A stretch of 64,000 nt of DNA, taken from positions 211,102 through 275,101 of IMG/VR virus record IMGVR_UViG_3300029258_002750; one strand, written 5' to 3'. The notes under the pieces were generated by a model. The model did no database searches. It was not told the origin of the DNA and worked only from the letters and a program-made list of their open reading frames with translations. Both the position numbers and the translations under genes were made by a program. This document shows, one piece after another, positions 1 through 64,000 of the stretch (positions are counted from its first letter, which is position 1; each line of letters opens with the position of its first letter).

Positions 1-125
1 ACCGAGATGACGGGTTCCAGCGGATCGAGGTCATCTGGGATGCCACGGACCCCGGTCCGGTGAAGCTCCGAGCGACGCAGGCTGTGACCGAGGAGCAGCT
101 CGCTTCTTTGGGAGGGGGCGACTAA
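1..125 (+). CDS. 3' end of a hypothetical protein (partial)
   Basis: Frame 3 reads ...RDDGFQRIEVIWDATDPGPVKLRATQAVTEEQLASLGGGD to TAA at 123-125. Confidence 0.55.
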   Translation, partial: RDDGFQRIEVIWDATDPGPVKLRATQAVTEEQLASLGGGD

Positions 126-158
126 GTGCTACTATGTCTGCGGAAACGCGGAGGTAGT

Positions 159-1154
159 ATGGGACGCCCGAGGACCAACGTGTCTGCGGCGAAGCGTGCC
201 GAGGTGCGCTGTCGATACAAGGCCGGAGCTACGCTGGATGAGGTCTCGGCTGCGACTGGGTTGTCCGTCTGGCTCGTCCGTCGCGAGCTGGGGCGCACGC
301 GCCGTCATCCGGCACGCAAGCGGCATCTGTTCGCGGATGATCCGAGCGCGCGGGCCGAGATTGTCAGTCGCTACGAGGCCGGGGAGTCGGTCAACTGGTT
401 GGCCGAGTGGTTCGAGTGCTCGGCGAGCCCGATCAAGCGCGTGCTGCTCGAAGAGGGTGTCGATGTTCGCGGACGAGACAGGTGTCGCGGCTTCACCTTC
501 CGCGATCGGCTGGGTCGCGTGTTCTTCTTCCGATCTTCGTGGGAGGCGAAGACCGCCGCCTGGCTCGATGCGCGCAGGTTCAACTGGGACTACGAGGTCG
601 AGCAGTTCGACGACTACCTGCCGGACTTCTGGATCTACAACAGCGGTGGCGAGATCGACTACTTGATCGAGGTCAAAGGCTGGCTCTCCCCGGAGGGTGC
701 CGAGAAGATCGAGCGCTTTCGGGAGAGGCATTCAGAGATCAGATTGAAGCTGTGGCGCAAGGCCCAGCTGAAGAGGCGCGGGATCTTGGACCTACGACCG
801 GAGACGCTAGTCGATCACAGGTTCCGCACGCGCATGAATCGGGCGGTGCGCAAGCAGATCATCAAGCTCTACGAGAGCGGCATGTCGGCGATCGAGGTTG
901 GACGCGAGGTCGGGCGTGCGAAGTCGAGTGTGCTGCGTGTGCTCCACATCGCCGGTGTGGTTCGCGGTGTGTCCGAAGCCAAGCTGCTCAACTCCAGCTT
1001 CGCACCATCGAAGAGAAACAAAGCGGAACAGCTCTACAGGAAGGGGCTGTCGCTGAACGAGGTGTCAGAGAAGATCGGTGTTCCGTTGGGCACCGTCTAC
1101 GACGAGTTACGCAAGCGAGGCGTGGTCAGGAGGAAAGCGTGCCGGGGATCGTAG
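159..1154 (+). CDS. HTH-repeat PD-(D/E)XK endonuclease (free-standing homing-endonuclease-like)
   Basis: FRSSWE...WDYE...YLPDF...LIEVKGW nuclease core flanked by about four HTH repeats; ATG159 follows GGAGGT. Confidence 0.8.
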   Translation: MGRPRTNVSAAKRAEVRCRYKAGATLDEVSAATGLSVWLVRRELGRTRRHPARKRHLFADDPSARAEIVSRYEAGESVNWLAEWFECSASPIKRVLLEEGVDVRGRDRCRGFTFRDRLGRVFFFRSSWEAKTAAWLDARRFNWDYEVEQFDDYLPDFWIYNSGGEIDYLIEVKGWLSPEGAEKIERFRERHSEIRLKLWRKAQLKRRGILDLRPETLVDHRFRTRMNRAVRKQIIKLYESGMSAIEVGREVGRAKSSVLRVLHIAGVVRGVSEAKLLNSSFAPSKRNKAEQLYRKGLSLNEVSEKIGVPLGTVYDELRKRGVVRRKACRGS

Positions 1155-2038
1155 ACGTACCGGGTGTTGAAGTATTTGGGCGTGGTAGGGGGCAGTACCA
1201 ACTCCCCTGCGGTTACGTGGACGAGCAGGGCAAGGTCCACAAGACCATCGTCCTCCGTGAGATGACCGGCACGGAGGAAGACATCATGGACGATGACGAG
1301 CTGCCTGTTCACGAGCGGACAACCATGCTCCTCTCGGCCTGCTGCGAGAAGATCGGCAACGAGACCGATCCTGAGAAGATCAAGGCGATCATCGGTGACG
1401 ACCTGAAGGCGGGTCTGCCGATCACGTCGTCGGACCGGCTGGCGATGCGGATCTTCCTCCGCCGCTGCTCCTGCGGTGACGTCTACAAGTTCGAGCGGAC
1501 GTGCCCGCGCTGCGGCCACCTGAACAAGAACAAGCAGCTCGACCTGCGGACGATCGAGATGACCGAGGTCCCCGAGGATCGGGTGTCGAAGCGCCGCGTC
1601 GAGGTCGTGCTCCGCCGGTCCGGCCGGAAGGCGATCGTGCGCGTGCTGACGGCCAGCCACGAGGAGAAGCTCACGGGCCTGAGCCTGAACCAGAAGGATC
1701 TGCGGTCCTACGCGATCCTCGCCAGGCTCGAGCAGCTCGAGGTCGAGACAGAAGTTCCTGGGGCTGACGGTCAGCCACCACAGAAGCAGAAGCAGATGAT
1801 CACGCTCGGCGATCCGAAGCGAGACCTGGATCTGGTGAAGGCGCTCCCGAAGGACGACCGGAACCATCTCCGCGAGGTCTACAACGCGATGGAGGCCGAC
1901 GTGGACACGAGCGTCCAGGTCAGCTGCCAGGGCCGCCTCTGCAACTGCGAGTTCGAGTTCCCGCTCGACCTGGGGCAGGCTTTTTTCTCGAACACGGGAG
2001 CCGAGCCTGTTACGGCCGAGGGGCTGAACTGGTTGTAG
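1139..2038 (+). CDS. Tail assembly chaperone (T4 gp26/gp51-like, with CxxC motifs)
   Basis: GTG1139 after AGGAGG; LPCGYVD..LREMTGTEED, CPRC and CQGRLC; lies just upstream of the tape measure gene. Confidence 0.8.
   Translation: MPGIVDVPGVEVFGRGRGQYQLPCGYVDEQGKVHKTIVLREMTGTEEDIMDDDELPVHERTTMLLSACCEKIGNETDPEKIKAIIGDDLKAGLPITSSDRLAMRIFLRRCSCGDVYKFERTCPRCGHLNKNKQLDLRTIEMTEVPEDRVSKRRVEVVLRRSGRKAIVRVLTASHEEKLTGLSLNQKDLRSYAILARLEQLEVETEVPGADGQPPQKQKQMITLGDPKRDLDLVKALPKDDRNHLREVYNAMEADVDTSVQVSCQGRLCNCEFEFPLDLGQAFFSNTGAEPVTAEGLNWL
1981..1987 (+). other. Programmed -1 ribosomal frameshift slippery heptamer T-TTT-TTC
   Basis: In-register X XXY YYZ (GCT TTT TTC); the -1 frame stays open to TAA2322. Confidence 0.8.
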
Positions 2039-2322
2039 GACCGCGCTTCCATGCGTTCCTACCTCTTGGTTCCCGGGCGAATCTGGAGCACGACATCGTG
2101 TTCCTCATGGAAGCCTACAATCAGCCGTACGACGCCGTGATGAGTATGCCCTCGTCACGAAGGCATCGGTTGGTGAAAATACGAGAGGAGATCGTCCGAA
2201 CGCGGAAGACGGGTGGCGGCGGTGGGACTCAGCGCCAGGTGACATACTCGACTGGTCTGAGCCCTCACGCCTCTCAGCCGGTCGCAGAGAGGCCATCTGC
2301 TGGAGCTGCCTGGGGAGTCTAA
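1987..2322 (+). CDS. Frameshift extension of the tail assembly chaperone (gpT-like part of gpGT)
   Basis: -1 frame LEHGSRACY...LEHDIVFLMEAYNQPYDAVMSMPSSRRHRL; no clear RBS of its own. Confidence 0.75.
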   Translation, partial: LEHGSRACYGRGAELVVGPRFHAFLPLGSRANLEHDIVFLMEAYNQPYDAVMSMPSSRRHRLVKIREEIVRTRKTGGGGGTQRQVTYSTGLSPHASQPVAERPSAGAAWGV

Positions 2323-5300
2323 GTGGAACTCTATAACCTCGGAATCGGCCTCACAGTTGTCGATCACGCGACGAAGCCGATCAAATCGGTTGACGCGGCG
2401 CTGGTGTCGTTGGCCTCGTCGACCGAGGCGGCGACGAAGGCGGCTGGGGGACTCGACCACGCGTTAGTCGGCGGGTCCGTCGCTCCGGCGATGGACGAGG
2501 CGGCCGAGGGTGGCGAGGATCTGACCATCAAGATCACCGAGACAGGGCTGGCCTTCAACAGGTTTACCGCGTCGGCCGGTCTCCTCAGCAAGGCGCTGGG
2601 CCTGGTTGGTACCGACCTTCAGGGGTTGCCCCGGTGGATGAGCCAGGTCCGGGATGAGCAGGGCCGGTTCACCTCGGTGACGTGGGAGAACATGGACGCG
2701 CTCGAGCGCGTTGCGCTCGGGGCCGGGAAGACGGTCGGCTCATTCAGGGAGCTTCTCAGTACGGCCACGAAGGTCCATCCCGCGTTCTCCGCACTCGCCC
2801 GGGAGCTGAAGGAGAGCGGCCAGGCGATCTCTGGTTTCGTGCAGGACGTCGAGAACCTGGAATTCCTCGGCCGGGAACGGGACACGTTCCTCGAACTGGA
2901 GGACTCGTCACGGAAGATGGCGGCAGGATTCGGCGAGGGGCGCGAGGCCGCGTTCGAGCTTCGCAGCGACATGCTTCAGCTGGTCGGTACGACACAGTTC
3001 AGCATTGGCGAAGTCACCCGGATGACCCAGGGCTTGGCGGCGGCCGGTGTCTCTCTCACCGAGCTGTCCGAGGACCAGCAGCAGGCGTTCATCGCGCTCA
3101 ACGACCTATATGGTGTGTCTGGTCAGGAGATCGCGAAGGCCGATTCCGCTATGCGGACGTTCGGTGGCTCGATGGTCGGGGCGCTGGACGATGCCACCAA
3201 GTTCCAGTCGGCGTTCCGAATGCCGGGGATGATGGAGCAGCTCCCGGGCGTGATCGAGGGCGCAATGGACGCCACAGTCTCGTTCGGCAAGGCCGTGGTC
3301 GGCTCCGGCGCTGGGATCGTGAAGAGCGTCTCCCAGACGGCCGGTGTCTACGCCAAGGCGTTCGGCAAGACGATGGCCGAGGCTGTCCAGGCCGCCCAGC
3401 GCACGTTCGAGCGCTTCGCCAGGGCGTCGCAGACGCAGCGGCGCGTGTTCCTCGGTCTCAGCGACAGCTTCGACCCGCTCCAGATGGCAATGATGGAGAC
3501 CGGGATCTCGCTCGACCAGAGCGGCGCACTGATGCGTCAGGCGCAGACGGACACGCTCGGGTTCGTCACATCCCTGCGCGGTCACATCGACTCGATCCCG
3601 TCCCAGTTCCTCCGTGACAGGTTCATGGAGCAGCTCCGTGACGAGCTGCCCGCAGAACTCATGCGAGCGATCGAGCACACCGAGGACTACAACGCGATGG
3701 TGCGCGAGCAGGAGGAAGCCGAACGGCGTCGCGCGCTCGGGACTGCTGCCGGAGTCCAGTCGTTCGACGAGCTGACGTCTGGAATGCTCGACACGACGAA
3801 GGAACTACAGAAGATGTGGTTCAACGTCAAGCAGCTCGGCATCGCGTTCCTCACGCAGACCGGACTGATCGACGTGCTGAAGGACGCCTTCGGTGGGGCG
3901 AAGGACACGCTCGCCAGTCTCAGCTTGACGATCAAGGACTTCATCGAGAGCGAGCGGATGCGCGAGTGGGGTCAGGCCCTTGCGCCGATCCTGGGTACTG
4001 TCGGCAAAGGCGTCCTGCTCCTGGGGACAGCGTTCGGCACGCTGCTGGGCGTGGCTGGTGGTGCTACGGGGGCCATCGGCAAGCTGAATGCGATCGGCAA
4101 GTTGTTCGGCCGGTTCCCCAAGCTCGCCGGGGCGTTGCGAGCGATTGGCCCCAGGCTCCTCAAGATCCTGGGACCGATCGGGCTGATCGTCTCCGGGATC
4201 GACGCGGTGATGGACGGGATGGATCGCATGAGCAAGGTGCTCTCCGATCCCGAGGCGTCCGGGCTGGACATCTTCCAAGGCGCTGTGGAGACGGCCATCG
4301 TCACTCTCGGTACCTTCCTCGACAACATCCTGCTTGGCATCCCCAGCTGGCTTGCTGAGAAGTTCTTCCCGGAGCTAGGCGACATCTGGGAGCACGGCCT
4401 GAGCGACATCATTGGGGGGATCGGACTCAGCTTCAAGGTCTCGTTCTTCGAGATCAAGAGCCTCGGCATCACCGTGGGCAAGTTCCTGCTCGAGCACATG
4501 GGCGGCATGTGGGTGTCGGTCGCGCAGATCGCTCTCAGCTCGTTCGAGAAGATCTCCAACGCGATCGTGGCGATCAAAGGTGTCGGACAGTTCGTTGTCG
4601 ATGCCTTCAGTGGAAGCTGGGAGAAGGGCTGGGCGGCGATCAAGGTGGCCGGGCTCACTGCCGCGAAGGCCATCTCCGACATGCTGCTGGGAGAAAACGG
4701 CATCCTTAGCGGAGCGCTCACCGCTGTTGAGAAGCTATTGGACTACGCATACAACTACGGACCACGCGGGGCGTCGGACATGGCGCTGGAGGCGCTTACC
4801 GCTATCCGTGGCGTGCGGTCCAGTGCCGTAGGCTTCGGTAGGGACATGGCCGCGTCCCTGACGGCCGCCGCCGACGAGCAAGCCAGAATATCCGGGCTGG
4901 GCGCCGACTGGGAGACCACGCAGCAGCGAATTGCGGCCGAGCAGAAGGCCGTGACGTCGGGTGTGGCCGGTATGAAGGAGGGTCTAGACGACGCCCACCA
5001 GTCGGCGCTGAAGTTCATGGACGACCAGAAGGTCATCGCCGAAACGGAAGTGGCCAATTCGCGCGCCGAGTTGGAGCTGAACAGGCGGAAGCGCAAGGAG
5101 AACAACGAGAACTTCGGCGAGGCCGCCGAGTTCCGCCGCCGGGCGAAGAGCCACACGGAGCAGGCTCTCCGAGAGCTGGCCGAGAAGGGTACCGCTCTCA
5201 GCGCGTCCGGTATGCGCGAGGCCGAGCGCCGCCTCAGGTCGCACATGGAGAAGTCCCTGAGCGACATCGCATCGTCGGTCGCCAAGGGCGAGATCGAGCT

Positions 5301-5568
5301 GGACGAGGGGATCACGAGATTTGCCGAGGCCAAGCGCCGTGGCCTGGAAGCTGCCATGAAGGGCAAGGCCCCGGGCGAGGTCGCGGATAGCGCGGGCAAG
5401 GGCGCGGGCGCGGGCGGCATCCCAGCTGAGGCGTGGGCCGCGCTGGTTAGGAAGCTCGAGGGGCGCGGCGGCGGCGATCAGAAGGTGCGCGTCGTGTTCC
5501 GGGGCGTCGGCAACGGCATCGATGAGCACATGGCTCGGAAGGCGTCTGTTGAGGAGGCGCAGATGTAA
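2323..5568 (+). CDS. Tape measure protein
   Basis: 1081 aa, Ala/Gly-rich and helical with hydrophobic central segments; N-terminal LGIGLTVVDHATKP; follows the chaperone. Confidence 0.9.
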   Translation: MELYNLGIGLTVVDHATKPIKSVDAALVSLASSTEAATKAAGGLDHALVGGSVAPAMDEAAEGGEDLTIKITETGLAFNRFTASAGLLSKALGLVGTDLQGLPRWMSQVRDEQGRFTSVTWENMDALERVALGAGKTVGSFRELLSTATKVHPAFSALARELKESGQAISGFVQDVENLEFLGRERDTFLELEDSSRKMAAGFGEGREAAFELRSDMLQLVGTTQFSIGEVTRMTQGLAAAGVSLTELSEDQQQAFIALNDLYGVSGQEIAKADSAMRTFGGSMVGALDDATKFQSAFRMPGMMEQLPGVIEGAMDATVSFGKAVVGSGAGIVKSVSQTAGVYAKAFGKTMAEAVQAAQRTFERFARASQTQRRVFLGLSDSFDPLQMAMMETGISLDQSGALMRQAQTDTLGFVTSLRGHIDSIPSQFLRDRFMEQLRDELPAELMRAIEHTEDYNAMVREQEEAERRRALGTAAGVQSFDELTSGMLDTTKELQKMWFNVKQLGIAFLTQTGLIDVLKDAFGGAKDTLASLSLTIKDFIESERMREWGQALAPILGTVGKGVLLLGTAFGTLLGVAGGATGAIGKLNAIGKLFGRFPKLAGALRAIGPRLLKILGPIGLIVSGIDAVMDGMDRMSKVLSDPEASGLDIFQGAVETAIVTLGTFLDNILLGIPSWLAEKFFPELGDIWEHGLSDIIGGIGLSFKVSFFEIKSLGITVGKFLLEHMGGMWVSVAQIALSSFEKISNAIVAIKGVGQFVVDAFSGSWEKGWAAIKVAGLTAAKAISDMLLGENGILSGALTAVEKLLDYAYNYGPRGASDMALEALTAIRGVRSSAVGFGRDMAASLTAAADEQARISGLGADWETTQQRIAAEQKAVTSGVAGMKEGLDDAHQSALKFMDDQKVIAETEVANSRAELELNRRKRKENNENFGEAAEFRRRAKSHTEQALRELAEKGTALSASGMREAERRLRSHMEKSLSDIASSVAKGEIELDEGITRFAEAKRRGLEAAMKGKAPGEVADSAGKGAGAGGIPAEAWAALVRKLEGRGGGDQKVRVVFRGVGNGIDEHMARKASVEEAQM

Positions 5569-5876
5569 TGGCGAGTCCGATCAGACGAAACCCAAAGGGT
5601 CCGCTGCGTTTTTCGACGCTCGTCAAGTACGAGGAGGTGATCTGGTGGGACAAGACGCGCCCACCGGCCCTCAACCCTCACTCGGACGACCACGAGTACG
5701 TCGTCCACTACCTCGACCGCCCAGACAGCCTGGCTGACGAGGAGCTGGGCGACGACGCGACCGGCCACCTCATCATGCTCCGCAACGACATGCGGCTCTG
5801 GCCGAACGACTTCCTTCCCGGCCTCCGTATCCAGGTTCCGACCAGGCTCAGTCTCAGTGAGAGGGGCTTCCTCTAG
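5568..5876 (+). CDS. LysM-like baseplate/tail protein (P2 X / T4 gp53-like)
   Basis: YVVHYLDRPDSLA..LGD...N...PGLRIQVP; position after tape measure gene. Confidence 0.75.
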   Translation: MASPIRRNPKGPLRFSTLVKYEEVIWWDKTRPPALNPHSDDHEYVVHYLDRPDSLADEELGDDATGHLIMLRNDMRLWPNDFLPGLRIQVPTRLSLSERGFL

Positions 5877-7396
5877 TGGGCGACGGGCGCTACAACCCGC
5901 TTTCCGGCGCCGAAGGTACAGGTGACTTCTTCGCGCCGTTCTTCACGTTGAAGTTCCTCACCGTGGAGCAGCTCGAGGGGAACGTCAACGTCGATGGCGA
6001 GCAGGTTGGCAACAACGAGCGTCAGCCCATTGAGGAGTCCAAGGGCCAGACGAGCAGCGGTGACATCACGCTCGAGTTCGACTACAGCAGTTGGCTGCGG
6101 AGCTTTTCCCCATCGATCGAGATCAGGCTCGAGGGCGGCGGCTTCGCCGAGGCGACGGTGACGCTCGAGCCGCCGTTCGCCGACGCGGTCAAGATCGTCG
6201 ATGACCGCGCGATCCAGAGGAACGGCGTCATGGTGATCGAGTGGGGCTGGCTGCCGAGCACGCCCACCGCGAAGAAGCTCACCAGCGACAAGCACATCTT
6301 CATGATCACGAAGCCGGGTCTCGATATGTCGGGCACCGACATTCGGGTGACAATCCACGGCACGGACCTCCTCAGCGGCAGCGGAATTGCCAGGCAGGCG
6401 AAGACAAGCTACGCGAGGAACTCGGGAGCTGCTGCTAGGGCTGAGGAGAACGGGACGTTCGCTACCGATCTAGCCGTTCTCGAACACCTCGCCAGGAAGA
6501 CCAACCTGGAGCTGGATGTATCGCAGGTCGGCGCTGACTCGCCGCTCCGCCAACAGAGGCCGCTCAACAAGGAGGAGCCGGAGGTACTCGAGCAGAACTC
6601 TAGTGACTGGCTCTTCTTCAAGGAGCTGTGCGATACGAACCGCTGCTCGTTCTTCGTGCTCGGTGACAAGGTGATCGTGGGCGACATGAACACGATCAAG
6701 AAGGTGGACGCGTCCTACAACCTGCTGTTCATGCAGGCGCCCGAGAACGACCGCGACATCCCGATGGAGGCGTTCTCGACGAGGGCGCTGGAGACCTTGT
6801 TCTCGACTCCGGCCGGTCGAGGCATGACGCACTCGTACGCCGACCCGGATACGGGAGAGGTCACTACACTGGTGCTCGATCCACTAGACATGGCGGACGA
6901 GGAGCACACCGGCCAGCTGAATGCGGCCGGTGCGAGGAACGCAGATGGAACCACCTACCAGGTAGATCAGCAGGGGACAGCGGTTACCCCGAATCCGGCC
7001 ATGACGGGGAACACGGTCGGTACGCACAAATCAAACTCTAATGCTATCCCGAACCGCGATGAGCACGCCAAAAAGCCTGTCCGGGACGGGAACACCTGGA
7101 TGAACACGGAGGCAACGGCCACGGTCCTCGGTCACCCGGATCTGGTGCCGATGATGATCGTGCGCGTGCTGTGCGGTAGCGAGACGTTCAGCGGTGCCTA
7201 CCGGATCATCGAGGTGACGCACCGGATCGGGATGGACGGCTACTCCACTGATCTGAAGCTGAAACGAGAGTCCTCGAGCGGTGACAAGAACACCGGAACA
7301 GGGAAGGTTCCGATCACGGGCGGGCAGGATCCTCCCACGAGGGAGGGCGGGGGCGAGGCTGTAGACCCGGAGCCGCAGGAAAGGGTCGACAGCTGA
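5876..7396 (+). CDS. Baseplate hub protein (gpD/gp27-like)
   Basis: Q.NSSDWLFFKEL and FSGAYRIIEVTHRIGMDGYSTDLKLKR; synteny. Confidence 0.8.
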   Translation: MGDGRYNPLSGAEGTGDFFAPFFTLKFLTVEQLEGNVNVDGEQVGNNERQPIEESKGQTSSGDITLEFDYSSWLRSFSPSIEIRLEGGGFAEATVTLEPPFADAVKIVDDRAIQRNGVMVIEWGWLPSTPTAKKLTSDKHIFMITKPGLDMSGTDIRVTIHGTDLLSGSGIARQAKTSYARNSGAAARAEENGTFATDLAVLEHLARKTNLELDVSQVGADSPLRQQRPLNKEEPEVLEQNSSDWLFFKELCDTNRCSFFVLGDKVIVGDMNTIKKVDASYNLLFMQAPENDRDIPMEAFSTRALETLFSTPAGRGMTHSYADPDTGEVTTLVLDPLDMADEEHTGQLNAAGARNADGTTYQVDQQGTAVTPNPAMTGNTVGTHKSNSNAIPNRDEHAKKPVRDGNTWMNTEATATVLGHPDLVPMMIVRVLCGSETFSGAYRIIEVTHRIGMDGYSTDLKLKRESSSGDKNTGTGKVPITGGQDPPTREGGGEAVDPEPQERVDS

Positions 7397-8688
7397 TGAG
7401 TCCCTTCTTCCGATTCGTGAAGAACATCCGAGATCGCGGCCTGGAGTACGTCACAGGCAGGCACTACTCGAAGTATCAGGGGACCGTCGTCGACAACGAG
7501 GATCCGCAGGGCCAGGGCCGAGTCAGGGTCAGCTGCGAGTCGGTGACCGGCCGCAAGGGTGAGCTGAGTATCTGGGCCTACCCCAGCTCGGACTTCGCTG
7601 GGCCGGACAAGGGTATCTTCTTCCCCCCGAACAAGGACGACAAGGTCTGGGTCTGGTTCGACTACGGCGACCTCCGTGTGCCGAGGTTCTCCGGGTCCTG
7701 GTGGGGGAACAGGGACCAGGACAAGGGCGCGAACGGCGCCCAGGTGCCGAAGGAGTTCGCGACCGAGGGCGGCGAGCCCACGAAGCGCGGTATCAAGACG
7801 AAGGCGGGTCTCGGACTCCTGTTCGAGGACAAGGCTGGCGAGCAGAAGGTCCAGGTCTGGACCGGCGCCCAGGGAGAGGCGGGAACCGAGGCCGAGAAGC
7901 ACCACCAGATGACCCTCTCCGACAAGAGCGGGGAGGAGCAGATCGTTATCGCGTCGTTCGGGGGGCGTCAGTCCAGTTGGATCGACATCTCCGGCCAGGA
8001 GGCGATCGAGCACAGGTCCGCGAACGACCACTTCATCAAGATCAGCGACGCCCAGGACAACATCGTCCTCCAGCTCGCGAACGGGAACACGATCAAGATC
8101 GAGACGAACCCCAGCAAGATCACCGTGCAGACGACCGGCCAGCAGAAGGCCGAGTTCTTCGACTCGCCTGCCTCGATCAACGTGCAGGACGCGAACGGGA
8201 ACATCGTCAACATGGGTCCGACCGGCGTGAACGTCAATGCAGCCGCGCTGGTGAACGTGGTGGCCGGAACGACCGCGAACGTCACGGCTGGCGGGGCTGC
8301 GACCGTGACGGCCGCCGGTCTCCTGACGCTCGCCGGTAACGGTCTGACGATGCAGAGCACGGGGTCAGCGCCGACCCAGATCACAGGCGGCGGGGTCGCG
8401 AATGAGACGTTCGCCGGGGCCAAGACGTCGCAGGATGGGGGCTCGATCCACACGTCCACAGGCCCGTGGCGGGTGACTGGCGCAGGGGTCGAGCTGATCT
8501 CGGCCCTCGGGTCCTCGACCTGCTTCGTGGGCGCGAACGGGGTCAAGTACCGGCTCGTCGATGAGCGGTTCTTGGTCTGGGCCGAGAACCACACGCATCT
8601 GCTCGGCTTCAGCGGTGCGCCGACTGGCAAGCCGATCCAGCCGGTCATACCGAACCTCATGGCTACCGACGCGCTGAGGGGGAACTGA
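7396..8688 (+). CDS. Baseplate spike (gpV/gp5/VgrG OB-fold plus beta-helix)
   Basis: GTVVDNEDPQGQGRVRV, FFPP..D.VWV.F..GD..P; C-terminal HxH (NHTH) metal-binding tip. Confidence 0.9.
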   Translation: MSPFFRFVKNIRDRGLEYVTGRHYSKYQGTVVDNEDPQGQGRVRVSCESVTGRKGELSIWAYPSSDFAGPDKGIFFPPNKDDKVWVWFDYGDLRVPRFSGSWWGNRDQDKGANGAQVPKEFATEGGEPTKRGIKTKAGLGLLFEDKAGEQKVQVWTGAQGEAGTEAEKHHQMTLSDKSGEEQIVIASFGGRQSSWIDISGQEAIEHRSANDHFIKISDAQDNIVLQLANGNTIKIETNPSKITVQTTGQQKAEFFDSPASINVQDANGNIVNMGPTGVNVNAAALVNVVAGTTANVTAGGAATVTAAGLLTLAGNGLTMQSTGSAPTQITGGGVANETFAGAKTSQDGGSIHTSTGPWRVTGAGVELISALGSSTCFVGANGVKYRLVDERFLVWAENHTHLLGFSGAPTGKPIQPVIPNLMATDALRGN

Positions 8689-9068
8689 TGGCCACGATCA
8701 AAGGGCTCTACGGGCCAATCAGGTTCACCTCCCGAGGCTACCCGGAGGCGGCCACAGACATCGACCTCCTGGGAGTGTCGATCAACACGATCCTCAAGAC
8801 CGGGATCGGTGAGCGTGTTCGTCGGCCGTTGTTCGGCTCCGGGCTCAAGCGACTCCTGTTCTCCAACGTGTCTCGGGCCACGGCTCTCCGGGCGAAGGTC
8901 GAGGCGCGGCGGGCGATCGAGCAGTGGGAGCCCCGTGTTGTGGTGGACGAGATTCTCGTTAGGACCGAGGAGAGTAGAATCGTGCTCGAAGTCATCTGGC
9001 GCCAGCGTGGGTCGATCGGCGACGCTCGACGGACGCAGGTTCCATTTGACGCGGCGGGGGCGCGCTGA
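8688..9068 (+). CDS. GPW/gp25 family baseplate protein
   Basis: IL.T..GERV.RP.FGSGL and AIEQWEPRV. Confidence 0.92.
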   Translation: MATIKGLYGPIRFTSRGYPEAATDIDLLGVSINTILKTGIGERVRRPLFGSGLKRLLFSNVSRATALRAKVEARRAIEQWEPRVVVDEILVRTEESRIVLEVIWRQRGSIGDARRTQVPFDAAGAR

Positions 9069-10684
9069 TGAGCAACGGCATTTCGCTGAGTACGACCGCA
9101 CGGGATCTCGTCAGATCGGGTTTATTTGGCAAGGACTTCGAGACCAACCGAGACGAGATCATCTCGTTCCTCCAGCTCCGCTTCGGCCCCGAAGTTTCCT
9201 CCAACATCGTCGCGTCCGAGAAGGGCATCGAGCTGATCGAGATGTTCGCCTTCGGACTCTCGACGATGAACTGGTACGGGGACCGGCAGGCGGACGACAC
9301 CAACCTGCGCGACGTGCGTCTGCGAGCTGCGGCCGTCACAATCGCCCGCCAGCTGGGCTACAAGCCTGCGGCGGCCGTTCCACCTGCCGTGCGGATCACG
9401 ATGACGTTAGCTGCCCCAGCCCCGAGCCGGTTTACGATCGAGAAGGGACGTAAGCTCCAGGGGCCGAGCGGCTTGATCTTCGAGGTCGTGGACGAGACCA
9501 TCTTCGATGTCGGGGAGTCGGGTCCCAAGGAGTTCGACGCCAGGCAGGGCGAGTCGCTCGAGTCGGTCTTCGTCTCCACCGGCGAGCCCGCCCAGATCTT
9601 CCAGATCACCAACGTCCCGGATGGGTTCTCGATCGCTCAGGACAGCCCGCAGCTCTTCGTGTCGGCTGTCGAGTGGGACGAGAACCGCTTCATGGAGTTC
9701 GAGCAGACCAACCAGTTCGAGTTCCAGTACGGCTTCTCGCCGCCCCGCGCGGTGATGGGCGATGGTGTGGCCGGAAACATTCCACTGAAGGACGCCGAGC
9801 TGCGCTTCAAGTTCTTTGTGACGAGCGGTACCGGCGGTTCCGTGGCCGCGAACACGGTGACGGCCTTCATGGAGCCGGTCGTGGCCGGTACGACCCTGAT
9901 CGAGCCGATCCTGGTCCACGACGAGCCCTCCACGCCCGGGTCTGACCGGGAGACGATCGACGCGATCAAGGTGAACGCGCCCCTGGTCTTCCAGACGGCC
10001 CAGCGAGCCGTCACCCAGGTGGACCTGGACGGATGGATCAACTCCTTCTCCGACCCGACGTGGGGCAGCGTGGCGATCGGCCGCGCGACCACACCCAGGA
10101 GTGTCGAGCAGGACGCCGAGGCCCTCACGATCCTCGAGGAGATGGCGAATGCGGGGGTCCCACAGGACACAATCGACCGGCTCTACAACTACTGGAACCG
10201 GGTCCTGGCGTCGAACGGGCAGGCGGAGATCATCCTGGCCCAGATCCTCGCGGAGGACGACGTTGGGCGCTACGTGACTGCTCCGGTCGGGCTGGCCCAG
10301 GCGCTAGAAGTCTTCCTCGACGAGAAGGCGGTCAGCACGGCGAAGGTCCACGTCACCGACGGGTCGGTCAACCTCCTCTCGGTCGATCTGACGGTCTCGA
10401 TCACGACGACCGAAGACTACAGCAGCCAGGAGCAGAAGGAGACCGTGCTTGCCGAGGTACGGTCACAGCTAGAGGACGAGCTTCTGGGCAGGGCCTACGG
10501 GGAGTCGATTCGCATCAGCGACATCTACCAGCTGATCAACGGCATCACCGGGGTGAGCTGGAGCCATGCTGCTATCACCGGCGATACCGAGTCGCTCGGC
10601 CGCGTCAACGGCTTCGGCGATCTGGAGATCGAGGACTTCGAGGTGATCACGATGGGCGCGATCCCAGCGGTCACGGTGCAGTAG
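9068..10684 (+). CDS. Baseplate wedge protein (gpJ / T4 gp6-like)
   Basis: ARQLGYKP, GDGVAGNIP, GSDRETIDAIK, RAVTQVD. Confidence 0.9.
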   Translation: MSNGISLSTTARDLVRSGLFGKDFETNRDEIISFLQLRFGPEVSSNIVASEKGIELIEMFAFGLSTMNWYGDRQADDTNLRDVRLRAAAVTIARQLGYKPAAAVPPAVRITMTLAAPAPSRFTIEKGRKLQGPSGLIFEVVDETIFDVGESGPKEFDARQGESLESVFVSTGEPAQIFQITNVPDGFSIAQDSPQLFVSAVEWDENRFMEFEQTNQFEFQYGFSPPRAVMGDGVAGNIPLKDAELRFKFFVTSGTGGSVAANTVTAFMEPVVAGTTLIEPILVHDEPSTPGSDRETIDAIKVNAPLVFQTAQRAVTQVDLDGWINSFSDPTWGSVAIGRATTPRSVEQDAEALTILEEMANAGVPQDTIDRLYNYWNRVLASNGQAEIILAQILAEDDVGRYVTAPVGLAQALEVFLDEKAVSTAKVHVTDGSVNLLSVDLTVSITTTEDYSSQEQKETVLAEVRSQLEDELLGRAYGESIRISDIYQLINGITGVSWSHAAITGDTESLGRVNGFGDLEIEDFEVITMGAIPAVTVQ

Positions 10685-10694
10685 GAGAATCGAG

Positions 10695-11678
10695 ATGGCC
10701 GATCTCACCCCGCGTCTTTCGATCCCGGTTCCCTCGGAGTTCGAGGAGCCCTACTACGAGACGTCCCGCGACGGGTCGCTGGCCTTGGACTCCATCGGTT
10801 ACAGCAACGCCGAGAACAGTCAGCTCCAGTTCCTCTCCACTGGCTCGGTCGGCTGGGACGTCGCCGGGGCGCCGCCGAATGGCCTGGTCTACTGGACCGA
10901 GGACATCGATGTCACCGGATTCTCCGACGCCTTCAAGGCTTACATCGCAGGCGGGGCCTCGGTCGAGATGCAAGACGGGGAGGTGCTGTTCTTCCTCCTC
11001 CCGCGCGCGCTCAGGGCCAGGACGGAGCTGACGCTCTACCGGAGCAACCGGATCTTCCTAGAGGGCTCTCGGCTGCCGGATCTTCGACTGTTCTGCGCCC
11101 GGGTGGGCGACAAGCTCTACTTCCAGAATGGCCTGAGCCTCAAGGACGGCCAGGAGGGGGAGTTGTTCGGTGGCGGCCTGTTTCCCTCCACCATCACGCC
11201 GATCCACCAGCACGAGCCAGCGCTGATCATCCAGCCGCCATCGGCCGGGGTCTCGACGCTCGATGCGGGCATCACTGCCCCAGACCTGATCAAGGTGGAG
11301 GTCTACCGGAACGGCCAGCTTCTCGCCGCACCGGACGACTACACGATCAACCTGGGAACCGGGATCGTCACGCTCGTCATCCCCACGGTGCACGGCAGCG
11401 AGCGCTTCGTGCTCCTGCGCGAGACCCGTGACCCGATCTCGCTCACGCTGGGACACTCGCACCTCTCGACGCTCGTGCTCAAGCCAGCCCCGGCCACGGC
11501 ACTGCTCGACATGCTGGTGACCGCCCCTGTGCTGGACGCTGTGGACCTGTTCCGTGGCGGTGCCATCCTGGTCGAGCCTGACGACTACACCCTCGATACC
11601 GGCACCGGCTTTGTCACACTCGTGACGCCAACCGGGGTTGGTGAGGTCTTCGTGGCGCATCGGAGGATCAACGTCTAG
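10695..11678 (+). CDS. Baseplate-associated protein with two tandem VYRNG..DYT beta domains (possible fibre-attachment adaptor)
   Basis: Internal repeat VEVYRNGQLLAAPDDYTINLGTGIVTL / VDLFRGGAILVEPDDYTLDTGTGFVTL; RBS AGGAG. Confidence 0.6.
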   Translation: MADLTPRLSIPVPSEFEEPYYETSRDGSLALDSIGYSNAENSQLQFLSTGSVGWDVAGAPPNGLVYWTEDIDVTGFSDAFKAYIAGGASVEMQDGEVLFFLLPRALRARTELTLYRSNRIFLEGSRLPDLRLFCARVGDKLYFQNGLSLKDGQEGELFGGGLFPSTITPIHQHEPALIIQPPSAGVSTLDAGITAPDLIKVEVYRNGQLLAAPDDYTINLGTGIVTLVIPTVHGSERFVLLRETRDPISLTLGHSHLSTLVLKPAPATALLDMLVTAPVLDAVDLFRGGAILVEPDDYTLDTGTGFVTLVTPTGVGEVFVAHRRINV

Positions 11679-11680
11679 TC

Positions 11681-12610
11681 ATGGGCAAGCCGTCGAGAAT
11701 CGGTTACGGCCACAACCCCTTCGGGCATCCGCACGGCGGCGCCTTGTTCAGCGTCCCCGGCGGCGGCCCGTACTCGGTCAATGCTGGGTTCGGCCGAGGC
11801 GACTGGGCCGAGGAGGTCACCTGGCGGATCCTCCCCGACGACACGCGGGATGAGGACGGGCTCGGCAGCGACGTTCCAGAGCCGCTCCGGGGGATCATTG
11901 AGGCCGTCAAGCCGCTCCTGAACGAGCTGCTCGCCAAGTGGGCGATCTTCCCGAGCTTGTGGGACGCGGTCACCTGTCCGATCGACCAGCTGCCGATGCT
12001 GGCCTACAACGTGGGGATCACGCTCGATCCCACGAAGAACGAGCGGCTTCAGCGCTCGGAGGTGCTCAACGCTCCCCAGCTGTTCCTGCACAAGGGAACC
12101 GACCTGGGCTACACGATCCTCGCTGCCTTCGAGGATCTCCTGGTCGAGATCATTCCGCTCTGGGCCGAGAGCGCCGACCCCAGCGCCGCACTGACCCCGG
12201 TCGACCCGACCGTGTTTATCCCGTACTACAACAGCGAGGTCACCGACGTGGTGCCCCTCGACGCGGAGTACGACGACCGCTTCGCGCTGTGGCCCAAGTA
12301 CCTGGGTGTCAAGGACGAGAAGCGGTCCCACTTCCTGCGGCTGATCTTCTATCCGACAGATGACCCTTCGCAGGACTTCGACCCCGATGTGGCCGCGCGT
12401 CTGGCCGAGCGGCTGCTGCGGTTTAAGCCGATCTACGTGGAGATCGACAGGATCGTGTTCGACGGCCTACGCGGGTCGAGTCAGACGTGGACACAGAGCA
12501 TCGAGGCTGGCGACCACGCCGCCGGAATGTGGATGAATGGCCCAATCGTCGCGATGTTGACCGCAGCCAGCCAGACGTGGACCGGCGCTGTCGTGGCGGA
12601 CACGGTATGA
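11681..12610 (+). CDS. Baseplate wedge protein (P2 gpI-like)
   Basis: CPIDQLPMLAYNVG, HKGT and RFKPIYV motifs. Confidence 0.8.
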   Translation: MGKPSRIGYGHNPFGHPHGGALFSVPGGGPYSVNAGFGRGDWAEEVTWRILPDDTRDEDGLGSDVPEPLRGIIEAVKPLLNELLAKWAIFPSLWDAVTCPIDQLPMLAYNVGITLDPTKNERLQRSEVLNAPQLFLHKGTDLGYTILAAFEDLLVEIIPLWAESADPSAALTPVDPTVFIPYYNSEVTDVVPLDAEYDDRFALWPKYLGVKDEKRSHFLRLIFYPTDDPSQDFDPDVAARLAERLLRFKPIYVEIDRIVFDGLRGSSQTWTQSIEAGDHAAGMWMNGPIVAMLTAASQTWTGAVVADTV

Positions 12611-12804
12611 GCGAGCTGACGATGGCGAGGATGGAATACGCCAAGCGAGTTGCCCCATTCGTGTCAACGAGCTGGCTCGCAAAGACGATTCTCGATCTCA
12701 GCGAAGATGAATACCAGGCGCTCAGGCGCAAGGTGATCTACGAGACGCTCTACGAAGAGAGCGCAGTTGACCTGCTCGGCGCTCTCGCGGAGAGGAAGAG
12801 CTAG
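12607..12804 (+). CDS. Small hypothetical protein (65 aa) ending in the SAVDLLGALA motif
   Basis: ATGA overlap with the upstream gene; abuts the next ATG. Confidence 0.7.
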   Translation: MSELTMARMEYAKRVAPFVSTSWLAKTILDLSEDEYQALRRKVIYETLYEESAVDLLGALAERKS

Positions 12805-14208
12805 ATGGCGAAGGCGCTAGCGTTCAGGCGAGACACCAGCACGGTCGTCACGATCGACACCATCAACAACGTCGTGGCCGACGTTGGAATCGCGATTCCC
12901 GGAGCGCTCACGACGACGGTGTTTCCGGGGCGTACCAGGAACAACATCGCCGTCTACAACGGCGATCCCTACCTGCTCTACATCCACTCGTCAGGCGAGG
13001 CCCGTGTCGCGGTATACCAGAGCGGCTCGTGGTCCGACGTTCCATCGGCCGCTTTCCCTCCTGTGTCGGGAACCGTCGTTCCGATCAGCCTGGAGGTCGT
13101 CCAAGACTACCTCGTGATGAGCGTGTGGCGGCAGAACTCCGCCAGCGTGGATGGTCTGATCGTGAAGCGGACGGCCGATGGCTCGACGTGGGACGCGCCG
13201 GTGGCACTCGGCGCCCCTGTGCAGCCCACGGTCTCGGAGGGCTGCGCCTCGATCGCCTGGCGACAGGTCATGTGGTACGCCACGGCGAGCGGGATCGCCT
13301 ACTACAACCCGATCACCAACACGATGTCGGCCGCCTTCGATGACGGGGACGACGGCAACCTCGACGGTCCAGAGGTGCCCGTCGGCTCGTTCGCGTTCTG
13401 GAACAACAACCTCTACGTCCTGAAGCCTGGGACAGCCCTGTCCCTCTACCAGCTCGACACCGCGTGGCAGCCGACAGCGCCAACCGCCCCGCCCTCGTGG
13501 ACCAAGCTCTCGGCTACCGGCATCCCGAGCTTGGGATCGCTCACGATCGTACCGGACACGCCACCTGCGCTGCTCTTCGTCAACAGGGTCGATGAGTTGT
13601 GCATCCTCTACTCGGCCGCGCTTGGCTCGAAGCTCGTCAAGACGGACGCGGCGGCCTTCCCAGTCTTCGCCTTCACGGACGTGACGACCAGCCTGCTACC
13701 CTCGGCCATCCAGGGCATCTCGGACGGCGGCTTCACGCTCTACCAGGACGACCGGCGACGGGTCAACGAGGTTCAGAACATCCTGATTCACAGTAGCTCC
13801 ACCACCCAGCTGGCTACGTGGGATGGCGTGTCGGAGATCAACGTCCGAACGACATTCTCCCATCGGGTCATGCCGCCCGATGAGCGGTTTGGCGCGCTGC
13901 GGACGTTCACGAACCTCCAGCCGACGACTTCGATTACTGGCGTCGCGCAACCGTGGGACGGTCGCGTCGTGATCGACTACGACGTCAGAGATGCCAGTTC
14001 GCGGCCGGTGGACATCTTCGGCGAGTACTCGGTCGATGGCGACGAGTGGTCGCCGATGACCCAGGGCGACGGGGATGACGGCAACGAGCAGCTCGCGACA
14101 ACCCCGGCAGGCAGCAGCTACCAGTTCTACTGGGACGCCTGGGCCGACCTGACCGGCACGTACCCCAACATGAACATGCGGATCGTCTCCCGGATCTCCG
14201 GGGTCTAG
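12805..14208 (+). CDS. Putative virion protein: beta-propeller-like region plus C-terminal Ig-like domain
   Basis: Trp-rich beta repeats; C-terminal P..SITG...Y.F.WD domain resembles those of 39518 and 41080. Confidence 0.6.
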   Translation: MAKALAFRRDTSTVVTIDTINNVVADVGIAIPGALTTTVFPGRTRNNIAVYNGDPYLLYIHSSGEARVAVYQSGSWSDVPSAAFPPVSGTVVPISLEVVQDYLVMSVWRQNSASVDGLIVKRTADGSTWDAPVALGAPVQPTVSEGCASIAWRQVMWYATASGIAYYNPITNTMSAAFDDGDDGNLDGPEVPVGSFAFWNNNLYVLKPGTALSLYQLDTAWQPTAPTAPPSWTKLSATGIPSLGSLTIVPDTPPALLFVNRVDELCILYSAALGSKLVKTDAAAFPVFAFTDVTTSLLPSAIQGISDGGFTLYQDDRRRVNEVQNILIHSSSTTQLATWDGVSEINVRTTFSHRVMPPDERFGALRTFTNLQPTTSITGVAQPWDGRVVIDYDVRDASSRPVDIFGEYSVDGDEWSPMTQGDGDDGNEQLATTPAGSSYQFYWDAWADLTGTYPNMNMRIVSRISGV

Positions 14209-14280
14209 GAAGATAGAGGCACTCGGTCGGTGAATGGTGGTAAGTTCGCTCTCTGGCACGCTAGGTGAGGTGGAGAGCAA

Positions 14281-14550
14281 ATGCCGAAGATCGAACTGGA
14301 CGAGTTAGGAGAGGCCCACGTCAAGCTGCTCATGGAGACGAGAGGCAGGGCAGTGGCCGAGGCCGAGAGGAAGTTCAACGAGGGCCTGGAGATCGTGCTG
14401 CGAGCGAGCAACCACGAGTGGCCCGGCACAGACCTGGGTGTCCGCAAGAAGGAAGGCAAGATGCTCCTTGTGTGGGGGGATGAGCTGACCAAGGAGAAGG
14501 GGGCCATCGCGGCCAGCGGTGGTCCGCCGGAAGATACGCCGCCCTACTAG
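14281..14550 (+). CDS. Small helical hypothetical protein
   Basis: RBS GGAGAG, 89 aa, phage-like codon use. Confidence 0.7.
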   Translation: MPKIELDELGEAHVKLLMETRGRAVAEAERKFNEGLEIVLRASNHEWPGTDLGVRKKEGKMLLVWGDELTKEKGAIAASGGPPEDTPPY

Positions 14551-14560
14551 GAGGCGATGA

Positions 14561-15028
14561 ATGAGCACCCTGATTCGACAAGGCGACACGCTTCCGCTGT
14601 CGTTGCAGCTCCCGGACGGGGTCACCTCGAAGTACCCGCAGGCGGACATCTACTCGGTGGCCGGGGCACTCCTGACCACCGTGGACCTCGTCCACCGCGC
14701 CACCGGGCTCTACACGGTCGACACGGAGAACATGCCTGCCCAGGACTTCGTGACGGTCGTCTACACCGTCTACGATGACGCCGGTCACACGATCGTCTCT
14801 GCCACGTACGACCGGACGTCCGAGGTGTTCGTTCGGGCCGCGTTCATCGCGCTGGGCGACCTCGTGGACGGGACGGTCACCGTCCAGACAGCCCTGGCTC
14901 GCGCGAACGCGGCTGCGGCCGGGAAGGTCGTCAGAACGATGGGTAACCGTTACGAGTACCGCAATGACGCGGACACGGGCGCCCTGTTCACCAACATCGA
15001 CAACGACACGGAGCGGACCCCGGTGTGA
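14561..15028 (+). CDS. Hypothetical virion protein
   Basis: RBS GGAGG; beta-rich N-terminus; C-terminal TVQTALARANAAAAGK...ERT. Confidence 0.7.
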   Translation: MSTLIRQGDTLPLSLQLPDGVTSKYPQADIYSVAGALLTTVDLVHRATGLYTVDTENMPAQDFVTVVYTVYDDAGHTIVSATYDRTSEVFVRAAFIALGDLVDGTVTVQTALARANAAAAGKVVRTMGNRYEYRNDADTGALFTNIDNDTERTPV

Positions 15029-15300
15029 CGACGGTCAGGCGCGTCTACACTTTCGGATGGGATGGACCTCCGCCCTCAGGCGAGGAGGACGAGCCCACGT
15101 TCGTCTTTACCGGCGGCTGGTTCGGACAGTCGTACGACATTCCGCTCATCGAACCGCTGGATCCATCGATCGTGGCTCACGAGCAGAAGATCACCGGCCA
15201 GCTGACGACGTTCTTCGCACAGGGCACAGGCTCGACGATCAGTCCCGGCACCAGGGGCGTGGAGAGCGGAGACGCGAGGGTTGGTGAGGTGGTGCTGTAG
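15025..15300 (+). CDS. Hypothetical protein
   Basis: GTGA and TAGTG overlaps with both neighbours. Confidence 0.65.
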   Translation: MTTVRRVYTFGWDGPPPSGEEDEPTFVFTGGWFGQSYDIPLIEPLDPSIVAHEQKITGQLTTFFAQGTGSTISPGTRGVESGDARVGEVVL

Positions 15301-17495
15301 TGGCTGTCTTCCCGACGAGCACGATCAACAAGCAGAACGTGAAGTTCCGGTACGGGGAGCAGTACGTCTCGGAGGCCGCGAACCGGAAATTCCTCGCGAT
15401 CCCGAGAGGCGTCTACTACGGCTTCATCCCCACGTTCGAGAACGACGTGCTGACCCTCGCGCCGGACCCGACCTACGGAGTCTCTCAGGCTCGGCTCACG
15501 TCGTCCGACGATCCGCTGATCGCGCTCGATGTCGTGACCACTGAGTCGATCACGCTTGACTTCACCGGTCACTCGAGCTACCCGGTGAACGTGGTCCTCA
15601 AGGCCAACGGGGCGCTGGGGCTGGCGCACTCAGCCCAGGTCTTCACCAAGGTCGGGGCCGCGACTGATCCGACCGAGCTGCTGCTCGGCGAGGTCACGGC
15701 CGCGAACACGATCGACGTGACGCTGCCCGCCAAGAGGAGCAACCCCTACGCCTACGCCGGGGCGCCTCTCGGCTACGGCTTCATGCCCTCGGGGTCGGTC
15801 GAGGATCTCATCGCCGCCGTCTCCCTGGTGCAGGAGGTCGAGAACGCCAGAACCGATCTGACTGGCTTCACGCACCCGACCCTGCGTGAGCGGCTCGACG
15901 CCGACGCCACTGGTCCGGCCATCGCCGAGCGGCTGGGGAAAGAGCTGCGGACGATTGTCAGCGAGGACATCACGCTGCCGTCTGCGCCTACCGGCAGTAT
16001 CAACGTGAGCCGGTCGTTCTCGGCCCTCTACCGATCGTCCTCGCCTGTCGAGAACATCCCCGGGTTCGCCTCCGAGGACCGCAACGGTGCGATCACGGGT
16101 GGAACACTCCCAGTTCTGGTGCCGCCGGGTGCGCTGTCTGACTCGGAGCGCAACGTCTGCATGGTTATCGATACCTCGACCGAGCGCCGGATCCAGAACA
16201 CTGCCAAGGTGGCGGCCTACGGGCGGCTGACGCTCTCCGAGGTCGTGCTCACGGGCACGCTCACGTTCGTGGCCGCAAGCGATCGGGTCAGCGGAGCTGG
16301 AACCGACTTCCCGAACCAGGTAGAGGTTGGGGACATCGTCCAAGATACGGCCGATGACTACTACGAGGTGACCGCGATTCCCCAGACCGTGACAGGCGAG
16401 CTGCTCGCGACGATCGGCGGCTCACCCGCTCCGCACGATCTCTCGACGACTCCGCTCTCGAACCCAACGGCGATCATCCCCGGCTCCGTCTCGATCGACG
16501 TCGTGGTGGACGGTGTAGGGTCCGACGTCATCATCGACGACGGGGCCGGGAACCTCACGAGCGCCGCGCTGACCGCACCCGGGACGATCAATTACACGAC
16601 CGGGGCAATGACCGGAGTCACGGTCAACCTCCAGGCGGCCTCGCTGGTCCAGGCCAACTACACCACGGTGACCAACGAGATCCAGATCTCGACGCCAGCT
16701 GCCACCCCCGGCTCGTCGGCTACATTGCTGAGGCGGCGGTTCACTCTCTCCTTCTACGTTCGCACCGGCATCGGAGCCGAGTCCGGCCTGGCGCTCGACG
16801 GCGGCCCGACGCTTCGGTTCTTCTTCCCGCTCTGGGACACGATGGAGACGTCGCAGTTCGACTACCTGCCGTACCTCTTCAGGAACGCGGACGCCGAGCC
16901 GGTGATCGACGCGACGACCGTGATCTCAGGCCGCGCGCTGGTAGCCGCCAACGCGGGTGATGGGAAGGCCGGGGCCATCAACGAGATTCAGGACACGGGG
17001 AACCCGCTGCCGGACGGCTTCTACCACACGCTCAACTTCAACGGCGCATCCGATGGCGGGAGCGGCGTTGCCAACATCACGCAGCGAGGGCCGACCGGGC
17101 CAACAGGGCCAGACGCATCTGGCGGGCCGGTCGGACCAACTGGTCCGAAGGGCGATCAGGGACCCGGCTTCGAGCGATCGTCCGGCGACAACCCTGGAAC
17201 CTATCCGATCGTAGAGACATTCAACGTACCCCAGGGCTACTTTGGGTATACGCCAGGGACGACCTGGACCGACACGCACGACTTCAGTGCCACTCACAGC
17301 ATCTCGGAGATCTTGTTCGGAACGACGGGGCTCTCGAAGTGGAACCCGAACGACGACCATGGGGACGACCGCTGGCAGATCGAGCTGCTCGAGAAGATCT
17401 CGGCTACGACGTTGCGGGTGACCGGCTATGTGCCGCTCGGCAACCCGGATGTCGCCGGTATCCGATTCCTCTTCAACGCTGCGGGGCTTGACTGA
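15300..17495 (+). CDS. Tail fibre protein, paralog 1 of 3, with short collagen-like segment
   Basis: PRGVYYGFIP N-domain, GFMP, L.ERL.AD coil, HTLNF, GPTGPTGP...GPKGDQGP. Confidence 0.75.
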   Translation: MAVFPTSTINKQNVKFRYGEQYVSEAANRKFLAIPRGVYYGFIPTFENDVLTLAPDPTYGVSQARLTSSDDPLIALDVVTTESITLDFTGHSSYPVNVVLKANGALGLAHSAQVFTKVGAATDPTELLLGEVTAANTIDVTLPAKRSNPYAYAGAPLGYGFMPSGSVEDLIAAVSLVQEVENARTDLTGFTHPTLRERLDADATGPAIAERLGKELRTIVSEDITLPSAPTGSINVSRSFSALYRSSSPVENIPGFASEDRNGAITGGTLPVLVPPGALSDSERNVCMVIDTSTERRIQNTAKVAAYGRLTLSEVVLTGTLTFVAASDRVSGAGTDFPNQVEVGDIVQDTADDYYEVTAIPQTVTGELLATIGGSPAPHDLSTTPLSNPTAIIPGSVSIDVVVDGVGSDVIIDDGAGNLTSAALTAPGTINYTTGAMTGVTVNLQAASLVQANYTTVTNEIQISTPAATPGSSATLLRRRFTLSFYVRTGIGAESGLALDGGPTLRFFFPLWDTMETSQFDYLPYLFRNADAEPVIDATTVISGRALVAANAGDGKAGAINEIQDTGNPLPDGFYHTLNFNGASDGGSGVANITQRGPTGPTGPDASGGPVGPTGPKGDQGPGFERSSGDNPGTYPIVETFNVPQGYFGYTPGTTWTDTHDFSATHSISEILFGTTGLSKWNPNDDHGDDRWQIELLEKISATTLRVTGYVPLGNPDVAGIRFLFNAAGLD

Positions 17496-19477
17496 TGGCG
17501 ATCTACCCCGTCGAGTTCTTCACCCTGGGCAACGCGCTACTCAACTACTCCGACGAGTGGCAGTCGGCGCCGCTCGTTCAGAAGTTCGGGGGGATGCCGA
17601 AAGGCGTCTACGTCGGATTCACGCCAACCGTGGCCTCGCCGGTGCTCAACCTGGTGACCGACGCCGCCGAGGGCTTCTCGCTCCTCAAGACAGCATCTCA
17701 GGACGATCCGGGAGGACTGACAGTCGCTCTGGACTCGAACATCTCCCTGGACTTCACGGGTCAGCCTCCAGGCGACTTCCCGCTTCACGTGATCGCGCGA
17801 GCCTCGTACACAGCCGACGGGTCAGCGCCGACCTCGGCCGAGATCATCACCAGGTCAGCTGGACCAGTGGCCCACGACGAGGTGCTAGTCTGCATCGTGA
17901 CCGGGAACGCCGGGGCGATGACGATCTCCTACCGGCTTGTGCTGAACTTCGGCCACTCCCACACGGTCGAGCTGGACGCCAGCCTCAACGGCACTTCTTC
18001 GATCGACGACAGCCACTCCCACACGGTCGTCGCCGGGGTCGTGCAGATGGCGTCCGGCCACACGCACTCCCTGGATATGCTGCGGGATGCGCCGCTGGCC
18101 TACGACGGTGTCGACTTCGGCTTCATGCCCGCCGGATCTGTCGAAGACCTCGCGACGGCCGTCGAGATCGTCAACGAGATGGCCGCAGCTCGGATCGGGC
18201 TGGATTCGACCGTCTACGACACGCTCTCCGAACGACTCGCTGCCGACCAGAGCGCGCCCTCGATGGGCGGTCGGTTGGGTTTCATCCTCGCGGCGCTACG
18301 AAGCAACGACTACCTGGTCGAGTCGGGCGATACCTCGGTCAACGTCTCGGGATCGTTCTCCGAGGTCAACCGGCTCCACAAGCCCGAGATCACTCTCGAC
18401 GGCCAGGGCGCCGAGGGTGTGCGCGGGGCCGTCTCGTCGCCCAACGACGACGTACGCAACATCGCGGTGGTGCTTGACGCGGTGACCGGATACCGGCTCC
18501 TCGACGATGACGACACTCGGCGAGTGATCTTCGGCCGCGTGACCGGCCCAGAGGAATCCACGCTCACCGGGACCTACAACTTCCTGAACGCCCAGAAGGC
18601 CGTGTCGATCACGGACGGCCAGGCGGTCGGAGAGCTGGAGGTTGGGGACACGATCATGGGTGTTGACGGCCTCTACTATGAGGTCGGGACGATCTTCTCT
18701 GACGAGCTGATCGAGCTGGTCGACGAGTACCAGGGGCCAAACGCCGCGTCGGGCGGCCTGACGAAGCGGCGCTGGACGCTGGAGCTGAAGAAGATCTCGG
18801 GCACGCTCGAGATCGATGCCGAGGCTGATGCGGCGACCACCATCCGGTTCATCTTCCCCGCCTTTGTGCCGCTCGAGACAGGCATGGCCGATCAGCGGCT
18901 CATTCACCACATGCCGGGCGGTAAGCCGCCGCTGCCCGACGCGACTACGACGCAGCGAGGCCGCGTGCTCTTGTCTCAGTCTGGCGCGAAGCTGGGCGCG
19001 ATCAATATCCAAAACGCGGGTGCACCGCTGGTTGGCGGACCGTTCCACACGATCAACTTCCGTGACGGAGGCGGCCAGGTCATCGAGACCGGCGATGGTG
19101 AGGTCACAGTCGGCGAGATCGGACCGACTGGACCAACAGGCGACCCCGGCATCCCGGGAGCCCCAGGACCAACCGGGCCGGATGGTGTTGGATTCGACGA
19201 GATCAACGTCTGGGAACTCAGCGGGTGGTTGCCCAGCTCCGGCTACAACTCGGGTGGCCCGAACACCTACAGCTTCCAGACGGGGATGGGGCACACGATC
19301 AGGGCCTTGTGCGGCGGCATCGCCTCGTGGGATGACGATGGCGTCTTCGAGACCAGTACGCCGGACGAGATCGAGATCATCGACATCACCGGCGTAGGAA
19401 CAGGCACCGGCCGGATCGAGATCACCCTGCGCAACGACACGCGCGCGAAGCTCTTCTTGTCATCGGCGGGGTCGTAA
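17495..19477 (+). CDS. Tail fibre protein, paralog 2 of 3
   Basis: PKGVYVGFTP, GFMP, HTINF, Gly-X-Y run; extra HSH/HSH/HTH insert. Confidence 0.75.
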   Translation: MAIYPVEFFTLGNALLNYSDEWQSAPLVQKFGGMPKGVYVGFTPTVASPVLNLVTDAAEGFSLLKTASQDDPGGLTVALDSNISLDFTGQPPGDFPLHVIARASYTADGSAPTSAEIITRSAGPVAHDEVLVCIVTGNAGAMTISYRLVLNFGHSHTVELDASLNGTSSIDDSHSHTVVAGVVQMASGHTHSLDMLRDAPLAYDGVDFGFMPAGSVEDLATAVEIVNEMAAARIGLDSTVYDTLSERLAADQSAPSMGGRLGFILAALRSNDYLVESGDTSVNVSGSFSEVNRLHKPEITLDGQGAEGVRGAVSSPNDDVRNIAVVLDAVTGYRLLDDDDTRRVIFGRVTGPEESTLTGTYNFLNAQKAVSITDGQAVGELEVGDTIMGVDGLYYEVGTIFSDELIELVDEYQGPNAASGGLTKRRWTLELKKISGTLEIDAEADAATTIRFIFPAFVPLETGMADQRLIHHMPGGKPPLPDATTTQRGRVLLSQSGAKLGAINIQNAGAPLVGGPFHTINFRDGGGQVIETGDGEVTVGEIGPTGPTGDPGIPGAPGPTGPDGVGFDEINVWELSGWLPSSGYNSGGPNTYSFQTGMGHTIRALCGGIASWDDDGVFETSTPDEIEIIDITGVGTGTGRIEITLRNDTRAKLFLSSAGS

Positions 19478-21343
19478 ATGGCGAGCTTCCCTACATACGA
19501 CTTCACCGAAGAGTTCGTGAAGACTCGCTTCTTGGAGCCGTTCGCGGGTGATGCCATCAACGTGCGCGCGCTCGCCCTTCCGCGAGGTGTGTATCTGGGC
19601 TTCATCCCGCAGACGACGCCAGGCTCCGACATCCTGGTGCTGGCCACCGACCCGAACCACAACTTCTCCAAGCTGTCGGTCGGTTCCCAGACCAGGAAGA
19701 TGAACGTCGACCTCTTCACGGCCAACGATGTGGACCTGAACTTCAACGGACACACCGTGTTCCCGGTCTACGTGATCGCAAGGGCGGACTACCGAGACAA
19801 GATCGCGACCCAGGCCAAGATCCTGACGAGGGCGACGACCGCCTCCGGGCCACAGGAGGTGCTGATTTGCAAGGTGGACAAGGTCGGCGCTGACCTTACG
19901 GTCACGTACGACTTCCCGGACACGCGTCAGCCGCCGATCGCGTTCGACGGGCAAGTGGTCGGATTCATGCCTGACGACGCGATCACCGACCTGGAGATCG
20001 GCAACTCGACGCGGGCCGAGGTTACCGACGCGCGGCTGTCGGCGCACACGACGCCCGCGCCGCACCCGAGCCTGGCCGATCGTATCGAAGCCGATCTGGT
20101 CGGTCCGTCGATGGCCGACCGACTCGGCTACCGGCTCAGTCTCCTCGTCGGCAACCTGGTAACGGGGGTGGCCGGAACAGCGACGAATGTGTCCGGTTCG
20201 TTTGCGGCCACGAATCGCGAGTTCGCTCCTCTGATCGACGTCGTCCCCGGCGGAACAGAGACGGACGAGGGCGCGCTCACCGACCCTACCGACACGCTCC
20301 GCAACCTGTGTTTCGTCGTGGACGGAGGCACCGGCCAGCGGGTCGTCGACTCGACCAGCCGGGAGCCGATTTACGGCAGTCTCGTGTTCACGGAGTCGGC
20401 CCCCGGCTCCGACATCTCCGGCAACGTGTCCGGGACGATCAACTTCTACAACGGCACAACCACCGTCGATGGGACCGGCAACCCGTTCGCCTCCATCCAA
20501 GAGGGCGACCTGGTCAAGGCGACGAGTCCGCCTGGCGACGACAGGTGGTACGAGATCGCCGAGATCGACGACGCGAACAACGCCACGCTGGGAGCCGCCT
20601 TCCAAGGCGGGACGCCTGGAGGTCCGGCCATTCCCGTCGTCAATCCGCCGTTCCGTCGGTACACCCTGAACTTCTTCACCGTGTCGGGTGGTGCTCACTC
20701 GATGCCGGGTGGCAGCTCGATCAGGTTCCTCTTCCCGGCCTTCTACCGCGCCGACAGGTCGATCTTCGATGGGTGGCTGCTCCTCAAGCGGAACGGTGAG
20801 CTGCCGCCGGTGCCCGATGCGACCGAGTCCACGCCCGGCAAGGCGCTGCTCGCAGCCCCAGACGGCAAGGTGGGCTCGCTCAGATCGGTCGAGAACAACG
20901 GAACGCCGGTTGGCAACGACTACCACACGCTCAACTTCGTCTACGGCGGTGCCTCGGACGCTGGTCTGGGCGTGGCCGAGGTGTCGGTAATCGGCGCGAA
21001 GGGGCCGAAGGGGGCTGACTCGAACCCGGGTCCAACGGGGCCGCAGGGAGACCCCGGCTACGGCTTCACGAACTGCAACCCGTTCGAGAAGGATTCGTTG
21101 TGGGTCGGCCCTGGCCCGACGGTCTCGAAGTCGTTCACGGTCGATTTCAGCTCGGTGTCCCCGTCGATCTCTTCGATCCGACACGTCTGGGGCGGCCTCG
21201 CCGGATTGCGAGGGTTCAACCAGGGGAGAGAGATCAGAATCGACCACCTCAGCTTCTCCGGCTCGACGGGCCGGATCGACGGTCGCCTGATCGGCGCGGC
21301 CGAAAACATCTACTTCAAGCTATGGTTGGGGGCCTGCGAATGA
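19478..21343 (+). CDS. Tail fibre protein, paralog 3 of 3
   Basis: PRGVYLGFIP, GFMP, HTLNF, Gly-X-Y run. Confidence 0.75.
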   Translation: MASFPTYDFTEEFVKTRFLEPFAGDAINVRALALPRGVYLGFIPQTTPGSDILVLATDPNHNFSKLSVGSQTRKMNVDLFTANDVDLNFNGHTVFPVYVIARADYRDKIATQAKILTRATTASGPQEVLICKVDKVGADLTVTYDFPDTRQPPIAFDGQVVGFMPDDAITDLEIGNSTRAEVTDARLSAHTTPAPHPSLADRIEADLVGPSMADRLGYRLSLLVGNLVTGVAGTATNVSGSFAATNREFAPLIDVVPGGTETDEGALTDPTDTLRNLCFVVDGGTGQRVVDSTSREPIYGSLVFTESAPGSDISGNVSGTINFYNGTTTVDGTGNPFASIQEGDLVKATSPPGDDRWYEIAEIDDANNATLGAAFQGGTPGGPAIPVVNPPFRRYTLNFFTVSGGAHSMPGGSSIRFLFPAFYRADRSIFDGWLLLKRNGELPPVPDATESTPGKALLAAPDGKVGSLRSVENNGTPVGNDYHTLNFVYGGASDAGLGVAEVSVIGAKGPKGADSNPGPTGPQGDPGYGFTNCNPFEKDSLWVGPGPTVSKSFTVDFSSVSPSISSIRHVWGGLAGLRGFNQGREIRIDHLSFSGSTGRIDGRLIGAAENIYFKLWLGACE

Positions 21344-21942
21344 GGCACTACTTCGGATACCTGGCAGACGGCGCCTTGACCTCGATCGAGACCCACACGC
21401 CCGGCGGCTGGCCGCCCTGTGACTGCTCGCCTGGCTGCGAGGGTCTCTCCAACCCGGACTGCAAGCACGAGAATTCGACGACGCTTCGGGCGAGTCGGGC
21501 CAAGCACCGGCCGGACATCGTCGGCTACATCGCCTACGATTGTCCATGCCCAGCTGAGATGAAGCACTGCGCAGGTCACGTGAGCGTAGTCTTCGCCGAG
21601 AACTGGGTCGTGGACGGCAAGCTGACCCCCAAACCTGTGACGAAGCACTACATCGACGGCGAGGAGGTCACACAGGGCCAGACGATCGCGAGGCCGCCTG
21701 GCACCGAGCTGGAGTACAAGCTCGCGTCGCCTGGGATCCCAGATGGCACCAAGGTCAACTGCTCACAGGCCCGGTCTACGTGGGTTGCCCCCGAGGCCGA
21801 ATGGGAGATGGTCTTTACCAACGGCGAGACGCCGGTGAAGAGGCTGGTTGTGCCTGCCCAGGGCGCTGTCGGTATGGTCAAGGCCGCCGGGATGCTGGCG
21901 CGCGGCACTCGGTTTAGGATTCTCGGCTGGGCAGTAGGGTAA
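21340..21942 (+). CDS. Cys-rich hypothetical protein (possible fibre assembly protein)
   Basis: ATGA overlap; CDC..C..C and CPC..C clusters. Confidence 0.65.
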   Translation: MRHYFGYLADGALTSIETHTPGGWPPCDCSPGCEGLSNPDCKHENSTTLRASRAKHRPDIVGYIAYDCPCPAEMKHCAGHVSVVFAENWVVDGKLTPKPVTKHYIDGEEVTQGQTIARPPGTELEYKLASPGIPDGTKVNCSQARSTWVAPEAEWEMVFTNGETPVKRLVVPAQGAVGMVKAAGMLARGTRFRILGWAVG

Positions 21943-21986
21943 GCTGTTCGGCCCCAACAATCAGCCCACTGTGGGAGGAGGAAGAC

Positions 21987-22304
21987 GTGAGACGAGTTCT
22001 CGCTATGACGGTGCTGGTGGGCGTTCTGTTCTTGAGCGCCTGTGCTTGCGATCGTCATCCGGTGACGATGGTGAGCATCGACAGCTACGTCGAGTCCATC
22101 GAGAAGATCAAGGACAACCTGGAGAAGGACATCCGCCCCGGCTACTCGGAGGCGCTGGACGCGGCCGTCGAGGCCGAAGCGATCATCCCCGAGCTGAAGG
22201 AGGGACGGCTGGACGTCGTGGACGCCACGATCCTTCTCTGCGACGACTGTCTGACAGGCGCCGTCGAGGAGAAGAAGGCCGCCGAGGGCGGAGGTGACCA
22301 GTGA
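21987..22304 (+). CDS. Putative lipoprotein
   Basis: MRR, hydrophobic h-region and lipobox LSA-C; RBS GGAGG. Confidence 0.75.
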   Translation: MRRVLAMTVLVGVLFLSACACDRHPVTMVSIDSYVESIEKIKDNLEKDIRPGYSEALDAAVEAEAIIPELKEGRLDVVDATILLCDDCLTGAVEEKKAAEGGGDQ

Positions 22305-22822
22305 GCGACGAGTCCGCCCCGACCCCCGACCTGAAGGAGCAGGTCATCGCCATCGCCGAGCCGAAGCTCGTCGAGGCAGCCGACCGGATTCGCGGCAACT
22401 TCATGACGAAGTTCGGCGAGTTCGTCGAGGCAGCTCACAAGGACGAGCTGGAGGATCTGTTCAAGGGCGCGGCCGACGCCAAGGTCAAGTGTCTCGTGCA
22501 GACGGATCCCGAGAAGGCCCGGCAGTGGGCGCAGGTCTACGAGTCCAAGGTCCGCGCGATGGAGACGCTGGGCCTGGGCGCGAAGGTTGTCGCGGATGCC
22601 AAGGCCGCGAGCTTCCTGATGGAGACCGTGAACCTCGTCCTCGACACACTCGAGGACATCGCGATCAGCATCATCAAGGGCGTCACGGCCGGACTCGTGT
22701 CCGGCGCGATCAACGCCCTCACCGGCGGCGCAGCCGGGGCCGTGGGAGGAGGGATCGCGGGCGCGGTCGATTCCTTTCTCGACGCTGCTGGAGACGCCGC
22801 CACCGGACCCTCTGAGAGCTGA
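22301..22822 (+). CDS. Helical hypothetical protein with Gly/Ala-rich hydrophobic C-terminus
   Basis: GTGA overlap, RBS GGAGG. Confidence 0.75.
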   Translation: MSDESAPTPDLKEQVIAIAEPKLVEAADRIRGNFMTKFGEFVEAAHKDELEDLFKGAADAKVKCLVQTDPEKARQWAQVYESKVRAMETLGLGAKVVADAKAASFLMETVNLVLDTLEDIAISIIKGVTAGLVSGAINALTGGAAGAVGGGIAGAVDSFLDAAGDAATGPSES

Positions 22823-22841
22823 CGGGCTCAAGGACAGAACG

Positions 22842-23225
22842 ATGGCAGAGTTCACGATCGAACAGGTGGAGCAGCACGCCAAGGACGTGCTCGAGGTGTT
22901 CGAGGACGGCTGGCAGTGGACCGATCTCTTCGAGATCGTCCCGAAGGTGATGGAGATCGTCGAGGCGGTCGAGGGCATGACCGGCGCAGAGAAGGCTGCG
23001 GCGGCCGAGCAGATCCTCGACTACGTGATCGATGAGACCGACATCCCGTGGCTGCCGGACAGCCTCATCGACCCGATCCTCAAGAAGGGGGTCCGCTACA
23101 TGATGCCCGTCATCTGCAAGGCGGCGAAGGGCGGCGAGGACGGCTACGCGATCAACAACGACGCGGTCACCAGGCTGGGCGACCTCGCCCGCGACCCGGA
23201 GACCGGGGGCGCGGCCGAAGGGTAG
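22842..23225 (+). CDS. Acidic helical hypothetical protein with DAVTRLGDLA motif
   Basis: RBS AGGA; DIPWLPD..IDPILK. Confidence 0.75.
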   Translation: MAEFTIEQVEQHAKDVLEVFEDGWQWTDLFEIVPKVMEIVEAVEGMTGAEKAAAAEQILDYVIDETDIPWLPDSLIDPILKKGVRYMMPVICKAAKGGEDGYAINNDAVTRLGDLARDPETGGAAEG

Positions 23226-23250
23226 GACTCATCCCGTCTTGGGACAGCTT

Positions 23251-23290
23251 GGGGCGGCTCGCGGGGTACTCGGGCCGTCCCTTGTTGTTC
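23251..23290 (+). terminator. Probable intrinsic terminator
   Basis: GGGCGGCTCG/CGGGCCGTCC stem with G-U pairs, followed by TTGTTGTTC. Confidence 0.55.
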
Positions 23291-23349
23291 GGGCGCGTCC
23301 TGGTGCTCTCCCGCCTTGGGGCGCATAATGGGGCACGGAGCTTCGGCTT

Positions 23350-24099
23350 ATGTCGATCAACACGCGCCTGAGCGACACGCAGGACATCTTCCGCGACGGC
23401 GAGCCGCGCGCGGCCTATATGTTCCCGGAGATGGTGAGCATCGCCGGGAACAAGAGGACGGGCGCGATCAGCGACGAGACGTTCGTCTTCCAGTACTGGC
23501 CGGAATCGCTCGACGACACCTACAACGTCGAGTACGCCCAGAAGCAGGTTCCGGGAGCGAGCCATCCGCTGCTTCAGTGGATCGGCGGGAGCGGCCGACA
23601 GATCACCTTCACGGCTCAGTTCACGGCCGAGTTGGACATGGGCGAGGAGCGCGGCGGCCTGAGCGTGCAGGCCAGCATCAACCAGGGGTTAGCTCGCATC
23701 GGGATGATGCCGTCCGACCGATACACGGTGGACATCCGAGCTGCGCTCTCGCGCCTGCGCTCGTTCATGATGGCCGACTACGGGACCCAGGCGAGCGGCC
23801 TCAACTCGTTAGCCAGCCCGCCCAAGAAGCTCTGGCTCGTGCTCGAGGGCTCGCTGCTCGGTGGCACCGACGACGCGATCCTGGTGGTCCTCCGCAGCGC
23901 CCCGATCACCTACGAGTCCTGGTTCCCGAACGGCCACCCGCGCATGGTCCAGGTCTCACTCACCTTCGACGAGATCGTCCAGCACTCGTCAGCTGGCAGG
24001 GGTCAGTCGTCGATCAAGTACATCGGCCGGACTCCGTTCGAGCAGGACGGCCGCAACTACCAGTACAGGGGCACCGTCGATAGGGTGCTGGGGCAGTAG
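23350..24099 (+). CDS. Contractile injection system tube-like protein (tube initiator, Pvc7/gp48-gp54-like)
   Basis: FQYWPESL....VEY....VPG.SHPLLQW..G.GRQITF; F.NG.PR...VSLTF.E. Confidence 0.8.
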   Translation: MSINTRLSDTQDIFRDGEPRAAYMFPEMVSIAGNKRTGAISDETFVFQYWPESLDDTYNVEYAQKQVPGASHPLLQWIGGSGRQITFTAQFTAELDMGEERGGLSVQASINQGLARIGMMPSDRYTVDIRAALSRLRSFMMADYGTQASGLNSLASPPKKLWLVLEGSLLGGTDDAILVVLRSAPITYESWFPNGHPRMVQVSLTFDEIVQHSSAGRGQSSIKYIGRTPFEQDGRNYQYRGTVDRVLGQ

Positions 24100-24115
24100 A
24101 TCCCAGGGGGCTTGA

Positions 24116-24433
24116 ATGGCAGGCACAGGCGAGACGAGCATTCGCTCCTACAACTACTTCGTGGACTCCACGATCCAGGGCGCTGGCACCTACACCGACA
24201 ACGTGTTGGTGTTCGAGGATCTGGACACGACCAACCCGTTCACGAGCCACTCGATCATGCTGGCGAACGACGCGGGATCCGACATCTACTTCCGCGTCGC
24301 GCCAGACACCGGCGGTCTACCGGACCACGGACGCGTGAAGGCTGGTGAGTCGCTGGTGCAGGACTTCCGGCGGCTGAAGGCCATCTACCTCAAGGGGACT
24401 CCGGGAGCCGCCTTCCGCTTCTGGGCCTGGTAG
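24116..24433 (+). CDS. Small beta-rich virion-like protein
   Basis: 105 aa ending FRFWAW. Confidence 0.7.
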   Translation: MAGTGETSIRSYNYFVDSTIQGAGTYTDNVLVFEDLDTTNPFTSHSIMLANDAGSDIYFRVAPDTGGLPDHGRVKAGESLVQDFRRLKAIYLKGTPGAAFRFWAW

Positions 24434-24447
24434 CGTCAGGAGGACCC

Positions 24448-24987
24448 GTGAGCGGTATCGGCAAGCGTGGCCCCGGGGGCTTCACCGTTGGCGCGCTCCA
24501 GGGCGTGCACGGCAATGAGCGCATCTTCGTTGCGGACATGCTCCAGGTGCCCGGCGGCACGTGGCCGGTCTCGTCCAACGCCCCGGTGGTCGCCGACTCC
24601 CCTTACTCGGCGTCCGGGCTAGCTCGAGCCTTCGTGGACTCCGGCGAGACCGGCGCCGGGTTCTCGCTCCAGATCCCGTCCGGCGTGACGACGATGGTCG
24701 TGAGGATGCCGGGCCGAGCCGGGGACGCTCCCGCTGTGGCCGGTGACGTCGTTGTACGCCTGCACGCGCGGGTGGGAGCTGGCGCGTGGTCAGGTCCGGT
24801 TGCCTTGGGGATCCTCGCTGTGCCCAACGACCTGGCGCAGAGCTGGTCGTTCTCCACGACGCTCGCTGGTCTGAGCCTGAGCCCGGGTGACGATGCGCAG
24901 TTCATCGTGAGTAGGAATCCGGCCTCAGGCTCGGACACCCTGGTGGGCCGTTGGTTCCTCTACGAGCTGGGGGTCAACTTCGCATGA
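24448..24987 (+). CDS. Hypothetical beta-sandwich virion protein
   Basis: RBS GGAGG; GFSLQIP ... SR...SDTL fold pattern. Confidence 0.65.
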   Translation: MSGIGKRGPGGFTVGALQGVHGNERIFVADMLQVPGGTWPVSSNAPVVADSPYSASGLARAFVDSGETGAGFSLQIPSGVTTMVVRMPGRAGDAPAVAGDVVVRLHARVGAGAWSGPVALGILAVPNDLAQSWSFSTTLAGLSLSPGDDAQFIVSRNPASGSDTLVGRWFLYELGVNFA

Positions 24988-25829
24988 GCAGTCTCGGCAG
25001 ACCCGGCTACAGCACGCTCGGCACTCCAGTCGATCCTGCTTCGCCGTCTGGCATCCTGATCGACCCGACCACCGAGATCGGCGGATCTCCCGCGCTCAAC
25101 GATGTCCTCAAGGGCGACGGCCTGGGCGGCTGGACCGTTGGCCCGGCGCCCGGCGCTGGCGGCATCACCTACAAAGGCACGTGGGACGCTTCTACGAATA
25201 CTCCCGCGCTCGCTTCTGGTGTTGGCACCCCGGGCGAATACTACATCGTCGCGGTCGGCGGAACCACGACCCTCGACGGTGTCAGCCTGTGGACCGTGGG
25301 CGACTGGGCTATCTTCAACGGGACCGCCTGGCAGAAGATCGACAACGACACCAGGCCGGACTACGGACCGCTTGCTGCCGATCCGGCAGGGACTTCGCCG
25401 GACGGCTCCAAGTACTACAACACCGCGCTCGACATGGAGATGCGCTACGACGCCACCCGCGCGAAGTGGGTCTCTGTTGAGGCCAAGGTGTGCACCTTCT
25501 CGAACTCGGGCTTCTTCGGAACAGCGGCCGGGGCTTACTACCGTGGTATCGGGGCCGTCACCGGGGCAGGCGCTACGGGGTACCTCTTGCCGCACAACGC
25601 AACTGTGGTGGCAATGGGCTACACCAGGACGGACACGGATGCGGCAACCTTCGAGGTGATGGACGATGGGGCCTCGGTCGCTACACTGGCGTCCTCGGCC
25701 GCGTCTGGCAAGAGCACCGCACTGAACGTGGACATCGCCTCCGACAGCGTGCTGTCCCTGCGGAACCAGTCCGGGGGGAACACCACCTCCGGGGTCCAGG
25801 CGTGGGTGAAGGTCCGGTGGAGGGCGTAG
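24984..25829 (+). CDS. Fibre/adaptor protein with C-terminal module X
   Basis: YKGTWDASTNTP..GEYYIV..W.VGDW..W.KIDN fibre domain; ends KVRWRA. Confidence 0.75.
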   Translation: MSSLGRPGYSTLGTPVDPASPSGILIDPTTEIGGSPALNDVLKGDGLGGWTVGPAPGAGGITYKGTWDASTNTPALASGVGTPGEYYIVAVGGTTTLDGVSLWTVGDWAIFNGTAWQKIDNDTRPDYGPLAADPAGTSPDGSKYYNTALDMEMRYDATRAKWVSVEAKVCTFSNSGFFGTAAGAYYRGIGAVTGAGATGYLLPHNATVVAMGYTRTDTDAATFEVMDDGASVATLASSAASGKSTALNVDIASDSVLSLRNQSGGNTTSGVQAWVKVRWRA

Positions 25830-28206
25830 CGTGACGACCATCATCGCGAAGAACCAGACCGCAGGCGACCTCGCGCTCACGCGCTTGGTTGCGCCCGATG
25901 CCAAGATCCCGGCGAGCGGCCAGGCCCAGCTGACCGACTGGAACGCGCCCTACGAGATCACGATCGACCCGGAGCTGGTCGCCTACATCAACGCCGACCA
26001 GGTGCTCCTGAACATCGACGGCGTGGACCTGACCAAGGCGGAGAGCCTGACGGCCGCCGAGCAGAAGGTCGCGGGCACGAACATCGGCAACCTGGTCGAG
26101 GTTGTGGATGTTGGCGGAAGTGTCGCCGGACTACCGGCGCTGGACGGCTCCTTGCTCACCAATCTGGCGGCCTCCGGCGCCTACCGGCTTCCCCCGAACC
26201 TCGTGCTGGTGGATCCAGCCCAGCCAGCCCTGGTCGGGGTTCGATACCAGACATGGGCCGCCGCCGACACCTACGTGGCAACGCAAACACCGTCCTCCAC
26301 GAACAGGTGGGGCATCCAGATCACCGGCACGAACAGCGAGAACATCGTCGTGCGCCCGTGGGTGGTCATCGTGGGGATGCCAGAAGGGTCCACGAGGCTC
26401 ACCGGCAACCTGACCTCGACGGTCAGCTTCAACGGCACAGGCGACCCCACCATCGGGCTCGTGCGCGAGTGCGAAGTCGCCAGTCTCGCTTTCTCGGCCG
26501 CGAACGAGTGGACCATCTTCCACAACTGCAAGCTGACGGGAGGAACTCCCACCGGAGGTTGGTGCCGACTCGACCATTGCCGCGTGGATGGCGGCAACTA
26601 CTTCAACATGGATCTGATGCAGATCTACCGCAGCATCGTCGATGGTTCCGGCGGCGGCTTCCCGGACGTGGTCCAGGCGCACTGGACCAGGTTCGCGTCG
26701 AACTACACCCTGCGGGGCGGCAACTTCAACTTCTGCGAGATCTTCATCGGCGGCACCACAACCTACCTGGCCGGGAGCTACACGCTCTGGAACTGCGTCA
26801 GCTACGCTGCGCTGAACGCGGCCAGCGCCGGGCATCGGATCAGGATTCTCAACACCATCCTGGTGGGAAACCCCACGATCACCCTCAACCCCGGTGACCT
26901 GACCACGCGCTCGGTCGTGGGGGACTTCGCCGTCTCTAACACAGGCGGCAACTGGACCAACGAGGGCGACTTCTACGACAACACGGCCTCCGGCCTCGCG
27001 GCGGATGAGGTCCAGGCGGCCATCGACGAGATCGTGGCCGGTCTGCCCACTGGCGATGTCGTCGGGCCGGGAAGCTCGACTACCAACAACGTGCCCCAGT
27101 TTGCGGACACGTCCGGCAAGCTCCTGAAGGATGGGCTGACGCCTGGCGGCGCAAATGGTCTGGCCACGCTCAACTCGGGCAGCAAGGTACCGCTGATCCA
27201 GCTCCCAGCTTCGCAGACGCCAGCTGTGGACACGATTCCCGTCTCTGGCTCGGTTCAGCCCACGATCAACCCAGGTTGGCTCCCGGGCGCGTCCGAGAGC
27301 GCGCAGGGCGCTATCGAGATCGCCACCCAGACCGAGACCGACACCGGCACGGACAATACGCGTGCTGTTACTCCGCTCAAGCTAGCTGGTCGAACGGCTA
27401 CAGAAACGCGCGCTGGTATTGCCGAGCTTGCGACTCAGGCCGAGACGGATACCGGTACAGACGATGCCAGGATCGTCACCCCGCTCAAGCTCAAGGGAAG
27501 GGTGCCGCGCACGGACTTCGGCGCATCGGCCAGTGACCCAGCCGGGTCTCCTGTTGACGGGGACATCTACTACAACACGGCGCTCGACAAGGAAATGCGA
27601 TACGACGCGACGAGAGCTAAGTGGCTTTCGGTTGCCGAGGCCGCCTACCAGTTCGGCCGCAACGGAGACACGCCTAGCGGCTCGTTCTATCGCGGTATCA
27701 ACGGGCTTGCGTTTTCTGCTACGCGGGGGCTGACTATGCCGCATGACGGAACAATTGTCGCCCTGGGCTATCACCGGGATGATTCAGATGCTGCAACCTT
27801 TGCGATTAGAAACAATACGACAGCAAGCGTCGTTGTGACAGTCGCCTCGACCGCTAACAAGGGAGTTGACTCGTCACTGAACGCTAACTTCTCGGCCCAG
27901 GACGTTCTCGCTCCCGGCAACAATACGGGCTCTAATACGACCTCCAATGTAATCGGCTGGTTCAAGGTCAAATGGAGGGTGTAGCGTATGACTACGATCA
28001 TCGCTAAGAATCAGACGGCCGGTGACCTGTTGCTGACATTGCTGTCAGTACCAGACACTGTGATTCCAGCCTCCGGCCAAGTCCAGTTGACGGATTGGAA
28101 CACAGTCACAGAAATTCAAAACGATCCCGAACTGCTTGCTTACATTAACAGCGATCAGGTGCTGCTGAACATCGACGGCGAGGACCAGACCAAGGCGCAG
28201 AGTCTT
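25353..28206 (+). repeat. Two diverged copies (about 25353-26049 and 27508-28206) of a unit spanning gene end, stop and next gene start
   Basis: YYNTALD.EMRYDATRAKW...W.KV.WR* then TTIIAKNQTAGDL...IPASGQ.QLTDWN...DQVLLNIDG in both copies. Confidence 0.85.
25831..27984 (+). CDS. Tail fibre/spike: module Y, beta-helix-like region, fibre repeats, module X
   Basis: Starts TTIIAKNQTAGDL; two ATQ.ETDTGTD..R.VTPLKL repeats; ends KVKWRV. Confidence 0.8.
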   Translation: MTTIIAKNQTAGDLALTRLVAPDAKIPASGQAQLTDWNAPYEITIDPELVAYINADQVLLNIDGVDLTKAESLTAAEQKVAGTNIGNLVEVVDVGGSVAGLPALDGSLLTNLAASGAYRLPPNLVLVDPAQPALVGVRYQTWAAADTYVATQTPSSTNRWGIQITGTNSENIVVRPWVVIVGMPEGSTRLTGNLTSTVSFNGTGDPTIGLVRECEVASLAFSAANEWTIFHNCKLTGGTPTGGWCRLDHCRVDGGNYFNMDLMQIYRSIVDGSGGGFPDVVQAHWTRFASNYTLRGGNFNFCEIFIGGTTTYLAGSYTLWNCVSYAALNAASAGHRIRILNTILVGNPTITLNPGDLTTRSVVGDFAVSNTGGNWTNEGDFYDNTASGLAADEVQAAIDEIVAGLPTGDVVGPGSSTTNNVPQFADTSGKLLKDGLTPGGANGLATLNSGSKVPLIQLPASQTPAVDTIPVSGSVQPTINPGWLPGASESAQGAIEIATQTETDTGTDNTRAVTPLKLAGRTATETRAGIAELATQAETDTGTDDARIVTPLKLKGRVPRTDFGASASDPAGSPVDGDIYYNTALDKEMRYDATRAKWLSVAEAAYQFGRNGDTPSGSFYRGINGLAFSATRGLTMPHDGTIVALGYHRDDSDAATFAIRNNTTASVVVTVASTANKGVDSSLNANFSAQDVLAPGNNTGSNTTSNVIGWFKVKWRV

Positions 28207-28950
28207 GCGGCCCAGTCCACAGTGTCCTTTCCGGTTGACGACACGACCGAACTCGTCCGCGATCCTGTCGATACAACGAAGCGACTACGGCTAGACGCTG
28301 GGGCGGTCACGACAGGTACAACGAGGATAGTCTCTGTTCCAGACAAGAACGTCACGCTGGACGACGCGGCAGATTCCCGAGATCCGAACACGCACGCGAG
28401 TAGCCACCGGAACGGCGGCACTGACGAAGTAGCCACGGCAACCCCGGCCGCGAACGCGATCCCCAAGGCGGACGGTTCAGCCAAGCTCGATGGATGGGTT
28501 ACTGCCGATGTCGCTGGACCTTCGTCAGCAACGGACAACGCTGTTGCTAGGTTTGACGGTACGACGGGGAAGGTGGTCCAGGGGTCGGACGTAGTCATTG
28601 ACGACGACGGCGCTGTCTCCAACGTCGAGCGGATCGCCTACAAGACGGAGATCAACAACGGAAACAGCGGCGCGACGAAGACTATCGACTGGACAGCCGG
28701 TCAGAAGCAACGTGTGACCATGACAGCCGACTGCACGTTCTCCTTCACGGCGCCCGCCGGGCCTACCAACCTGTTGCTCAAGTTGGTACAGGATGTCACC
28801 GGCGGACACGACGCGACCTGGCCGGGTTCCGTGCTATGGGCGAAAGGCAAGGCGCCGAACCTCACAAACGGCGGCGATGCCATCGATATCGTCACGTTCT
28901 ACTACGACGGGACGAACTACTTCGGCGTGGCGAGCCTGGACTTCAGCTAG
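27988..28950 (+). CDS. Fibre protein with N-terminal module Y
   Basis: MTTIIAKNQTAGDL; GPSSATDNAVARFDGTTGK; TIDWTAG...TWPGSVLW..G.AP tip domain. Confidence 0.8.
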   Translation: MTTIIAKNQTAGDLLLTLLSVPDTVIPASGQVQLTDWNTVTEIQNDPELLAYINSDQVLLNIDGEDQTKAQSLAAQSTVSFPVDDTTELVRDPVDTTKRLRLDAGAVTTGTTRIVSVPDKNVTLDDAADSRDPNTHASSHRNGGTDEVATATPAANAIPKADGSAKLDGWVTADVAGPSSATDNAVARFDGTTGKVVQGSDVVIDDDGAVSNVERIAYKTEINNGNSGATKTIDWTAGQKQRVTMTADCTFSFTAPAGPTNLLLKLVQDVTGGHDATWPGSVLWAKGKAPNLTNGGDAIDIVTFYYDGTNYFGVASLDFS

Positions 28951-30654
28951 ATGCCTACCTGGGGACGAACTACTGCCAATCCGACGGAAACGTCGGTCGA
29001 CTGGTGTCGAGCGATGGGCGGGACTTCGCCCAACGTCGACTACATGAAGTTGACCTCGGTCTCGGTCTACGTCGGGTCGCCGCACACCAACCAGGTCCGG
29101 GTCGCCGTGTACCAGGGCGGCGCGCTTGACGATCCGTCCGGCGCAACGCTGGTCTACGACTTCGGCCTCACGTCCGGTTCCGCTACCGATCAGTTCTTGA
29201 CGCTGTCTGTCGTTGGCGACATCGACCTCGCTGCGAACGAGGTCACCTGGATCGCGGTTAAGGGCAACGACAGCGGATTCGATGTCGTCTACCAGAACAG
29301 TTCCGCCGGGGCCGGTGACTTCCAGACGGCGCGAGGTAGGTTCGAGTCTAGCGGCATTTCCTCAAACGAGAACACCGCTTACCCGAGCACGTTCCCGGCT
29401 GGCGGCTCGTTCAGCGACTTCTGGTACAGCTTCTACCTGACCTACATGGTGGAGCCGCCCGATGAGCCTGACGAGCCCTCCAACATCCTGAAGACAGAGG
29501 CACTGACCGAGCAGAGCACGAGCAGTGGCACCTTCGTGGACGTACCTAATTCGTCGCTGACGGTGACACCTACGCGCGACGAGGATGTGTGGCTCGTTTT
29601 CGTGAGCGGGGTGATGCGCTCGTCCAGTACAGCCGAGACCTCGGCCGAGATGCGGCTGCTCATCGACGGGTCCGAGGTCGACTACTGGGGGCATCAGGTA
29701 GATCCGACCACCACGCCGAACGGCGCGGGGTTCTTGATCTTCGACCGTATTACCGGGGTCACGGGCGACCAGGTGATCCAGCCGCAGTTCCGGGCCGCCG
29801 CAGGCACCACGTACGTCAGCCAGCTGCGCGTGGTGGCGGCCCGGCTACCACATGGCGCCGATCTCCAGTTCGCTCGGTCGAACTCAACCGTTCAGACCAC
29901 GGGGGTGAATCAGCAGATCCAGGCTCTCACCTTCACGCCGTCGAGCGCTGGCAACTACTTCGTGTTTGGCAAGGCGTCCATCCAGGAAGCTCCGGGCGGG
30001 AGCACAGCACAGATCTGGGTGCTCGGGGCCGATAGCACTCAGCACCCGAACTCGCCGTCCGGCGTCCACTACTCGAACGCGAGAGACTGCTGGAGCCCCT
30101 TCTCCACAGCGTATCGTGAGAGCTTGGGTAGCGGCTCGCAGACCATCAGTCTGCGGTTCACGTCGAGCGCCTCGGGCACGGAGGGTAGTCAGCACAGGTA
30201 CCGGAAGCTGATGACCTTCCGCGAAGACGTGTGGGACCTGGTGCAGTACGACCTTGAGGCTGCGCAGACGACGACCACGTCCACGTCCTACGTGCAGAAG
30301 AACGCGATCACCACAACTGCGCCGTCAGAGGAGCGGGAGTACCTGGTGATTCAGTCCATGCGCATCTCGGGCGACACGACTGGATCGGGCCGCAAGTCCG
30401 GGGTGATCGCAGAAGACTCCTCCGCCGTGCTGCTCACGAATCATCGGATCAGCCGCAATGGCAGCGCCGACCAGGGCTACCACCACATCGCCGGGGTCGC
30501 GGACGTCAGGACGCGGTCGGTCTCGGCCATCTGCCGTAACGGCGGGATCTCCCCCGACGGCATCACGCTCCAGGCAGCAGAGAGCGTCATCATCGTACTC
30601 AGGTATCCCGCCCTCCAGCGGTGGAACAGTCCGTTCTTTGGAACGGTGGCGTAG
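28951..30654 (+). CDS. Putative receptor-binding/virion protein
   Basis: Ser/Thr-rich beta domains; abuts the upstream fibre gene. Confidence 0.65.
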   Translation: MPTWGRTTANPTETSVDWCRAMGGTSPNVDYMKLTSVSVYVGSPHTNQVRVAVYQGGALDDPSGATLVYDFGLTSGSATDQFLTLSVVGDIDLAANEVTWIAVKGNDSGFDVVYQNSSAGAGDFQTARGRFESSGISSNENTAYPSTFPAGGSFSDFWYSFYLTYMVEPPDEPDEPSNILKTEALTEQSTSSGTFVDVPNSSLTVTPTRDEDVWLVFVSGVMRSSSTAETSAEMRLLIDGSEVDYWGHQVDPTTTPNGAGFLIFDRITGVTGDQVIQPQFRAAAGTTYVSQLRVVAARLPHGADLQFARSNSTVQTTGVNQQIQALTFTPSSAGNYFVFGKASIQEAPGGSTAQIWVLGADSTQHPNSPSGVHYSNARDCWSPFSTAYRESLGSGSQTISLRFTSSASGTEGSQHRYRKLMTFREDVWDLVQYDLEAAQTTTTSTSYVQKNAITTTAPSEEREYLVIQSMRISGDTTGSGRKSGVIAEDSSAVLLTNHRISRNGSADQGYHHIAGVADVRTRSVSAICRNGGISPDGITLQAAESVIIVLRYPALQRWNSPFFGTVA

Positions 30655-30665
30655 CAGGAGTTTCA

Positions 30666-31739
30666 ATGCCCTCAACCGAATACCCGTTCGTCATTGCCAC
30701 GGACTTCCCAAACGGGAAGGTGAACATCCCACGTCTCTTGGAGGACATCCGCCAGTCGCCCATCAAGACAGCGGTGGACTACATCACAGCGTCGGGCGCC
30801 GCGTGCTCCGTCTGGTTCAAGGCCGAGTTGGACAGCACTGACGAAGGCATCCTGTACGGGGGCGTCTCGCCAGCCAGCGACGAGAGCATCATCGGCTCGC
30901 ACTCTGGCGCCGTTCTGCTCGAAGCGGGCGTGACGAAGATCGTCAACGACGACCAAAGCACCGTCTGGAACCAGCCGCAGACGACGAACAAGACGCCGAT
31001 CTTCAACCCGGACGTCATTCCGCCGAGCTACCTGCTCTACCTGACCGGGGCCTTCGACGATCTCGGTGGCGGGCTGATCGGTGCCGGTGACCAGATCGAG
31101 ATCGAGGCTACCTACGATGGCGGCCCCAAGACGGAGACGCTGGACGGCCAGTACCTCACGCACCAGTACATCGTCGGTGGCGAGATCGGCGTGATTGGGA
31201 CGATCGGCAAGGGGGACTGGGCATCGATGATGGCCTACGCTCCCGCGAGTGCGCCCGAGGACCGGACCGGCACGCACGACGGCAACGCGAACAAGGTGGC
31301 CACCGGCATGGGCTTCAACATCATCGTGCCAGCGCCCGGGAACGACGGCGACTGGAACGTGGATGGGTCAGCGCTGACCGCCGGTGAGATCAACACGGGC
31401 CTGGTTCCGGTGCCGAGCGCAAGCACACCGCAGACCGGCTACTGGAACTGGGACCCGGACGAGGATCCGTCGATCACGCCGGTCGCCAATCCGGGGGCTC
31501 CAGACGGCGCCTATGATCTCTACGACGTGGCAATGCCGCTCGTCCGCCAGGCGAACCGACTCGGTCTGGCGGCGGTGACCGGGAAGAACTGCTGCCCGCC
31601 GAACGTTCGCGGCAAGAAGTTCCTCCCGCACTGGAAGTGCCGGTTCTTCCTGCACCGCGAGACATCGGGCAGCATCGTCGCCCAGTTCAGCATGAAGTTC
31701 GGCCGCAGAAGCACCACGAACCCGAACGACCTGTTGTGA
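30666..31739 (+). CDS. Hypothetical virion-associated protein
   Basis: ATG30666 after AGGAG. Confidence 0.7.
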   Translation: MPSTEYPFVIATDFPNGKVNIPRLLEDIRQSPIKTAVDYITASGAACSVWFKAELDSTDEGILYGGVSPASDESIIGSHSGAVLLEAGVTKIVNDDQSTVWNQPQTTNKTPIFNPDVIPPSYLLYLTGAFDDLGGGLIGAGDQIEIEATYDGGPKTETLDGQYLTHQYIVGGEIGVIGTIGKGDWASMMAYAPASAPEDRTGTHDGNANKVATGMGFNIIVPAPGNDGDWNVDGSALTAGEINTGLVPVPSASTPQTGYWNWDPDEDPSITPVANPGAPDGAYDLYDVAMPLVRQANRLGLAAVTGKNCCPPNVRGKKFLPHWKCRFFLHRETSGSIVAQFSMKFGRRSTTNPNDLL

Positions 31740-32344
31740 TCGTCGTAGTCCTCTCGACCCCCAGGTCGTTCCACCTGTCCTCGTGGTTGATCAAGATCGG
31801 GACGGGCTACCCGGCCAGCCACGCGTCCCTGCACATCATGGGACGCGGCCTGTTCGAGGGCGAGCGGATGGTCTTCGAGGCAACTGCGCACGGGATCGGC
31901 CTGGTCCACCCGTCGCGGTGGGACAAGCTGAACCGGCCGGTCGCGGCCTACGAGATGGTCGAGCAGCACGAGGTCATCGGAAGGGCCGCGTTCCGGGAGA
32001 TGTGGAAGAACCTGGGCGCGGATTACGACTGGAAGGGCGCGTTCAGCTTCGCGTTGCGGATCATCGTCGCCAAGCTCTATGGCGTGACGGTCCCAGTGGA
32101 GGATACCCCAGAGAAGATGTTCTGTTCTGAGCTGGTGGCAAGGTGGCTGAACGAGGTGCAACTCCGGCTCGACCAACCCCAAGACGCGCTCCGCCCTGAC
32201 GACGTATCGCCAGCGGGATTGTCAGCCGTGCTGGAGCGTTCCGAGCTTTTTCGGAGCGTGCCATGCGAACCCTCGTTGTCAGCGATCTTCACCTCGGAGC
32301 CCCCGGACGCCTCCCCCAAGCGGACGGAGAACTCTGCAACTTGA
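31736..32344 (+). CDS. Permuted papain-like NlpC/P60 amidase (YiiX/YebB-like)
   Basis: SHASL...FEA...G.DYD...FCSELVA, with His before Cys. Confidence 0.8.
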   Translation: MIVVVLSTPRSFHLSSWLIKIGTGYPASHASLHIMGRGLFEGERMVFEATAHGIGLVHPSRWDKLNRPVAAYEMVEQHEVIGRAAFREMWKNLGADYDWKGAFSFALRIIVAKLYGVTVPVEDTPEKMFCSELVARWLNEVQLRLDQPQDALRPDDVSPAGLSAVLERSELFRSVPCEPSLSAIFTSEPPDASPKRTENSAT

Positions 32345-32955
32345 TCCACCGGGGCGACTGGGGGCAGATCGTCCTCCTGGGCGACGTCTTCGATCTGTGG
32401 GCCGCGCCCTTCCATAAGATCGCGAGGATGCACGCAGCGGTGCTGGCGGTGCTCGAGGCAGCCGAGTGCACCGTCACCTACGTTCCCGGCAATCACGACG
32501 ACGCGTTTCGCGGCCTCAGCTACCTCAACTCGTTCCAGACCGTCTGGCCCTACTATCGCTTCAGCTCGGGCGGGAAGTGGGTTGTCGCAGCGCACGGAGA
32601 TACCTACGACGAGTTTGAGGGTGTTCCGTCCAGGTTCGGTGCGTGGGCTTCTCGACTGGCCGACCGCGTTGCCCGCTGGTTCGCTGGCCCGGGTGTCTCG
32701 ATCACCAGGAGCTTCCGGTACTCGTATGCCGAGCGAGGACCGGGGCGGTCGAGCTACGTTGCCCCGATCCACAGCAAGGCGGCGGCCGACCTCGACGGGG
32801 ACATCGTCCTCATCGGCCATACCCACGTCCCTACGACCCGCGAGGAGCACGGCGAGAAGATCCTGGTGAACACAGGCGATTTCGGCCCGGAGCACATGAC
32901 CTACGTGGTCGTTGAGGACGGCCGGGCGGAGCTGCGCTCAATCGACCCGTCCTGA
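32263..32955 (+). CDS. Calcineurin-like metallophosphoesterase, LpxH/LpxH2-like
   Basis: SDLHLG, LLGDVFDLW, YVPGNHD, AHGD, GHTH. Confidence 0.85.
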   Translation: MRTLVVSDLHLGAPGRLPQADGELCNLIHRGDWGQIVLLGDVFDLWAAPFHKIARMHAAVLAVLEAAECTVTYVPGNHDDAFRGLSYLNSFQTVWPYYRFSSGGKWVVAAHGDTYDEFEGVPSRFGAWASRLADRVARWFAGPGVSITRSFRYSYAERGPGRSSYVAPIHSKAAADLDGDIVLIGHTHVPTTREEHGEKILVNTGDFGPEHMTYVVVEDGRAELRSIDPS

Positions 32956-32986
32956 TAGACAGAAGGGCACGCCGGGACGCGCTTTG

Positions 32987-32992
32987 TATAAT
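32987..32992 (+). promoter_or_regulatory. -10 element TATAAT upstream of 33028
   Basis: Perfect TATAAT in a GC-rich intergenic gap; no canonical -35. Confidence 0.5.
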
Positions 32993-33027
32993 GCCCGTTC
33001 GTAGCGGACGGACAGGAGTCGAGCAAG

Positions 33028-35442
33028 ATGCCGCCCTTCCCCACTGAGCAAGTACTCGACATCCAGAGCGACAAGACCCTCACCGACGCCAGGCTCCAAT
33101 CCACTGTCGAGCTGCAAGATGCGTCAGCGATCCGCAAGCTCATCATGGACTGGGACGAGCCCGCCACGGTCGATCGCGTGGTCAAGTTCACCGATCCCGG
33201 CCGAGACGCGGAAGTCGCCTACAAGCATGAGGTTGCGGCGGGCCAGGCTGGCTGGAAGGAGGTGCTGCTCACCGCGACCCAACTCGACAGCGTCAACGAC
33301 GGGATCCAGCCCGCGATCGTCTTTGCGCTCTCCGGTCTCCCAGCTGACGGCCAGACGCTCATCATCGAGAACGACACCGATGGCGCCGAGACCTTCACGT
33401 GGCGGGCCGCAGCGGCAGCTCCGTTCGAGGTGCAGATCGGCGGCGATGTTCCGACCTCGCACGCGAACTTGGCGTCCCAGATCGGCACGGACTCTACCTA
33501 CTGGGGAGCCGCCGTTCACACGAACCTGACCTCGATTGCGCCCAACGTGGTCGTGATCCGCAAGCTCATCCCCGATGACGGCGACAACGACCGCCTCTAC
33601 GGCTCGACCACGAACGGCCAGGTCGTGGACTACGGGACGATCCCCGACGACCTGGACTACGGAAACAAGTCGCTGACCGCGCTCCCGGCCGCCGACCCGG
33701 GGACCAGGAACTTCGGGATCAGCCGAGCCCTGGCCTCCCTCGATCCCGGCGAGCAGCACCTCGTCCTTGCCGAGGATCTCCAGTACGCCTGGGACGCGGA
33801 CGCGACCCAGTGGAACCAGATCGGGATCGTGGTGCCGGTCGCAACGTCAGGCTCGGGCGGCGGCACCATCGGCAAGCTCACGATGGACGAGGACAAGGCG
33901 CTCAAGATCACCGCTGGCGTCGCCGAGGTGCTGGTCGACGGCGTCACGATGACGATCGACGGGTTCGGCAAACTCGCCTCGCTTGGTACTGGTAGCGGTG
34001 CGCTGACAGCCGACGCGACCTACGCGCCCGTCTTCGTCAGGAACGCGTCGGGGATCACGCCCGCGACCCCCGGGACGACCGGAACCGACACGGACACTCT
34101 GGACCACCCGGCCGGGTCGGACACCGGCCAGCGCTTCGAGTACGTGGTCCCGGACGACTACGCGGGCGGCGATCTCACGGTCCTGGTCGTCTATCGGATG
34201 GACAGTGTCGGCACGGCCGGGAACCTGCGGATGCGAGGGCAGGCCGAGGTCCACGACATCGACGCTGGCGGCACGACGCTTCTCTCAGCCGTGGACTACG
34301 ACTTCGCGCCCCTGGTCACCACGAACATCGACCAGGAATCGATCTTCGCGATCCCGGCCGCCAACGTGACGCGCGGGGACACGCTCCAGATCTTCATGCA
34401 GCGGATCGGGACGTGGGGCGGCGAGACCGACACCCGGGCCTTGAAGCTCATTGCCTACCAGGTCCGCTACAAGAGCGAGATCACCAATCGCGCACGCACG
34501 ATTCACGTGGAGGCGCTCCGCTCGACCGACGAGCCTGCTCCAACGTCCGGCACGATTGGCACGGACACGGATACCGAGGAGTTCCCGACCGGCTCCGACA
34601 CCGAGGTGAAGTTCTCCTTCCACATCCCGGACGAGTGGGACGAGATCACGCCACCGGCCCTGCGCGTCGTCTACGCGATGAGTACCGGCGCTGGCGGAAC
34701 CGTCCGTATGGCCACCGAGGGCGAGATCATGTCCATCGGTGGTGCGGTTGTTCCCATCGGGATCGTGAACGCCGATCTCCTGGTTCCGGCGAACACGAAC
34801 ATTCATCGGTCCACGATCATCAGGGAGCTGACGCCCACGGCCCTCCAGCGCGGGGACTTCGTCACCCTCAAGCTGGCTCGCCGAGTGGCGGTCGGGGGCA
34901 ACTCGCCCGCGAACTTCCGTATGGTTGCGGTGACGATCACCTTCACGAACATTGCTCAGGGCGGGTTTACGACCGTCCAGACGGAGGAGAAGTTCCTCGA
35001 GCTGGGCGTCTTCAGCCAACCAGCTGACATCGACATCTTCGGTGACACGGCCTATCCCTCGTTCGGCGGCGACTTCCACGCGATGGACCACATCTACGCT
35101 ACATCGAACGGCAAGCAGCTCGACGTCGCCTACCAGGGCCGGATCGCGGCCTATCAGGCCAACGGTCTGAAGTCGGTGCGGATCTTCATCAAGGGAGTCG
35201 GCCCCAGCCCACGCTACAAGCTGAAGATCTATACGGCCACGGGCGGGGCCACACCGATCTACGACAACAGCGGCGGCGGATCGCCCGTGGCGGCGCCGCT
35301 CACGCTTACTCCGATCGTCTTGACCAGCCCCGGCGACTTCTCGGCCACGACCGCGAACGAGATCTACCACGTCGTTGTCGAGGCTCACCTCGACAACACC
35401 GAGGAACTCTACGTGAGCCGCCCGTGGGTGAGGCACGAGTAG
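33028..35442 (+). CDS. Large virion appendage protein A (two tandem F.VPD.Y/W beta domains plus C-terminal module Z)
   Basis: GT.GTDTDT repeats; ends VEAHLDNTEELYVSRPWVRHE; paralog of 45892. Confidence 0.75.
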   Translation: MPPFPTEQVLDIQSDKTLTDARLQSTVELQDASAIRKLIMDWDEPATVDRVVKFTDPGRDAEVAYKHEVAAGQAGWKEVLLTATQLDSVNDGIQPAIVFALSGLPADGQTLIIENDTDGAETFTWRAAAAAPFEVQIGGDVPTSHANLASQIGTDSTYWGAAVHTNLTSIAPNVVVIRKLIPDDGDNDRLYGSTTNGQVVDYGTIPDDLDYGNKSLTALPAADPGTRNFGISRALASLDPGEQHLVLAEDLQYAWDADATQWNQIGIVVPVATSGSGGGTIGKLTMDEDKALKITAGVAEVLVDGVTMTIDGFGKLASLGTGSGALTADATYAPVFVRNASGITPATPGTTGTDTDTLDHPAGSDTGQRFEYVVPDDYAGGDLTVLVVYRMDSVGTAGNLRMRGQAEVHDIDAGGTTLLSAVDYDFAPLVTTNIDQESIFAIPAANVTRGDTLQIFMQRIGTWGGETDTRALKLIAYQVRYKSEITNRARTIHVEALRSTDEPAPTSGTIGTDTDTEEFPTGSDTEVKFSFHIPDEWDEITPPALRVVYAMSTGAGGTVRMATEGEIMSIGGAVVPIGIVNADLLVPANTNIHRSTIIRELTPTALQRGDFVTLKLARRVAVGGNSPANFRMVAVTITFTNIAQGGFTTVQTEEKFLELGVFSQPADIDIFGDTAYPSFGGDFHAMDHIYATSNGKQLDVAYQGRIAAYQANGLKSVRIFIKGVGPSPRYKLKIYTATGGATPIYDNSGGGSPVAAPLTLTPIVLTSPGDFSATTANEIYHVVVEAHLDNTEELYVSRPWVRHE

Positions 35443-35446
35443 GACT

Positions 35447-35875
35447 ATGGTCTTTTCCATCGACAAGGCTATCGAGTCGGGCTCTGCCGCAGCCGGTCTG
35501 CCCGAGGTCATTCGGAACTACACGGGCGGAGTGCAGATCCGCGATGTCGTCTACCAGAAGAGCGACGGCACCGTGGACCGGGCCGATGCCTCGTCGATCA
35601 CGACCGCCGAGACCGCCATTGGGCTAGTGATTGCCATCGACGACCCCGGCGCTGGCGAGTGCCGCGTCAGGCTCCACGGCGACATGGACGGTTTCACCGG
35701 CCTCACGGTCGGTGGGCTCTACGTCCTGGCGTCTTCGCCGGGCCAGATCGTTCGCGTTGACGACACCGGAAACCCCAACTACCCAGGGCCAGGTCACGCG
35801 CTGCGTGAGGTCGGGAATGCTGTTAGCACCACGAAGCTGTTCATCGAGCCCGGCAGGGATTTCGAGGTGCTGTAG
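35447..35875 (+). CDS. Capsid-cement/DUF2190-like small protein
   Basis: DVVY...G.V.RADA......IGLV...GLTVG..Y.L...G pattern, shared with the C-terminus of 36140. Confidence 0.55.
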   Translation: MVFSIDKAIESGSAAAGLPEVIRNYTGGVQIRDVVYQKSDGTVDRADASSITTAETAIGLVIAIDDPGAGECRVRLHGDMDGFTGLTVGGLYVLASSPGQIVRVDDTGNPNYPGPGHALREVGNAVSTTKLFIEPGRDFEVL

Positions 35876-35883
35876 GAGGAAGC

Positions 35884-36132
35884 ATGGCAGACTACGACGT
35901 GGACGATCTCGTCGATGTGAGGGCCGACAAGACCCACTCATGGCGGGCTGGTACGGTCACGGCCGCCGAGGACACTCGCTACCAGGTGACGCTCGACACG
36001 CCGGTTACCGCAGACACTTGGTCCGGGGCGACCCGGAAGTACGGAGGGTCGGACACGCTCTCCGTGGTCTACATTCTCAAGAACGCTGAGGTCGTCGCGG
36101 AAGGCGAACTCATCAGGACCCAGGGAGGCTAG
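35884..36132 (+). CDS. Small SH3/Tudor-like protein
   Basis: YDVDDLVDVR....WRAGTV......YQVTLD; RBS GGAGG. Confidence 0.6.
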   Translation: MADYDVDDLVDVRADKTHSWRAGTVTAAEDTRYQVTLDTPVTADTWSGATRKYGGSDTLSVVYILKNAEVVAEGELIRTQGG

Positions 36133-36139
36133 GTAGGAG

Positions 36140-38233
36140 ATGGCAACTGCAACTCTCGTCAAGCGCACCTCTCGGGCGCACATGCAAGTGCTCCCGGACA
36201 CGGACGATGCCGTCATCGGCAGCATCGTCCGGTCCACCGCTGGAGCGATGAAGATCGGTGACGACACGAACTCGACGTCGATCCAGCTCGGCGGCGCTGC
36301 TGCCGACAACGTCACGCAGATCGACATCGGGCAGGACTCGGGGATGACCTCCCTGACTACCCTGAACCTCGCCACCGTAGCCACCATGACCGCGCTGAAC
36401 ATCGGCACGGGCATGGGGTCCGGTGACACGATCGCGATCGGTGCTACCGGGACCGCTGTGAACATCCCGGCTACGGTGACGATCACCGACCTGACGGTCA
36501 ACGGAACGACCACAACGGTCTCGACCACGAACCTGTCCGTTGCGGACGACCTGATCATCCTCCGGGGCGACTCGTCGGCCCAGGCGGCGGCCGACTCCGG
36601 CATCGTGGTCGAGCGCGGTACGACCAGCGCGGACGACGCGATCTGGCTCTGGAGCGAGACGAACGATCGCTTCGAGCTGGGCTTGTTCGCCTCGAACAAC
36701 GGAGCCAACAGCGCGCCTTCGGACGTGACTACGGCGGGCTACAAGGATCTCAAGATCCTCAACCTGCTGCTGGATGGCACTGGCGTCACGTTCGATGGCG
36801 CAGGTACGGTCGCGGCCACAGGTGCGGTCCTCAGCCTCGACGGCACCGGGATCGAGACCAGCGCGGCCACGATCACGGCGGACGCAGGGCTCGACATCGT
36901 CACGACCACGACCGGCAACCTGGTCCTCGACAGCGGGACCACTGGCTCGGTTAGCTTGGGCGTGGACGCCGCCAACGCCAAGACCGTGACGGTTGGCGCG
37001 TCAGCTGGCGCTTCGACAACCGCCATCGAGTGCGGCACGGGCGGCCTGAACCTCGGAACCACGGCCAACGCTCACACGGTCACCCTGGGCAGCACGACGG
37101 GCGCGAGCGCGACCACGATCCAGTGCGGCACCGGAGCCATGACCTTTACGGCGGGCGGCGCCTTCGACGTCAACACCGCCGGTGCGGTCACCATCGACAG
37201 CTCTGGTGGGACGATCAGCATCGGTGCCGACGACGTCGATCAGGCGATCAACATCGGCGGCCAGGGCGAGCGCACTACAACGATCGGCAACAACGTCGGG
37301 GCCAACGGGATCGCGCTCGAGACTGGAACCGGTGGACTGGGCGTGGACGCCGATGGCGACTCCACCTGGACCATGTTCGACTGGACCATCACGCTCAACG
37401 AGACCCAGACGGCCGGGTCCACCACGGCGGGTAACCCGTACGCGCTGACGGCTGGCGCTGGCGCAGCGGCCGATGCGGCTGCGGCTGGTGGTGTCGGTGG
37501 CGCGATCGGTCTGACGGCCGGTGTCGGTGGTGCGGGCGACGACAACCCGCAGGATGGCGGCGCGGGTGGCGCGCTCACGATCACGTCTGGTGTTGGCGGG
37601 GTCTCAGGCAACAACGCCGGTTCGACCTCGGGCGCTGGTGGCGACGTTCTGATCGTTGCTGCGGACGCAGGAGCGATCGTCGGTGCCGGAGCCAAGGGGA
37701 ACCCTGGCCGTGTGGCCTTCACCTCCGGGACGACCCAGTACTACCTGACGGCTGCTGGGACCGGGCCTGCGCTCGCTACTACGGCACAGACGATCATCGA
37801 GGCGATCAACGAGGTTGCGGGCGGCACGTCCTCGGCCGCGACCATGATCACCACGACCTTCGCCACGACCGGGCTCACGGTCGGGGCTCCGTGCTACGTG
37901 TCGGCGCTCGACACGGCTTCGGAGTGCGACGCCGACGCGGTCGCCACGTCGGATGTGATCGGCTTCGTCAAGACGGTCGGCGCGGCCGGAACCGGCGAGG
38001 TCGTCCTGGGCGGCGTGACCAACATGGCCTTCGAGGTCGGGCTCAACGTCCTCCCCGGCGAGGTGATCTACCTCTCGACCGTCACCGGCCGCGTGACCAA
38101 CGTCGCCCCGTCTGGGACGGGTGATACGGTCTACGAGGTCGGATTCGCGAACGACTCCGAGGCGGGCGGCGCCACGACCGATGGTGAGGCGCTCGAGTGC
38201 GTCATTCACTTCGGTTCCCGGGTCGTCGTCTAG
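36140..38233 (+). CDS. Long beta-fibre protein B with cement-like C-terminal domain
   Basis: VNGTTTTVSTTNL.V.D.LIIL..G...ERG...W.E.NDRFELGLF; paralog of 43209. Confidence 0.75.
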   Translation: MATATLVKRTSRAHMQVLPDTDDAVIGSIVRSTAGAMKIGDDTNSTSIQLGGAAADNVTQIDIGQDSGMTSLTTLNLATVATMTALNIGTGMGSGDTIAIGATGTAVNIPATVTITDLTVNGTTTTVSTTNLSVADDLIILRGDSSAQAAADSGIVVERGTTSADDAIWLWSETNDRFELGLFASNNGANSAPSDVTTAGYKDLKILNLLLDGTGVTFDGAGTVAATGAVLSLDGTGIETSAATITADAGLDIVTTTTGNLVLDSGTTGSVSLGVDAANAKTVTVGASAGASTTAIECGTGGLNLGTTANAHTVTLGSTTGASATTIQCGTGAMTFTAGGAFDVNTAGAVTIDSSGGTISIGADDVDQAINIGGQGERTTTIGNNVGANGIALETGTGGLGVDADGDSTWTMFDWTITLNETQTAGSTTAGNPYALTAGAGAAADAAAAGGVGGAIGLTAGVGGAGDDNPQDGGAGGALTITSGVGGVSGNNAGSTSGAGGDVLIVAADAGAIVGAGAKGNPGRVAFTSGTTQYYLTAAGTGPALATTAQTIIEAINEVAGGTSSAATMITTTFATTGLTVGAPCYVSALDTASECDADAVATSDVIGFVKTVGAAGTGEVVLGGVTNMAFEVGLNVLPGEVIYLSTVTGRVTNVAPSGTGDTVYEVGFANDSEAGGATTDGEALECVIHFGSRVVV

Positions 38234-38250
38234 GAGACTAGGCTTCTTCT

Positions 38251-38288
38251 GGGGGCCGAGTAGGGCAGAGGCGATCCTACCGGCCCCC
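38251..38288 (+). terminator. GC-rich hairpin (terminator or RNA-stabilising)
   Basis: GGGGGCCG-a-GTAGG...CCTAC-CGGCCCCC; weak U-tract. Confidence 0.5.
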
Positions 38289-38317
38289 TGGGTTCTTCAA
38301 CTTCAGTGGAGAGAGAC

Positions 38318-38728
38318 ATGCCAAGCCGAGGAAAGCAGGGCAGGTTGCAGTCGATTCCCAACAACGCTCCCAAGGGTCCCAAGGTCCCCAAGATTGGGGG
38401 CAACAACGACGGATCCGACAAGAAGGAAGCGGACGATCGGATCCCGGCCACCGAGCTGGACTATCTGGGAGTGCAGCTTCACCAGGCCAGGGAAGACGCC
38501 AATCGGCTGCGCACCCAGTTGCTCGCGAGGGAGAAGGAGATCGTCGAGCTGCGGACCCAGCTGGGCGTCGCAAATCAGCGGATCCTCACGATGGAGATCG
38601 AGGACAGCGCGAAGGAGAACCAGTCGCTTGTCAAGGAGCGCAAGTTCGAGCTGGGGCGGTCCATCACGAAGGACGACAAGACCGGCGAGTTCTTCTGGGA
38701 GAAGGCGCGGGCACCGGCCCAGGGGTAG
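38318..38728 (+). CDS. Coiled-coil protein (possible fibre chaperone)
   Basis: ATG after GGAGAGAG; long heptad region. Confidence 0.7.
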   Translation: MPSRGKQGRLQSIPNNAPKGPKVPKIGGNNDGSDKKEADDRIPATELDYLGVQLHQAREDANRLRTQLLAREKEIVELRTQLGVANQRILTMEIEDSAKENQSLVKERKFELGRSITKDDKTGEFFWEKARAPAQG

Positions 38729-38740
38729 GGAGGCTAGCAG

Positions 38741-39163
38741 ATGTCGTCCCTGAAGCTGCTCAGGCGGTACGGGACGAGGGCGTTCGGCCAAGCAGTGGCG
38801 GCTCCGTTCGTCCTCGAGACCGTGTCCGGCATCAACGCGCTGTCGGAGACCGAGACATCCCTCTATACAGTGCCCACCGGCGAGGAAGTGGTCGTCATCG
38901 GGGTCGTGCTCCGGTGTACGGCGGCCAGCGGCATCACTACTGCGCCAAAGGCCGGGGTCGGAATCGCAGCGGGCGCCGACGACATCTTCACGTCGCAGCG
39001 GTGCTACGGGCTGCTCGCGGACGGCGATGAGTTCCAGTTCCCACAGGGAGGGATCAGGAGAATCGCCGACGCAGGTGAGGAGATCAAGCTGGGCATCGAT
39101 GAAGCAGCCGTGGGGACCTCGATGACCCTGGCAGCTGACGTGCTGGGATATGGGGCGGTGTAG
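38741..39163 (+). CDS. Virion protein C, paralog of 42556
   Basis: V.RC..A.GI.....G.G...G.D.IF....YGL...D..GY. Confidence 0.75.
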   Translation: MSSLKLLRRYGTRAFGQAVAAPFVLETVSGINALSETETSLYTVPTGEEVVVIGVVLRCTAASGITTAPKAGVGIAAGADDIFTSQRCYGLLADGDEFQFPQGGIRRIADAGEEIKLGIDEAAVGTSMTLAADVLGYGAV

Positions 39164-39165
39164 AC

Positions 39166-39333
39166 ATGGCTTGGAAGCTCACTCTTGAGGGCGGCGCGGA
39201 GATGACCGCCAGCGATCAGGTGCGGACGCCTGGGGGGCTCGTGGCCGCCTCGTCAATCGAGGTCGGGGACCTGGTCTGCATCTTCCCCGATGGGCACATG
39301 CCGGTTGAGGTCACCGACGTCGAAGAGGTCTAG
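39166..39333 (+). CDS. 55-aa protein resembling half a Hint domain (not in ORF track)
   Basis: MAWKLTLEGGAEMTASDQVRTPGGLVAASSIEVGDLVCIFPDGHMPVEVTDVEEV; fills the operon gap. Confidence 0.75.
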   Translation: MAWKLTLEGGAEMTASDQVRTPGGLVAASSIEVGDLVCIFPDGHMPVEVTDVEEV

Positions 39334-39338
39334 GCGAG

Positions 39339-39518
39339 ATGGCGATCAAGATCACTCTCGTTGACGTAGACGACTCCGAAGTCTACTTCGCCAACACCAC
39401 ACTGGTGACACTCGTGGGCGGAGCTACGAAGGCTGCTTCTGATCTAGCGGAGGACGATCAAATCGTCCTTGCGCTCGCCGGAGAGGTAAAAGTGGCGACC
39501 GTTGAGGAGATCGAGTAA
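39339..39518 (+). CDS. 59-aa protein resembling half a Hint domain (not in ORF track)
   Basis: MAIKITLVDVDDSEVYFANTTLVTLVGGATKAASDLAEDDQIVLALAGEVKVATVEEIE; TAATG coupling to the next gene. Confidence 0.75.
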   Translation: MAIKITLVDVDDSEVYFANTTLVTLVGGATKAASDLAEDDQIVLALAGEVKVATVEEIE

Positions 39519-40978
39519 TGGCGCTTCCGCCTGTCCTGTTCGCTCGGCTCGAAAACGGCGGCGGAGAGGCCACCGGCTACCGATTGCTCGCCGGAACCGC
39601 GCTGTCTGAGATCCCAGACGACAACGTGGACATCGGCTCGGCCCAAGGCGAGAGCGGGCTGAACTACCAGTATCAGCGGAAGCCGCTGAACCACATGGTC
39701 CGGTTTGGGAACAAGGTGTTCGTCTGGGTCAAGAACATCATCTACAGCATCAACACCGCAACCGACTCTTGGGACGTTGCGCACACCACGACCATAGGCA
39801 CGCCCAACTCCGACCACTCCGGCCTGTACCACATCGAGATCAACGGTGTTCCTTCACTGATCGGGTTCTACGGCGCCAACGTGGTCCTCATGTACAACGG
39901 CAACACGGATTCGTGGTCTGAGACCACCTTGCCTTTGTCCGTGGTATCCCCCAGTCAGTCGGAGGTCTTCATCTACAGGAACGTCGTCTTCTGCGCTAGC
40001 TCCGGCGGCGGCACCTACGTCTGGTGGTGGGATCCTTCAGGGTCGTCACTGGGCACGCAGAACTTGTCGCCATCTGGTGTGTCCTTCGCGGTGCACAAGG
40101 GCGTTCTCTACATGCTCTTGTACTTCCACACGAGTCCTACGCAGCCCCACATGTACCGCTTCACCGGTGCAGGCTGGACCTCGTCTGGCCTCGCCTACAT
40201 CGGCGTTAACTCCAACCCGGGCGGCGTCCGTGTCGAGCACATCTATGCGAACAGTCCTGACGAGAAGATGCCTGAACTGGTAGACATCGATGGCAAGCTC
40301 TACGCCTTCGTGTGGGGCCGCCTGACGGGCTCGGGCGACCTCTACAGCCACCTGGAAATCTACGAGTACGACGCCACGGGCGACTATATCGACATGAGCA
40401 CCGACGAGGTCAGGATCACCACGTCGGTCAGTCCATTCCAGTCTTCCAGTAGCGGCCTTCACCATCCCAGCATTCACGTCTTCCAAGACTTCGACACGGA
40501 CCCGACCAACCCAGAGACATATTTCTTCATCAACGGTCGTCGCGACCAAGACTCTTGGGTGACCTACAAGTGGAACGGTCCTAGCAGTTTGATGACCTAT
40601 GTGGGCGCCATCGGTGCATGGGGGCTCGCTCCATCGCAGTCGAAGGATGGCGGAGGACAGCGCGTCTGGACCGAGGGTGTACCGAACGTCCAGATCACCG
40701 GCATCACGAAGAGTTCAGACGGGATGACGATCTCGTTCAAGGCGTATGGCGGTGATACCGGCAAGATCGTCAAGATCTACGTGAACGGGCAGGAGGGTCC
40801 GCCGACCGCCCTGGCGACCCTGACCGGGACGGCGACGGGCGGCAGCGCAACCAGAAACGGGAACCAGGTCGAGAACATCAGCGCCGACGGTTCAACTACG
40901 TATACCGTCGGCTGGGACTTCTTCTCCGACGGGCTGTCGATTGGTCAGTACGCCAACCTCGCGCCCAGGATCGAGTAG
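39518..40978 (+). CDS. Putative receptor-binding protein D (beta-propeller-like plus conserved C-terminal Ig-like domain)
   Basis: Paralog of 41080; PNVQITG...ISFKAYGG...TGGSATRNGN...WDFF. Confidence 0.7.
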   Translation: MALPPVLFARLENGGGEATGYRLLAGTALSEIPDDNVDIGSAQGESGLNYQYQRKPLNHMVRFGNKVFVWVKNIIYSINTATDSWDVAHTTTIGTPNSDHSGLYHIEINGVPSLIGFYGANVVLMYNGNTDSWSETTLPLSVVSPSQSEVFIYRNVVFCASSGGGTYVWWWDPSGSSLGTQNLSPSGVSFAVHKGVLYMLLYFHTSPTQPHMYRFTGAGWTSSGLAYIGVNSNPGGVRVEHIYANSPDEKMPELVDIDGKLYAFVWGRLTGSGDLYSHLEIYEYDATGDYIDMSTDEVRITTSVSPFQSSSSGLHHPSIHVFQDFDTDPTNPETYFFINGRRDQDSWVTYKWNGPSSLMTYVGAIGAWGLAPSQSKDGGGQRVWTEGVPNVQITGITKSSDGMTISFKAYGGDTGKIVKIYVNGQEGPPTALATLTGTATGGSATRNGNQVENISADGSTTYTVGWDFFSDGLSIGQYANLAPRIE

Positions 40979-40989
40979 AAGCGACCGTA

Positions 40990-41076
40990 ATGGGGCGGAA
41001 GATCACTCTTACTGGTGGAGTCAAAATGCACGCCACGGATCAGGGAACACCGGACAGGGCTAGGATCGAGGAGTAG
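40990..41076 (+). pseudogene. Internally deleted remnant of the half-Hint-like gene (28 aa)
   Basis: MGRKITLTGGVKMHATDQ...IEE matches KLTLEGGAEMTASDQ...VEE of 39166. Confidence 0.6.
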
Positions 41077-41079
41077 ACG

Positions 41080-42552
41080 ATGGCTGCCCCACCTTATCTT
41101 TGCTCTCGCAGGTATGGAGGTACCAGTCCGCAGGTTTACCGGGCATTGAACGGTAAGACGCTCTCGCAGGTAGGGAACAACTTCGGGACGCTGGAAGATC
41201 TCGGGGCAGTCGTCTTCCCCTGCAACAGCGTTGTGGAGTTTGGCGGTGATCTGTACTGCTGGCAGTGGAACACGATCTACAAGTACAACTCCGGGACCGG
41301 CAACTGGGACTCCGACTACGCAGTTCCTTCCTACGACACAGGTGACGACGAGAGGCGAACAGGTCTCTACATCATCAACGTGAGTGGCACTCCTACCTTG
41401 ATCGGACTGCACCGCCGGTCGGCCGGAAACATCTGGGACGTGCGCCTTCCTCTCGGAGGCTCGTGGAGCAACAACAACACCGGCATTGACGAGATCGGCG
41501 GGGATCTCTTCCGAATGGGTTACATCGGCGGGTGTTTCGTCTGGCGGGACCTCTTCTGGATGGTTGGCTCTCAAAATCCACCCAAGGTCATGTCCTGGGA
41601 TCCTGCGAATAGCGTCGCAGTTGTCCACACGCTTCCAGGCACATCTGGCTCTACGTGCGGAGGCACCGCCAGCACATTCGTAATTCTCAACAACGACCTC
41701 TACGTGATAGGGGCCAGGACCATCAACAACGCAGAGGACTACATCACCCTCTGGCGGTTTCAATCGGGAGCGTTCGTTGCGGTTCAGAACATCGGGTCCA
41801 CTGTCGTAGGCACTGGTCTGTTGAGAGGAAACGGCTCCAATCCGAACAGAGACCACTACGCGGCTTGGTCAGACGGGACGAACATCTTTTGTATTGTGCG
41901 CGGAGCTAGCACCAGCGTGTCTACCGGCGGGCTCTATGCCTTCAAACTGGCGCCAAGCGGCTCGACGTTCACCGAGACGAACATCACCAACCCTGTGGTC
42001 CCAAGCGCGTATCGCCAGGGTAGTATGCAAGCAACCGACTACCCCAGGTGGTGGGTAGTCAAGGACAACGACACAGATCCCACGAGCCCAGACGTCTACT
42101 TCTATTTCTCGCTCAACTACGGTTCGGCTGCCGTCCTGCACTATGTGTGGGAAGGCGAATCAACGCTGATGAGCGACGGGACATCGCTCGGTTCTGGCGA
42201 GCTTTCCATGCCGGACGCGAACCAGACGGCTGGCGAGCGTGCCTGGACCAGCAGCGAACCGAACGTCCTGATTACAGGTCTCGCTCAAGGCACTGGCGGG
42301 CTGACCATCTCGTTCAAAGCCTGGGGCGGCGGGACCAAGACGGTCAAGTTCTATTACTCCCTTGAAGAGGAGACCCCCACGTCTCAATGCACCCTGACCG
42401 GGTCTGCAACCGGAGGGTCAGCGACGAGGAGCGGTAATACGGTCACCAACGTGAGCGCGGACGGAGCTACGACCTATACGATCACCTGGGACTTCTTTAC
42501 GGACGGCGCCTTCATCGGCGGACGGTTCGAGGTTCTGTCTTACATCGAGTAG
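41080..42552 (+). CDS. Putative receptor-binding protein D' (paralog of 39518)
   Basis: GLY.I...G.P.LIG, D.DTDPT.P..YF, highly similar C-domain. Confidence 0.7.
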   Translation: MAAPPYLCSRRYGGTSPQVYRALNGKTLSQVGNNFGTLEDLGAVVFPCNSVVEFGGDLYCWQWNTIYKYNSGTGNWDSDYAVPSYDTGDDERRTGLYIINVSGTPTLIGLHRRSAGNIWDVRLPLGGSWSNNNTGIDEIGGDLFRMGYIGGCFVWRDLFWMVGSQNPPKVMSWDPANSVAVVHTLPGTSGSTCGGTASTFVILNNDLYVIGARTINNAEDYITLWRFQSGAFVAVQNIGSTVVGTGLLRGNGSNPNRDHYAAWSDGTNIFCIVRGASTSVSTGGLYAFKLAPSGSTFTETNITNPVVPSAYRQGSMQATDYPRWWVVKDNDTDPTSPDVYFYFSLNYGSAAVLHYVWEGESTLMSDGTSLGSGELSMPDANQTAGERAWTSSEPNVLITGLAQGTGGLTISFKAWGGGTKTVKFYYSLEEETPTSQCTLTGSATGGSATRSGNTVTNVSADGATTYTITWDFFTDGAFIGGRFEVLSYIE

Positions 42553-42555
42553 GTT

Positions 42556-43209
42556 GTGGGCAACGCCGGATCCAGGGCAGGCGGATTTGCAGACGGGTCT
42601 CGGACTAGTGGTGCCGGATCCAGGGCAGGCGGTGCTCTAGAGTCGACCTGGGCCGAAGGGCCTCCCGTCTCCGTGTTGGCGGATACGGTCGGTGCGGTCG
42701 ACTACGCGCAAGGGCCTCCGGCGTATACCTTGGTCGACACGGTCGGCGCAGTTGACTACGCGCAAGGCCCTCCCGTCAGCGCCGAGTTGGACGCCGACGT
42801 TGACCCCACCGGGAAGATGCTGGCACCTGGATCGGTGCTCACGGCCATCGGTACTAGCAAGATCGGCGGCAAGGACAACGTTGATCTCACGGCTGAAGGC
42901 ATTCACCATCTCTTTACCGCAGGGGAAGACCAGACGGCGATCATCCGCTACCTGGTGATCCGCTGCAAATCGGCGACGGGTATCTCGGTTCCGGCCAAGG
43001 TGGGATTGGGAACGAACACGGGAGAAGACAACATCTTCACCCCTCGCCGCCTCTACGGTCTGACCGCGTCCGGCCTGGCCTACGTCTTCGCGGCCGATGG
43101 AGGAGGTAGTCGCGTCGGTTCCCTTGTATCCATTAGACTAGGGGTCGATGAGGGGGCGACGGGCACCTCCCAGCTCGCCGACGTTGACCTGATGGGATAC
43201 GTGTTCTGA
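42556..43209 (+). CDS. Virion protein C' with N-terminal peptide repeats
   Basis: AGSRAGG twice, GPP....DTVGAVDYA twice; C-domain like 38741. Confidence 0.7.
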   Translation: MGNAGSRAGGFADGSRTSGAGSRAGGALESTWAEGPPVSVLADTVGAVDYAQGPPAYTLVDTVGAVDYAQGPPVSAELDADVDPTGKMLAPGSVLTAIGTSKIGGKDNVDLTAEGIHHLFTAGEDQTAIIRYLVIRCKSATGISVPAKVGLGTNTGEDNIFTPRRLYGLTASGLAYVFAADGGGSRVGSLVSIRLGVDEGATGTSQLADVDLMGYVF

Positions 43210-45413
43210 TGGCAACTCGCGCACCATACGGACCGGACACGTCGGACGGCTACTCGGCTCCGCTGGAGCCGACCGACACGCTCACCAACGTCGCGACGTT
43301 AGAGCGCGGCGCCTCGGGAGCCGTCTCCCTCTACGAGGACGCTGACGTCACCTCGCTCACCCTCGGAGGGGGGACGAACTACGCCGGTCTGACGATCGGC
43401 AAGGCCAACGTCGCCGACAAGTTCGCAGGTGGGCTCCACATCGGCACTACCTCGGGGGCTCTGAGTACCGGGGACCTGGTCGTCGGCCTGGCCAGCGCTG
43501 CCCGGTTCGCCTTCGACCAGAGCCAGGCGCTCGCCGGGGTCTACAGCTCCGGCGAGGTCTTCAACATCGCGCTCGACGGAGAGAACGCCGAGATCGACGT
43601 GGGCTGGGTCACAGACGCGGGCTCCAGGCTCGCGGCAGGCGGCCTGACCGGCAACGCGGCCTCGACCACCGACACAGCTGGGCAAGCGCTCGGTGTGACG
43701 GCCGGAGCTGGCAACGGGACCGGAGCTGGGGGAGCCGCTGGTCTGACTGGGGGCCAGGGCGGGGCTACGGGCACCGGCGGCGCGATCACGCTCACCTCAG
43801 GGGCCGGGGGCAGCACCTCCGGCGGCTCGGGTAACATAACTATCGATGCTGGAGGAGTTACCAGCGGTACCGAGGGCACGGTCTACATCGGCGGGACCAA
43901 TGCGACCAAGCTCGAGCTGGGCCGCAGCGGCCAGACAACCGAGGTCATGGGCAACCTCACGGTCTCTGGCACAACGACCACGATCTCGACCGCGAACCTC
44001 GCCGTCTCCGACGAGCTGATCATCCTCAACGACGGGAACGACGGCAACGAGGCGGGGGTCGCATTCGAGCGCGGTGTGACCGGCGACGACGCCCTCATCC
44101 TCTGGAACGAGGTCAACGACCGCTTTGAGCTGGGCCTGTTCGATACCAGCGGGGGGACGACGCCTCCCACGGGGGCACTGTCAGCGCTGACCGATCTCCG
44201 ATGCGGCGATCTGCTGATCGGGTCGGCTACCGCTGCCACGAACGCCGCTGTGTCCGTTGGCGTGAACTCGTCTAGCAGTCGGGAAGCCTGGCTGAATCTG
44301 ATTGGGGACGACACCTACTCCTCGTACGGGCTGAGGATCGGACGATACGGCGGTGGCCCGAACACGAACTCCGAGATCTCCCACAGAGGTACCGGGGATC
44401 TGACGATCGCAACTGGCGAAGCGGGCGCGATCGTCCTGAAGACCACCTCGACGACGAGGGCGACTATCGCAGCTGGCGGCGATGTCGCGATCGGACCTGC
44501 CGCTCCCGGTACGACCGCATACAGCAAGCTAGAGATCAACGGCAGCGACGCCAGTGCGGACGGACCGCACCAGACGTTCGTCACCGGGGCCGATGTCTAT
44601 CCGCTGATGCAGGTCTTCACGTGGCAGCACGACAACATGGACGTCTCCTTCGACGCCTACTACAACGGCGCGTGGAGATCGTCGGACGCTGGGAGCAACT
44701 TCCAGATCAGGAAGCAAAGCGACCAGCTCTTGATCAACTACGAGTCCGGTATCGCCCAGGGCAGCGTTGTCACGTGGGATACCGCCCTCACGCTCACTGC
44801 GGCCGGTGCGTTGACGCTTACGTCGCCCAGCGGTGTGGATCTGACACTCGGCGCACGCGGCAGCTCCATCACGCTCAACGAGTCCGGCCAGGAGGCGCTA
44901 TCCGGCTTCACCGCCACGAGCATCGTTGGCGCTCTGAACGAGTCCCTGACGGAAGCGATTCAGGCGCAGAGCCAGATGGGCTTCGGCGTCTTTGACATCA
45001 TCTCGACCTCCGGTGTGGACGCGGACACCGTGTACGACGCGACCGACTTCCAGGTCTACGATGAGTTCGAGTCCACGGTCGCTGGTGGACGGGTGGATGC
45101 CTACTACGAGGCTAGGCTTGATACTCGACAGACGACGATCAGCGACATCAAGATCCCGATCAAGGGGACCTCAGGATCGGAGATCCTGGTCGACGTGCGC
45201 ATGGACGGTGCCAGCGGATCGAACCAGTACACGGGCACCTACGGGACGAAGCAGACGGCGCCTACTTCGAGGACATTAGTTACGATCGATGGCTCCAGCG
45301 ACCTGTCGGAAGACCAGCCCACGGGAGAGAAGAGAGTCATCGTGAAGGTGGAGGCTTACATCGACGCTGGCGAGACCCTCTACGTGGGGCGGCCCTTCCT
45401 GAAGGCGGTGTAG
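43209..45413 (+). CDS. Long fibre protein B' with C-terminal module Z
   Basis: VSGTTTTISTANLAVSDELIIL..ERG..WNEVNDRFELGLF; ends ETLYVGRPFLKAV. Confidence 0.75.
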   Translation: MATRAPYGPDTSDGYSAPLEPTDTLTNVATLERGASGAVSLYEDADVTSLTLGGGTNYAGLTIGKANVADKFAGGLHIGTTSGALSTGDLVVGLASAARFAFDQSQALAGVYSSGEVFNIALDGENAEIDVGWVTDAGSRLAAGGLTGNAASTTDTAGQALGVTAGAGNGTGAGGAAGLTGGQGGATGTGGAITLTSGAGGSTSGGSGNITIDAGGVTSGTEGTVYIGGTNATKLELGRSGQTTEVMGNLTVSGTTTTISTANLAVSDELIILNDGNDGNEAGVAFERGVTGDDALILWNEVNDRFELGLFDTSGGTTPPTGALSALTDLRCGDLLIGSATAATNAAVSVGVNSSSSREAWLNLIGDDTYSSYGLRIGRYGGGPNTNSEISHRGTGDLTIATGEAGAIVLKTTSTTRATIAAGGDVAIGPAAPGTTAYSKLEINGSDASADGPHQTFVTGADVYPLMQVFTWQHDNMDVSFDAYYNGAWRSSDAGSNFQIRKQSDQLLINYESGIAQGSVVTWDTALTLTAAGALTLTSPSGVDLTLGARGSSITLNESGQEALSGFTATSIVGALNESLTEAIQAQSQMGFGVFDIISTSGVDADTVYDATDFQVYDEFESTVAGGRVDAYYEARLDTRQTTISDIKIPIKGTSGSEILVDVRMDGASGSNQYTGTYGTKQTAPTSRTLVTIDGSSDLSEDQPTGEKRVIVKVEAYIDAGETLYVGRPFLKAV

Positions 45414-45414
45414 C

Positions 45415-45888
45415 GTGTCGCGGAACATGGACATCTACCAGACCGAGGCCGAGCACGCGTTAATCGAGCACACGACGCTCCCCGGCGTCGCCACGTGCCA
45501 GATCGGGTTCGGTTTCGACGCGACGCCGATGACTCCGCTGGACTTTACCGGCCCGGCTGTCCAGACTCCAACCCGCATTCCCTGGGGCGGCGCGCATCCC
45601 GGCTTCCCAGCTGACCACCCGGTTCCGATCACCGGCTTCATTGTGGGCTGTGCCTGGGTCGTGACGGCCCCAGATCCCTCGAACATCTTCCAGCTCTGGA
45701 AGACTGTTGCTGCAACCCCGGCTCCGTTCGGTCTCCCTCTTCCGGTGGTCGGTACGAACCCGCAAGCCTACACGCCGCTGGCTGGCTACCCGGTCACGGC
45801 CGGTGAGGCGGTGTCGCTCCAGTGGGCAGCCGGAACAGGGCCGCCGCCTGGGCTCAGTAGCTTCGTCTTCTTCATCGTGGGGGCGTAG
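45415..45888 (+). CDS. Pro-rich hypothetical virion protein
   Basis: Fills the operon; start uncertain (GTG45415 or ATG45427). Confidence 0.65.
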   Translation: MSRNMDIYQTEAEHALIEHTTLPGVATCQIGFGFDATPMTPLDFTGPAVQTPTRIPWGGAHPGFPADHPVPITGFIVGCAWVVTAPDPSNIFQLWKTVAATPAPFGLPLPVVGTNPQAYTPLAGYPVTAGEAVSLQWAAGTGPPPGLSSFVFFIVGA

Positions 45889-45891
45889 ATC

Positions 45892-47586
45892 ATGCCGAGA
45901 CTGATCCAAGACGGCGAGGTTCCTGGTGGGGGAGGCGGCGGGTCTGTCACCGGCACGATCTCGAAGCAGATCCCGTTTGTCGAGGACTGGGGTACCGGAC
46001 CCACGGCCGGGACGAAGGGCAACTTCGACACGCTCGACTTCGATCCAGATACCGACAACGGAGTCAAGTTCGACTTCAAGGTCCCGGACGACTACGACTC
46101 GGGCGACCTGACCCTGAGCATTACCTACGCGATGGCGACGTCCGTCTCTTCGCCGAACAACCAGATCCGGCTCGAGTGGGAAGCCGACATCATCGACGTG
46201 TCGGACAACTCCATCGACACGGGCACATACACGGCCGCAGGGGTCACGCTCACGGTTCGCGAGGACCAGAACCCGGACCGGACGAGCGCAGCCTCGATCG
46301 TGATCGACGCAGTCGACTTCCAGGCGGGAGATACGATCCAGATTCGCCTGAAGCGCGATGCCGATCACGGGGACGACGACCACACCGGCAACTGGCAGGT
46401 CATCGGCTTCGACTTCTCCTACACCGGCCAGGTCGGCACGCGGAACCACTTCCAGCACATCCAGCTCTTCGCCGACACCGATGAGACGGCCCCGGCGTCT
46501 GGGACCAAGGGCAACTTCAACACCCTGGACTACAGTGCCGGAGCGGCCGACAACGAGCAGAAGTTCGAGTGCATGGTGCCCGAACACTGGGACGGGATGT
46601 CGGACCTGCACATTCGACTGACCTACGCCCTCGACACGGGCACGGGCGGTGACGTCGTTCTCGAGACCGAGGGCAGTATTGCCGACGTCTCGGGCAACGA
46701 CGTGGACACGATCGCGGTCCAGAAGTTCATCCTGACCTGCGCGGCCAGTACGAATCCGTACCGCTCTGTTGTGATCCGCTCGATCAGCGCGAACGACATC
46801 GGAGCTGGCGACACACTGGTCATCAAGCTCGCGCGGCGGGCGTTCTCAGACCCCGACGACACGGCAGACAGTGACGTCTTCCAGGTGATCAACGCCACGG
46901 TCGTGACCGGCGTCGGCCCATCGACCGGCTTCGACGTAATCTCCATTTCGGAGGGCTACCTGAGCGAGACGGACTTCGCTCAGATCAGCGGCTCTGCCAG
47001 CGCGGATAAGGAGCCTGCCCAACTCGACGTTGACTTCGAGCAGTGGTTCTACGGGCGTGCTGCGAGCGGCTCATCGAACCGTGTGAACATCTCGTGGGCA
47101 GGGCGTATGGCTCTGACCCAGACGACGGTCAAGCAGATCAAGATCCCTGTGCAGGCTCCCACAAAGATCGTTCACGGTTCGGTCACGAGCGGACCCTTCT
47201 TGGTCGGTGAGACCGTTACCGGAACGACTGGTAGCGGGGTCGTTGTCGAGGTCGGCTCGCTTCACCTCTGGATGGTCGACATTAGCGGCTCGTTCACAGG
47301 GACGCTAAACGGCGGTACGAGTGGCGCTCAGGCCAGCTACACGAGTACCGGCACACGTGGTGAGTATCAGCTGAAGGTCTACACGGAGGGCAACGGTGAT
47401 ACGAACCAGTACGGGGCGTCGTCGTTGACAACCGGACCTACGAGCAGGACTGAGATCACATTGACCGACACAGACCTCACAGACGCGACACCTTCGGGAG
47501 ATGGCCGGTTCCATGTTGTCATGGAGATCACCGTGGACGCCGACGAGTGGGTTCGCGTTGGACGACCGTTCGTGAAGCAGGAGTAG
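45892..47586 (+). CDS. Virion appendage protein A' (paralog of 33028)
   Basis: GTKGNF.TLD twice, F.VPDDY / VPEHW domains; ends EWVRVGRPFVKQE. Confidence 0.75.
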   Translation: MPRLIQDGEVPGGGGGGSVTGTISKQIPFVEDWGTGPTAGTKGNFDTLDFDPDTDNGVKFDFKVPDDYDSGDLTLSITYAMATSVSSPNNQIRLEWEADIIDVSDNSIDTGTYTAAGVTLTVREDQNPDRTSAASIVIDAVDFQAGDTIQIRLKRDADHGDDDHTGNWQVIGFDFSYTGQVGTRNHFQHIQLFADTDETAPASGTKGNFNTLDYSAGAADNEQKFECMVPEHWDGMSDLHIRLTYALDTGTGGDVVLETEGSIADVSGNDVDTIAVQKFILTCAASTNPYRSVVIRSISANDIGAGDTLVIKLARRAFSDPDDTADSDVFQVINATVVTGVGPSTGFDVISISEGYLSETDFAQISGSASADKEPAQLDVDFEQWFYGRAASGSSNRVNISWAGRMALTQTTVKQIKIPVQAPTKIVHGSVTSGPFLVGETVTGTTGSGVVVEVGSLHLWMVDISGSFTGTLNGGTSGAQASYTSTGTRGEYQLKVYTEGNGDTNQYGASSLTTGPTSRTEITLTDTDLTDATPSGDGRFHVVMEITVDADEWVRVGRPFVKQE

Positions 47587-47590
47587 GACG

Positions 47591-48757
47591 ATGCCCAGCT
47601 TTATTGACAAAGGGAAGACGCCTGTTGAGAGTATCGCCCTATCCTCCGCTTTCAACTTCGGCAGCGGTTCTCTCGGGGATGTCGTCATCGGTCCCGGAGC
47701 GACTGCGTCCACAGAGACGTCCGGCATCAAGGACTACAACAGCCTGATTGTTAGGACGGGCTACTACTTAGCAGCTACTGCCGGTCAGAAGCTGGTCGTC
47801 AAGACGCTCGGGAATATCCTGATCAAAGGTACTGGAGCGATCCATGCTGACGGTCGTGGTTCGGCTGCGGGTGCAGGAGGCACCGGCTCTGGCGGTGATA
47901 CTGCCGGATCAGATCCCGGTGATCCGGGCGGTGATTCGGCAGACGTCGTCGATGGTCTTACGGCCTCTGCTGGCGGCGGCAGCGGGGGTGGTGGCGGATT
48001 AGGGGTGGGAGGCTCTGTCGGAACTAGTGGGGACGGTGGCGACGGAGGGTCTCGATCCTCAGTGATTCTGGACGGCACTGGAGGTTCCACTGGAGGGACC
48101 GGCGTTGGATCTGGTGGTTCAGGTAACCAGGCCGCCGCGATCTCCGCATACGACAGTACCATCAAAGCTCGGATGCTGACTAACTGGCTAGAGAATCGAG
48201 TACTGTTCCACCAAGGACAGGGTGGTGGCGGAGGTGGAGGTGGTTCTGGTGCTTCGAGACAGAACACTGGAACGACCGCAGACGCTGACGGCGGAGACGC
48301 TGGCGGACAGACCGGGGCTGACGTAGGTCACGGCGAGGACGGAGACGTAGGGCCAAGTGATGGCACTCTCTCCTCGGGTGGCGGAGGAGGAGGAGGAGGA
48401 GCTGGTGGAGGGTTTCTCGAAGTCTGGTGTCGAGGTGATCTGGAGATCGAGACCTCTGGCCAAGGTCGGATTTCAGCCAACGGCGGAGACGGCGGTGCTG
48501 GGGGCAGCTCGTCTGCTGGTGGTGATCCTGTCTGCGGCGGAGGTGGTGGCGGAGGTGGCTCTGGCGGCGGCGGAGGTCATGTGTTGGTCGTCTACGCTGG
48601 TAGCGGAACGAACTTGGTAGTTGGCACTGATGTTACTGCGGACGGCGGTGGTTTCGGGGCGGCTGGGAGCGGTGCCGGTGGCTCGGAGGCAACCGGCGGC
48701 GATGGTGCCGCCGGTCGACCAGGTGAAGACGGTTGGGTAGCCGTCTTCCAGGTATAG
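47591..48757 (+). CDS. Glycine-rich adhesin-like protein
   Basis: FGSGSLGDV N-domain, I.ADG.G, poly-Gly runs; paralog of 50029. Confidence 0.7.
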   Translation: MPSFIDKGKTPVESIALSSAFNFGSGSLGDVVIGPGATASTETSGIKDYNSLIVRTGYYLAATAGQKLVVKTLGNILIKGTGAIHADGRGSAAGAGGTGSGGDTAGSDPGDPGGDSADVVDGLTASAGGGSGGGGGLGVGGSVGTSGDGGDGGSRSSVILDGTGGSTGGTGVGSGGSGNQAAAISAYDSTIKARMLTNWLENRVLFHQGQGGGGGGGGSGASRQNTGTTADADGGDAGGQTGADVGHGEDGDVGPSDGTLSSGGGGGGGGAGGGFLEVWCRGDLEIETSGQGRISANGGDGGAGGSSSAGGDPVCGGGGGGGGSGGGGGHVLVVYAGSGTNLVVGTDVTADGGGFGAAGSGAGGSEATGGDGAAGRPGEDGWVAVFQV

Positions 48758-48765
48758 GAGCTAAC

Positions 48766-49575
48766 ATGGTTATCAGCGTCAGCAAGTTCGGACTCGCTGC
48801 CGATGTTACCCAGAACGCGAGTGACATCTCCGACAACGCCTCCGACATCGGCACGCTTCAGACCGACGTCGGCAACAAGGCCGACCCCGTCGATGTGCAG
48901 GAGTTCACGAGCAACGGCACCTGGAACAAGCCTACCGTGGGCAGCATCGTTCTGATCCGCGCTTGGGGCGGCGGTGGCGGGGGCGGCGGTACCTCACCAG
49001 GTAGCGGGTCTGGAGGAGGCGGTGGAGGCTACGTCGAGCGCAGGATGAACCTCGGTGACATATCAGGCAACCAGACCGTGACCATTGGAGGAGGAGGGCC
49101 TGGAGGAGGGACTGGGGGGACTGGAGGGACGACCACATTCGGCGCGCACCTTTCGGCTTATGGCGGTGGAGGCGGCACGTGGTCTTCTGGAGCGCCTGGC
49201 CCGCAGGCGGTGGGAGGCGGCGGTGGCGCCCAGTTATCCGCCGGGGCGTCCGGCCCTTCTGGGGGAGCAGGCGGGAGCGTGGATGGCGGGGCCGGAGGTG
49301 CCGGTACTGGAGGAAACGGAGCCAACTCTGTGTTTGGCGGTGGTGGGGGCGGCGGCTTCCAGGACACGGTGGGCTCGGGCAGCGGCGGTAGCTCTGTTTG
49401 GGGCGGCGGTGGGGGAGGTGGTGGCTTACAGGGAGGTGGTTCCTCGGTGAACGGCGGCAATGGCGGCAGCGGTGGCGGCGGCAACGGCACCCAACCTGGC
49501 GGTGGTGGTGGTGGTGGCTCGACTTCCATCGGCTCTGGGGCCGCCGGTAAAGTCGTCGTCTACGTCTACGACTAG
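48766..49575 (+). CDS. Glycine-rich domain tail protein
   Basis: Short coil, then QEFTSNGTWNKP...WGGGGGG...PGGGGGG...GAAGKVVV. Confidence 0.8.
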   Translation: MVISVSKFGLAADVTQNASDISDNASDIGTLQTDVGNKADPVDVQEFTSNGTWNKPTVGSIVLIRAWGGGGGGGGTSPGSGSGGGGGGYVERRMNLGDISGNQTVTIGGGGPGGGTGGTGGTTTFGAHLSAYGGGGGTWSSGAPGPQAVGGGGGAQLSAGASGPSGGAGGSVDGGAGGAGTGGNGANSVFGGGGGGGFQDTVGSGSGGSSVWGGGGGGGGLQGGGSSVNGGNGGSGGGGNGTQPGGGGGGGSTSIGSGAAGKVVVYVYD

Positions 49576-49584
49576 GAGATTACC

Positions 49585-50019
49585 GTGAGCAACTACGCAA
49601 TAGTCCGTGATTCAGACGGCCTGATCGAGAACATCACGGTGTGGGATGGCGTGACCCCGTGGACTCCTCCGGCCGGAACTACGGCTGTCGAGTACACCGA
49701 CGAGGCTCGGATCGACGGCTGGTACAGCGACCCAGACTGGAATGGTCCGACGCCAGCTATCGACTCTATCGATCCGGCAACCGGGGGGACAGCGGGCGGC
49801 GACACGGTTACGATCCAGGGCTACAACCTCGACCTGGACGACGTCGAGGTGAAGTTCGACGGAGTCGCCGCCACAAACATCCAGAACCAGACCAAGACAA
49901 GCCTTCAGTGCGACACTCCGGCTCACGCCGCCGGAGCGGTCGACGTCACCATCGAGAACGGTGAGGGATCTTGGACCGGCAGGAGTACGCTGACTGACGG
50001 GTTCGAGTACGCCGCGTAG
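49585..50019 (+). CDS. IPT/TIG-domain protein with fibre-chaperone-like N-terminus
   Basis: YAIV....IENITVWDG; P.I.SI.P..G.TAGG..VTI.G.N ...C.TPAH.AG.VDV. Confidence 0.8.
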   Translation: MSNYAIVRDSDGLIENITVWDGVTPWTPPAGTTAVEYTDEARIDGWYSDPDWNGPTPAIDSIDPATGGTAGGDTVTIQGYNLDLDDVEVKFDGVAATNIQNQTKTSLQCDTPAHAAGAVDVTIENGEGSWTGRSTLTDGFEYAA

Positions 50020-50028
50020 GAGAGTCAC

Positions 50029-51222
50029 ATGGCAATCAGACTAGGCGGGTTCGCAACCTCGACCGAACTCGATGACGGGGTGAGCGCGGCTAAGGGTCCG
50101 ACGTTCGGGGACGGCAGTCTCGGAGACGTGAGCATCGTCGCCGACGCGAACGCTGACGGGCGCAAGGACTACCGGAGCCTCACGATCTCGTCCAGCGCGA
50201 AGCTGATCGCCACGGCTCGCCGCAAGCTCGTAGTCCTCGTGCAGGAAGATTGCGACATTGGTGCGGGCTGCGCAATCACGGCGGATGGTCGAGGAACAGC
50301 CGGAGCCGCTGGAACGGCTGGCGCCGCCGGGCGGCAGTACACGGGTGGATCGACGGGAGGTGGATCCAAAGCCGCTGACGCTACGGACGGGAGCGACGGG
50401 ATCGGGTGCATCTCCGCTGGTGGTGCTGGTGGTGGAGGTGGCTGCGGGGTGATCGGAGGTACTCCTTCAGCGCAGGGTGGAGGAGATGGTGGAGACGGTT
50501 CCAATCGAAGCTCGAACCTGGACGGCGCCGGTCTTGCTGCTGGTGGTACTGGAGCAACCGCCTCCAAAGGAACCGGCGGAAGCGGCACCGCTGTCGTAGC
50601 ACTGGATTCGACCTGGGCCGCGCGCCTGGCCGACGACCGAGGCGACTCGCTCGGTCTGCTGTTCGGCGGAGGCGGAGGCGGGGGCGGAGCAGGAGGAGGT
50701 GGTGCGCTACAAGGTGGGACTACACCTATCGGCACTGTGGGGCCGGGAGGCATTGCCGGATCCCCTGGTGCGCAGACCGTATCTGATCTCGGTGATGGTG
50801 GCGATGGCGGTGATGCTCCCTATGGTGGTGGCTCCTACGGAGGCGGAGGCGGCGGAGGAGCTTCTGGCGCTGGAGGTGGCGAGCTTGACGTGTTTGTCGG
50901 CGGAACCCTCGACATCAATGCCACAGGTCGGATCTCTGCGGACGGCGCGAGCGGAGGCGACGGAGGCGACGGCGACGGCGCTGGTGGCAGCGGTTACGGC
51001 GGTGGTGGCGGCGGCAGCGGGGGTGGTGGCGGAGGGGGAGTCCTTCGCGTCGTCTACGATACGGCAGGAACGAATGTAGACGCTTCGCATATCCACGCTA
51101 ACGGCGGTTCTGGGGGCATAGCCGGAGCAGGCGGCGACGGATTCAGCAGCAACGACGGCGGACCTGGAGGCACCGGGGCCACGGGCGAAGACGGTATCTG
51201 CATCTTCTACGCGACCGGCTAG
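50029..51222 (+). CDS. Glycine-rich adhesin-like protein (paralog of 47591)
   Basis: FGDGSLGDV, ITADGRG, GRISADG, poly-Gly. Confidence 0.7.
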   Translation: MAIRLGGFATSTELDDGVSAAKGPTFGDGSLGDVSIVADANADGRKDYRSLTISSSAKLIATARRKLVVLVQEDCDIGAGCAITADGRGTAGAAGTAGAAGRQYTGGSTGGGSKAADATDGSDGIGCISAGGAGGGGGCGVIGGTPSAQGGGDGGDGSNRSSNLDGAGLAAGGTGATASKGTGGSGTAVVALDSTWAARLADDRGDSLGLLFGGGGGGGGAGGGGALQGGTTPIGTVGPGGIAGSPGAQTVSDLGDGGDGGDAPYGGGSYGGGGGGGASGAGGGELDVFVGGTLDINATGRISADGASGGDGGDGDGAGGSGYGGGGGGSGGGGGGGVLRVVYDTAGTNVDASHIHANGGSGGIAGAGGDGFSSNDGGPGGTGATGEDGICIFYATG

Positions 51223-51269
51223 GGCAGCTTCGTCGATAGTCAGAATAGAATCAGCTTCAGGAGAGAGAC

Positions 51270-52385
51270 ATGGCAGTCGATCAGATTCAGCTTTCGTGCC
51301 CCTACGGATGCGGCGTTCTGTTCACGGTTAACCGACCGGCCCACATCACGAGCGAGCAGTTCTGCCAGGCGTGGAAGGACGACGCGAACGGCCCAGGGCC
51401 TCACAAGTTCACGTGCGCGACCTGCGGCGGCGAGGCGGTGGTCCACGACGACGGCACACCGGCCGCGAGCGATGGCAACATCGACTTCACGAACGTGAGC
51501 AAGCCGCGTGTTGATTCGCTCGGCGCCACCAAGAGCGGTGGGACAGCTGGCGGAACCTCGATCGAGCTGACGGGCCACGCGTTCGATGTCGAGACGCCGA
51601 CCGTCAAGGTCGATGGGGTTGCGGCTACGAGCGTGAGCGTGGGCAGCGCGACTTCGCTGACGTGCGACACGCCAGCTGGTAAGGTCCGGCTCCTCGTGGC
51701 CGAGATGCACATGAAGCTGGCGCACGGTACCGTGACCGGCGGCCCGTTTCAGGTGGGGGAGACCGTCACTGGCGGGACCAGCTCAGCGACAGGCGTGGTC
51801 ACCCAGGTTGAGGCGGCCTACCTGATGATCAAGACGGTGACCGGCGACTTCCAGAACGGGGAGACGATCACCGGCGGGACCTCGAGCGCATCGGCCGCTC
51901 TCAACGCCGATCCGACCGTGCCCACCTTCTCCGACAGCGAGACGATCACAGGCCAGACCTCCTCGAACACAGCGACGGTTCAGGAGGCGGCCACAATGAA
52001 GTGCGACACGTTCTCCGGGAACATGACCAATGGCGAGGAGATCCTCGGCGGCACTTCGGCTGCGCGAGCGACGCTGGCGTCGAGCGACTGCATGAACGGT
52101 TTCGTGACCGTCTCGATCGAGAACGCCAACGGCCAGCGGGACTCGAAGGTCAACCACGGTACCGTGACTGGCGGTCCATTCCAACGGAAGGAGATCATCA
52201 CAGGCGGCACGAGCGGCGCGACCGCGAAGATCAGCCTCGTCGGCGATGGCTTCTTGAAGGTGAGCCAGGTCAGCGGTCAGTTCACCGCATCCGAGACGCT
52301 CACCGGGGGCACCTCCGGTGCAACCGCAGAGTACATGAGCATCCACGCGGGCGAGCTGGTGGCGGCTTTCGAGTACACCACGTAG
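51270..52385 (+). CDS. Zn-ribbon plus IPT/TIG domain interrupted by F..GET.TGGTS.A.A repeats
   Basis: CPYGC/CATC; SGGTAGGT.I..TG..CDTPAG; about six repeats; ends AFEYTT. Confidence 0.7.
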   Translation: MAVDQIQLSCPYGCGVLFTVNRPAHITSEQFCQAWKDDANGPGPHKFTCATCGGEAVVHDDGTPAASDGNIDFTNVSKPRVDSLGATKSGGTAGGTSIELTGHAFDVETPTVKVDGVAATSVSVGSATSLTCDTPAGKVRLLVAEMHMKLAHGTVTGGPFQVGETVTGGTSSATGVVTQVEAAYLMIKTVTGDFQNGETITGGTSSASAALNADPTVPTFSDSETITGQTSSNTATVQEAATMKCDTFSGNMTNGEEILGGTSAARATLASSDCMNGFVTVSIENANGQRDSKVNHGTVTGGPFQRKEIITGGTSGATAKISLVGDGFLKVSQVSGQFTASETLTGGTSGATAEYMSIHAGELVAAFEYTT

Positions 52386-52433
52386 AGTCCACTAGAACCC
52401 TCGGAAGACCCAGGAAGACCAGTTCTTATCGGC

Positions 52434-52462
52434 TTGACCCCCCAACTCGACGGACCTAGAAT
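52434..52462 (+). promoter_or_regulatory. Sigma70-type promoter
   Basis: TTGACC-N17-TAGAAT, 40 nt upstream of the ATG52503 that follows AAGGAG. Confidence 0.7.
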
Positions 52463-52502
52463 GTCACCCTGACGTAGAGGTTCCGTCTCCAAGGAGCAAG
52501 AG

Positions 52503-53075
52503 ATGACCGTTACCAGGATTCAGGCAACGAAGGTCGTCACGCAGACCTTCCCGAACACCACGCTGACGTCGTTCGACATTCCGCGTCCGCAGACGACCAC
52601 GCCCGCGCAGGTTCCCTACGCGGAGGGGTCCGATCACGTGGTCGAGCCGCCCGCGCGGGACGACTTCAGCGCCGGGCACTGCACCGTCGAGCTGCCCGCC
52701 ACGCTGAAGCTCGCGAACGTCTACTGCCGGACTGTCGAGATCCGCAAGATCCTCCCTCCCGCGCAGAAGGGCGTGCAGGGTCCGGCCACCGCCTACTATC
52801 CCACGGGCGCCCCGACCGACACCGGCCACGTGCGCTTCATCGTCAACGAGACGACCGACGTGCTTCCGACCGCCAGCGACGCGTTCCTCGACCTGATGGG
52901 CGAGCCGCACGCGACGGTCTCGACCACCGTGCGGAGCTTCCCGGGCATCACCCTCCGCGAGGGCGAGTTCATCCGGATGAGCCTCTACAACAACAGCGGT
53001 GGTGCCCTGACCGACCAGGTCATCACGGCCAACTACAAGTTCGGCCTCAACCAGCAGGACACCGGCAGGCCGTAG
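52503..53075 (+). CDS. Hypothetical beta-rich protein
   Basis: Strong RBS and strongly C/G-ending codons. Confidence 0.75.
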   Translation: MTVTRIQATKVVTQTFPNTTLTSFDIPRPQTTTPAQVPYAEGSDHVVEPPARDDFSAGHCTVELPATLKLANVYCRTVEIRKILPPAQKGVQGPATAYYPTGAPTDTGHVRFIVNETTDVLPTASDAFLDLMGEPHATVSTTVRSFPGITLREGEFIRMSLYNNSGGALTDQVITANYKFGLNQQDTGRP

Positions 53076-53142
53076 GCCAGTCGGGCTGAACCTCCACGCC
53101 TAAAGCGTCAAACCAGACAAAGAGATCATCGAGGAGAGAATC

Positions 53143-53601
53143 ATGCTCGGCGAAGCCCCGATCGTTGCCGATGTCGTCCTCACGGGCATCACGGCCTTCA
53201 ACTACACCACCGGCGCGAGCCTCATCGCATCGCTCAAGTTCACCGTCGAGGAAGACGAGATGCTCATCGACCTCAAGGCGTTCCTCACGCTGTCGCACAG
53301 CGCGGTGGACGGCGTGATCGACGCGACGTTCTTCATGGACGGCACCGACATGGCCCCGCTCGCGGACGGCCTCGTGCGGAAGTCGATGCCTTCGGTCGCC
53401 GACCAGGAGGACGCGCTCGTTCTCGAGCGCACCGTCCGCCTGGCGAAGGGCGAGCACCAGCTCCAGCTCCACATGAAGACCGGCGCCGGAAACATCACTG
53501 TCGAGGGCGCGACCTGGAACGGCTGGCTGACCGCCCGTCGTCACAGCCACGACGCCACGTCGGCGGCCAACGCCAACGCGAAGGTCCAGGGCATCTACTA
53601 G
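53143..53601 (+). CDS. Hypothetical beta-sandwich protein
   Basis: RBS GAGGAG; strong codon bias. Confidence 0.75.
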   Translation: MLGEAPIVADVVLTGITAFNYTTGASLIASLKFTVEEDEMLIDLKAFLTLSHSAVDGVIDATFFMDGTDMAPLADGLVRKSMPSVADQEDALVLERTVRLAKGEHQLQLHMKTGAGNITVEGATWNGWLTARRHSHDATSAANANAKVQGIY

Positions 53602-53622
53602 GGCTAACCGCCCAACCGATCC

Positions 53623-53668
53623 GACGAAACGAGGGCGCTCGCTCGTGCGGGCTGCCCTCGCTTTCGTC
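53623..53668. terminator. Long hairpin between convergent transcription units
   Basis: GACGAAA-CGAGGGC-GCTCGC...GCGGGC-GCCCTCG-TTTCGTC. Confidence 0.65.
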
Positions 53669-53683
53669 TGGTGACCGGGTGCC

Positions 53684-54247
53684 CTACAAATCGCCGGGCT
53701 CGACCATCTGCCCCTGCTCGCGCTTGAGGCGGCGGATGGTCGCGCGGCGGCTGTTGACCTTCTTGCGCCACCGCTGTGCGAACCGCTCGGCGTGCTCGAG
53801 CTTGGCCTCCCACTCGGCGAGCTTGGCCTGCTCGGCCGCGAGCTTCTTCTGGTGGTACTCGATTCCCGTGGGACGCTCCTGCTTCGGCTCCTGCCGCTTG
53901 AAGCGCACGCTGCGGCCGACCGCCCAGTCGGGAAGCTCGTCGAACCACGTCTGGCTACCGTAGACGAACCAGGCGATGATCGAGCACACGTCGAGGAACG
54001 CCCCGGGCGGCATCGTAGGCTCGTCAGCGCTGACCCCGGCCAACGCGTCGATCGCGTTGTCGTGCAGACGCTCGGGTCGCATCAGCTTGAGCGTGTTCCG
54101 AACTCCGGCCGCCGCTTGTCTGCGCAGTGGCGCGTGAACCACGGTGATGGTCCGGTTCCCGAGCGTGATTCCGCGCTCTCGGGCGCAGGCGAGCAGGAGA
54201 CCTCGGATGTCGCGGCCGTTGTAGCGCGTCTCGTTCTTGAGTTTCAC
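53684..54247 (-). CDS. Hypothetical protein with C-terminal coiled coil (paralog of 54244)
   Basis: MKLKNETRYNGRDIR; RPERL..NAIDALAGV...MP. Confidence 0.75.
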   Translation of the reverse strand: MKLKNETRYNGRDIRGLLLACARERGITLGNRTITVVHAPLRRQAAAGVRNTLKLMRPERLHDNAIDALAGVSADEPTMPPGAFLDVCSIIAWFVYGSQTWFDELPDWAVGRSVRFKRQEPKQERPTGIEYHQKKLAAEQAKLAEWEAKLEHAERFAQRWRKKVNSRRATIRRLKREQGQMVEPGDL

Positions 54248-54825
54248 GACGGATTCTCCTGCGCGGCGAGCTTCGCCCTGATCGCGTCGATCTTTCGCTG
54301 CTGGAGGCCGACCTCGGACCGCCAGCTCGCGTTGATCCGGTCCATCTCCTTCTCGGCGGCCTCGAGCTGCCGACGGAGCCAGGCGGGCGACCGTCGGTGC
54401 CTGGTGCGCGATGCCCGGACCTGGATCTCGTCCAGCTCGGGCGGCGGCGGTTTGTCCTTGGCTGCCCAGCTGGTCCAGCCGTCCTGGTAGGACCGGCCGC
54501 GCACCAGCGCGAGTCCGCCCAGGAAGACGTGCTCGACCATCTCGCGCGGCATCCGACCGAGCGCCCCGTCCATGACGCTCGCGAGCGCGTCCACGACCTC
54601 CAGGTCCACCCGGCCGGGCCGACGGAGACGGAGGATGGCCGATCGCGTGTTGGGGTCGAAGCTGGCCGAGACGAGCCCCGACCGGGCCGTGTAGTGGCGG
54701 GCCACGATCGGGGTGTCCACGCGGACGCCGACCTTCTCTCCCTTGTCGTTGACCACCGAGAGCGCCAGGTCCATGACCCGGCGCAGATCCTCGGTGTTCC
54801 AGCTCGTCAAGTTCTCGAAGATCAA
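54244..54825 (-). CDS. Hypothetical protein (paralog of 53684)
   Basis: TTG start: MIFENLTSWNTEDLR; RPGRV..EVVDALASV...MP; C-terminal coil. Confidence 0.7.
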   Translation of the reverse strand: MIFENLTSWNTEDLRRVMDLALSVVNDKGEKVGVRVDTPIVARHYTARSGLVSASFDPNTRSAILRLRRPGRVDLEVVDALASVMDGALGRMPREMVEHVFLGGLALVRGRSYQDGWTSWAAKDKPPPPELDEIQVRASRTRHRRSPAWLRRQLEAAEKEMDRINASWRSEVGLQQRKIDAIRAKLAAQENPS

Positions 54826-54829
54826 GGGC

Positions 54830-55504
54830 TTACGCCTCGTCGACCTTGAGGTTTCGGAACAGGTCGGCGAGGAGGTAGGCGGCCCGCTTCTGGACCGGGG
54901 GCGCGGCCGGAGCGACCGGCTCCGGCTTGGACAGCTCCACGGCCTGCGGGGCCTTCTGGGGGGCCTTCTCGACCGGCTTGACCTCCGGGGCCTCGACCAC
55001 CTCTTCAGGCTCCTGGTGGGCCTCCACTGGCTCCTGGGAGGCCACCTGGTCGTCGGCCGTGGTCTGAACAACCTGGATCTGACCTTCGGTGACCAGATCG
55101 CGCAGGGCCGACTCGACGATCTCGGTCGGCGCACCTGCCGGAGCCTGCGCCAGCATGTCCTGAAGGACCGCCTGGTCGTCGTCCGTTCCGCCCAGGATCG
55201 CCTCGATCTGCTCGCCCAGGTCGGGTTCGGTCGCCGGAGCCTCGGTCGCCGGGTACACGGCCCGGATCTCGCCGACCAGGCGGTCGATCGCCTTGCCGCG
55301 CTTGGCGGTTGTCTCGGCAGCCTCCGCGAGCGCCGACAGGGCGCCCACGAGTTCCTCGGCGTGGAACGCGTCGTCGTCGGGAAGGTCCCAGCGGACCTGG
55401 GTCTTCCAGCGCTTCTCGTGATCGTGCAGCCAGTCGGCCAGGTCGGCGCTGACCTGCTCCATGATCGCGTCGTAGAACTTGTAGCTCGTCAAGAGCAGCT
55501 TCAC
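54830..55504 (-). CDS. Acidic Pro/Glu-rich hypothetical protein
   Basis: GTG start 7 nt after GGAGAG. Confidence 0.75.
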   Translation of the reverse strand: MKLLLTSYKFYDAIMEQVSADLADWLHDHEKRWKTQVRWDLPDDDAFHAEELVGALSALAEAAETTAKRGKAIDRLVGEIRAVYPATEAPATEPDLGEQIEAILGGTDDDQAVLQDMLAQAPAGAPTEIVESALRDLVTEGQIQVVQTTADDQVASQEPVEAHQEPEEVVEAPEVKPVEKAPQKAPQAVELSKPEPVAPAAPPVQKRAAYLLADLFRNLKVDEA

Positions 55505-55569
55505 TGGACATCTCTCCTGGGGTAGGTTCTACCCCGCCTTCTCGGGTTGGTAGGTACGTTGACTCTCGT

Positions 55570-55607
55570 GCTGGGACCCGCCTCCCTCTCGGGAAGCGAG
55601 CCCCAGC
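55570..55607 (-). other. 17-bp RNA hairpin with GNRA tetraloop
   Basis: Minus strand GCUGGGGCUCGCUUCCC-GAGA-GGGAGGCGGGUCCCAGC; three G-U pairs that form only on this strand. Confidence 0.7.
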
Positions 55608-55626
55608 GTGTTCCTTGCGTGGCGGT

Positions 55627-56499
55627 TCACGCCGTGTCCTTCTTGGGCGTGCGCAGGTCGTCGAGCGTGAGCAGCTCGGCGATCTCGCCGTTCTCGACCT
55701 TGACGCGCGCCTTCAGCCACTCGTAGACCTCAGCGGCCGTCATCTTGGAGAGCTTCACGGCGGTCGCGAGCAGGACAGCGGTCGGGTCTTCCTCGGGCTC
55801 CTCGGCGGGCGCGGCAGCCTCGAACTGCTTCGTGAGCACCTTCTCTACGGCTCCGGCCACGTCGAGCCCCTCGGGCTCCTTGACCGTCTCCTTCTTGGCG
55901 GGCGCGGGCTCGCCCTCGACGGGCGAGAGCGCGGCGAGCTTCTCGACCACGCTGGGCGAGACCTTCTTCATCGCGATCCCCATCATCTTCGCGCAGTCGG
56001 GGCCGAAGCCGGTCGCGATCGAGCTGGGAACGGTCAGGGCCGCGCAGCAGCGCGCGCAGAAGCCCCGATGCCAGAACTTGATCTTGTGGGAGGCTTCGAC
56101 ACCATCCACGAGCCACTTGGTCGTATCGCCGATCAGGTTGATGTTCTCGGCAGTCGCGGCGGCCTTCTTGGTGCCCTTCGTGGTGCGGAACCGGCGGACG
56201 CCGTGCACGTCGTCGATCACGCCGATGTAGGAGTAGCGCCGCCCGTCGCCCGAGCCGTGCAACACGTGGACGAACCAGCGGTCCTTCTCGACCTCCTTGA
56301 CGGTGCCGTCCGGCTGCTTCTCGTCGTCCGTGGCGCGAGAAACGAAGTAGGTGTGCCGCTTGGTGGTCGCGACGTCAACGAGCGTCACGACGGCCCGCCC
56401 AGCGAGCAGGTAGTCGAGGCACAGGTGCCAGGGCACCTGAATGCCGTCCGAGAGATCCTTCTTTGCGAGCGTCTTCTTGCTGACCTTCTTGAGTCCCAC
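55627..56499 (-). CDS. DUF6011-like zinc-finger protein
   Basis: WHRGFCARCCAALTVPSSIATGFGPDCA; LAGRAVVTL....RHTY. Confidence 0.8.
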   Translation of the reverse strand: MGLKKVSKKTLAKKDLSDGIQVPWHLCLDYLLAGRAVVTLVDVATTKRHTYFVSRATDDEKQPDGTVKEVEKDRWFVHVLHGSGDGRRYSYIGVIDDVHGVRRFRTTKGTKKAAATAENINLIGDTTKWLVDGVEASHKIKFWHRGFCARCCAALTVPSSIATGFGPDCAKMMGIAMKKVSPSVVEKLAALSPVEGEPAPAKKETVKEPEGLDVAGAVEKVLTKQFEAAAPAEEPEEDPTAVLLATAVKLSKMTAAEVYEWLKARVKVENGEIAELLTLDDLRTPKKDTA

Positions 56500-56502
56500 T
56501 GA

Positions 56503-56671
56503 ACTCCTCCTTCACTCCTCCCAACAACACCGCGCTCAGTTCTCACGGAAGAATCCGATGTTGCTGCGCCACCAGGGGTTATACCCAGGCCCTCCGACAG
56601 CATCGGGCCGCCCCTGGGTAGAACCTTGTGAGAAAGGGACCTGCGGTTGTTGGGAGGGATGGAGGTTGAAG
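56503..56671. promoter_or_regulatory. Divergent control region with an inverted promoter/leader cassette
   Basis: CCTGGGTA(G/T)AACC, GTGAGAA, GTTGTTGGGAGG and GGAGG in the same order on both strands. Confidence 0.7.
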
Positions 56672-57736
56672 ATGATGACACCCGATCGAAGCAAGGCAGT
56701 GATCTACGGACTCGCGTGCGGCGACGCGCTCGGCGCGCCGACCGAGTTCATGGGGATGGAGGGGATCCGCCGCCGGTTTGGCCAGGCAGGGATCCGCAAC
56801 CTGGTTCAGACGAACGGCCGCTTCACGGACGACACGTGCATGACAATCGCCATCGCCGAGGGGCTCCTTGACGCGGCGGCCAGCATCAAGCATGAGCGCG
56901 CGGCAGCCGAGCTGCTCGGTCATCCGGTCTGCACGGCCGACATGGCCGACCCCCACTTCGTGATGCCAGTCGTGGTCAAGCACCTCATCAGGTGGCTGCG
57001 ATCCGACCAGTCGGGCCGCGCGCCCGGGAACACGTGCATGGGCGGGTGCCGGAACCTAGAGAACGGCGCCCACTGGCTCGAGAGCGGCATCAAGCACTCG
57101 AAGGGCTGCGGCGGAGTGATGCGAACCGCGCCGGTCGGCCTGGTCTACGATGAGCCCGAGACGATCATGGAGATCGCGAAGGCCCAGGCGATCTGCACGC
57201 ACGGCCACCCGTCAGCGTGGCAGGCCGCGCAGCTGGGGGCGCTCGCGGTTCATATGCTCGCCCGGGGGAAGGTGACCGGCGGCGACATTACCGCCGAGTT
57301 CTTGCTCCCCGACCTGATGGAGACGTGCGGCTGGGAGCTGGGCGAGTACGACCCGAAGCTCCTCAGCCTCCTCGATCGCGTGCCGCGCGCTCTCAAGGCG
57401 ACGCTCGCCGGTGAGATCACCCCCGAGCGTGTGATGGTCAACTATGGGGCACACGACCTCGCGCTCGGCGAGAGCTGGCACGGTGACGAGGCGCTGGCCA
57501 GTTCGCTCTACTGCTTCCTGCTCGCCCACGCTCGTGGCGAGGGATACGTCGAGACCGTGCGCTACGGCGCCAACACGGTCGGCGACTCGGACTCGATCGG
57601 CTGCATTTCCGGCGCATTCGCGGGAGCCTACTGGGGCCTCGGCGGCCAGAAGGGCGTGCCCGCCGACTGGATCGAGCGAATCGAGGACAGCTCCTACCTC
57701 GCCAACCTGGCCGAGCGGCTCGTGGAGGCAGCGTGA
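56672..57736 (+). CDS. ADP-ribosylglycohydrolase (ARH/DraG family)
   Basis: GDALG, FTDDT, GCGGVMR, THGHP, GDSDSIG; ATG after GGAGG. Confidence 0.92.
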   Translation: MMTPDRSKAVIYGLACGDALGAPTEFMGMEGIRRRFGQAGIRNLVQTNGRFTDDTCMTIAIAEGLLDAAASIKHERAAAELLGHPVCTADMADPHFVMPVVVKHLIRWLRSDQSGRAPGNTCMGGCRNLENGAHWLESGIKHSKGCGGVMRTAPVGLVYDEPETIMEIAKAQAICTHGHPSAWQAAQLGALAVHMLARGKVTGGDITAEFLLPDLMETCGWELGEYDPKLLSLLDRVPRALKATLAGEITPERVMVNYGAHDLALGESWHGDEALASSLYCFLLAHARGEGYVETVRYGANTVGDSDSIGCISGAFAGAYWGLGGQKGVPADWIERIEDSSYLANLAERLVEAA

Positions 57737-58560
57737 GGGTCGGGATCATAGGAGACGTACACGGACACGCGACCGAGCTGGCTGAGATGATTGGTGAGCT
57801 GGAGGAGCGCGGTGTCGACCGCATCATCCTCCTGGGCGACCTGGTTGATCGAGGCCCCGCGTCCAAGGCGTGCCTGCGCATCGCGATGACCTGGCAGTTC
57901 CGCGCCAGGTCCGGCGCGCTGCGGTCACTGGAGGTCATCAGCGGCAACCACGAGGACGCCTACGTGCGAACCCGCCGCCGTATCCCGAAGCCGGGCCGCG
58001 ATCGGATCCCGGCGCCCGAAGACAAGAAGCTCTACCGCCAGCTCACCCGCGAGGAGCTTGACTGGATGGAGGCGCTCCCGCGCTACATCGTAGTCCACGA
58101 GCTGGACCTGTTCTGCGTCCACGGCGGCGTCACGCCGCACATGGCGACGCCCGAGATCGCCGGTGACTACATGCTCCGCACGCGCTACCTCGACGACCAC
58201 TACTACGAGCTGTCCGGCACCAGGATGAGTGACGTGTTCTGGGCCGAGATCTACGACGGGCGCTGGGGCACGATCGTGTTCGGCCACGAGAGCCACCGAG
58301 AGGTGACCCAGTACGAGCACGCGATCGGGATCGATGGCGAAGGCTTTCGTCGAGTCCATGCGGTCATCGTGAGCAACGAGAAGGACGACGAGCGGCTGGA
58401 GCCGATCACGGTCTGCTACGGCGACCAGGCGCGCGACTCGGACACGACCTTCGTTCCGCTGCGGTTCCACGATGCGCTCGCCCGGCAAATCCGGCGGGAG
58501 CGACGAGCGAAGCGCGGCCGGGCGTCACGGCAGCTTGAGCTGTGGGAGAGGTACTCGTGA
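57733..58560 (+). CDS. PPP-type metallophosphoesterase (lambda phosphatase/PrpE/ApaH-like)
   Basis: GDVHG, GDLVDRGP, GNHE, VHGG, FGH. Confidence 0.9.
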   Translation: MRVGIIGDVHGHATELAEMIGELEERGVDRIILLGDLVDRGPASKACLRIAMTWQFRARSGALRSLEVISGNHEDAYVRTRRRIPKPGRDRIPAPEDKKLYRQLTREELDWMEALPRYIVVHELDLFCVHGGVTPHMATPEIAGDYMLRTRYLDDHYYELSGTRMSDVFWAEIYDGRWGTIVFGHESHREVTQYEHAIGIDGEGFRRVHAVIVSNEKDDERLEPITVCYGDQARDSDTTFVPLRFHDALARQIRRERRAKRGRASRQLELWERYS

Positions 58561-58757
58561 GGCAGTGGACGCTCGTGGGACCGATGGAGCGCGTCTTCAA
58601 GCATCTGCCCGAGAAACAACGCCTCCTGGTGTTGTGGGGAGCCGGGATCGCCGACACGGCCACAGTCCAGAAGGAGGTTCCCGCGTTCGCAGAGGCGTTT
58701 AGGAGGGTCTTCAGGGAGCTGGAGGAAGAGAGCAGGAGCACGTGGACCAAGAGCTGA
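58557..58757 (+). CDS. Hypothetical protein
   Basis: GTGA overlap with the upstream gene. Confidence 0.55.
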   Translation: MRQWTLVGPMERVFKHLPEKQRLLVLWGAGIADTATVQKEVPAFAEAFRRVFRELEEESRSTWTKS

Positions 58758-59104
58758 TCAGGCAAATCAAGCAAGGCGCCAAGTGGATGCCAGGCTTCAA
58801 GATCAAGCCGATCCCGCCGCGCCTCTCGGTACTCGCTCGCTTCATCGAGGAGACCTGGCCCGATCTGAGGGTGACCCTTCGGCCCTGGACCACGAACACC
58901 GACACGAAGATCGGTCGGCTCCGGTGGCCCGGCAAGGGACGGAAGGGCAAGCTGCTGGAGGTTCGCGATCCCCAACTCGGCCGTGATGGCCTATGCGATC
59001 GTGGCCTGATCCTGCGCCACGAATCGGGCGACGCCTACCGCCACAACGGCGACGTCTGCCAGTGGATCGTCAAGCGGCTGGAAGAGGACGAGAAGTGCGG
59101 CTGA
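58742..59104 (+). CDS. Hypothetical basic protein
   Basis: GTG after AGGAG. Confidence 0.65.
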   Translation: MDQELIRQIKQGAKWMPGFKIKPIPPRLSVLARFIEETWPDLRVTLRPWTTNTDTKIGRLRWPGKGRKGKLLEVRDPQLGRDGLCDRGLILRHESGDAYRHNGDVCQWIVKRLEEDEKCG

Positions 59105-59127
59105 GGTTAGTTGACCGAGGAGGTCCC

Positions 59128-59367
59128 GTGAGCGAACGTGCGCTCCGTTGGCGATGTAAGCGGTGCGGAAGCGAGGGGCCGGTCAACCCGGATCCGGGCA
59201 AGCTGCACGGCGAGCTGGCCTACGTCGGGATCGGCCCAGGCAGCAAACTAGTCCACACGAGTTTCCCGCCTCCCTACGGCTTGCCGCCGGTCTGCGGCGA
59301 GGTGGAGATCACAAGCCAACCAGACGATGCGATCACCCGACTGAGCCGGTTGGCGGAGGAGACATGA
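59128..59367 (+). CDS. Small CxxC protein ending in the DAITRLSRLA motif
   Basis: GTG after GGAGG; WRCKRC...H...C. Confidence 0.7.
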   Translation: MSERALRWRCKRCGSEGPVNPDPGKLHGELAYVGIGPGSKLVHTSFPPPYGLPPVCGEVEITSQPDDAITRLSRLAEET

Positions 59368-59774
59368 TCGAACGCGAGACAGTCAGAGATTCGACAGAGT
59401 CCTTCATCTTGCTGCGATTCGTTCGTACGAGCAAGAACGGGAAGCGCGAGATCAAGTGGGCCTCATCGACCGAGATCGGCTATCGATGGAAGGATGGGCG
59501 CCGAGTCACCAACCGATCGTGGTTCACGCTCGACGATCGTGATGTCAGTCGAGAGCGCATGAAGGGGCCGACGCGGTTCGAGGACGTGGCCTGGGCCAGG
59601 CGGTTCTCCAAGATCGTTCGCGAATTCAAGGATCTGATCGCTGGCGGCTGGGAGGCCGAGGTCGTCGAGGTCACCGACAAACGGCTGCACACCAGGGAGA
59701 TCAAGCCGCGCTGGCCAGCTGACGCGGTCGAAGCGCTGGCCGATCTCGGCCGGGATGTGGCAGACGCTGGGTAG
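59364..59774 (+). CDS. Hypothetical protein ending in the DAVEALADLG motif
   Basis: ATGA overlap, RBS GGAGGAG. Confidence 0.7.
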   Translation: MIERETVRDSTESFILLRFVRTSKNGKREIKWASSTEIGYRWKDGRRVTNRSWFTLDDRDVSRERMKGPTRFEDVAWARRFSKIVREFKDLIAGGWEAEVVEVTDKRLHTREIKPRWPADAVEALADLGRDVADAG

Positions 59775-59793
59775 AACGTCACTGGAGGACGTG

Positions 59794-60513
59794 ATGTCCA
59801 ACAGTCCGTCTCGCCCCCGCGTGCTCGTGGTCGGAGGCAAGGAGAAGAACATCCCCATCTGGGCGCGTAACGCGTTCGAGATCGAGCTGATCGACCAGCA
59901 GGCGCAGAACAGCGGCAAAGGCAAGCTCGGCTCGCAGCGGGCCGACGCGATCGTGATCTGCACGGTCGCTGTCTCCCACAACTTCTCAAGGCAGGCGCAC
60001 GAACTGGGATCGGAGTGGGGCGTTCCGGTCCTCAAGGCCCGCGACGGATGGTCGTCGGCCGTCCAGGGCGCGGCCCGATGTGGCGCCGACTGGTTCGTGG
60101 ACGCCGTTCAGATGGCGGGCGAGAGCCTGGTGGCGAAGAACGCGCCACGCGCCCAGGAGGCGCTCGAGACCGTGGACAACGCCTGGAAGGCGTTAGCCGA
60201 GGCCGAGCGAGAGAAGGCCGATGCGGCTATCAAACGCATGGCGAAGCTCCAGGCGAAGCTCGACAAGGTCGAGGACGCCTACAGCCGTCTGCGGTCCGGC
60301 GCCCAGGAGCGAGTTCTTCAGGAGATCCGCCAGCGTGCGACCGAGCTGCGACGCGAGATGCGCGCGCCGGTCATCGGCGAGGCGGCCGAGATCGTCGATG
60401 GCGTAATCGCCGAGTTCGACGCGGCTTGCGCAGCAATGCGGGGCCGTCTTGAAGAAATCGCTCAACGTCTGAAGGACGAGGTAGACTCTGGCTCGGGGGA
60501 TGACGAAGAGTAG
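59794..60513 (+). CDS. DUF2325-like domain plus coiled coil
   Basis: VLVVGG...ADAIVICTVAVSH...GVPV. Confidence 0.7.
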   Translation: MSNSPSRPRVLVVGGKEKNIPIWARNAFEIELIDQQAQNSGKGKLGSQRADAIVICTVAVSHNFSRQAHELGSEWGVPVLKARDGWSSAVQGAARCGADWFVDAVQMAGESLVAKNAPRAQEALETVDNAWKALAEAEREKADAAIKRMAKLQAKLDKVEDAYSRLRSGAQERVLQEIRQRATELRREMRAPVIGEAAEIVDGVIAEFDAACAAMRGRLEEIAQRLKDEVDSGSGDDEE

Positions 60514-60527
60514 ACCTGTCGGGGGCG

Positions 60528-62249
60528 TTGGTGTCTTACCTCAACACGGTAGGAGTTGGAGAAGCTGCGGAGTATCTGCGGCAGGTTCCCGACGAGTGCA
60601 TCGACGCTTGCTGCACGGATGCTCCGTACGGCTTGGGCAAGCACCAGCCTGACCCGATCGACGTCATGCGCGCCTGGATCGAAGGTCGCGAGTACGAGGC
60701 GTCCGGCCCCGGCTTCATGTACTCGAAGTGGGACGCGTTCGTCCCTGGCCCAGCTGTCTGGCGCGAAGTCTACCGGGTCCTCAAGCCGGGCGGCTGGCTC
60801 CTGAGCTTCTTCGGAGCGCGTACCTACGACTGGGGTGTCATGGCGATCCGGTTCGCGGGCTTCGAGGTCCACGACCAGATCGACTGGATCACAGGCAGCG
60901 GCTTCCCGAAGTCGCACAACATCTCGAAGGCGATCGACGCCCTGGTCTCGACCGGGAAGTCCGACTCGCTCGCGCTCCAGTTCGCCAACGACGAGCTGCG
61001 CGAGGGCGAAGGCCGGGTACGTACCCACACTCAGTCCGATGGGATGAGCATGAGGAACAACCGTGGCAAGGCCGCGCCTCGTGTCATCCGCGATGAGCCC
61101 GCCACGCCAGAGGGCGCTGCCTGGAAGGGCTGGGGCACGGCACTAAAACCCAGCCATGAGCCGATCGTGCTGGCCCGCAAGCCGTTCAAGGGAACCTACG
61201 CCGAGCACGTGCTCGAACACGGGACTGGCGCACTGAACGTCGACTCGGGCCGCATCGGGCCGAACCCCGGCTGGAGCTACCCGAAGGGCAAGGGCGGCTC
61301 GCCCTGCCACCAGGGTGGCTTCAAGAACATCGCGTGCGAGTCGAAGGCCGGGCGCTGGCCCTCGAACGTGATCGTGGCCCATCTGCCCGAGTGCCAGCTG
61401 ATTGGCTCGAAACGCGTCCGCACCGGAACGGCCGTGAAGCGCAACCTGCCCGAGGAGGGCGCGAAGCAGCGCATTGACCTGAAGGCGCGCACGAAGCGCG
61501 GCGTTGACCAGACATACGCCGATGCCGACGGCAAGGAGGAGGTCCCGGAGTACGAGTGCGCCCCTGGCTGCCCGGTCGCCGAGCTGGACGAACAGAGCAT
61601 CGAGGGTGGGATGCACGGCGCTGGCTCCGCGTGTGGCGGCGGGCTCGGTACCGACTCGAACAGGTCGCTCTTCCGAGGAGACGGGCGGCCGGACGAGTCG
61701 AACGGAACGCGCTATGGAGACGCGGGGGGCGCCAGCCGCTTCTTCTACACGCCGAAGGCCGCAGCCAGGGAGCGCTGGTCCTACTGCCGCGCGTGTCAGC
61801 TGGTCTTCAACCATGAGGGCGACAGCTTCGACGAGCATGACGATCACCAGGACGAAGTCGTCAGCCATCCGACCCAGAAGCCGCTCGCGCTGATGGAGTA
61901 TCTCGTCCGGCTCGTTACACAAGACGGCGGTGTCGTGCTCGACCCCTTCTGCGGAACCGGGACAACGCTCGTGGCCGCGAAGAAGCTCGGCTACCAGTTC
62001 GTGACCTGCGACCGAGACGAGGACTACGCCCAGATCGCCCGAGCGAGGCTCGCCCGCCTGGACGCGCGAGAGCCGTCAGCGCTGACCTCGGGCGCCTACT
62101 TCTGTCCCGGCTGCAAGGCGAAGGGCGAGATCAAGCTGATCTCCCGCAAGGCCGTCGAGCGGATGAGGGAGACCGGCAAGAAGACGACGTGCATGAAGTG
62201 CCTAAAGCGCTTCACAGCGGAAGAGCTACTAGGGGGTGACAACCGCTGA
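60528..62249 (+). CDS. DNA N4-cytosine/N6-adenine methyltransferase (beta class) with C-terminal Zn ribbon
   Basis: TDAPY (motif IV), RVLKPGG, GFPKS, HPTQKP, DPFCGTGTT (motif I); start approximate. Confidence 0.92.
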   Translation: MVSYLNTVGVGEAAEYLRQVPDECIDACCTDAPYGLGKHQPDPIDVMRAWIEGREYEASGPGFMYSKWDAFVPGPAVWREVYRVLKPGGWLLSFFGARTYDWGVMAIRFAGFEVHDQIDWITGSGFPKSHNISKAIDALVSTGKSDSLALQFANDELREGEGRVRTHTQSDGMSMRNNRGKAAPRVIRDEPATPEGAAWKGWGTALKPSHEPIVLARKPFKGTYAEHVLEHGTGALNVDSGRIGPNPGWSYPKGKGGSPCHQGGFKNIACESKAGRWPSNVIVAHLPECQLIGSKRVRTGTAVKRNLPEEGAKQRIDLKARTKRGVDQTYADADGKEEVPEYECAPGCPVAELDEQSIEGGMHGAGSACGGGLGTDSNRSLFRGDGRPDESNGTRYGDAGGASRFFYTPKAAARERWSYCRACQLVFNHEGDSFDEHDDHQDEVVSHPTQKPLALMEYLVRLVTQDGGVVLDPFCGTGTTLVAAKKLGYQFVTCDRDEDYAQIARARLARLDAREPSALTSGAYFCPGCKAKGEIKLISRKAVERMRETGKKTTCMKCLKRFTAEELLGGDNR

Positions 62250-62292
62250 AACCCCAGATGGTATGACGCATAGAACGGATCGGAACTAAAGC

Positions 62293-64000
62293 ATGTCCAG
62301 CCAACCCAACGAACAAGAGGAGACCGAGGTGCAGGCCCAGGTACAGGCGATTCAGGAGATCGACACGAACGCGATCATGCAGGCTCTTCCCCACCTTCGT
62401 GAGCGCCAGGGAATCTTCATCGGGATCGAGGCCAACATCGGCACTGGCAAGTGTCTCGACCCGGATACTCCGGTGCTGCTCTACGACGGTTACACCGTCA
62501 AGGCCGGTGGGATCGAGGTCGGCCAGCGCCTCATGGGACCGGACAGTCAGCCGCGCGAGGTGCTCTCGACCACTCGCGGCACCGGCCCCATGTTCGAGAT
62601 CAAGCCGAAGCGTGCGCCGTCATGGATCTGTAACGACGTGCACGTGCTGACCGTTGTGGACACGCTGACGGATGAGGTCATCGACATTCCCCTCAACGAG
62701 TTCCTGACGCGCGACAAGACGTGGCGGGAGCGGCAAAAGCTGTTCACCGTTCCGGTCGAGTTTCCGCCAGTGACCGAGCCCGAGGTCGATCCTTACTTCG
62801 TCGGGCTCTGGCTGGGGGATGGTCGCAAGGATCTCAGCCAGGGCATCCAGCTGACGTTCCCGGACGAGGAACTGATCGACTACCTGCGCGACTTCGCACC
62901 GACCGAGGGGTGTCGCCTGAGTCGCTACGAATACCCCGAGCGCTGTCCGACGTTCGGACTCGTGTGCGACGGGAAGGGCAACCCGCTGCTGGAGAAGCTG
63001 CGACACCTGATGGCGCCGGAGCAGCAGGACTACGGTTACAGCATTCCCGCGCGCTGCAAGTACGGTTCGCGCGAGGTCAGGTCTCGACTGCTGGCCGGGC
63101 TTCTCGATACCGACGGTTACCTGTGCAAGGGCTCCTTCGAGATCGTCCAGCGCGGTGAGCAGCTCGCCGACGACATCGCCTTCGTCGCGCGCTCTCTGGG
63201 GCTGCGCGTCGTGCGCTCGATCAAGACCGTGCCCGGCTACGACCGTCCCTACTACCGGATGTCCGTCTCTGGCGACATGACGTTTCTGCCCATGCGCGTC
63301 GAGCGGAAGAAGCCCCGGCCTCGCAAGCAGAAGAAGAACCCACTGCGGTTTGGCTTCACGGTCGAGCCCCTAGGCCGTGGCGACTACGCGGGCTTCACGC
63401 TCGACGGTGATGGCCGGTTCCTGCTCGGCAACTTCCAGGTGACGCACAACACCGAGTGCGCCAACATGCTCGCCCGCCTGCGGACCGGCTACGATGGTCC
63501 GACCCACGTCTTGTTCGAGCCCATCAAGGGCAGGTTCAAGGAGCTGCTCGGCCTCTACTATGGCGATCCAAAGCGCTGGGGATTCACCTTCCAGATGCAC
63601 GCGCTCCAGGCGCGCTTCCGTCAACACACGCTGGCGGCCGAGCTGGTGAACAACGGCGTCGATGTCGTGCAGGACCGCACGATCTTCGCCGATGGCTGCT
63701 TCGGCATGACCGTCCGCGAGGACGGCAACATGACCGAGGCCGAGTGGGGGATCTACGAGGACACGTTCGGGGCGATGAAGCGGTTCCTCCGCTACCCCGA
63801 CGTGATCGTCTACCTGCGCACCGACCCCCAGACCTGCTTCGACCGGATGAAGCGCCGCGCCCGCACCGAGGAGTCCGGCGTTCCGCTCGACTACCTCCGC
63901 CGCATCCACGACAAGCACGAGATGCTCGCGGACGCGATGTCTCGCTACACTCGCGTCCTACGCGTGGACTGGAACGAGTTCGGCGACGTCGAAAACCTCA
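62293..64000 (+). CDS. Deoxynucleoside kinase with intein (runs off window; not in ORF track)
   Basis: IGIEANIGTGK/T P-loop, EP, YY.DPKRW.F.FQ, QDRTIFAD, PDVIVYL, R.R.EE. Confidence 0.92.
   Translation, partial: MSSQPNEQEETEVQAQVQAIQEIDTNAIMQALPHLRERQGIFIGIEANIGTGKCLDPDTPVLLYDGYTVKAGGIEVGQRLMGPDSQPREVLSTTRGTGPMFEIKPKRAPSWICNDVHVLTVVDTLTDEVIDIPLNEFLTRDKTWRERQKLFTVPVEFPPVTEPEVDPYFVGLWLGDGRKDLSQGIQLTFPDEELIDYLRDFAPTEGCRLSRYEYPERCPTFGLVCDGKGNPLLEKLRHLMAPEQQDYGYSIPARCKYGSREVRSRLLAGLLDTDGYLCKGSFEIVQRGEQLADDIAFVARSLGLRVVRSIKTVPGYDRPYYRMSVSGDMTFLPMRVERKKPRPRKQKKNPLRFGFTVEPLGRGDYAGFTLDGDGRFLLGNFQVTHNTECANMLARLRTGYDGPTHVLFEPIKGRFKELLGLYYGDPKRWGFTFQMHALQARFRQHTLAAELVNNGVDVVQDRTIFADGCFGMTVREDGNMTEAEWGIYEDTFGAMKRFLRYPDVIVYLRTDPQTCFDRMKRRARTEESGVPLDYLRRIHDKHEMLADAMSRYTRVLRVDWNEFGDVENL
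62452..63450 (+). mobile_element. Intein (333 aa) with LAGLIDADG homing endonuclease
   Basis: Starts CLDPDTPVL, block B CNDVHVL, PYFVGLWLGDG and LLAGLLDTDG, ends FQVTHN with +1 Thr. Confidence 0.95.

Follow-up and report, generated by a model that had tools for sequence, protein, structure and literature searches.

A ten-residue, predicted helical motif (roughly Ser-Ala-Val-Asp-x-Leu-Gly/Ala-x-Leu-Ala) recurs far beyond chance on at least 30 otherwise unrelated proteins of an uncultured 275-kb T4-like jumbo phage known only from metagenome contigs. It often lies at the very C-terminus (13 of 30 copies) and looks like a shared docking or address tag, a function inferred from sequence and predicted structure alone.

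Results

The motif in the window

The window, i.e., the whole analysed stretch of 64,000 nucleotides from IMG/VR record IMGVR_UViG_3300029258_002750, had been described in a preliminary description as containing seven instances of the pattern [DNSE]-[AV]-[VI]-[DTE]-x-L-[AGS]-x-[LV]-[ASGM]. This observation was confirmed: all seven peptides translate exactly as given there, at the same coordinates and strands, and lie in genes of our gene model for which the public gene calls give the same lengths. The instances, with their scores in the profile described below (best control score 10.7), and two weaker matches are:

12760..12789 (+), SAVDLLGALA, 4 residues from the C-terminus of the 65-aa protein 12607-12804, inside the baseplate gene module; score 27.9. 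The orthologue in the related sequences L006/L007 is 46% identical overall but keeps SAIDLLGALSE.
23160..23189 (+), DAVTRLGDLA, 11 residues from the C-terminus of the 127-aa protein 22842-23225, upstream of a CIS-tube-like gene; score 29.9. The orthologue keeps AVTKLGDLARDPETGGAAE, and the same DAVTRLGDL string recurs in an unrelated 89-aa protein about 26 kb beyond the window end.
54029..54058 (-), NAIDALAGVS, internal (residues 64-73) in the 187-aa protein 53684-54247; score 26.8.
54571..54600 (-), EVVDALASVM, internal (residues 76-85) in the 193-aa protein 54244-54825; score 19.7. The orthologue in the relative L003 has EAVDALASIA.
55924..55953 (-), SVVEKLAALS, directly after the DUF6011 zinc finger of the 290-aa protein 55627-56499 and followed by a Pro/Glu-rich linker; score 24.8.
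59326..59355 (+), DAITRLSRLA, 3 residues from the C-terminus of the 79-aa Cys-rich protein 59128-59367; score 22.2. No orthologue was found in L003.
59721..59750 (+), DAVEALADLG, 7 residues from the C-terminus of the 136-aa protein 59364-59774; score 32.4. The last 21 residues are identical in a 60%-identical orthologue, and a 28-33%-identical paralogue ends in DVISALAEVG.
60927..60956 (+), KAIDALVSTG, a weak look-alike inside the DNA methyltransferase 60531-62249, matching 6 of 8 fixed positions; it was not among the profile hits above the control threshold and is not counted as a carrier.
26098..26127 (+), EVVDVGGSVA, a marginal match in the 717-aa tail-fibre-like protein 25831-27984, with 7 of 8 positions but without the near-invariant Leu; its score of 11.5 is just above the control maximum, and it is probably due to chance.

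The pattern hit only the seven instances among the 66 proteins of the window, whereas the reversed pattern hit none and residue shuffles gave 0.02. Proteins 53684-54247 and 54244-54825 are paralogues (32% identity over 84 aa, E 7e-5) with the motif at the same position; the other carriers showed no similarity once the motif was masked. The characterization of all seven carriers as non-structural is unproven for 12607-12804, given its position inside the baseplate module, and for 22842-23225, located just before a tube-like gene.

Taken alone, however, the seven instances prove nothing, as the pattern was fitted after the fact. In a seed-based test the seven seeds ranked 584-7619 of 16,616. A greedy search gave an equally good six-member motif for the median arbitrary 10-mer, and the information content of the set (150.4 bits) equals the median greedy motif in the real proteome (149.5) and in shuffled proteomes (about 149).

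Replication in independent sequence

We then applied the unchanged pattern to 90 unseen proteins (19,181 aa) from a further 69 kb of the same genome. There were 4 exact hits against 0.011 expected (P = 6e-10) and 14 hits at 7 or more of the 8 fixed positions, compared to 0.51 in shuffles, 0.62 under a first-order Markov model and 1 for the reversed pattern. In contrast, 113,011 aa from 47 unrelated high-GC viral contigs gave 0 exact and 3 near hits, with 3.9 expected from shuffles (Fisher P = 8e-10 for the phage proteins against these), which does not fit a generic helix N-cap or amphipathic-helix grammar.

A profile with its threshold set above the best control score identified 30 carriers among the 156 proteins examined, from about half of the genome, with scores of 19.7-36 against a control maximum of 10.7. 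The true set comprises at least 30 proteins rather than seven. They include 21 of the 63 proteins of 160 aa or fewer, and DNA polymerase A adds one more. Thirteen of the 30 copies lie within 11 residues of the C-terminus, against 3.3 expected (P < 5e-6), and only 1 lies within 11 residues of an N-terminus. Leu6 is present in 29 of 31 and Gly or Ala at position 7 in 30 of 31.

Selection acts on the protein, not on the DNA: codons differ, synonymous-codon identity between copies was 759 observed against 759.5 expected, and RNAalifold found no consensus structure. The motif is retained in orthologues, often better than the rest of the protein. A relative with 80% MCP identity carries it on three small proteins that have no counterpart in the 143 kb examined here.

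Relation to the fold of the carriers

Motif-masked all-against-all BLASTP found no homology among carriers (no pair at E <= 0.05), which have plainly different architectures: SNase fold, HNH, DUF6011 finger, polymerase A, Gly-rich, Cys-rich and all-helical. Where it could be assessed, the motif was not an integral part of the fold. In the SNase-like protein it lies in a 13-19-residue loop insertion that is present in sequences P0033 and P0035-39 but absent from the 69%-identical orthologue P0034, from P0040-48 and from staphylococcal nuclease; in the AlphaFold model it is a helix at pLDDT 58 within a core at about 90-95. In the AlphaFold model of 59364-59774, core residues 11-107 have pLDDT of about 80, whereas the tail 108-136 has pLDDT 30-37, with a short helix at 120-126. 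Protein 55627-56499 matches DUF6011 (PF19474) at residues 144-173 with 39.9 bits, above the gathering score of 26.6; the motif starts 10 residues after the domain and is not part of the model. In the family alignment, the segment xx[IV]EKLAAL is kept down to about 42% identity and forms the C-terminus of the short homologues, but it is absent from homologues at 36% identity or less. Some internal copies may nevertheless be ordinary parts of their folds, namely those of the 53684/54244 pair and of the DnaB-like 234-aa protein, whose alignment to the helicase profile shows no insertion.

Discussion

We consider it more likely than not that the motif is a portable short linear docking element, a helix of 10-14 residues with consensus (E/P)-P-[S/D]-A-[V/I]-[D/E]-x-L-[G/A]-[D/E/A]-[L/V/I]-[A/V/G]-R-D-[D/E]. 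Read from the profile, position 1 (Ser or Asp) and position 4 (Asp or Glu) would form a helix N-cap and capping box, Ala2, Val/Ile3, Leu6, Leu9 and position 10 would make one hydrophobic face, the small residue at position 7 suggests tight packing against a partner, and the flanks are Pro, Gly or charged coil. In this view, the element was added independently to the C-terminal ends or surface loops of at least 30 otherwise unrelated proteins, i.e., a third of the small orphan proteins of this phage, but also an SNase-like nuclease, an HNH endonuclease, the DUF6011 protein, DNA polymerase A and, in variant form, the portal. Our analysis establishes the reality of the motif, its clade-specific enrichment, protein-level selection, portability and C-terminal bias, whereas binding, the existence of a single partner, the identity of that partner and any routing of carriers into the prohead or virion are inferred. 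The interpretation in the preliminary description, a common address label for one partner such as the capsid, a compartment, a protease or a host complex, is partly supported.

As the common receptor we tentatively favor the prohead scaffolding core, although this remains a candidate that is less likely than not; the tag would then load a varied set of proteins into the head for co-injection. The head module is T4-type (gp23, T4 portal and an S77 protease), the portal carries a variant of the motif, and two carriers contain portal-like or MCP-like fragments. On the other hand, the tag is C-terminal or internal, no consistent Leu/Ile-x-Glu protease site adjoins it, DNA polymerase A and a helicase-like ATPase are unlikely cargo, and a third of all small proteins would be an unusually large cargo set. 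A replication or DNA-associated hub, such as the phage's own beta-clamp, is a still less likely second candidate. In the broadest reading, which is possible but less likely than not, this phage clade would run a proteome-wide address-tag system, in which one helix grafted onto C-termini and loops routes several dozen unrelated, mostly fast-evolving orphan proteins (about a fifth of the proteome) to a single receptor. This might be the prohead core, so that a large and changeable arsenal is packaged and co-injected, or some other phage-built assembly, and new cargo would be recruited simply by acquiring the tag.

Among the alternatives, cryptic common descent survives best, although we consider it unlikely. 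Here the motif would be the only recognisable remnant of one small ancestral module spread by duplication, fusion and recombination within the genome, so that the recurrence would reflect ancestry rather than repeated selection for a shared partner; this could coexist with a docking function. Many carriers are small genes in tandem arrays, for example six adjacent genes at about 88.5-90.8 kb and three at about 83.5-84.4 kb in window-relative coordinates, the 53684/54244 pair are true paralogues, SGVDQLAELA and SAVDQLAELV share 22 identical nucleotides including the rare GTT and GAT codons, and DAVTRLGDL recurs identically in two proteins. However, the lack of similarity among masked carriers, their different architectures and the synonymous-codon sharing exactly at expectation argue against it, and the SNase case is a clean indel inside a loop rather than a domain fusion.

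Similarly unlikely is an autonomous structural element without a common receptor: a capped amphipathic helix might stabilise or solubilise small proteins, mediate self-association or association between carriers (condensate or factory formation), or simply be the locally favoured way of ending a protein in this lineage. The textbook capping features, the single hydrophobic face, the predicted helix in both models and a small residue at position 7 that would suit helix-helix packing are compatible with this. Yet unrelated high-GC viral proteomes show no such enrichment, generic stabilisation would not require near-invariant Leu6, Gly/Ala7 and Ala2/Val3 across unrelated folds, and close SNase homologues fold without the motif.

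Less likely again is a substrate mark for a phage enzyme, such as a protease that trims tails, a degron for timed turnover or a modification site. The exposed C-terminal location, the alternation of Ser with Asp/Glu at position 1 and the acidic position 4 would fit, and the phage encodes a T4-type prohead protease, a tmRNA with the tag ANAPVRLAA, an ADP-ribosylglycohydrolase and kinase-like proteins. However, there is no match to the Leu/Ile-x-Glu specificity of the T4 protease, no fixed P1 residue exists, as position 4 is Asp, Glu, Thr or Ser and position 8 is Asp, Glu, Ala or Ser, and ten constrained positions with a helical periodicity are more typical of a binding helix than of a cleavage site.

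A nucleic-acid element that happens to be translated in one frame (a repeated DNA site, recombination boundary, promoter, terminator or RNA hairpin near gene ends) is largely refuted. Many copies lie just upstream of the next gene's start, residues after C-terminal copies overlap Shine-Dalgarno-like GAGG/GGAG strings, for example at 59356-59367, and windows encoding the motif fold slightly better than random coding windows (-15.8 against -13.8 kcal/mol, P = 0.017). Synonymous positions vary freely, however, without a consensus RNA structure, and all copies are in the same reading frame relative to the peptide, many of them internal to genes. Finally, a chance or compositional artefact of an Ala/Leu/Val/Asp-rich high-GC proteome, which the statistics of the window alone would have allowed, is refuted by the replication in unseen proteins (P about 1e-9 against composition, Markov and real-protein controls), the C-terminal bias and the conservation in orthologues.

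Comparison with known systems

The analogy to the T4 capsid-targeting sequence (CTS) of the internal proteins IPI, IPII, IPIII and Alt, drawn in the preliminary description, holds in concept. There, a short conserved peptide is the only thing shared by a diverse, fast-evolving set of small proteins and serves as an address to the prohead scaffolding core (PMC3012670), and the phage studied here has the same head-assembly gene set and likewise bears the motif on otherwise unrelated small proteins. The T4 CTS comprises about 10 residues at the N-terminus and is removed at a Leu/Ile-x-Glu protease site. In contrast, the motif described here has a different sequence, is C-terminal or internal, is flanked by Glu-Pro before and Arg-Asp-Asp/Glu after it without an adjacent protease consensus, and sits on about 20% of proteins, including polymerase A.

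Encapsulin cargo-loading peptides are short, mostly C-terminal peptides appended through flexible linkers to unrelated cargo enzymes, and they dock on the inner face of an HK97-fold shell. Their consensus (hydrophobic-x-Ile/Val-Gly-Ser-Leu-Lys/Arg) differs from the S-A-V-D-x-L-[GA]-x-L-[AV] found here, many copies here are internal, and in the 143 kb examined, about half of the genome, no encapsulin gene was found, the only HK97-type shell gene being gp23-like.

Hub-binding linear motifs of replication proteins (beta-clamp QL[SD]LF or QLxLxL, the PCNA PIP-box, and the T4 gp45-binding C-terminal tails of gp43, gp33 and gp55) also lie at termini or in loops of many unrelated proteins that all dock in one pocket of one hub. 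The phage encodes its own beta-clamp, and polymerase A (with an internal copy), nucleases and a helicase-like ATPase are among the carriers, while the replicative 500-aa DnaB, the primase and the loader lack the motif, with profile scores of 4.4 or less. The sequence lacks the Gln and the Leu-x-Leu-Phe spacing, with hydrophobic residues at positions 3, 6 and 9, and its presence on a third of small orphan proteins, a portal variant and tail-module proteins is not expected of clamp clients. Finally, in-frame repeated insertions such as Rickettsia palindromic elements also place a recurrent peptide segment into surface loops of unrelated proteins without destroying their folds, but those are DNA repeats recognisable at the nucleotide level, whereas here there is no nucleotide conservation beyond codon usage.

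Genomic context

The 64-kb window has a GC content of 64% and is the last part of IMG/VR contig UViG_3300029258_002750 (275,101 bp); the same genome is also represented by JGI contig Ga0180432_10000008 (275,080 bp). It belongs to an uncultured T4-like jumbo myovirus without close GenBank phage, as a megablast search with 24 kb of the window against GenBank phages returned no match. The window encodes tape measure, baseplate hub/wedge and gp25-like genes and many tail-fiber paralogs, followed by non-structural genes for an ADP-ribosylglycohydrolase, a metallophosphatase, a DNA methyltransferase and an intein-bearing deoxynucleoside kinase. Just outside lie genes for the gp23 capsid protein, T4-type portal, S77 prohead protease, sheath, gp19 tube and gp13. 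Our gene model of the window contains 66 proteins (20,449 aa) and agrees with the public gene calls for every motif carrier. Further features of this genome are listed below; L013, L017, L074 and L097 denote retrieved segments of the same genome.

Window 15300-21343, 24984-28950 and 33028-52385: large paralogous families of tail-fiber-like proteins with three, three and six members, plus three pairs, including collagen-like GPTGPxGDPG triplets (17495-21343) and long poly-Gly tracts (47591-51222); a Gly-rich 85-aa motif carrier outside the window resembles these.
Window 62293-63999 (runs off the window end): deoxynucleoside kinase gene interrupted by an intein (Hint plus LAGLIDADG homing-endonuclease domains); inteins also sit in the prohead protease gene (L017:7155-9986) and in DNA polymerase A (L097:18926 onwards).
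L074:7148-17301 (about 13-23 kb beyond the right end of the window): array of about 35 tRNA genes and a tmRNA with the tag peptide ANAPVRLAA, next to a Ro60/TROVE-vWA gene (L074:4810-6486); this array explains the long stretches without called genes.
Window-relative 65816-68223 (L013:16453-18860) and L097:14343-16996: two MoxR-type AAA+/vWA-like gene pairs (AAA_5 with DUF2201, and CbbQ-like with CobT-like); the phage also encodes a Cpn10 co-chaperonin and its own beta sliding clamp.
L097:11730-13232, 15365-16996 and 17069-17854: replication-module proteins ending in an acidic stretch plus a terminal Phe (…EEGIVF, …QNLRF, …DSGAISF), which resembles SSB-type C-terminal tails and may be a second, separate terminal motif.

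Recurrence of the motif within and beyond the window

All seven ten-residue peptides of the preliminary description are present exactly as described, and its observation is therefore confirmed. The regular expression given there hits only those seven in the window, whereas the reversed expression hits none and residue shuffles give 0.02. The four C-terminal copies lie 4, 11, 3 and 7 residues from the end. The proteins starting at 53684 and 54244 are paralogs with the motif at the same place, while the other carriers are unrelated once the motif is masked.

However, the expression was written from the seven hits, which makes a comparison of 7 against 0.02 circular. In a seed-based BLOSUM test that takes the look-elsewhere effect into account, the seven seeds ranked 584-7619 of 16,616. 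In a greedy seed-and-refine search for six independent sites, the set scored 150.4 bits, compared with a median over all seeds of 149.5 in the real proteome and about 149 in shuffled proteomes, and 43-46% of arbitrary seeds did as well. These tests have little power at six sites, but they remain a true statement about the window, from which alone we would have called the motif chance.

This was overturned by replication in unseen sequence. We walked along the same genome in both directions by searching for further contigs (segments L008, L012, L013, L016, L017 and L074-L076, later L097) and merged 133 kb, later 143 kb. Among 90 proteins (19,181 aa) that had not entered the preliminary description, the unchanged expression gave four exact hits, SAVDLLGELG, SAVEKLAEVA, SAIDQLADLA and SAVDRLAALA, against an expectation of 0.011 (P = 6e-10). 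It gave 14 hits at 7 or more of 8 fixed positions, compared with 0.51 in shuffles, 0.62 under a first-order Markov model and 1 for the reversed pattern. Because the reversed pattern and residue shuffles are insufficient as the only nulls, we added the first-order Markov model and a control of real proteins, for which 56 random high-GC viral loci were retrieved through an arbitrary 18-mer and the 47 with at least 58% GC were used. Their 113,011 aa gave 0 exact and 3 near hits, equal to their own shuffle expectation of 3.9 (Fisher P = 8e-10). Therefore, the motif is real and specific to this genome and is not a by-product of composition, dipeptide bias or ordinary helix grammar. Methodologically, the window alone could not distinguish the motif from chance, whereas replicating a pre-specified pattern in unseen parts of the same genome could.

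Extent and anatomy

An 18-column profile was iterated with its threshold set above the best control score (10.7). It identified 30 carriers scoring 19.7-36 among 156 proteins, including 21 of the 63 proteins of 160 aa or fewer, and DNA polymerase A added one more; the set is thus much larger than initially reported. The consensus is (E/P)-P-S-A-V-D-R-L-[G/A]-[D/E]-L-[A/V]-R-D-[D/E]. Position 1 is Ser in 18 and Asp in 7 copies, position 2 is Ala in 23, position 3 is Val in 22 and Ile in 8, position 4 is Asp in 18 and Glu in 7, position 6 is Leu in 29 of 31, position 7 is Gly in 16 and Ala in 14, and position 9 is Leu, Val or Ile. This reads as an N-capped amphipathic helix of about three turns (Ser/Asp ... 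Asp/Glu capping box), with an obligatory small residue in its center and coil on both sides.

Thirteen of the 30 copies lie within 11 residues of the C-terminus, against 3.3 expected (P < 5e-6), and one lies near an N-terminus. Large structural proteins (fibers, baseplate, sheath, capsid) lack the motif, as had been noted initially for baseplate and fiber proteins. However, the carriers 12607-12804 and 22842-23225, which had been counted among non-structural proteins, sit in tail or baseplate modules, and the portal carries a variant (EIMDKLGQLT) that is conserved in a relative. Pfam and PHROG scans of the carriers and of the two genes between portal and protease yielded nothing beyond DUF6011 and a DnaB-like hit. 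A search of the ESM Atlas with the tail of 59364-59774 gave only sub-threshold hits, and the T4 late-promoter word TATAAATA, sought to time the carriers, is absent from the 133 kb and thus provides no timing information.

Conservation at the protein level

Serine is encoded by AGC, TCG, TCT or AGT, and the codons for Ala, Val and Leu vary as well. Over 1,837 aligned identical residues, codon identity is 759 against 759.5 expected from codon usage, by which a DNA repeat was rejected. RNAalifold found no shared structure, and the coding windows are only marginally more stable than random coding windows, so that an RNA hairpin was rejected, too. One pair (SGVDQLAELA and SAVDQLAELV) shares 22 nucleotides, including rare codons, and may be a recent copy. 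The few residues after C-terminal copies at window positions 59356-59367 and 12790-12804 (EET*, ERKS*) are encoded by GAGGAG/GAGAGG strings, which double as ribosome-binding sites for the overlapping or abutting next gene; this partly explains the acidic residues after the motif.

Portability among unrelated proteins

With the motif masked, carriers show no mutual similarity, and their sequences are visibly of different kinds: Cys-rich, Gly-rich, all-helical and beta-rich. In the SNase-like nuclease, the alignment to staphylococcal nuclease breaks exactly around the motif. In a 15-member family alignment, the motif lies in a 13-19-residue loop segment that is present in members P0033 and P0035-39 but cleanly absent from the 69%-identical ortholog of the 159-kb relative, from P0040-41 and from all distant members. 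The AlphaFold model (mean pLDDT 83.6) shows a helix at 118-127 with pLDDT about 58, protruding between core elements at about 90-95. For 59364-59774, the model has a confident core at residues 11-107 and a low-confidence tail (pLDDT 30-37) containing only the short motif helix, yet the last 21 residues are identical in a 60%-identical ortholog and recognizable in a 28-33% paralog. In the DUF6011 family, the segment follows the zinc finger, is conserved down to about 42% identity, is the C-terminus of the short homologs, and is missing from homologs at 36% identity or less.

It had been proposed beforehand that the idea of a tag would fail if the helix were an integral part of each fold; this was not the case in the proteins examined, which leave out some internal copies, namely those of the 53684/54244 pair and of the DnaB-like protein, whose profile alignment shows no insertion. 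For polymerase A, an alignment to PDB structures did not reach the region of its copy.

Distribution among relatives

Orthologs in the 159-kb relative keep the motif. A relative at 80% capsid-protein identity has three more carriers with no counterpart in the 143 kb examined here. Syntenic but distant relatives (L095, L096) have fewer and more divergent copies, such as DPIDRLGDLVA at a C-terminus, NVIERLANVG and PDVVAHLAQLAPS, and relatives at 69% capsid identity show none in the head region. The motif system is therefore a clade feature, expanded in the closest lineage. In L096, a ribosomal protein L7/L12 homolog is encoded (L096:1-390) next to the DUF2201 gene; no counterpart of this L7/L12 homolog was seen in the 143 kb of the genome studied here.

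Interpretation and comparison with known systems

A short helix that is exposed, conserved, positionally biased and grafted onto dozens of unrelated scaffolds is, with moderate confidence, best explained as a docking motif for a common partner. The suggestion of a common tag is partly supported in its structural and evolutionary predictions, whereas its functional core, the binding to a shared partner, is our inference, as is any identity proposed for this partner.

For the partner, we tentatively favor the prohead core, since the head module is T4-like, the portal carries a variant, and two carriers contain fragments similar to head proteins. The 135-aa carrier at L097:3132-3539 contains a 64-residue stretch that is 44% identical to residues 67-126 of the gp23-like capsid protein (E 2.5e-9), and the 65-aa carrier 12607-12804 resembles portal residues 425-464 (E 6e-5); these are small genes built from fragments of head proteins plus the motif. 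However, the C-terminal or internal position, the lack of a protease site, and carriers such as polymerase A argue against this assignment. A replication hub is the next candidate, as the phage encodes a beta-clamp, DnaB, primase and polymerase A, but the motif does not resemble clamp-binding consensus sequences and the core replisome proteins lack it. Cryptic common descent, an autonomous or self-associating helix, and a processing or degradation mark are the remaining alternatives, whereas chance and a nucleic-acid element are effectively excluded.

If the motif is an address tag, it assigns a shared destination or partner to dozens of unknown proteins at once and gives a simple handle, by peptide pull-down or tag swapping onto reporters, for finding that partner. 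It would also suggest how jumbo phages recruit new accessory proteins into an existing machine, and it may provide a portable tag for loading cargo into T4-like particles.

Literature searches for a phage-wide motif returned nothing relevant, and we found no published description of the one reported here. Several resemblances were considered and dropped, namely the ribosomal L10 helix segments that bind L12, the FliM/CheZ peptides that bind CheY, dockerin helices, PEP-CTERM and the first helix of helix-turn-helix motifs, because they match at most 6 of 8 positions, a level common in controls, or because their defining features are absent. We place the motif among short targeting or docking peptides, with a substantial chance that it represents a proteome-wide address system without close precedent in phages. 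Short linear docking motifs are central to the biology of eukaryotes and their viruses but are barely catalogued in phages, and the few known examples, such as the T4 capsid-targeting sequence and clamp-binding tails, involve a handful of proteins, whereas here one motif marks about 20% of the proteins examined in a 275-kb phage, most of them orphan proteins with no other clue to function.

What the first reader, a model, noticed from the sequence alone, without database searches (positions are those of the whole stretch)
24984..28950. Repeat unit straddling gene boundaries suggests head-to-tail daisy-chained fibre proteins
Seen: an approximately 700-bp unit occurs twice. It consists of C-terminal module X (YYNTALD.EMRYDATRAKW...KV.WR*), the stop, and N-terminal module Y of the next gene (TTIIAKNQTAGDL...LNIDG). 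The result is gene1[..X], gene2[Y..X], gene3[Y..]. Established: branched receptor-binding systems (G7C, CBA120) use dedicated docking domains. Inference: X binds Y, so each protein plugs into the previous one and the chain can be extended by inserting more Y..X genes.
Basis: partly seen in the sequence, partly recalled or inferred. Interest (0 to 1): 0.7.

Follow-up and report, generated by a model that had tools for sequence, protein, structure and literature searches.

The report
Plug-and-socket modules linking phage tail fibres
Three neighbouring tail-fibre genes of an uncultured 275-kb phage share a two-part module that spans each gene boundary, and it recurs in this arrangement across uncultured phages, which suggests, but does not prove, that each fibre protein plugs into the one before it.

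Summary
A unit of about 705 bp occurs twice (25353-26055 and 27508-28212). It consists of C-terminal module X, a stop codon, and N-terminal module Y of the next gene, giving g1[..X], g2[Y..X], g3[Y..].

- **X** is confidently predicted (pLDDT 95) as a C1q/TNF-like jelly-roll head, the trimeric C-terminal knob seen in BclA, C1q and the phage 7-7-1 long tail fibre.
- **Y** is a small alpha/beta domain (pLDDT 93). It has no relative in Pfam, PHROGs or PDB, and none in 50,697 cultured phage genomes.
- **Linkage:** Y defines at least 1,628 protein clusters and is N-terminal in all 150 best hits. In 11 virus records all 20 Y copies lie directly after an X. All 9 contexts reached by searching with Y alone showed the same.
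- **Only the junction is conserved:** X and Y are alignable between loci in about 80% of pairs, the flanking parts of the same proteins in 4-10%.
- **Variants:** Relatives carry one to three junctions. X-only, Y-only and minimal Y-X proteins also exist.
- **Limits:** X also occurs without Y, in secreted Flavobacteriaceae proteins and in last-in-chain fibre genes.

X-Y binding remains an inference, because the complex prediction gave no verdict. I read this as a new variant of the known multi-protein fibre principle.

The parts
24984..25829 (+). g1, the first fibre protein (281 aa from the ATG; 292 aa if the TTG at 24951 is used). It has no Y and ends in X1.
   Evidence: ORF and translation. 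Residues 70-133 match 'minor tail protein' PHROGs. The ATG overlaps the stop of the upstream ORF 24448-24987.
25353..25826 (+). X1. A beta-hairpin neck (YYNTALD..MRYDATRAKW) is followed by a C1q/TNF-like jelly-roll head (jelly roll about 25473-25826) and ends in ..KVRWRA.
   Evidence: 47% identity to X2. AF2 model pLDDT 94.9. Fold matches at Z 8-10 to BclA C-terminal domain, C1q heads and the 7-7-1 long tail fibre tip.
25819..25833 (+). Junction 1: GGAGG (inside the Trp-Arg codons of X1), TAG stop at 25827-25829, one base, then the GTG start of g2 at 25831.
   Evidence: Sequence read directly. An SD-like motif lies in the last codons of X in 46 of 49 related junctions.
25831..27984 (+). g2, the middle fibre protein (717 aa) with architecture Y2 ... 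X2.
   Evidence: ORF and translation.
25831..26055 (+). Y2, a small N-terminal alpha/beta domain (TTIIAKNQTAGDL...LNIDG).
   Evidence: 75% identity to Y3. AF2 model pLDDT 93.1. No Pfam, PHROG or PDB relative.
27253..27525 (+). Trimeric fibre-shaft repeats in g2 (aa 475-565), homologous to T4 gp34 and gp12. This span includes the 69-nt direct repeat at 27315-27383 and 27423-27491.
   Evidence: phmmer against PDB sequences: long tail fibre proximal subunit E=2.2e-39, gp12 E=2.6e-8. PHROG 972 and 910. Repeat D6.
27508..27981 (+). X2, the second copy of the neck plus C1q/TNF-like head, ending in ..KVKWRV.
27974..27990 (+). Junction 2: GGAGG, TAG stop at 27982-27984, CGT, then the ATG start of g3 at 27988.
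   Evidence: Sequence read directly.
27988..28950 (+). g3, the last fibre protein in the chain (320 aa). It has Y3 (27988-28212), a linker, and a different C-terminal tip domain (about 28609-28941), with no X.
   Evidence: ORF and translation. The C-terminal 100 aa match tail-fibre PHROGs such as phrog_9017, E=2.9e-11.
28951..30654 (+). g4, the abutting downstream gene (567 aa), with no family match. It may belong to the same fibre operon but has neither X nor Y.
   Evidence: the g3 stop and g4 start are contiguous.

Best explanation
X and Y form a plug-and-socket pair that joins successive tail-fibre proteins. X is the C-terminal neck plus C1q/TNF-like head that closes, and probably nucleates, a trimeric fibre. 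Y is the N-terminal domain of the protein encoded immediately downstream, and it docks on that head. In this phage g1 would carry g2 (a longer fibre with T4 gp34/gp12-like shaft repeats), and g2 would carry g3, which ends in a different tip domain. The genes are tightly packed, with an SD-like GGAGG inside the last codons of X. The partners are therefore probably made together and in similar amounts. Inserting or deleting Y..X genes changes the number of links. Shown here: the module anatomy, the predicted folds, and the near-obligate X-stop-Y adjacency across very divergent uncultured phages while the rest of both proteins is exchanged. Inferred: the physical contact, its geometry (end-to-end or branched), and whether the order of links is enforced by pair specificity.
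For: 1. The repeat and the grammar [..X][Y..X][Y..] are real.
2. In the 150 best of 1,628 Y clusters, Y always starts within the first 8 residues. X sits at the extreme C-terminus.
3. Counted over whole records, all 20 Y copies in 11 virus records lie directly downstream of an X end, and the three complete records have equal numbers of X and Y.
4. In contexts found with Y alone, 9 of 9 have an X-ending gene immediately upstream.
5. In viral and metagenome contigs, 49 of 62 non-redundant X-ending genes are followed by an HMM-detectable Y, and several of the rest by a Y-like N-terminus seen by eye.
6. Among 44 junctions, X is alignable between loci in 84% of pairs and Y in 78%. The 150 aa before X are alignable in only 10% and the 150 aa after Y in only 4%. 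Selection therefore keeps the junction together while everything else is shuffled.
7. Stand-alone X-only (~150 aa), Y-only (76-83 aa) and minimal Y-X (236 aa) proteins occur, always in X-then-Y order.
8. Chains of 1, 2 and 3 junctions occur in relatives.
9. X has the fold of trimeric C-terminal fibre heads, and g2 has trimeric T4 fibre-shaft repeats.
10. From established knowledge: in the T4 long tail fibre (genes 34-37), T2/S16 gp37-gp38 and TP901-1 BppU-BppL, the product of the downstream gene attaches by its N-terminus to the C-terminal end of the upstream one.
Against: - No direct evidence of binding exists. The only complex prediction returned no verdict.
- X is not specific to this role. 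It ends secreted Flavobacteriaceae proteins and alphaproteobacterial prophage-like fibres with no Y nearby (33 of 36 X copies in bacterial genome contigs). It also ends last-in-chain genes that are followed by an unrelated ~130-aa protein.
- Three Y genes follow non-X C-termini.
- Y similarity between loci tracks the X of its own protein (r=0.74) no less than the X of the upstream protein (r=0.61), so there is no partner-specific co-evolution signal.
- Y2 and Y3 are 75% identical. It is therefore unclear what would stop g3 binding g1 directly, or g2 binding itself.
Confidence: 0.6

Rival explanations
1. X and Y do not touch. X is only the trimerisation or receptor-binding head of its own fibre. 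Y anchors its own fibre to a common site elsewhere, on the baseplate or another fibre. The adjacency reflects tandem fibre genes inherited as a cassette.
For: X occurs widely without Y and has the fold of self-sufficient trimeric heads. Y tracks the X of its own gene at least as well as the upstream X. Three Y genes follow other C-termini.
Against: This does not explain why all 20 Y copies in 11 records, and 9 of 9 contexts found with Y alone, sit directly after an X. It does not explain why first genes in a chain lack Y and last genes often lack X. It does not explain why the junction survives when 90-96% of flank pairs are unrelated. It gives no role to Y-only or X-only proteins.
Confidence: 0.2
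2. Y is an assembly (chaperone-like) domain for the upstream head. It binds X transiently to help it trimerise, as tail-fibre assembly proteins encoded downstream of fibre genes do, but the two proteins are not joined in the mature virion.
For: The gene order and tight coupling match the fibre-then-chaperone order of lambda, Mu and P2 (established knowledge). Y-only proteins of 76-83 aa exist.
Against: Most Y proteins are long and fibre-like, up to 1,991 aa. X folds without Y in cellular proteins and in last-in-chain genes.
Confidence: 0.1
3. The conserved junction is mainly a homology patch that promotes recombinational exchange of fibre cassettes, with no protein-level partnership.
For: Flanks are heavily shuffled around a conserved core. 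The in-genome repeat is also detectable at DNA level.
Against: Between loci the conservation is at protein level (20-55% identity), too diverged for homologous recombination. Both modules are predicted to be well-folded domains.
Confidence: 0.05

Closest known systems
T4 long tail fibre (gp34-gp35-gp36-gp37) and the T2/S16 gp37-gp38 adhesin cap
   Same: Consecutive genes encode proteins that are joined end to end, with the N-terminus of the downstream product on the C-terminal end of the upstream trimer. g2 carries shaft repeats homologous to gp34 and gp12.
   Different: The joints are not homologous. Here one domain pair is reused at every joint, the socket is a C1q/TNF-like head, and the number of links varies between relatives.
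Branched receptor-binding complexes: G7C gp66/gp63.1, CBA120 TSP1-4, the Klebsiella phage 'anchor-branch' system and DT57C LtfA/LtfB
   Same: Several receptor-binding proteins are attached to one another through dedicated modules, and the genes are adjacent and modular.
   Different: In those systems docking uses T4 gp10-like or XD domains, or conserved peptides, in the N-terminal part of the anchor protein. No such domains were found here. Here the proposed socket is the C-terminal head.
C1q/TNF-like trimeric heads (BclA C-terminal domain, C1q, collagen X NC1, PRD1 P5 knob, phage 7-7-1 long tail fibre tip, PDB 9rkv)
   Same: The predicted fold and the C-terminal position after a fibrous stalk. 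In phage 7-7-1 the C-terminal triple jelly roll ends the long tail fibre (PMC12796354).
   Different: No sequence family match. None of these heads is known to me to carry a further fibre protein.
TP901-1 BppU-BppL baseplate
   Same: The C-terminal domain of one protein holds the N-terminus of the receptor-binding protein encoded by the next gene (established knowledge, not tested here).
   Different: Unrelated domains, a single fixed joint, and a siphophage baseplate context.

Membership tests
G7C/CBA120-type docking modules (T4 gp10-like / XD domains) | Sequence or fold homology to T4 gp10-like/XD domains | tested here: not met
   No such hit for g1-g4 or for 75 X and Y sequences in Pfam and PHROGs, in PDB sequences or by fold search.
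G7C/CBA120-type docking modules (T4 gp10-like / XD domains) | [quoted passage not shown] | tested here: not met
   The shared module of the upstream protein is at its extreme C-terminus.
T4-type multi-protein tail fibre | Trimeric fibre-shaft repeats homologous to gp34/gp12 | tested here: met
   g2 aa 475-565, E=2.2e-39 to the long tail fibre proximal subunit.
T4-type multi-protein tail fibre | Consecutive genes whose products are joined C-terminus to N-terminus | not testable with these tools
   The gene order fits. The physical joint is not shown, since the complex prediction gave no verdict.
C1q/TNF-like head domains | Jelly-roll fold of the C1q/TNF type | tested here: met
   Model pLDDT 94.9. 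Z 8-10 over about 105-113 residues to BclA-C, C1q, collagen X NC1 and the 7-7-1 fibre tip, with the top ranks almost all of this fold class.
C1q/TNF-like head domains | Homotrimer at the C-terminal end of a fibrous stalk | tested here: inconclusive
   The C-terminal position after shaft repeats is met. The trimeric state was not established.
C1q/TNF-like head domains | Match to the curated sequence families (Pfam C1q, TNF, BclA_C) | tested here: not met
   No Pfam hit for 43 X sequences apart from one sub-threshold NPCBM and one chance hit. A 'faint' precomputed BclA_C hit is on record for one Y-bearing relative.
Tail-fibre assembly chaperones (Tfa, gp38-like) | Homology to known Tfa or gp38 families | tested here: not met
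   Y has no Pfam or PHROG family and no structural relative.

The most novel reading that the evidence does not exclude
X and Y are a self-compatible connector standard used by a large group of uncultured phages to build fibres of variable length or branching. Y..X proteins act as extenders that could even polymerise head to tail. X-only proteins act as starters or sockets, and Y-only proteins act as caps that terminate the chain. Host range would then be re-wired by adding or removing links.
Probability: 0.2. Interest if true: 0.8.

Novelty: new variant of a known kind. Interest (0 to 1): 0.6.

Why it matters
If Y docks on X, this is a compact, portable connector of about 160 plus 75 residues that nature reuses serially to stack receptor-binding proteins. 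It would explain how phages known only from metagenomes assemble multi-protein fibres. It would give a rule for reading their fibre loci: gene order would equal physical order, with links countable from sequence. It would also offer a candidate adaptor for studying modular fibres in laboratory phages. Y appears to be a previously undescribed domain family with at least 1,628 clusters and no match in the Pfam and PHROG copies searched. The claim is directly testable with two small recombinant domains.

Tried and rejected
- **Complex prediction.** X1 x3 with Y2 x3 returned 'no answer'. Two of the three runs were under the mark and the controls were not folded, so this counts neither for nor against binding.
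- **Partner co-evolution test.** On 14 middle genes, Y against the upstream X gave r=0.61 and Y against its own X gave r=0.74. The bootstrap interval of the difference includes 0, so the test does not discriminate.
- **Arg codon choice.** I asked whether the terminal Trp-Arg uses AGR (SD-forming) codons more often when Y follows. AGR is used about as often with Y as without.
- **Collection scans with Y alignments.** These failed for lack of a conserved 7-10 column stretch. I used record-wide searches and exact look-ups of Y-cluster representatives instead.
- **Cultured phages.** Megablast of the locus and tblastn of two X and two Y queries against 50,697 records found nothing.
- **Structural relatives of Y.** Foldseek against PDB, VIA-align wide, AFDB clusters and the ESM Atlas gave nothing above noise.
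- **Context upstream of an X-only chain start (record G006).** Only a tail or hub-like protein about 5 kb upstream was found, which was uninformative about what the first link attaches to.
- **Read-through or gene fusion at the junction.** Rejected because frames, spacings and stop codons vary between loci.

Full report
**Setting.** The window is the last 64 kb of a 275,101-bp IMG/VR virus record with direct terminal repeats, estimated 100% complete. GC content is 64%. Upstream genes include a tape-measure-like protein and a gp6/J-like baseplate wedge protein, so this is a large tailed phage with a complex baseplate. It has no near or protein-level relative for this locus among 50,697 deposited phage genomes.

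**The observation.** Four abutting plus-strand genes cover the region:
- g1, 24984-25829
- g2, 25831-27984
- g3, 27988-28950
- g4, 28951-30654

The last 159 residues of g1 and g2 (module X) are 47% identical, E=3e-43. The first 75 residues of g2 and g3 (module Y) are 75% identical, E=2e-30. The DNA repeat is offset by 2155-2157 nt and is 61% identical over about 703 nt. The units are 25353-26055 and 27508-28212. They are the only X and Y copies in the genome.

At both junctions the Trp-Arg codons that end X read TGG-AGG. This places GGAGG 7-9 nt before the next start codon.

**What the modules are.**
- **X.** With a 43-sequence alignment, X models at pLDDT 94.9. It has a short beta-hairpin neck carrying the invariant Y-D-x-x-R-x-K-W motif, followed by a jelly roll. 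Residues 46-163 of the model superpose at Z 8-10 on BclA C-terminal domains, C1q heads, collagen X NC1 and TNF-family ligands. They also superpose on residues 475-583 of the phage 7-7-1 tail fibre. The 7-7-1 paper describes the fibre's C-terminal part (its residues 473-587) as a triple jelly roll that ends the long tail fibre trimer (PMC12796354). All of these are trimeric heads at the C-terminal end of fibrous stalks.
- **g2 shaft.** Just before X2, g2 has shaft repeats homologous to T4 gp34 and gp12, E=2.2e-39. g2 is therefore a trimeric fibre protein.
- **Y.** Y models at pLDDT 93.1 as a small alpha/beta domain. It has no relative by sequence in PDB, Pfam or PHROGs for any of 32 members. 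It has none by fold either.
- **X in sequence libraries.** X has no Pfam family and only weak matches to mostly unnamed PHROGs.

**Does the junction recur?**
- **First relatives.** Single-sequence scans already showed that three independent viral contigs carry X immediately before Y.
- **X-seeded scan.** An X-profile scan of IMG/VR gave 44 loci. HMM scans showed the X-stop-Y junction in most of them, with chains up to [..X][Y..X][Y..X][Y..].
- **Counts with improved profiles.** 52 non-redundant X-ending genes are followed by Y and 46 are not. Splitting by source is informative. In viral and metagenome contigs 49 of 62 are followed by Y. Several of the other 13 are followed by a gene whose N-terminus looks Y-like by eye, and four by a conserved ~130-aa protein that seems to mark the end of the cluster.
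- **Bacterial genome contigs.** Only 3 of 36 are followed by Y. Two of these three are in a Myxococcales MAG. Many of the remainder are secreted Flavobacteriaceae proteins with signal peptides; one sampled locus lies beside acyl-carrier-protein and FabF-like genes. Others are alphaproteobacterial prophage-like fibres. X is therefore a general head domain that exists independently of Y.

**The Y side is the sharper test.**
- **Size and position.** A profile search of 1.84 billion representatives found 1,628 Y clusters at E<=1e-3. In all 150 best hits Y starts within the first 8 residues.
- **Y with X in one protein.** 41 of 149 representatives also carry X, 34 of them at the extreme C-terminus. 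One is a 236-aa protein that is nothing but Y plus X.
- **Contexts found with Y alone.** For nine such representatives whose DNA could be fetched, chosen without reference to their neighbours, the upstream gene ends in X every time.
- **Whole records.** Searching eleven virus records with both profiles, all 20 Y copies lie directly downstream of an X end. The three complete records have equal numbers of X and Y.
- **Exceptions.** Three divergent Y genes follow a different C-terminal domain or a small gene.

**Is this only synteny?** No. Among 44 non-redundant junctions, X is alignable between loci (BLASTP E<=1e-3) in 84% of pairs and Y in 78%. The 150 residues preceding X in the same protein are alignable in only 10% of pairs, and the 150 residues following Y in only 4%.
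- The nearest distinct relative of the window (L005) shares only X and Y with g1 and g3 and lacks a middle gene.
- Proteins that carry X range from ~150-aa X-only proteins to an open frame of 1,544 aa. Proteins that carry Y range from 76-aa Y-only proteins to 1,991 aa.
- The junction is therefore the unit that selection keeps intact while everything around it is exchanged.
- Because conservation between loci is at protein level (20-55% identity), and both modules are predicted to be well folded, a mere recombination-homology patch is not a sufficient explanation.

**Mechanism.** The best reading is a plug-and-socket pair. The C-terminal head X of one fibre trimer carries the N-terminal domain Y of the product of the next gene. 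This reading accounts for several features:
- the polarity of the grammar: in the window and the relatives whose genes I read (L005, L007), the first gene of a chain lacks Y, and last genes may lack X
- the one-to-one adjacency
- the stand-alone X-only and Y-only proteins
- the variable number of links (1-3) among relatives

It also matches the established logic of the T4 long tail fibre, T2/S16 gp37-gp38 and TP901-1 BppU-BppL, where the downstream product attaches by its N-terminus to the C-terminal end of the upstream one (my knowledge, not tested here).

Binding itself, the geometry, and ordering specificity are inferences. Two points weigh against a strictly ordered chain. Y2 and Y3 are 75% identical. 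There is also no partner-specific co-variation: Y against upstream X gave r=0.61 and Y against own X gave r=0.74.

**Comparison with known systems.** The locus works like known multi-protein fibres, but it is not a member of the G7C/CBA120 docking-domain families. No gp10-like or XD domains were found, and the proposed socket is C-terminal. X belongs by predicted fold to the C1q/TNF-like heads but not to any curated sequence family. Y appears to be a previously undescribed domain family.

**Verdict.**
The genomic coupling it predicted is strong on the Y side, X is not a dedicated docking domain, and binding is untested.
- Novelty: a new variant of a known kind.
- Confidence that X|Y is a selected cross-gene functional unit is about 0.9. 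Confidence that Y physically docks on the preceding X is about 0.6.

Noticed in passing
window 25819-25823 and 27974-27978: The conserved terminal Trp-Arg of X is encoded TGG-AGG, giving GGAGG 7-9 nt before the next start codon. An SD-like motif is present in the last codons of X in 46 of 49 related junctions. AGR codons are about as common in X genes not followed by Y, so this is not specific to the junction.
   Followed up: yes
L043 2038-3618; L053 2069-3613: In these low-GC (27-29%) phage contigs the cluster reads X-only (145-149 aa), Y..X (291-297 aa), then Y-only (76-77 aa). Both modules therefore also exist as stand-alone proteins, in the same order. Another 83-aa Y-only protein (P0089) follows a 148-aa gene.
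   Followed up: partly
L057, L061, L062, L069, L074, L082, L084 (bacterial genome contigs): X ends secreted Flavobacteriaceae proteins of about 200-400 aa with signal peptides. In L061 the gene lies near acyl-carrier-protein and FabF-like genes, and in some loci two such genes sit in tandem. This is a cellular use of the same head domain, without Y.
   Followed up: partly
L027 4142-, L028 3425-, L030 3422-, L033 3456-: Where X ends the last fibre gene, a conserved protein of about 130-135 aa follows (..AEYP..SG..F.C..). It could be an assembly factor or a marker of the end of the cluster. It was not searched against the family libraries here.
   Followed up: no
L054, L055 (MAG Myxococcales bacterium DT_69): Contigs binned with a Myxococcales MAG carry X|Y junctions, with X 49-52% identical to g1's X (X1). 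Together with the 64% GC of the phage, this hints at a Myxococcota host. They could also be phage contigs mis-binned into the MAG.
   Followed up: no
window 27315-27383 and 27423-27491: A 69-nt direct repeat (72% identity) lies within g2. It corresponds to two successive T4 gp34/gp12-like shaft repeats (..ATQ.ETDTGTD..R.VTPLKL).
   Followed up: yes
window 25070-25349 (g1 aa 70-133): The motif YKGTWDASTN...GEYYIV...GDWAIFNGTAWQKI matches 'minor tail protein' PHROGs. The N-terminal ~60 aa of g1, which should attach the chain to the virion, match nothing.
   Followed up: no
window 32263-32955: This ORF has a weak match to NinI-like Ser/Thr phosphatase (phrog_246, E=2.9e-6), just downstream of the fibre cluster.
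   Followed up: no
L089 2428-2634; contigs carrying P0008: Related phage contigs encode a ribosomal protein S21-like gene and a prohead protease a few kb upstream of the junction. In another contig a ~1,985-aa protein with intein and LAGLIDADG hits lies two genes upstream.
   Followed up: no
L038 3451-5647: A Y-starting ORF of 116 aa overlaps a 623-aa ORF in another frame that contains an internal X. This is probably one gene split by a frameshift or an assembly error.
   Followed up: no

What the first reader, a model, noticed from the sequence alone, without database searches (positions are those of the whole stretch)
39166..39518. Two tiny ORFs that look like stand-alone half-Hint domains
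Seen: 55-aa and 59-aa ORFs below the ORF-track cut-off, similar to each other (K.TL...A(A)S.[IL]...D.[VI]...V.V..VEE). They match the Hint repeat pattern (I.LEDG.EI.AT...T..G...A.DL..GD.V...V..IE, and F...T.V.L..G..K...DL...D.V) but lack the N-terminal Cys and C-terminal His-Asn. Established: the Hint fold is pseudo-two-fold symmetric and is proposed to derive from a duplicated half-domain. Inference: non-catalytic half-Hint proteins that dimerise and serve as structural or chaperone partners of the downstream propeller protein.
Basis: partly seen in the sequence, partly recalled or inferred. Interest (0 to 1): 0.7.

Follow-up and report, generated by a model that had tools for sequence, protein, structure and literature searches.

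The report
Stand-alone half-Hint phage tail proteins
Two tiny neighbouring genes in a 275-kb phage each encode one of the two symmetric halves of the intein/Hedgehog "Hint" fold, with no catalytic residues, and genes of this family always sit just before a Kelch-propeller gene in a tail-fibre region, so they may be a natural free-standing example of the half-domain from which the Hint fold is thought to have been built.

Summary
Both ORFs (39166-39333, 55 aa; 39339-39518, 59 aa) are real genes. Codon usage is positive only in their own frames. Both are intact in five strain variants. orf55 belongs to a family of about 15 clusters of 55-63-aa phage proteins under clear purifying selection (codon-position identity 0.69/0.82/0.25 against a 48%-GC relative). 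orf59 is a fast-diverged paralogue (hhalign 95%, E 2.9e-8).

Cys1, the block-B His and the C-terminal His-Asn are all absent, and there is no extein.

In every context recovered, the small gene lies directly upstream of, and is translationally coupled to, a Kelch-type propeller gene in a tail-fibre region. Relatives carry one copy; only this phage lineage carries two.

The half-Hint reading is therefore supported. Dimerisation is untested, because the one complex job gave no answer. The partner role rests on synteny alone.

The parts
39166..39333 (+). orf55: the conserved member of a 55-63-aa phage protein family, equal to one symmetry unit of the Hint fold. Six beta strands. No catalytic residues.
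   Evidence: ORF and sequence; relatives; AF2 pLDDT 91.8; Hint matches.
39339..39518 (+). orf59: a diverged paralogue of orf55 with the same predicted fold. It has lost the family's conserved P22, G34 and D42. It is present only in this phage lineage. Its stop overlaps the start of g486.
39504..39520 (+). Coupling junction. The GAGGAG inside the last codons of orf59 (39504-39509) acts as a Shine-Dalgarno sequence for g486. TAA (39516-39518) overlaps ATG (39518-39520).
   Evidence: Read directly from the sequence. The same arrangement occurs in L011, L013, L016 and L017.
39518..40978 (+). g486: a Kelch-type beta-propeller protein with a conserved ~50-aa N-terminal segment and a C-terminal beta domain. 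It is the constant downstream partner gene of the family.
   Evidence: Homologues; Atlas structure TM 0.56 to Kelch clusters; family profile against PDB Kelch propellers, E 1e-7; synteny.
41080..42552 (+). g490: a paralogue of g486 (34% identity) that also carries the N-terminal segment.
38741..39163 (+). g140b: a 140-aa protein of unknown fold. A gene of ~137-150 aa precedes the small ORF in most relatives.
   Evidence: Gene tables. No Pfam, PHROG or PDB match.
42556..43209 (+). g217: its C-terminal ~100 aa is a paralogue of g140b (39% identity). It closes the duplicated module.
25831..28950 (+). Two upstream tail-fibre genes that set the functional context (tail fibre / host recognition module).
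   Evidence: PHROG hits: tail fiber proximal subunit 2e-26, tail collar fiber 1.6e-21, tail fiber protein 2.9e-11.

Best explanation
orf55 and orf59 are two protein-coding paralogues of a small phage family in which the whole protein is one symmetry-related unit of the Hint (Hedgehog/intein) fold. This is the contiguous central unit that in mini-inteins spans block B to just before block F. SHOWN: they are real conserved genes; they are sequence- and fold-related to Hint units; they have no nucleophile, no block-B His, no terminal His-Asn and no extein, so they cannot splice or cleave; and the family is always encoded directly upstream of, and translationally coupled to, a Kelch-type beta-propeller gene in a tail-fibre region. 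INFERRED: the product is made in fixed proportion with the propeller protein and acts as its non-catalytic structural adaptor or assembly partner. Because an isolated Hint unit is an open, elongated beta structure that in all known Hint domains packs against a second, two-fold-related unit, it most likely works as a dimer that rebuilds a Hint-like horseshoe. That would be a homodimer in relatives with a single copy, and possibly an orf55-orf59 heterodimer in this lineage after tandem duplication and asymmetric divergence. Sub-claim confidence: real conserved family 0.95; Hint-unit fold 0.85; homology (not convergence) with Hint 0.7; functional partner of the propeller 0.6; dimer that rebuilds a Hint-like fold 0.4.
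Confidence: 0.6

Rival explanations
1. Same fold, different mechanism. Each half-Hint protein works as a monomer that completes its open beta sheet with a segment of another protein. A candidate is the conserved ~50-aa N-terminal segment of the propeller, in a split-intein-like 'capture' without chemistry. It would not pair with a second half-Hint.
For: In L011 the two propeller paralogues not preceded by a small ORF (P0005, P0008) lack the N-terminal segment. In the window both propellers carry it and there are two small ORFs. P0007, which has the segment, turned out to have an uncalled family member upstream. Split inteins show that Hint pieces can associate in trans (established knowledge; for domain swapping).
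Against: The N-segment profile shows no similarity to the half-Hint profile or to any intein (hhalign probability 0.2%; PDB search). P0010 in L012 has the N-segment but no small ORF. The counts rest on very few loci.
Confidence: 0.25
2. Convergent look-alike. The family is an unrelated small beta-hairpin protein whose resemblance to a Hint unit is analogy, not common descent.
Confidence: 0.12
3. Decaying remnants of an intein, BIL domain or split-intein fragment, with no function of their own.
For: The phage carries two genuine inteins elsewhere (PF14890 over cut-off), so Hint sequences are available in this genome. The closest solved relative is a phage-type mini-intein.
Against: The family has a constant length, gene position and coupling across phages that differ in GC content by roughly 10-18 percentage points. 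Third codon positions are randomised while first and second positions are kept. There are no frameshifts or stops in five variants. There are no flanking extein halves. The A1 profile does not match the genome's own inteins.
Confidence: 0.03
4. Leader ORFs. What matters is the act of translating a short upstream frame, which delivers ribosomes to the propeller start through the overlapping stop/start. The peptide itself does not matter.
For: Stop/start overlap and a Shine-Dalgarno sequence embedded in the last codons are conserved. This also explains part of the conserved acidic C-terminus.
Against: Amino-acid conservation runs along the whole length, with invariant turn residues (T6, P22, G24, D42, G43). 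There is a confident, specific predicted fold. Third-position randomisation shows that selection acts on the protein, not only on the 3' end of the RNA.
Confidence: 0.04

Closest known systems
Central symmetry unit of mini-inteins (Pho PolII mini-intein 5bkh residues 76-138; gp41-1 intein 6qaz/6riz residues ~45-101)
   Different: In inteins the unit is covalently flanked by the other unit (the N-terminal ~70 plus C-terminal ~25 residues), carries the block-B Thr-x-x-His, and sits inside a host protein. Here it is the entire polypeptide, the His position is variable (D/T/S/N), and there is no extein.
Hedgehog C-terminal autoprocessing Hint domain (1at0) and bacterial intein-like (BIL) domains (2lwy, 6tmm)
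   Different: These are full two-unit Hint domains of ~135-150 aa with a Cys1 nucleophile, fused to cargo. The phage proteins are half that size and lack all catalytic positions.
Naturally split inteins (e.g. gp41-1, Npu DnaE)
   Same: A Hint fold assembled from separate polypeptides. This is a precedent for tight trans-association of Hint pieces.
   Different: Split inteins are cut asymmetrically (about 88-100 + 35 aa) and not at the symmetry boundary. Each piece is fused to an extein, and association leads to splicing (established knowledge). Here the pieces would be whole symmetric units without chemistry.
IF5A / EF-P N-terminal (KOW/SH3-like) domains, proposed in PMC7664689 as possible ancestors of the Hint subdomain
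   Same: Small free-standing beta domains compared with a Hint subunit.
Phage tail-fibre assembly chaperones and adaptors (e.g. T4 gp57A, lambda Tfa). Functional analogy from general knowledge only, not tested here.
   Same: Small proteins encoded next to receptor-binding tail proteins and needed in fixed proportion.
   Different: No sequence or fold relation was found (PHROGs gave nothing). The known examples usually lie downstream of the fibre gene. No Hint-like member is described in the searchable literature.

Membership tests
Hint superfamily (Hedgehog/intein fold) | Sequence similarity to Hint-clan profiles | tested here: inconclusive
   The family profile hits the gp41-1 intein at E 1.7e-5 and 5e-5. 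Curated Pfam models stay below cut-off: Hint_2 E 0.05-0.2 in 3 of 14 members, none for orf55 or orf59.
Hint superfamily (Hedgehog/intein fold) | Structure of the symmetry-related unit (strand order and geometry) | tested here: met
Hint superfamily (Hedgehog/intein fold) | Complete horseshoe of two pseudo-two-fold-related units in one chain (~130-150 aa) | tested here: not met
   The proteins are 55 and 59 aa and cover one unit only (TM by target 0.3-0.38). No complementary Hint segment was found in g140b, g486, the N-segment alignment or the longer homologues.
Inteins (class 1-3) | N-terminal nucleophile (Cys/Ser/Thr at position 1, block A) or the class-3 WCT triad | tested here: not met
   The proteins start Met-Ala-Trp/Ile. 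The block-A region belongs to the other unit, which is absent.
Inteins (class 1-3) | Block-B Thr-x-x-His | tested here: not met
   In the HMM alignment to gp41-1, the intein's S-E-E-H aligns to variable D/T/S/N positions. No conserved His is present.
Inteins (class 1-3) | C-terminal block F/G with terminal His-Asn (or Gln/Asp) and a +1 nucleophile | tested here: not met
   The proteins end in an acidic ...(V/I)EE(V/IE) tail followed by a stop.
Inteins (class 1-3) | Insertion in frame within a host protein (exteins) | tested here: not met
   These are independent ORFs with their own start and stop in all loci.
Split inteins | Fragments fused to the two halves of a split host gene | tested here: not met
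   There is no extein sequence. The flanking genes are complete proteins conserved as such.
New family: free-standing Hint-unit proteins coupled to phage Kelch-propeller genes | 55-63 aa; consensus M-A-x-L-K-I-T-L...V-R-T-P-x-G...L-x-V-G-D-x-x-C-L-F-x-D-G-x-x-P-V-x-I-x-x-I-E-E; gene directly upstream of a g486-like gene | tested here: met
   orf55 meets all of these. orf59 meets length, position and profile match, but has lost P22, G34 and D42.

The most novel reading that the evidence does not exclude
The family is a natural free-standing version of the single unit from which the Hint fold is proposed to have arisen by duplication, fusion and loop swapping. It would homodimerise into a truly C2-symmetric Hint-like horseshoe. 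In this phage a tandem duplication with asymmetric divergence (orf55 conserved, orf59 fast-evolving, 5 nt apart) would have produced a heterodimer, which is the step just before fusion in that scenario. Whether the family is an ancestral relic or a secondary reduction of a phage mini-intein, it would make the duplication hypothesis experimentally testable with natural proteins. It would also reveal a non-catalytic, structural use of the Hint unit in phage tail assembly.
Probability: 0.3. Interest if true: 0.85.

Novelty: new variant of a known kind. Interest (0 to 1): 0.72.

Why it matters

If it dimerises, it gives a direct experimental model for how the fold arose. It would also be a minimal scaffold for engineering symmetric or split Hint domains.

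For phage biology, it defines a previously unannotated small gene that accompanies Kelch-propeller proteins in tail-fibre regions of large environmental phages. Gene callers sometimes miss it: it was uncalled in L018.

Tried and rejected
**Complex prediction.** orf55 + orf59 with complex prediction gave "no answer": score 0.01, and ESMFold2 folded neither chain confidently (pLDDT ~57). This is not evidence for or against binding.

**Family libraries.** Pfam and PHROGs on both ORFs and eight neighbours gave nothing usable. DUF5357, DUF7406, DUF6799 and BAH hits are isolated, sub-threshold and inconsistent between members.

**Similar DNA.** A distant blastn of the 7.3-kb locus against GenBank phages found no match.

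**Long hits of the exhaustive search.** P0014, P0022 and P0025, with 5-10 matching stretches, were first taken as a sign of a tandem-repeat module. They were rejected after reading them: one is a perfect tandem-repeat artefact and the others are cadherin/VCBS-like low-complexity repeats.

**Fusion hypothesis.** The ~75 extra residues in P0004 and P0007 are an internal C-terminal insert, not an N-terminal half-Hint.

**Complementary Hint segment in neighbours.** hhalign of the family against g486, g140b and the propeller N-segment alignment found nothing.

**Other attempts.**
- The weak hit of orf55 at G000:53883-54002 (E 0.01, with a stop inside) was not recovered by the profile and was dropped.
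- The 90-aa ORF upstream of P0013 (L019) is not a member.
- Expression: only DNA metagenome runs were found, and no RNA run was listed.
- Pfam Hint_2 and PT-HINT scans of the genome do not see the ORFs.

Full report
**Setting.** The window is the last 64 kb of a complete 275,101-bp phage record with direct terminal repeats. It is held by sediment and seawater metagenome runs. Almost none of its large proteins match Pfam. Two genes at 25831-28950 match tail-fibre PHROGs. The finding lies in a tight + strand string:
- g697 (36140-38233), rich in Gly, Ala and Thr
- a 140-aa protein with weak matches to coiled-coil families
- g140b (38741-39163)
- orf55 (39166-39333)
- orf59 (39339-39518)
- g486 (39518-40978)
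- g490 (41080-42552)
- g217 (42556-43209)
- g734

g490 is a paralogue of g486 (34% identity). The C-terminus of g217 is a paralogue of g140b. No promoter- or terminator-like site above chance interrupts the string.

**Are the ORFs real?** Yes. Both exist exactly as described.
- Their codon usage scores +0.36 and +0.43 bits per codon in frame, like their neighbours, and is negative in the other five frames.
- Five strain variants from other samples (94-97% nucleotide identity over the locus) keep both intact. orf59 has two synonymous and no non-synonymous changes. orf55 has one synonymous change and two conservative V/A swaps.
- An exhaustive phmmer search of 1.84 billion representatives with orf55 found nine genuine relatives of 56-63 aa (E 4e-10 to 8e-4). 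Three long hits were repeat artefacts.
- Synteny searches through the downstream gene found further members, including one that the gene caller had missed in L018.
- Relatives have 47-49% GC, against roughly 60-65% for the genes of this locus (orf59 itself is 55%). Identity between orf55 and its L011 homologue is 0.69, 0.82 and 0.25 at codon positions 1, 2 and 3. Selection therefore acts on the protein.

**Are the two ORFs related to each other?** Pairwise the signal is marginal (z 3.1-3.4, p 0.006-0.011). The family profile settles it:
- hhalign gives 95% probability, E 2.9e-8, over the full length.
- In a six-frame scan of the whole genome the profile finds only orf55 (3e-29) and orf59 (5e-5).

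orf55 is the conserved member, 62% identical to the L011 protein, whose propeller is 66% identical to g486. orf59 has no relatives but itself in 5.8 billion proteins. It has lost the family's conserved P22, G34 and D42. Every relative has a single copy. orf59 is therefore a lineage-specific tandem duplicate that diverged quickly, while keeping the junction with g486.

**What fold?** Four lines agree.
1. *Sequence.* The family profile, searched against all PDB sequences, hits the gp41-1 mini-intein at E 1.7e-5. Profile 19-40 matches intein 8-29 and profile 4-58 matches intein 50-103, which are the two pseudo-repeats of the Hint fold. The result repeats when orf59 is included. MchDnaB-1 and a BIL domain appear below threshold. 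Three members give sub-threshold Pfam Hint_2 matches.
3. *Other structure libraries.* BFVD, AFDB clusters and the ESM Atlas return intein-bearing terminases, helicases and Hint-domain proteins.
4. *Language-model features.* These retrieve Hint-clan clusters for each ORF separately, at lead strength only.

**Which part of Hint?** The models always align to one contiguous stretch: 5bkh 75-138/139, gp41-1 45-100/101, and Hedgehog 311-376/377. In large inteins the stretch spans the homing-endonuclease insertion site. The paper on 5bkh describes that crystal form as an intein opened between its two symmetry-related units. One lobe is formed by residues -3 to 71 plus 144 to the end, and the other by Leu76-Ile138 (PMC8175363). 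Each small protein thus equals exactly one symmetry unit. The sequence-based and structure-based registers on gp41-1 agree within 1-3 residues.

**Non-catalytic.** The block-A nucleophile and the block F/G His-Asn belong to the missing unit. The block-B Thr-x-x-His aligns to variable D/T/S/N positions. The family's invariant residues (T6, P22, G24, D42, G43) are hairpin-turn residues. There is no extein. The phage does carry two genuine inteins elsewhere, and the family profile does not match them.

**Gene linkage.** In every context recovered through a family member, the small gene is directly followed by a 480-560-aa gene. Wherever DNA or sequence was available, that gene is a g486 homologue:
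- the window and its variants
- L011
- L013/L014/L015
- L016
- L017
- L018

The stop overlaps or nearly abuts the start. The conserved acidic tail (...IEE) is encoded by GAGGAG-type codons that sit where the Shine-Dalgarno sequence of the next gene should be. Part of that conservation may therefore act at the RNA level. The g486 family is a Kelch-type propeller (Atlas TM 0.56; profile against PDB Kelch domains E 1e-7) with a conserved ~50-aa N-terminal segment. The two most distant propeller homologues examined (25-30% identity; L012, L019) lack the small gene.

**Mechanism.**
- *Shown:* a conserved, non-catalytic, single-unit Hint-like protein co-encoded and translationally coupled with a Kelch propeller in a tail-fibre region.
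- *Inferred:* it is made in fixed proportion with the propeller and serves as its adaptor or assembly partner.
- *Further inferred:* it pairs with a second unit to close a Hint-like horseshoe, because in all known Hint domains a unit packs against its two-fold mate, and opened inteins re-pair in trans. That would be a homodimer where there is one gene, and perhaps an orf55-orf59 heterodimer here.
- *Main alternative:* a monomer completes its sheet with the propeller's N-terminal segment. This is suggested by a count pattern. In L011 one small gene goes with one segment-bearing propeller, and two paralogues lack the segment. In the window two go with two. P0007 carries the segment and has a hidden small ORF upstream. 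The segment shows no Hint similarity, and L012 is an exception.

The single complex job returned no answer and is not used as evidence.

**Verdict.** The half-Hint interpretation is supported for fold and for lack of catalysis. The partner role is supported by genomic context only. Dimerisation is untested. Novelty: a new variant of a known kind. Interest: 0.72.

Noticed in passing
Outside the window: G000:C1:42281-42628 and G000:C1:186676-187391: The same phage carries two genuine inteins (Pfam Intein_splicing over cut-off with neighbouring stretches), in open frames of 982 aa and 360/303 aa. The half-Hint profile does not match them.
   Followed up: partly
window 39504-39520; L011 ~7980-8003; L013 ~1115-1143; L016 ~740-762; L017 ~250-274: The conserved acidic C-terminus of the small proteins (...IEE) is encoded by GAGGAG-like codons 5-12 nt before the propeller start, so the coding sequence doubles as the downstream Shine-Dalgarno sequence. 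The stop overlaps or abuts the start.
   Followed up: yes
L011 9586-10914 and 11033-12376 (P0005, P0008), compared with window 39518-39680 and 41080-41230: Propeller paralogues not preceded by a small ORF lack the conserved ~50-aa N-terminal segment (M-A-x-P-P...Y-R-L-L-x-G-T). The number of segment-bearing propellers equals the number of half-Hint genes in the window (2:2) and in L011 (1:1). L012 is an exception.
   Followed up: partly
L018 737-910 (+): A 57-aa family member lies in a 188-nt 'intergenic' gap that the metagenome gene caller left empty. Such genes are likely to be under-annotated elsewhere too.
   Followed up: yes
window 38741-39163 and 42556-43209; 39518-40978 and 41080-42552: The module looks duplicated around the small ORFs: g140b and the C-terminus of g217 are paralogues (39%), and g486 and g490 are paralogues (34%). 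The order is g140b, orf55, orf59, g486, g490, g217. g140b has no match in Pfam, PHROGs or PDB sequences.
   Followed up: partly
window 39339-39518: orf59 has a lower GC content (55%; GC3 0.65) than orf55 (65.5%; GC3 0.82) and the flanking genes (58-67.5%). This is consistent with fast divergence or a different history of that copy.
   Followed up: no
P0004 residues ~415-490 and P0007 residues ~410-480 (g486 homologues; L017, L018): Two homologues carry a ~75-aa insert in the C-terminal beta domain, with a G-E-T-V...G-A-T-A-x-I...T-L-E-V-G motif typical of small beta modules in phage fibres. It is not related to the half-Hint profile.
   Followed up: partly
window 36140-38233: g697 is a Gly/Ala/Thr-rich 697-aa protein. 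It has no Pfam, PHROG or PDB match, and a large gene occupies the same relative position in relatives (1065 aa and 879 aa in the P0015 and P0017 contexts). It may be the fibre shaft of this module.
   Followed up: no
window 19802-20017 (-) and G000:C1:192156-192275 (+): Weak sub-threshold Pfam Hint_2 matches (E 0.017) elsewhere in the genome. The first lies antisense to a long + strand ORF and is probably noise.
   Followed up: no
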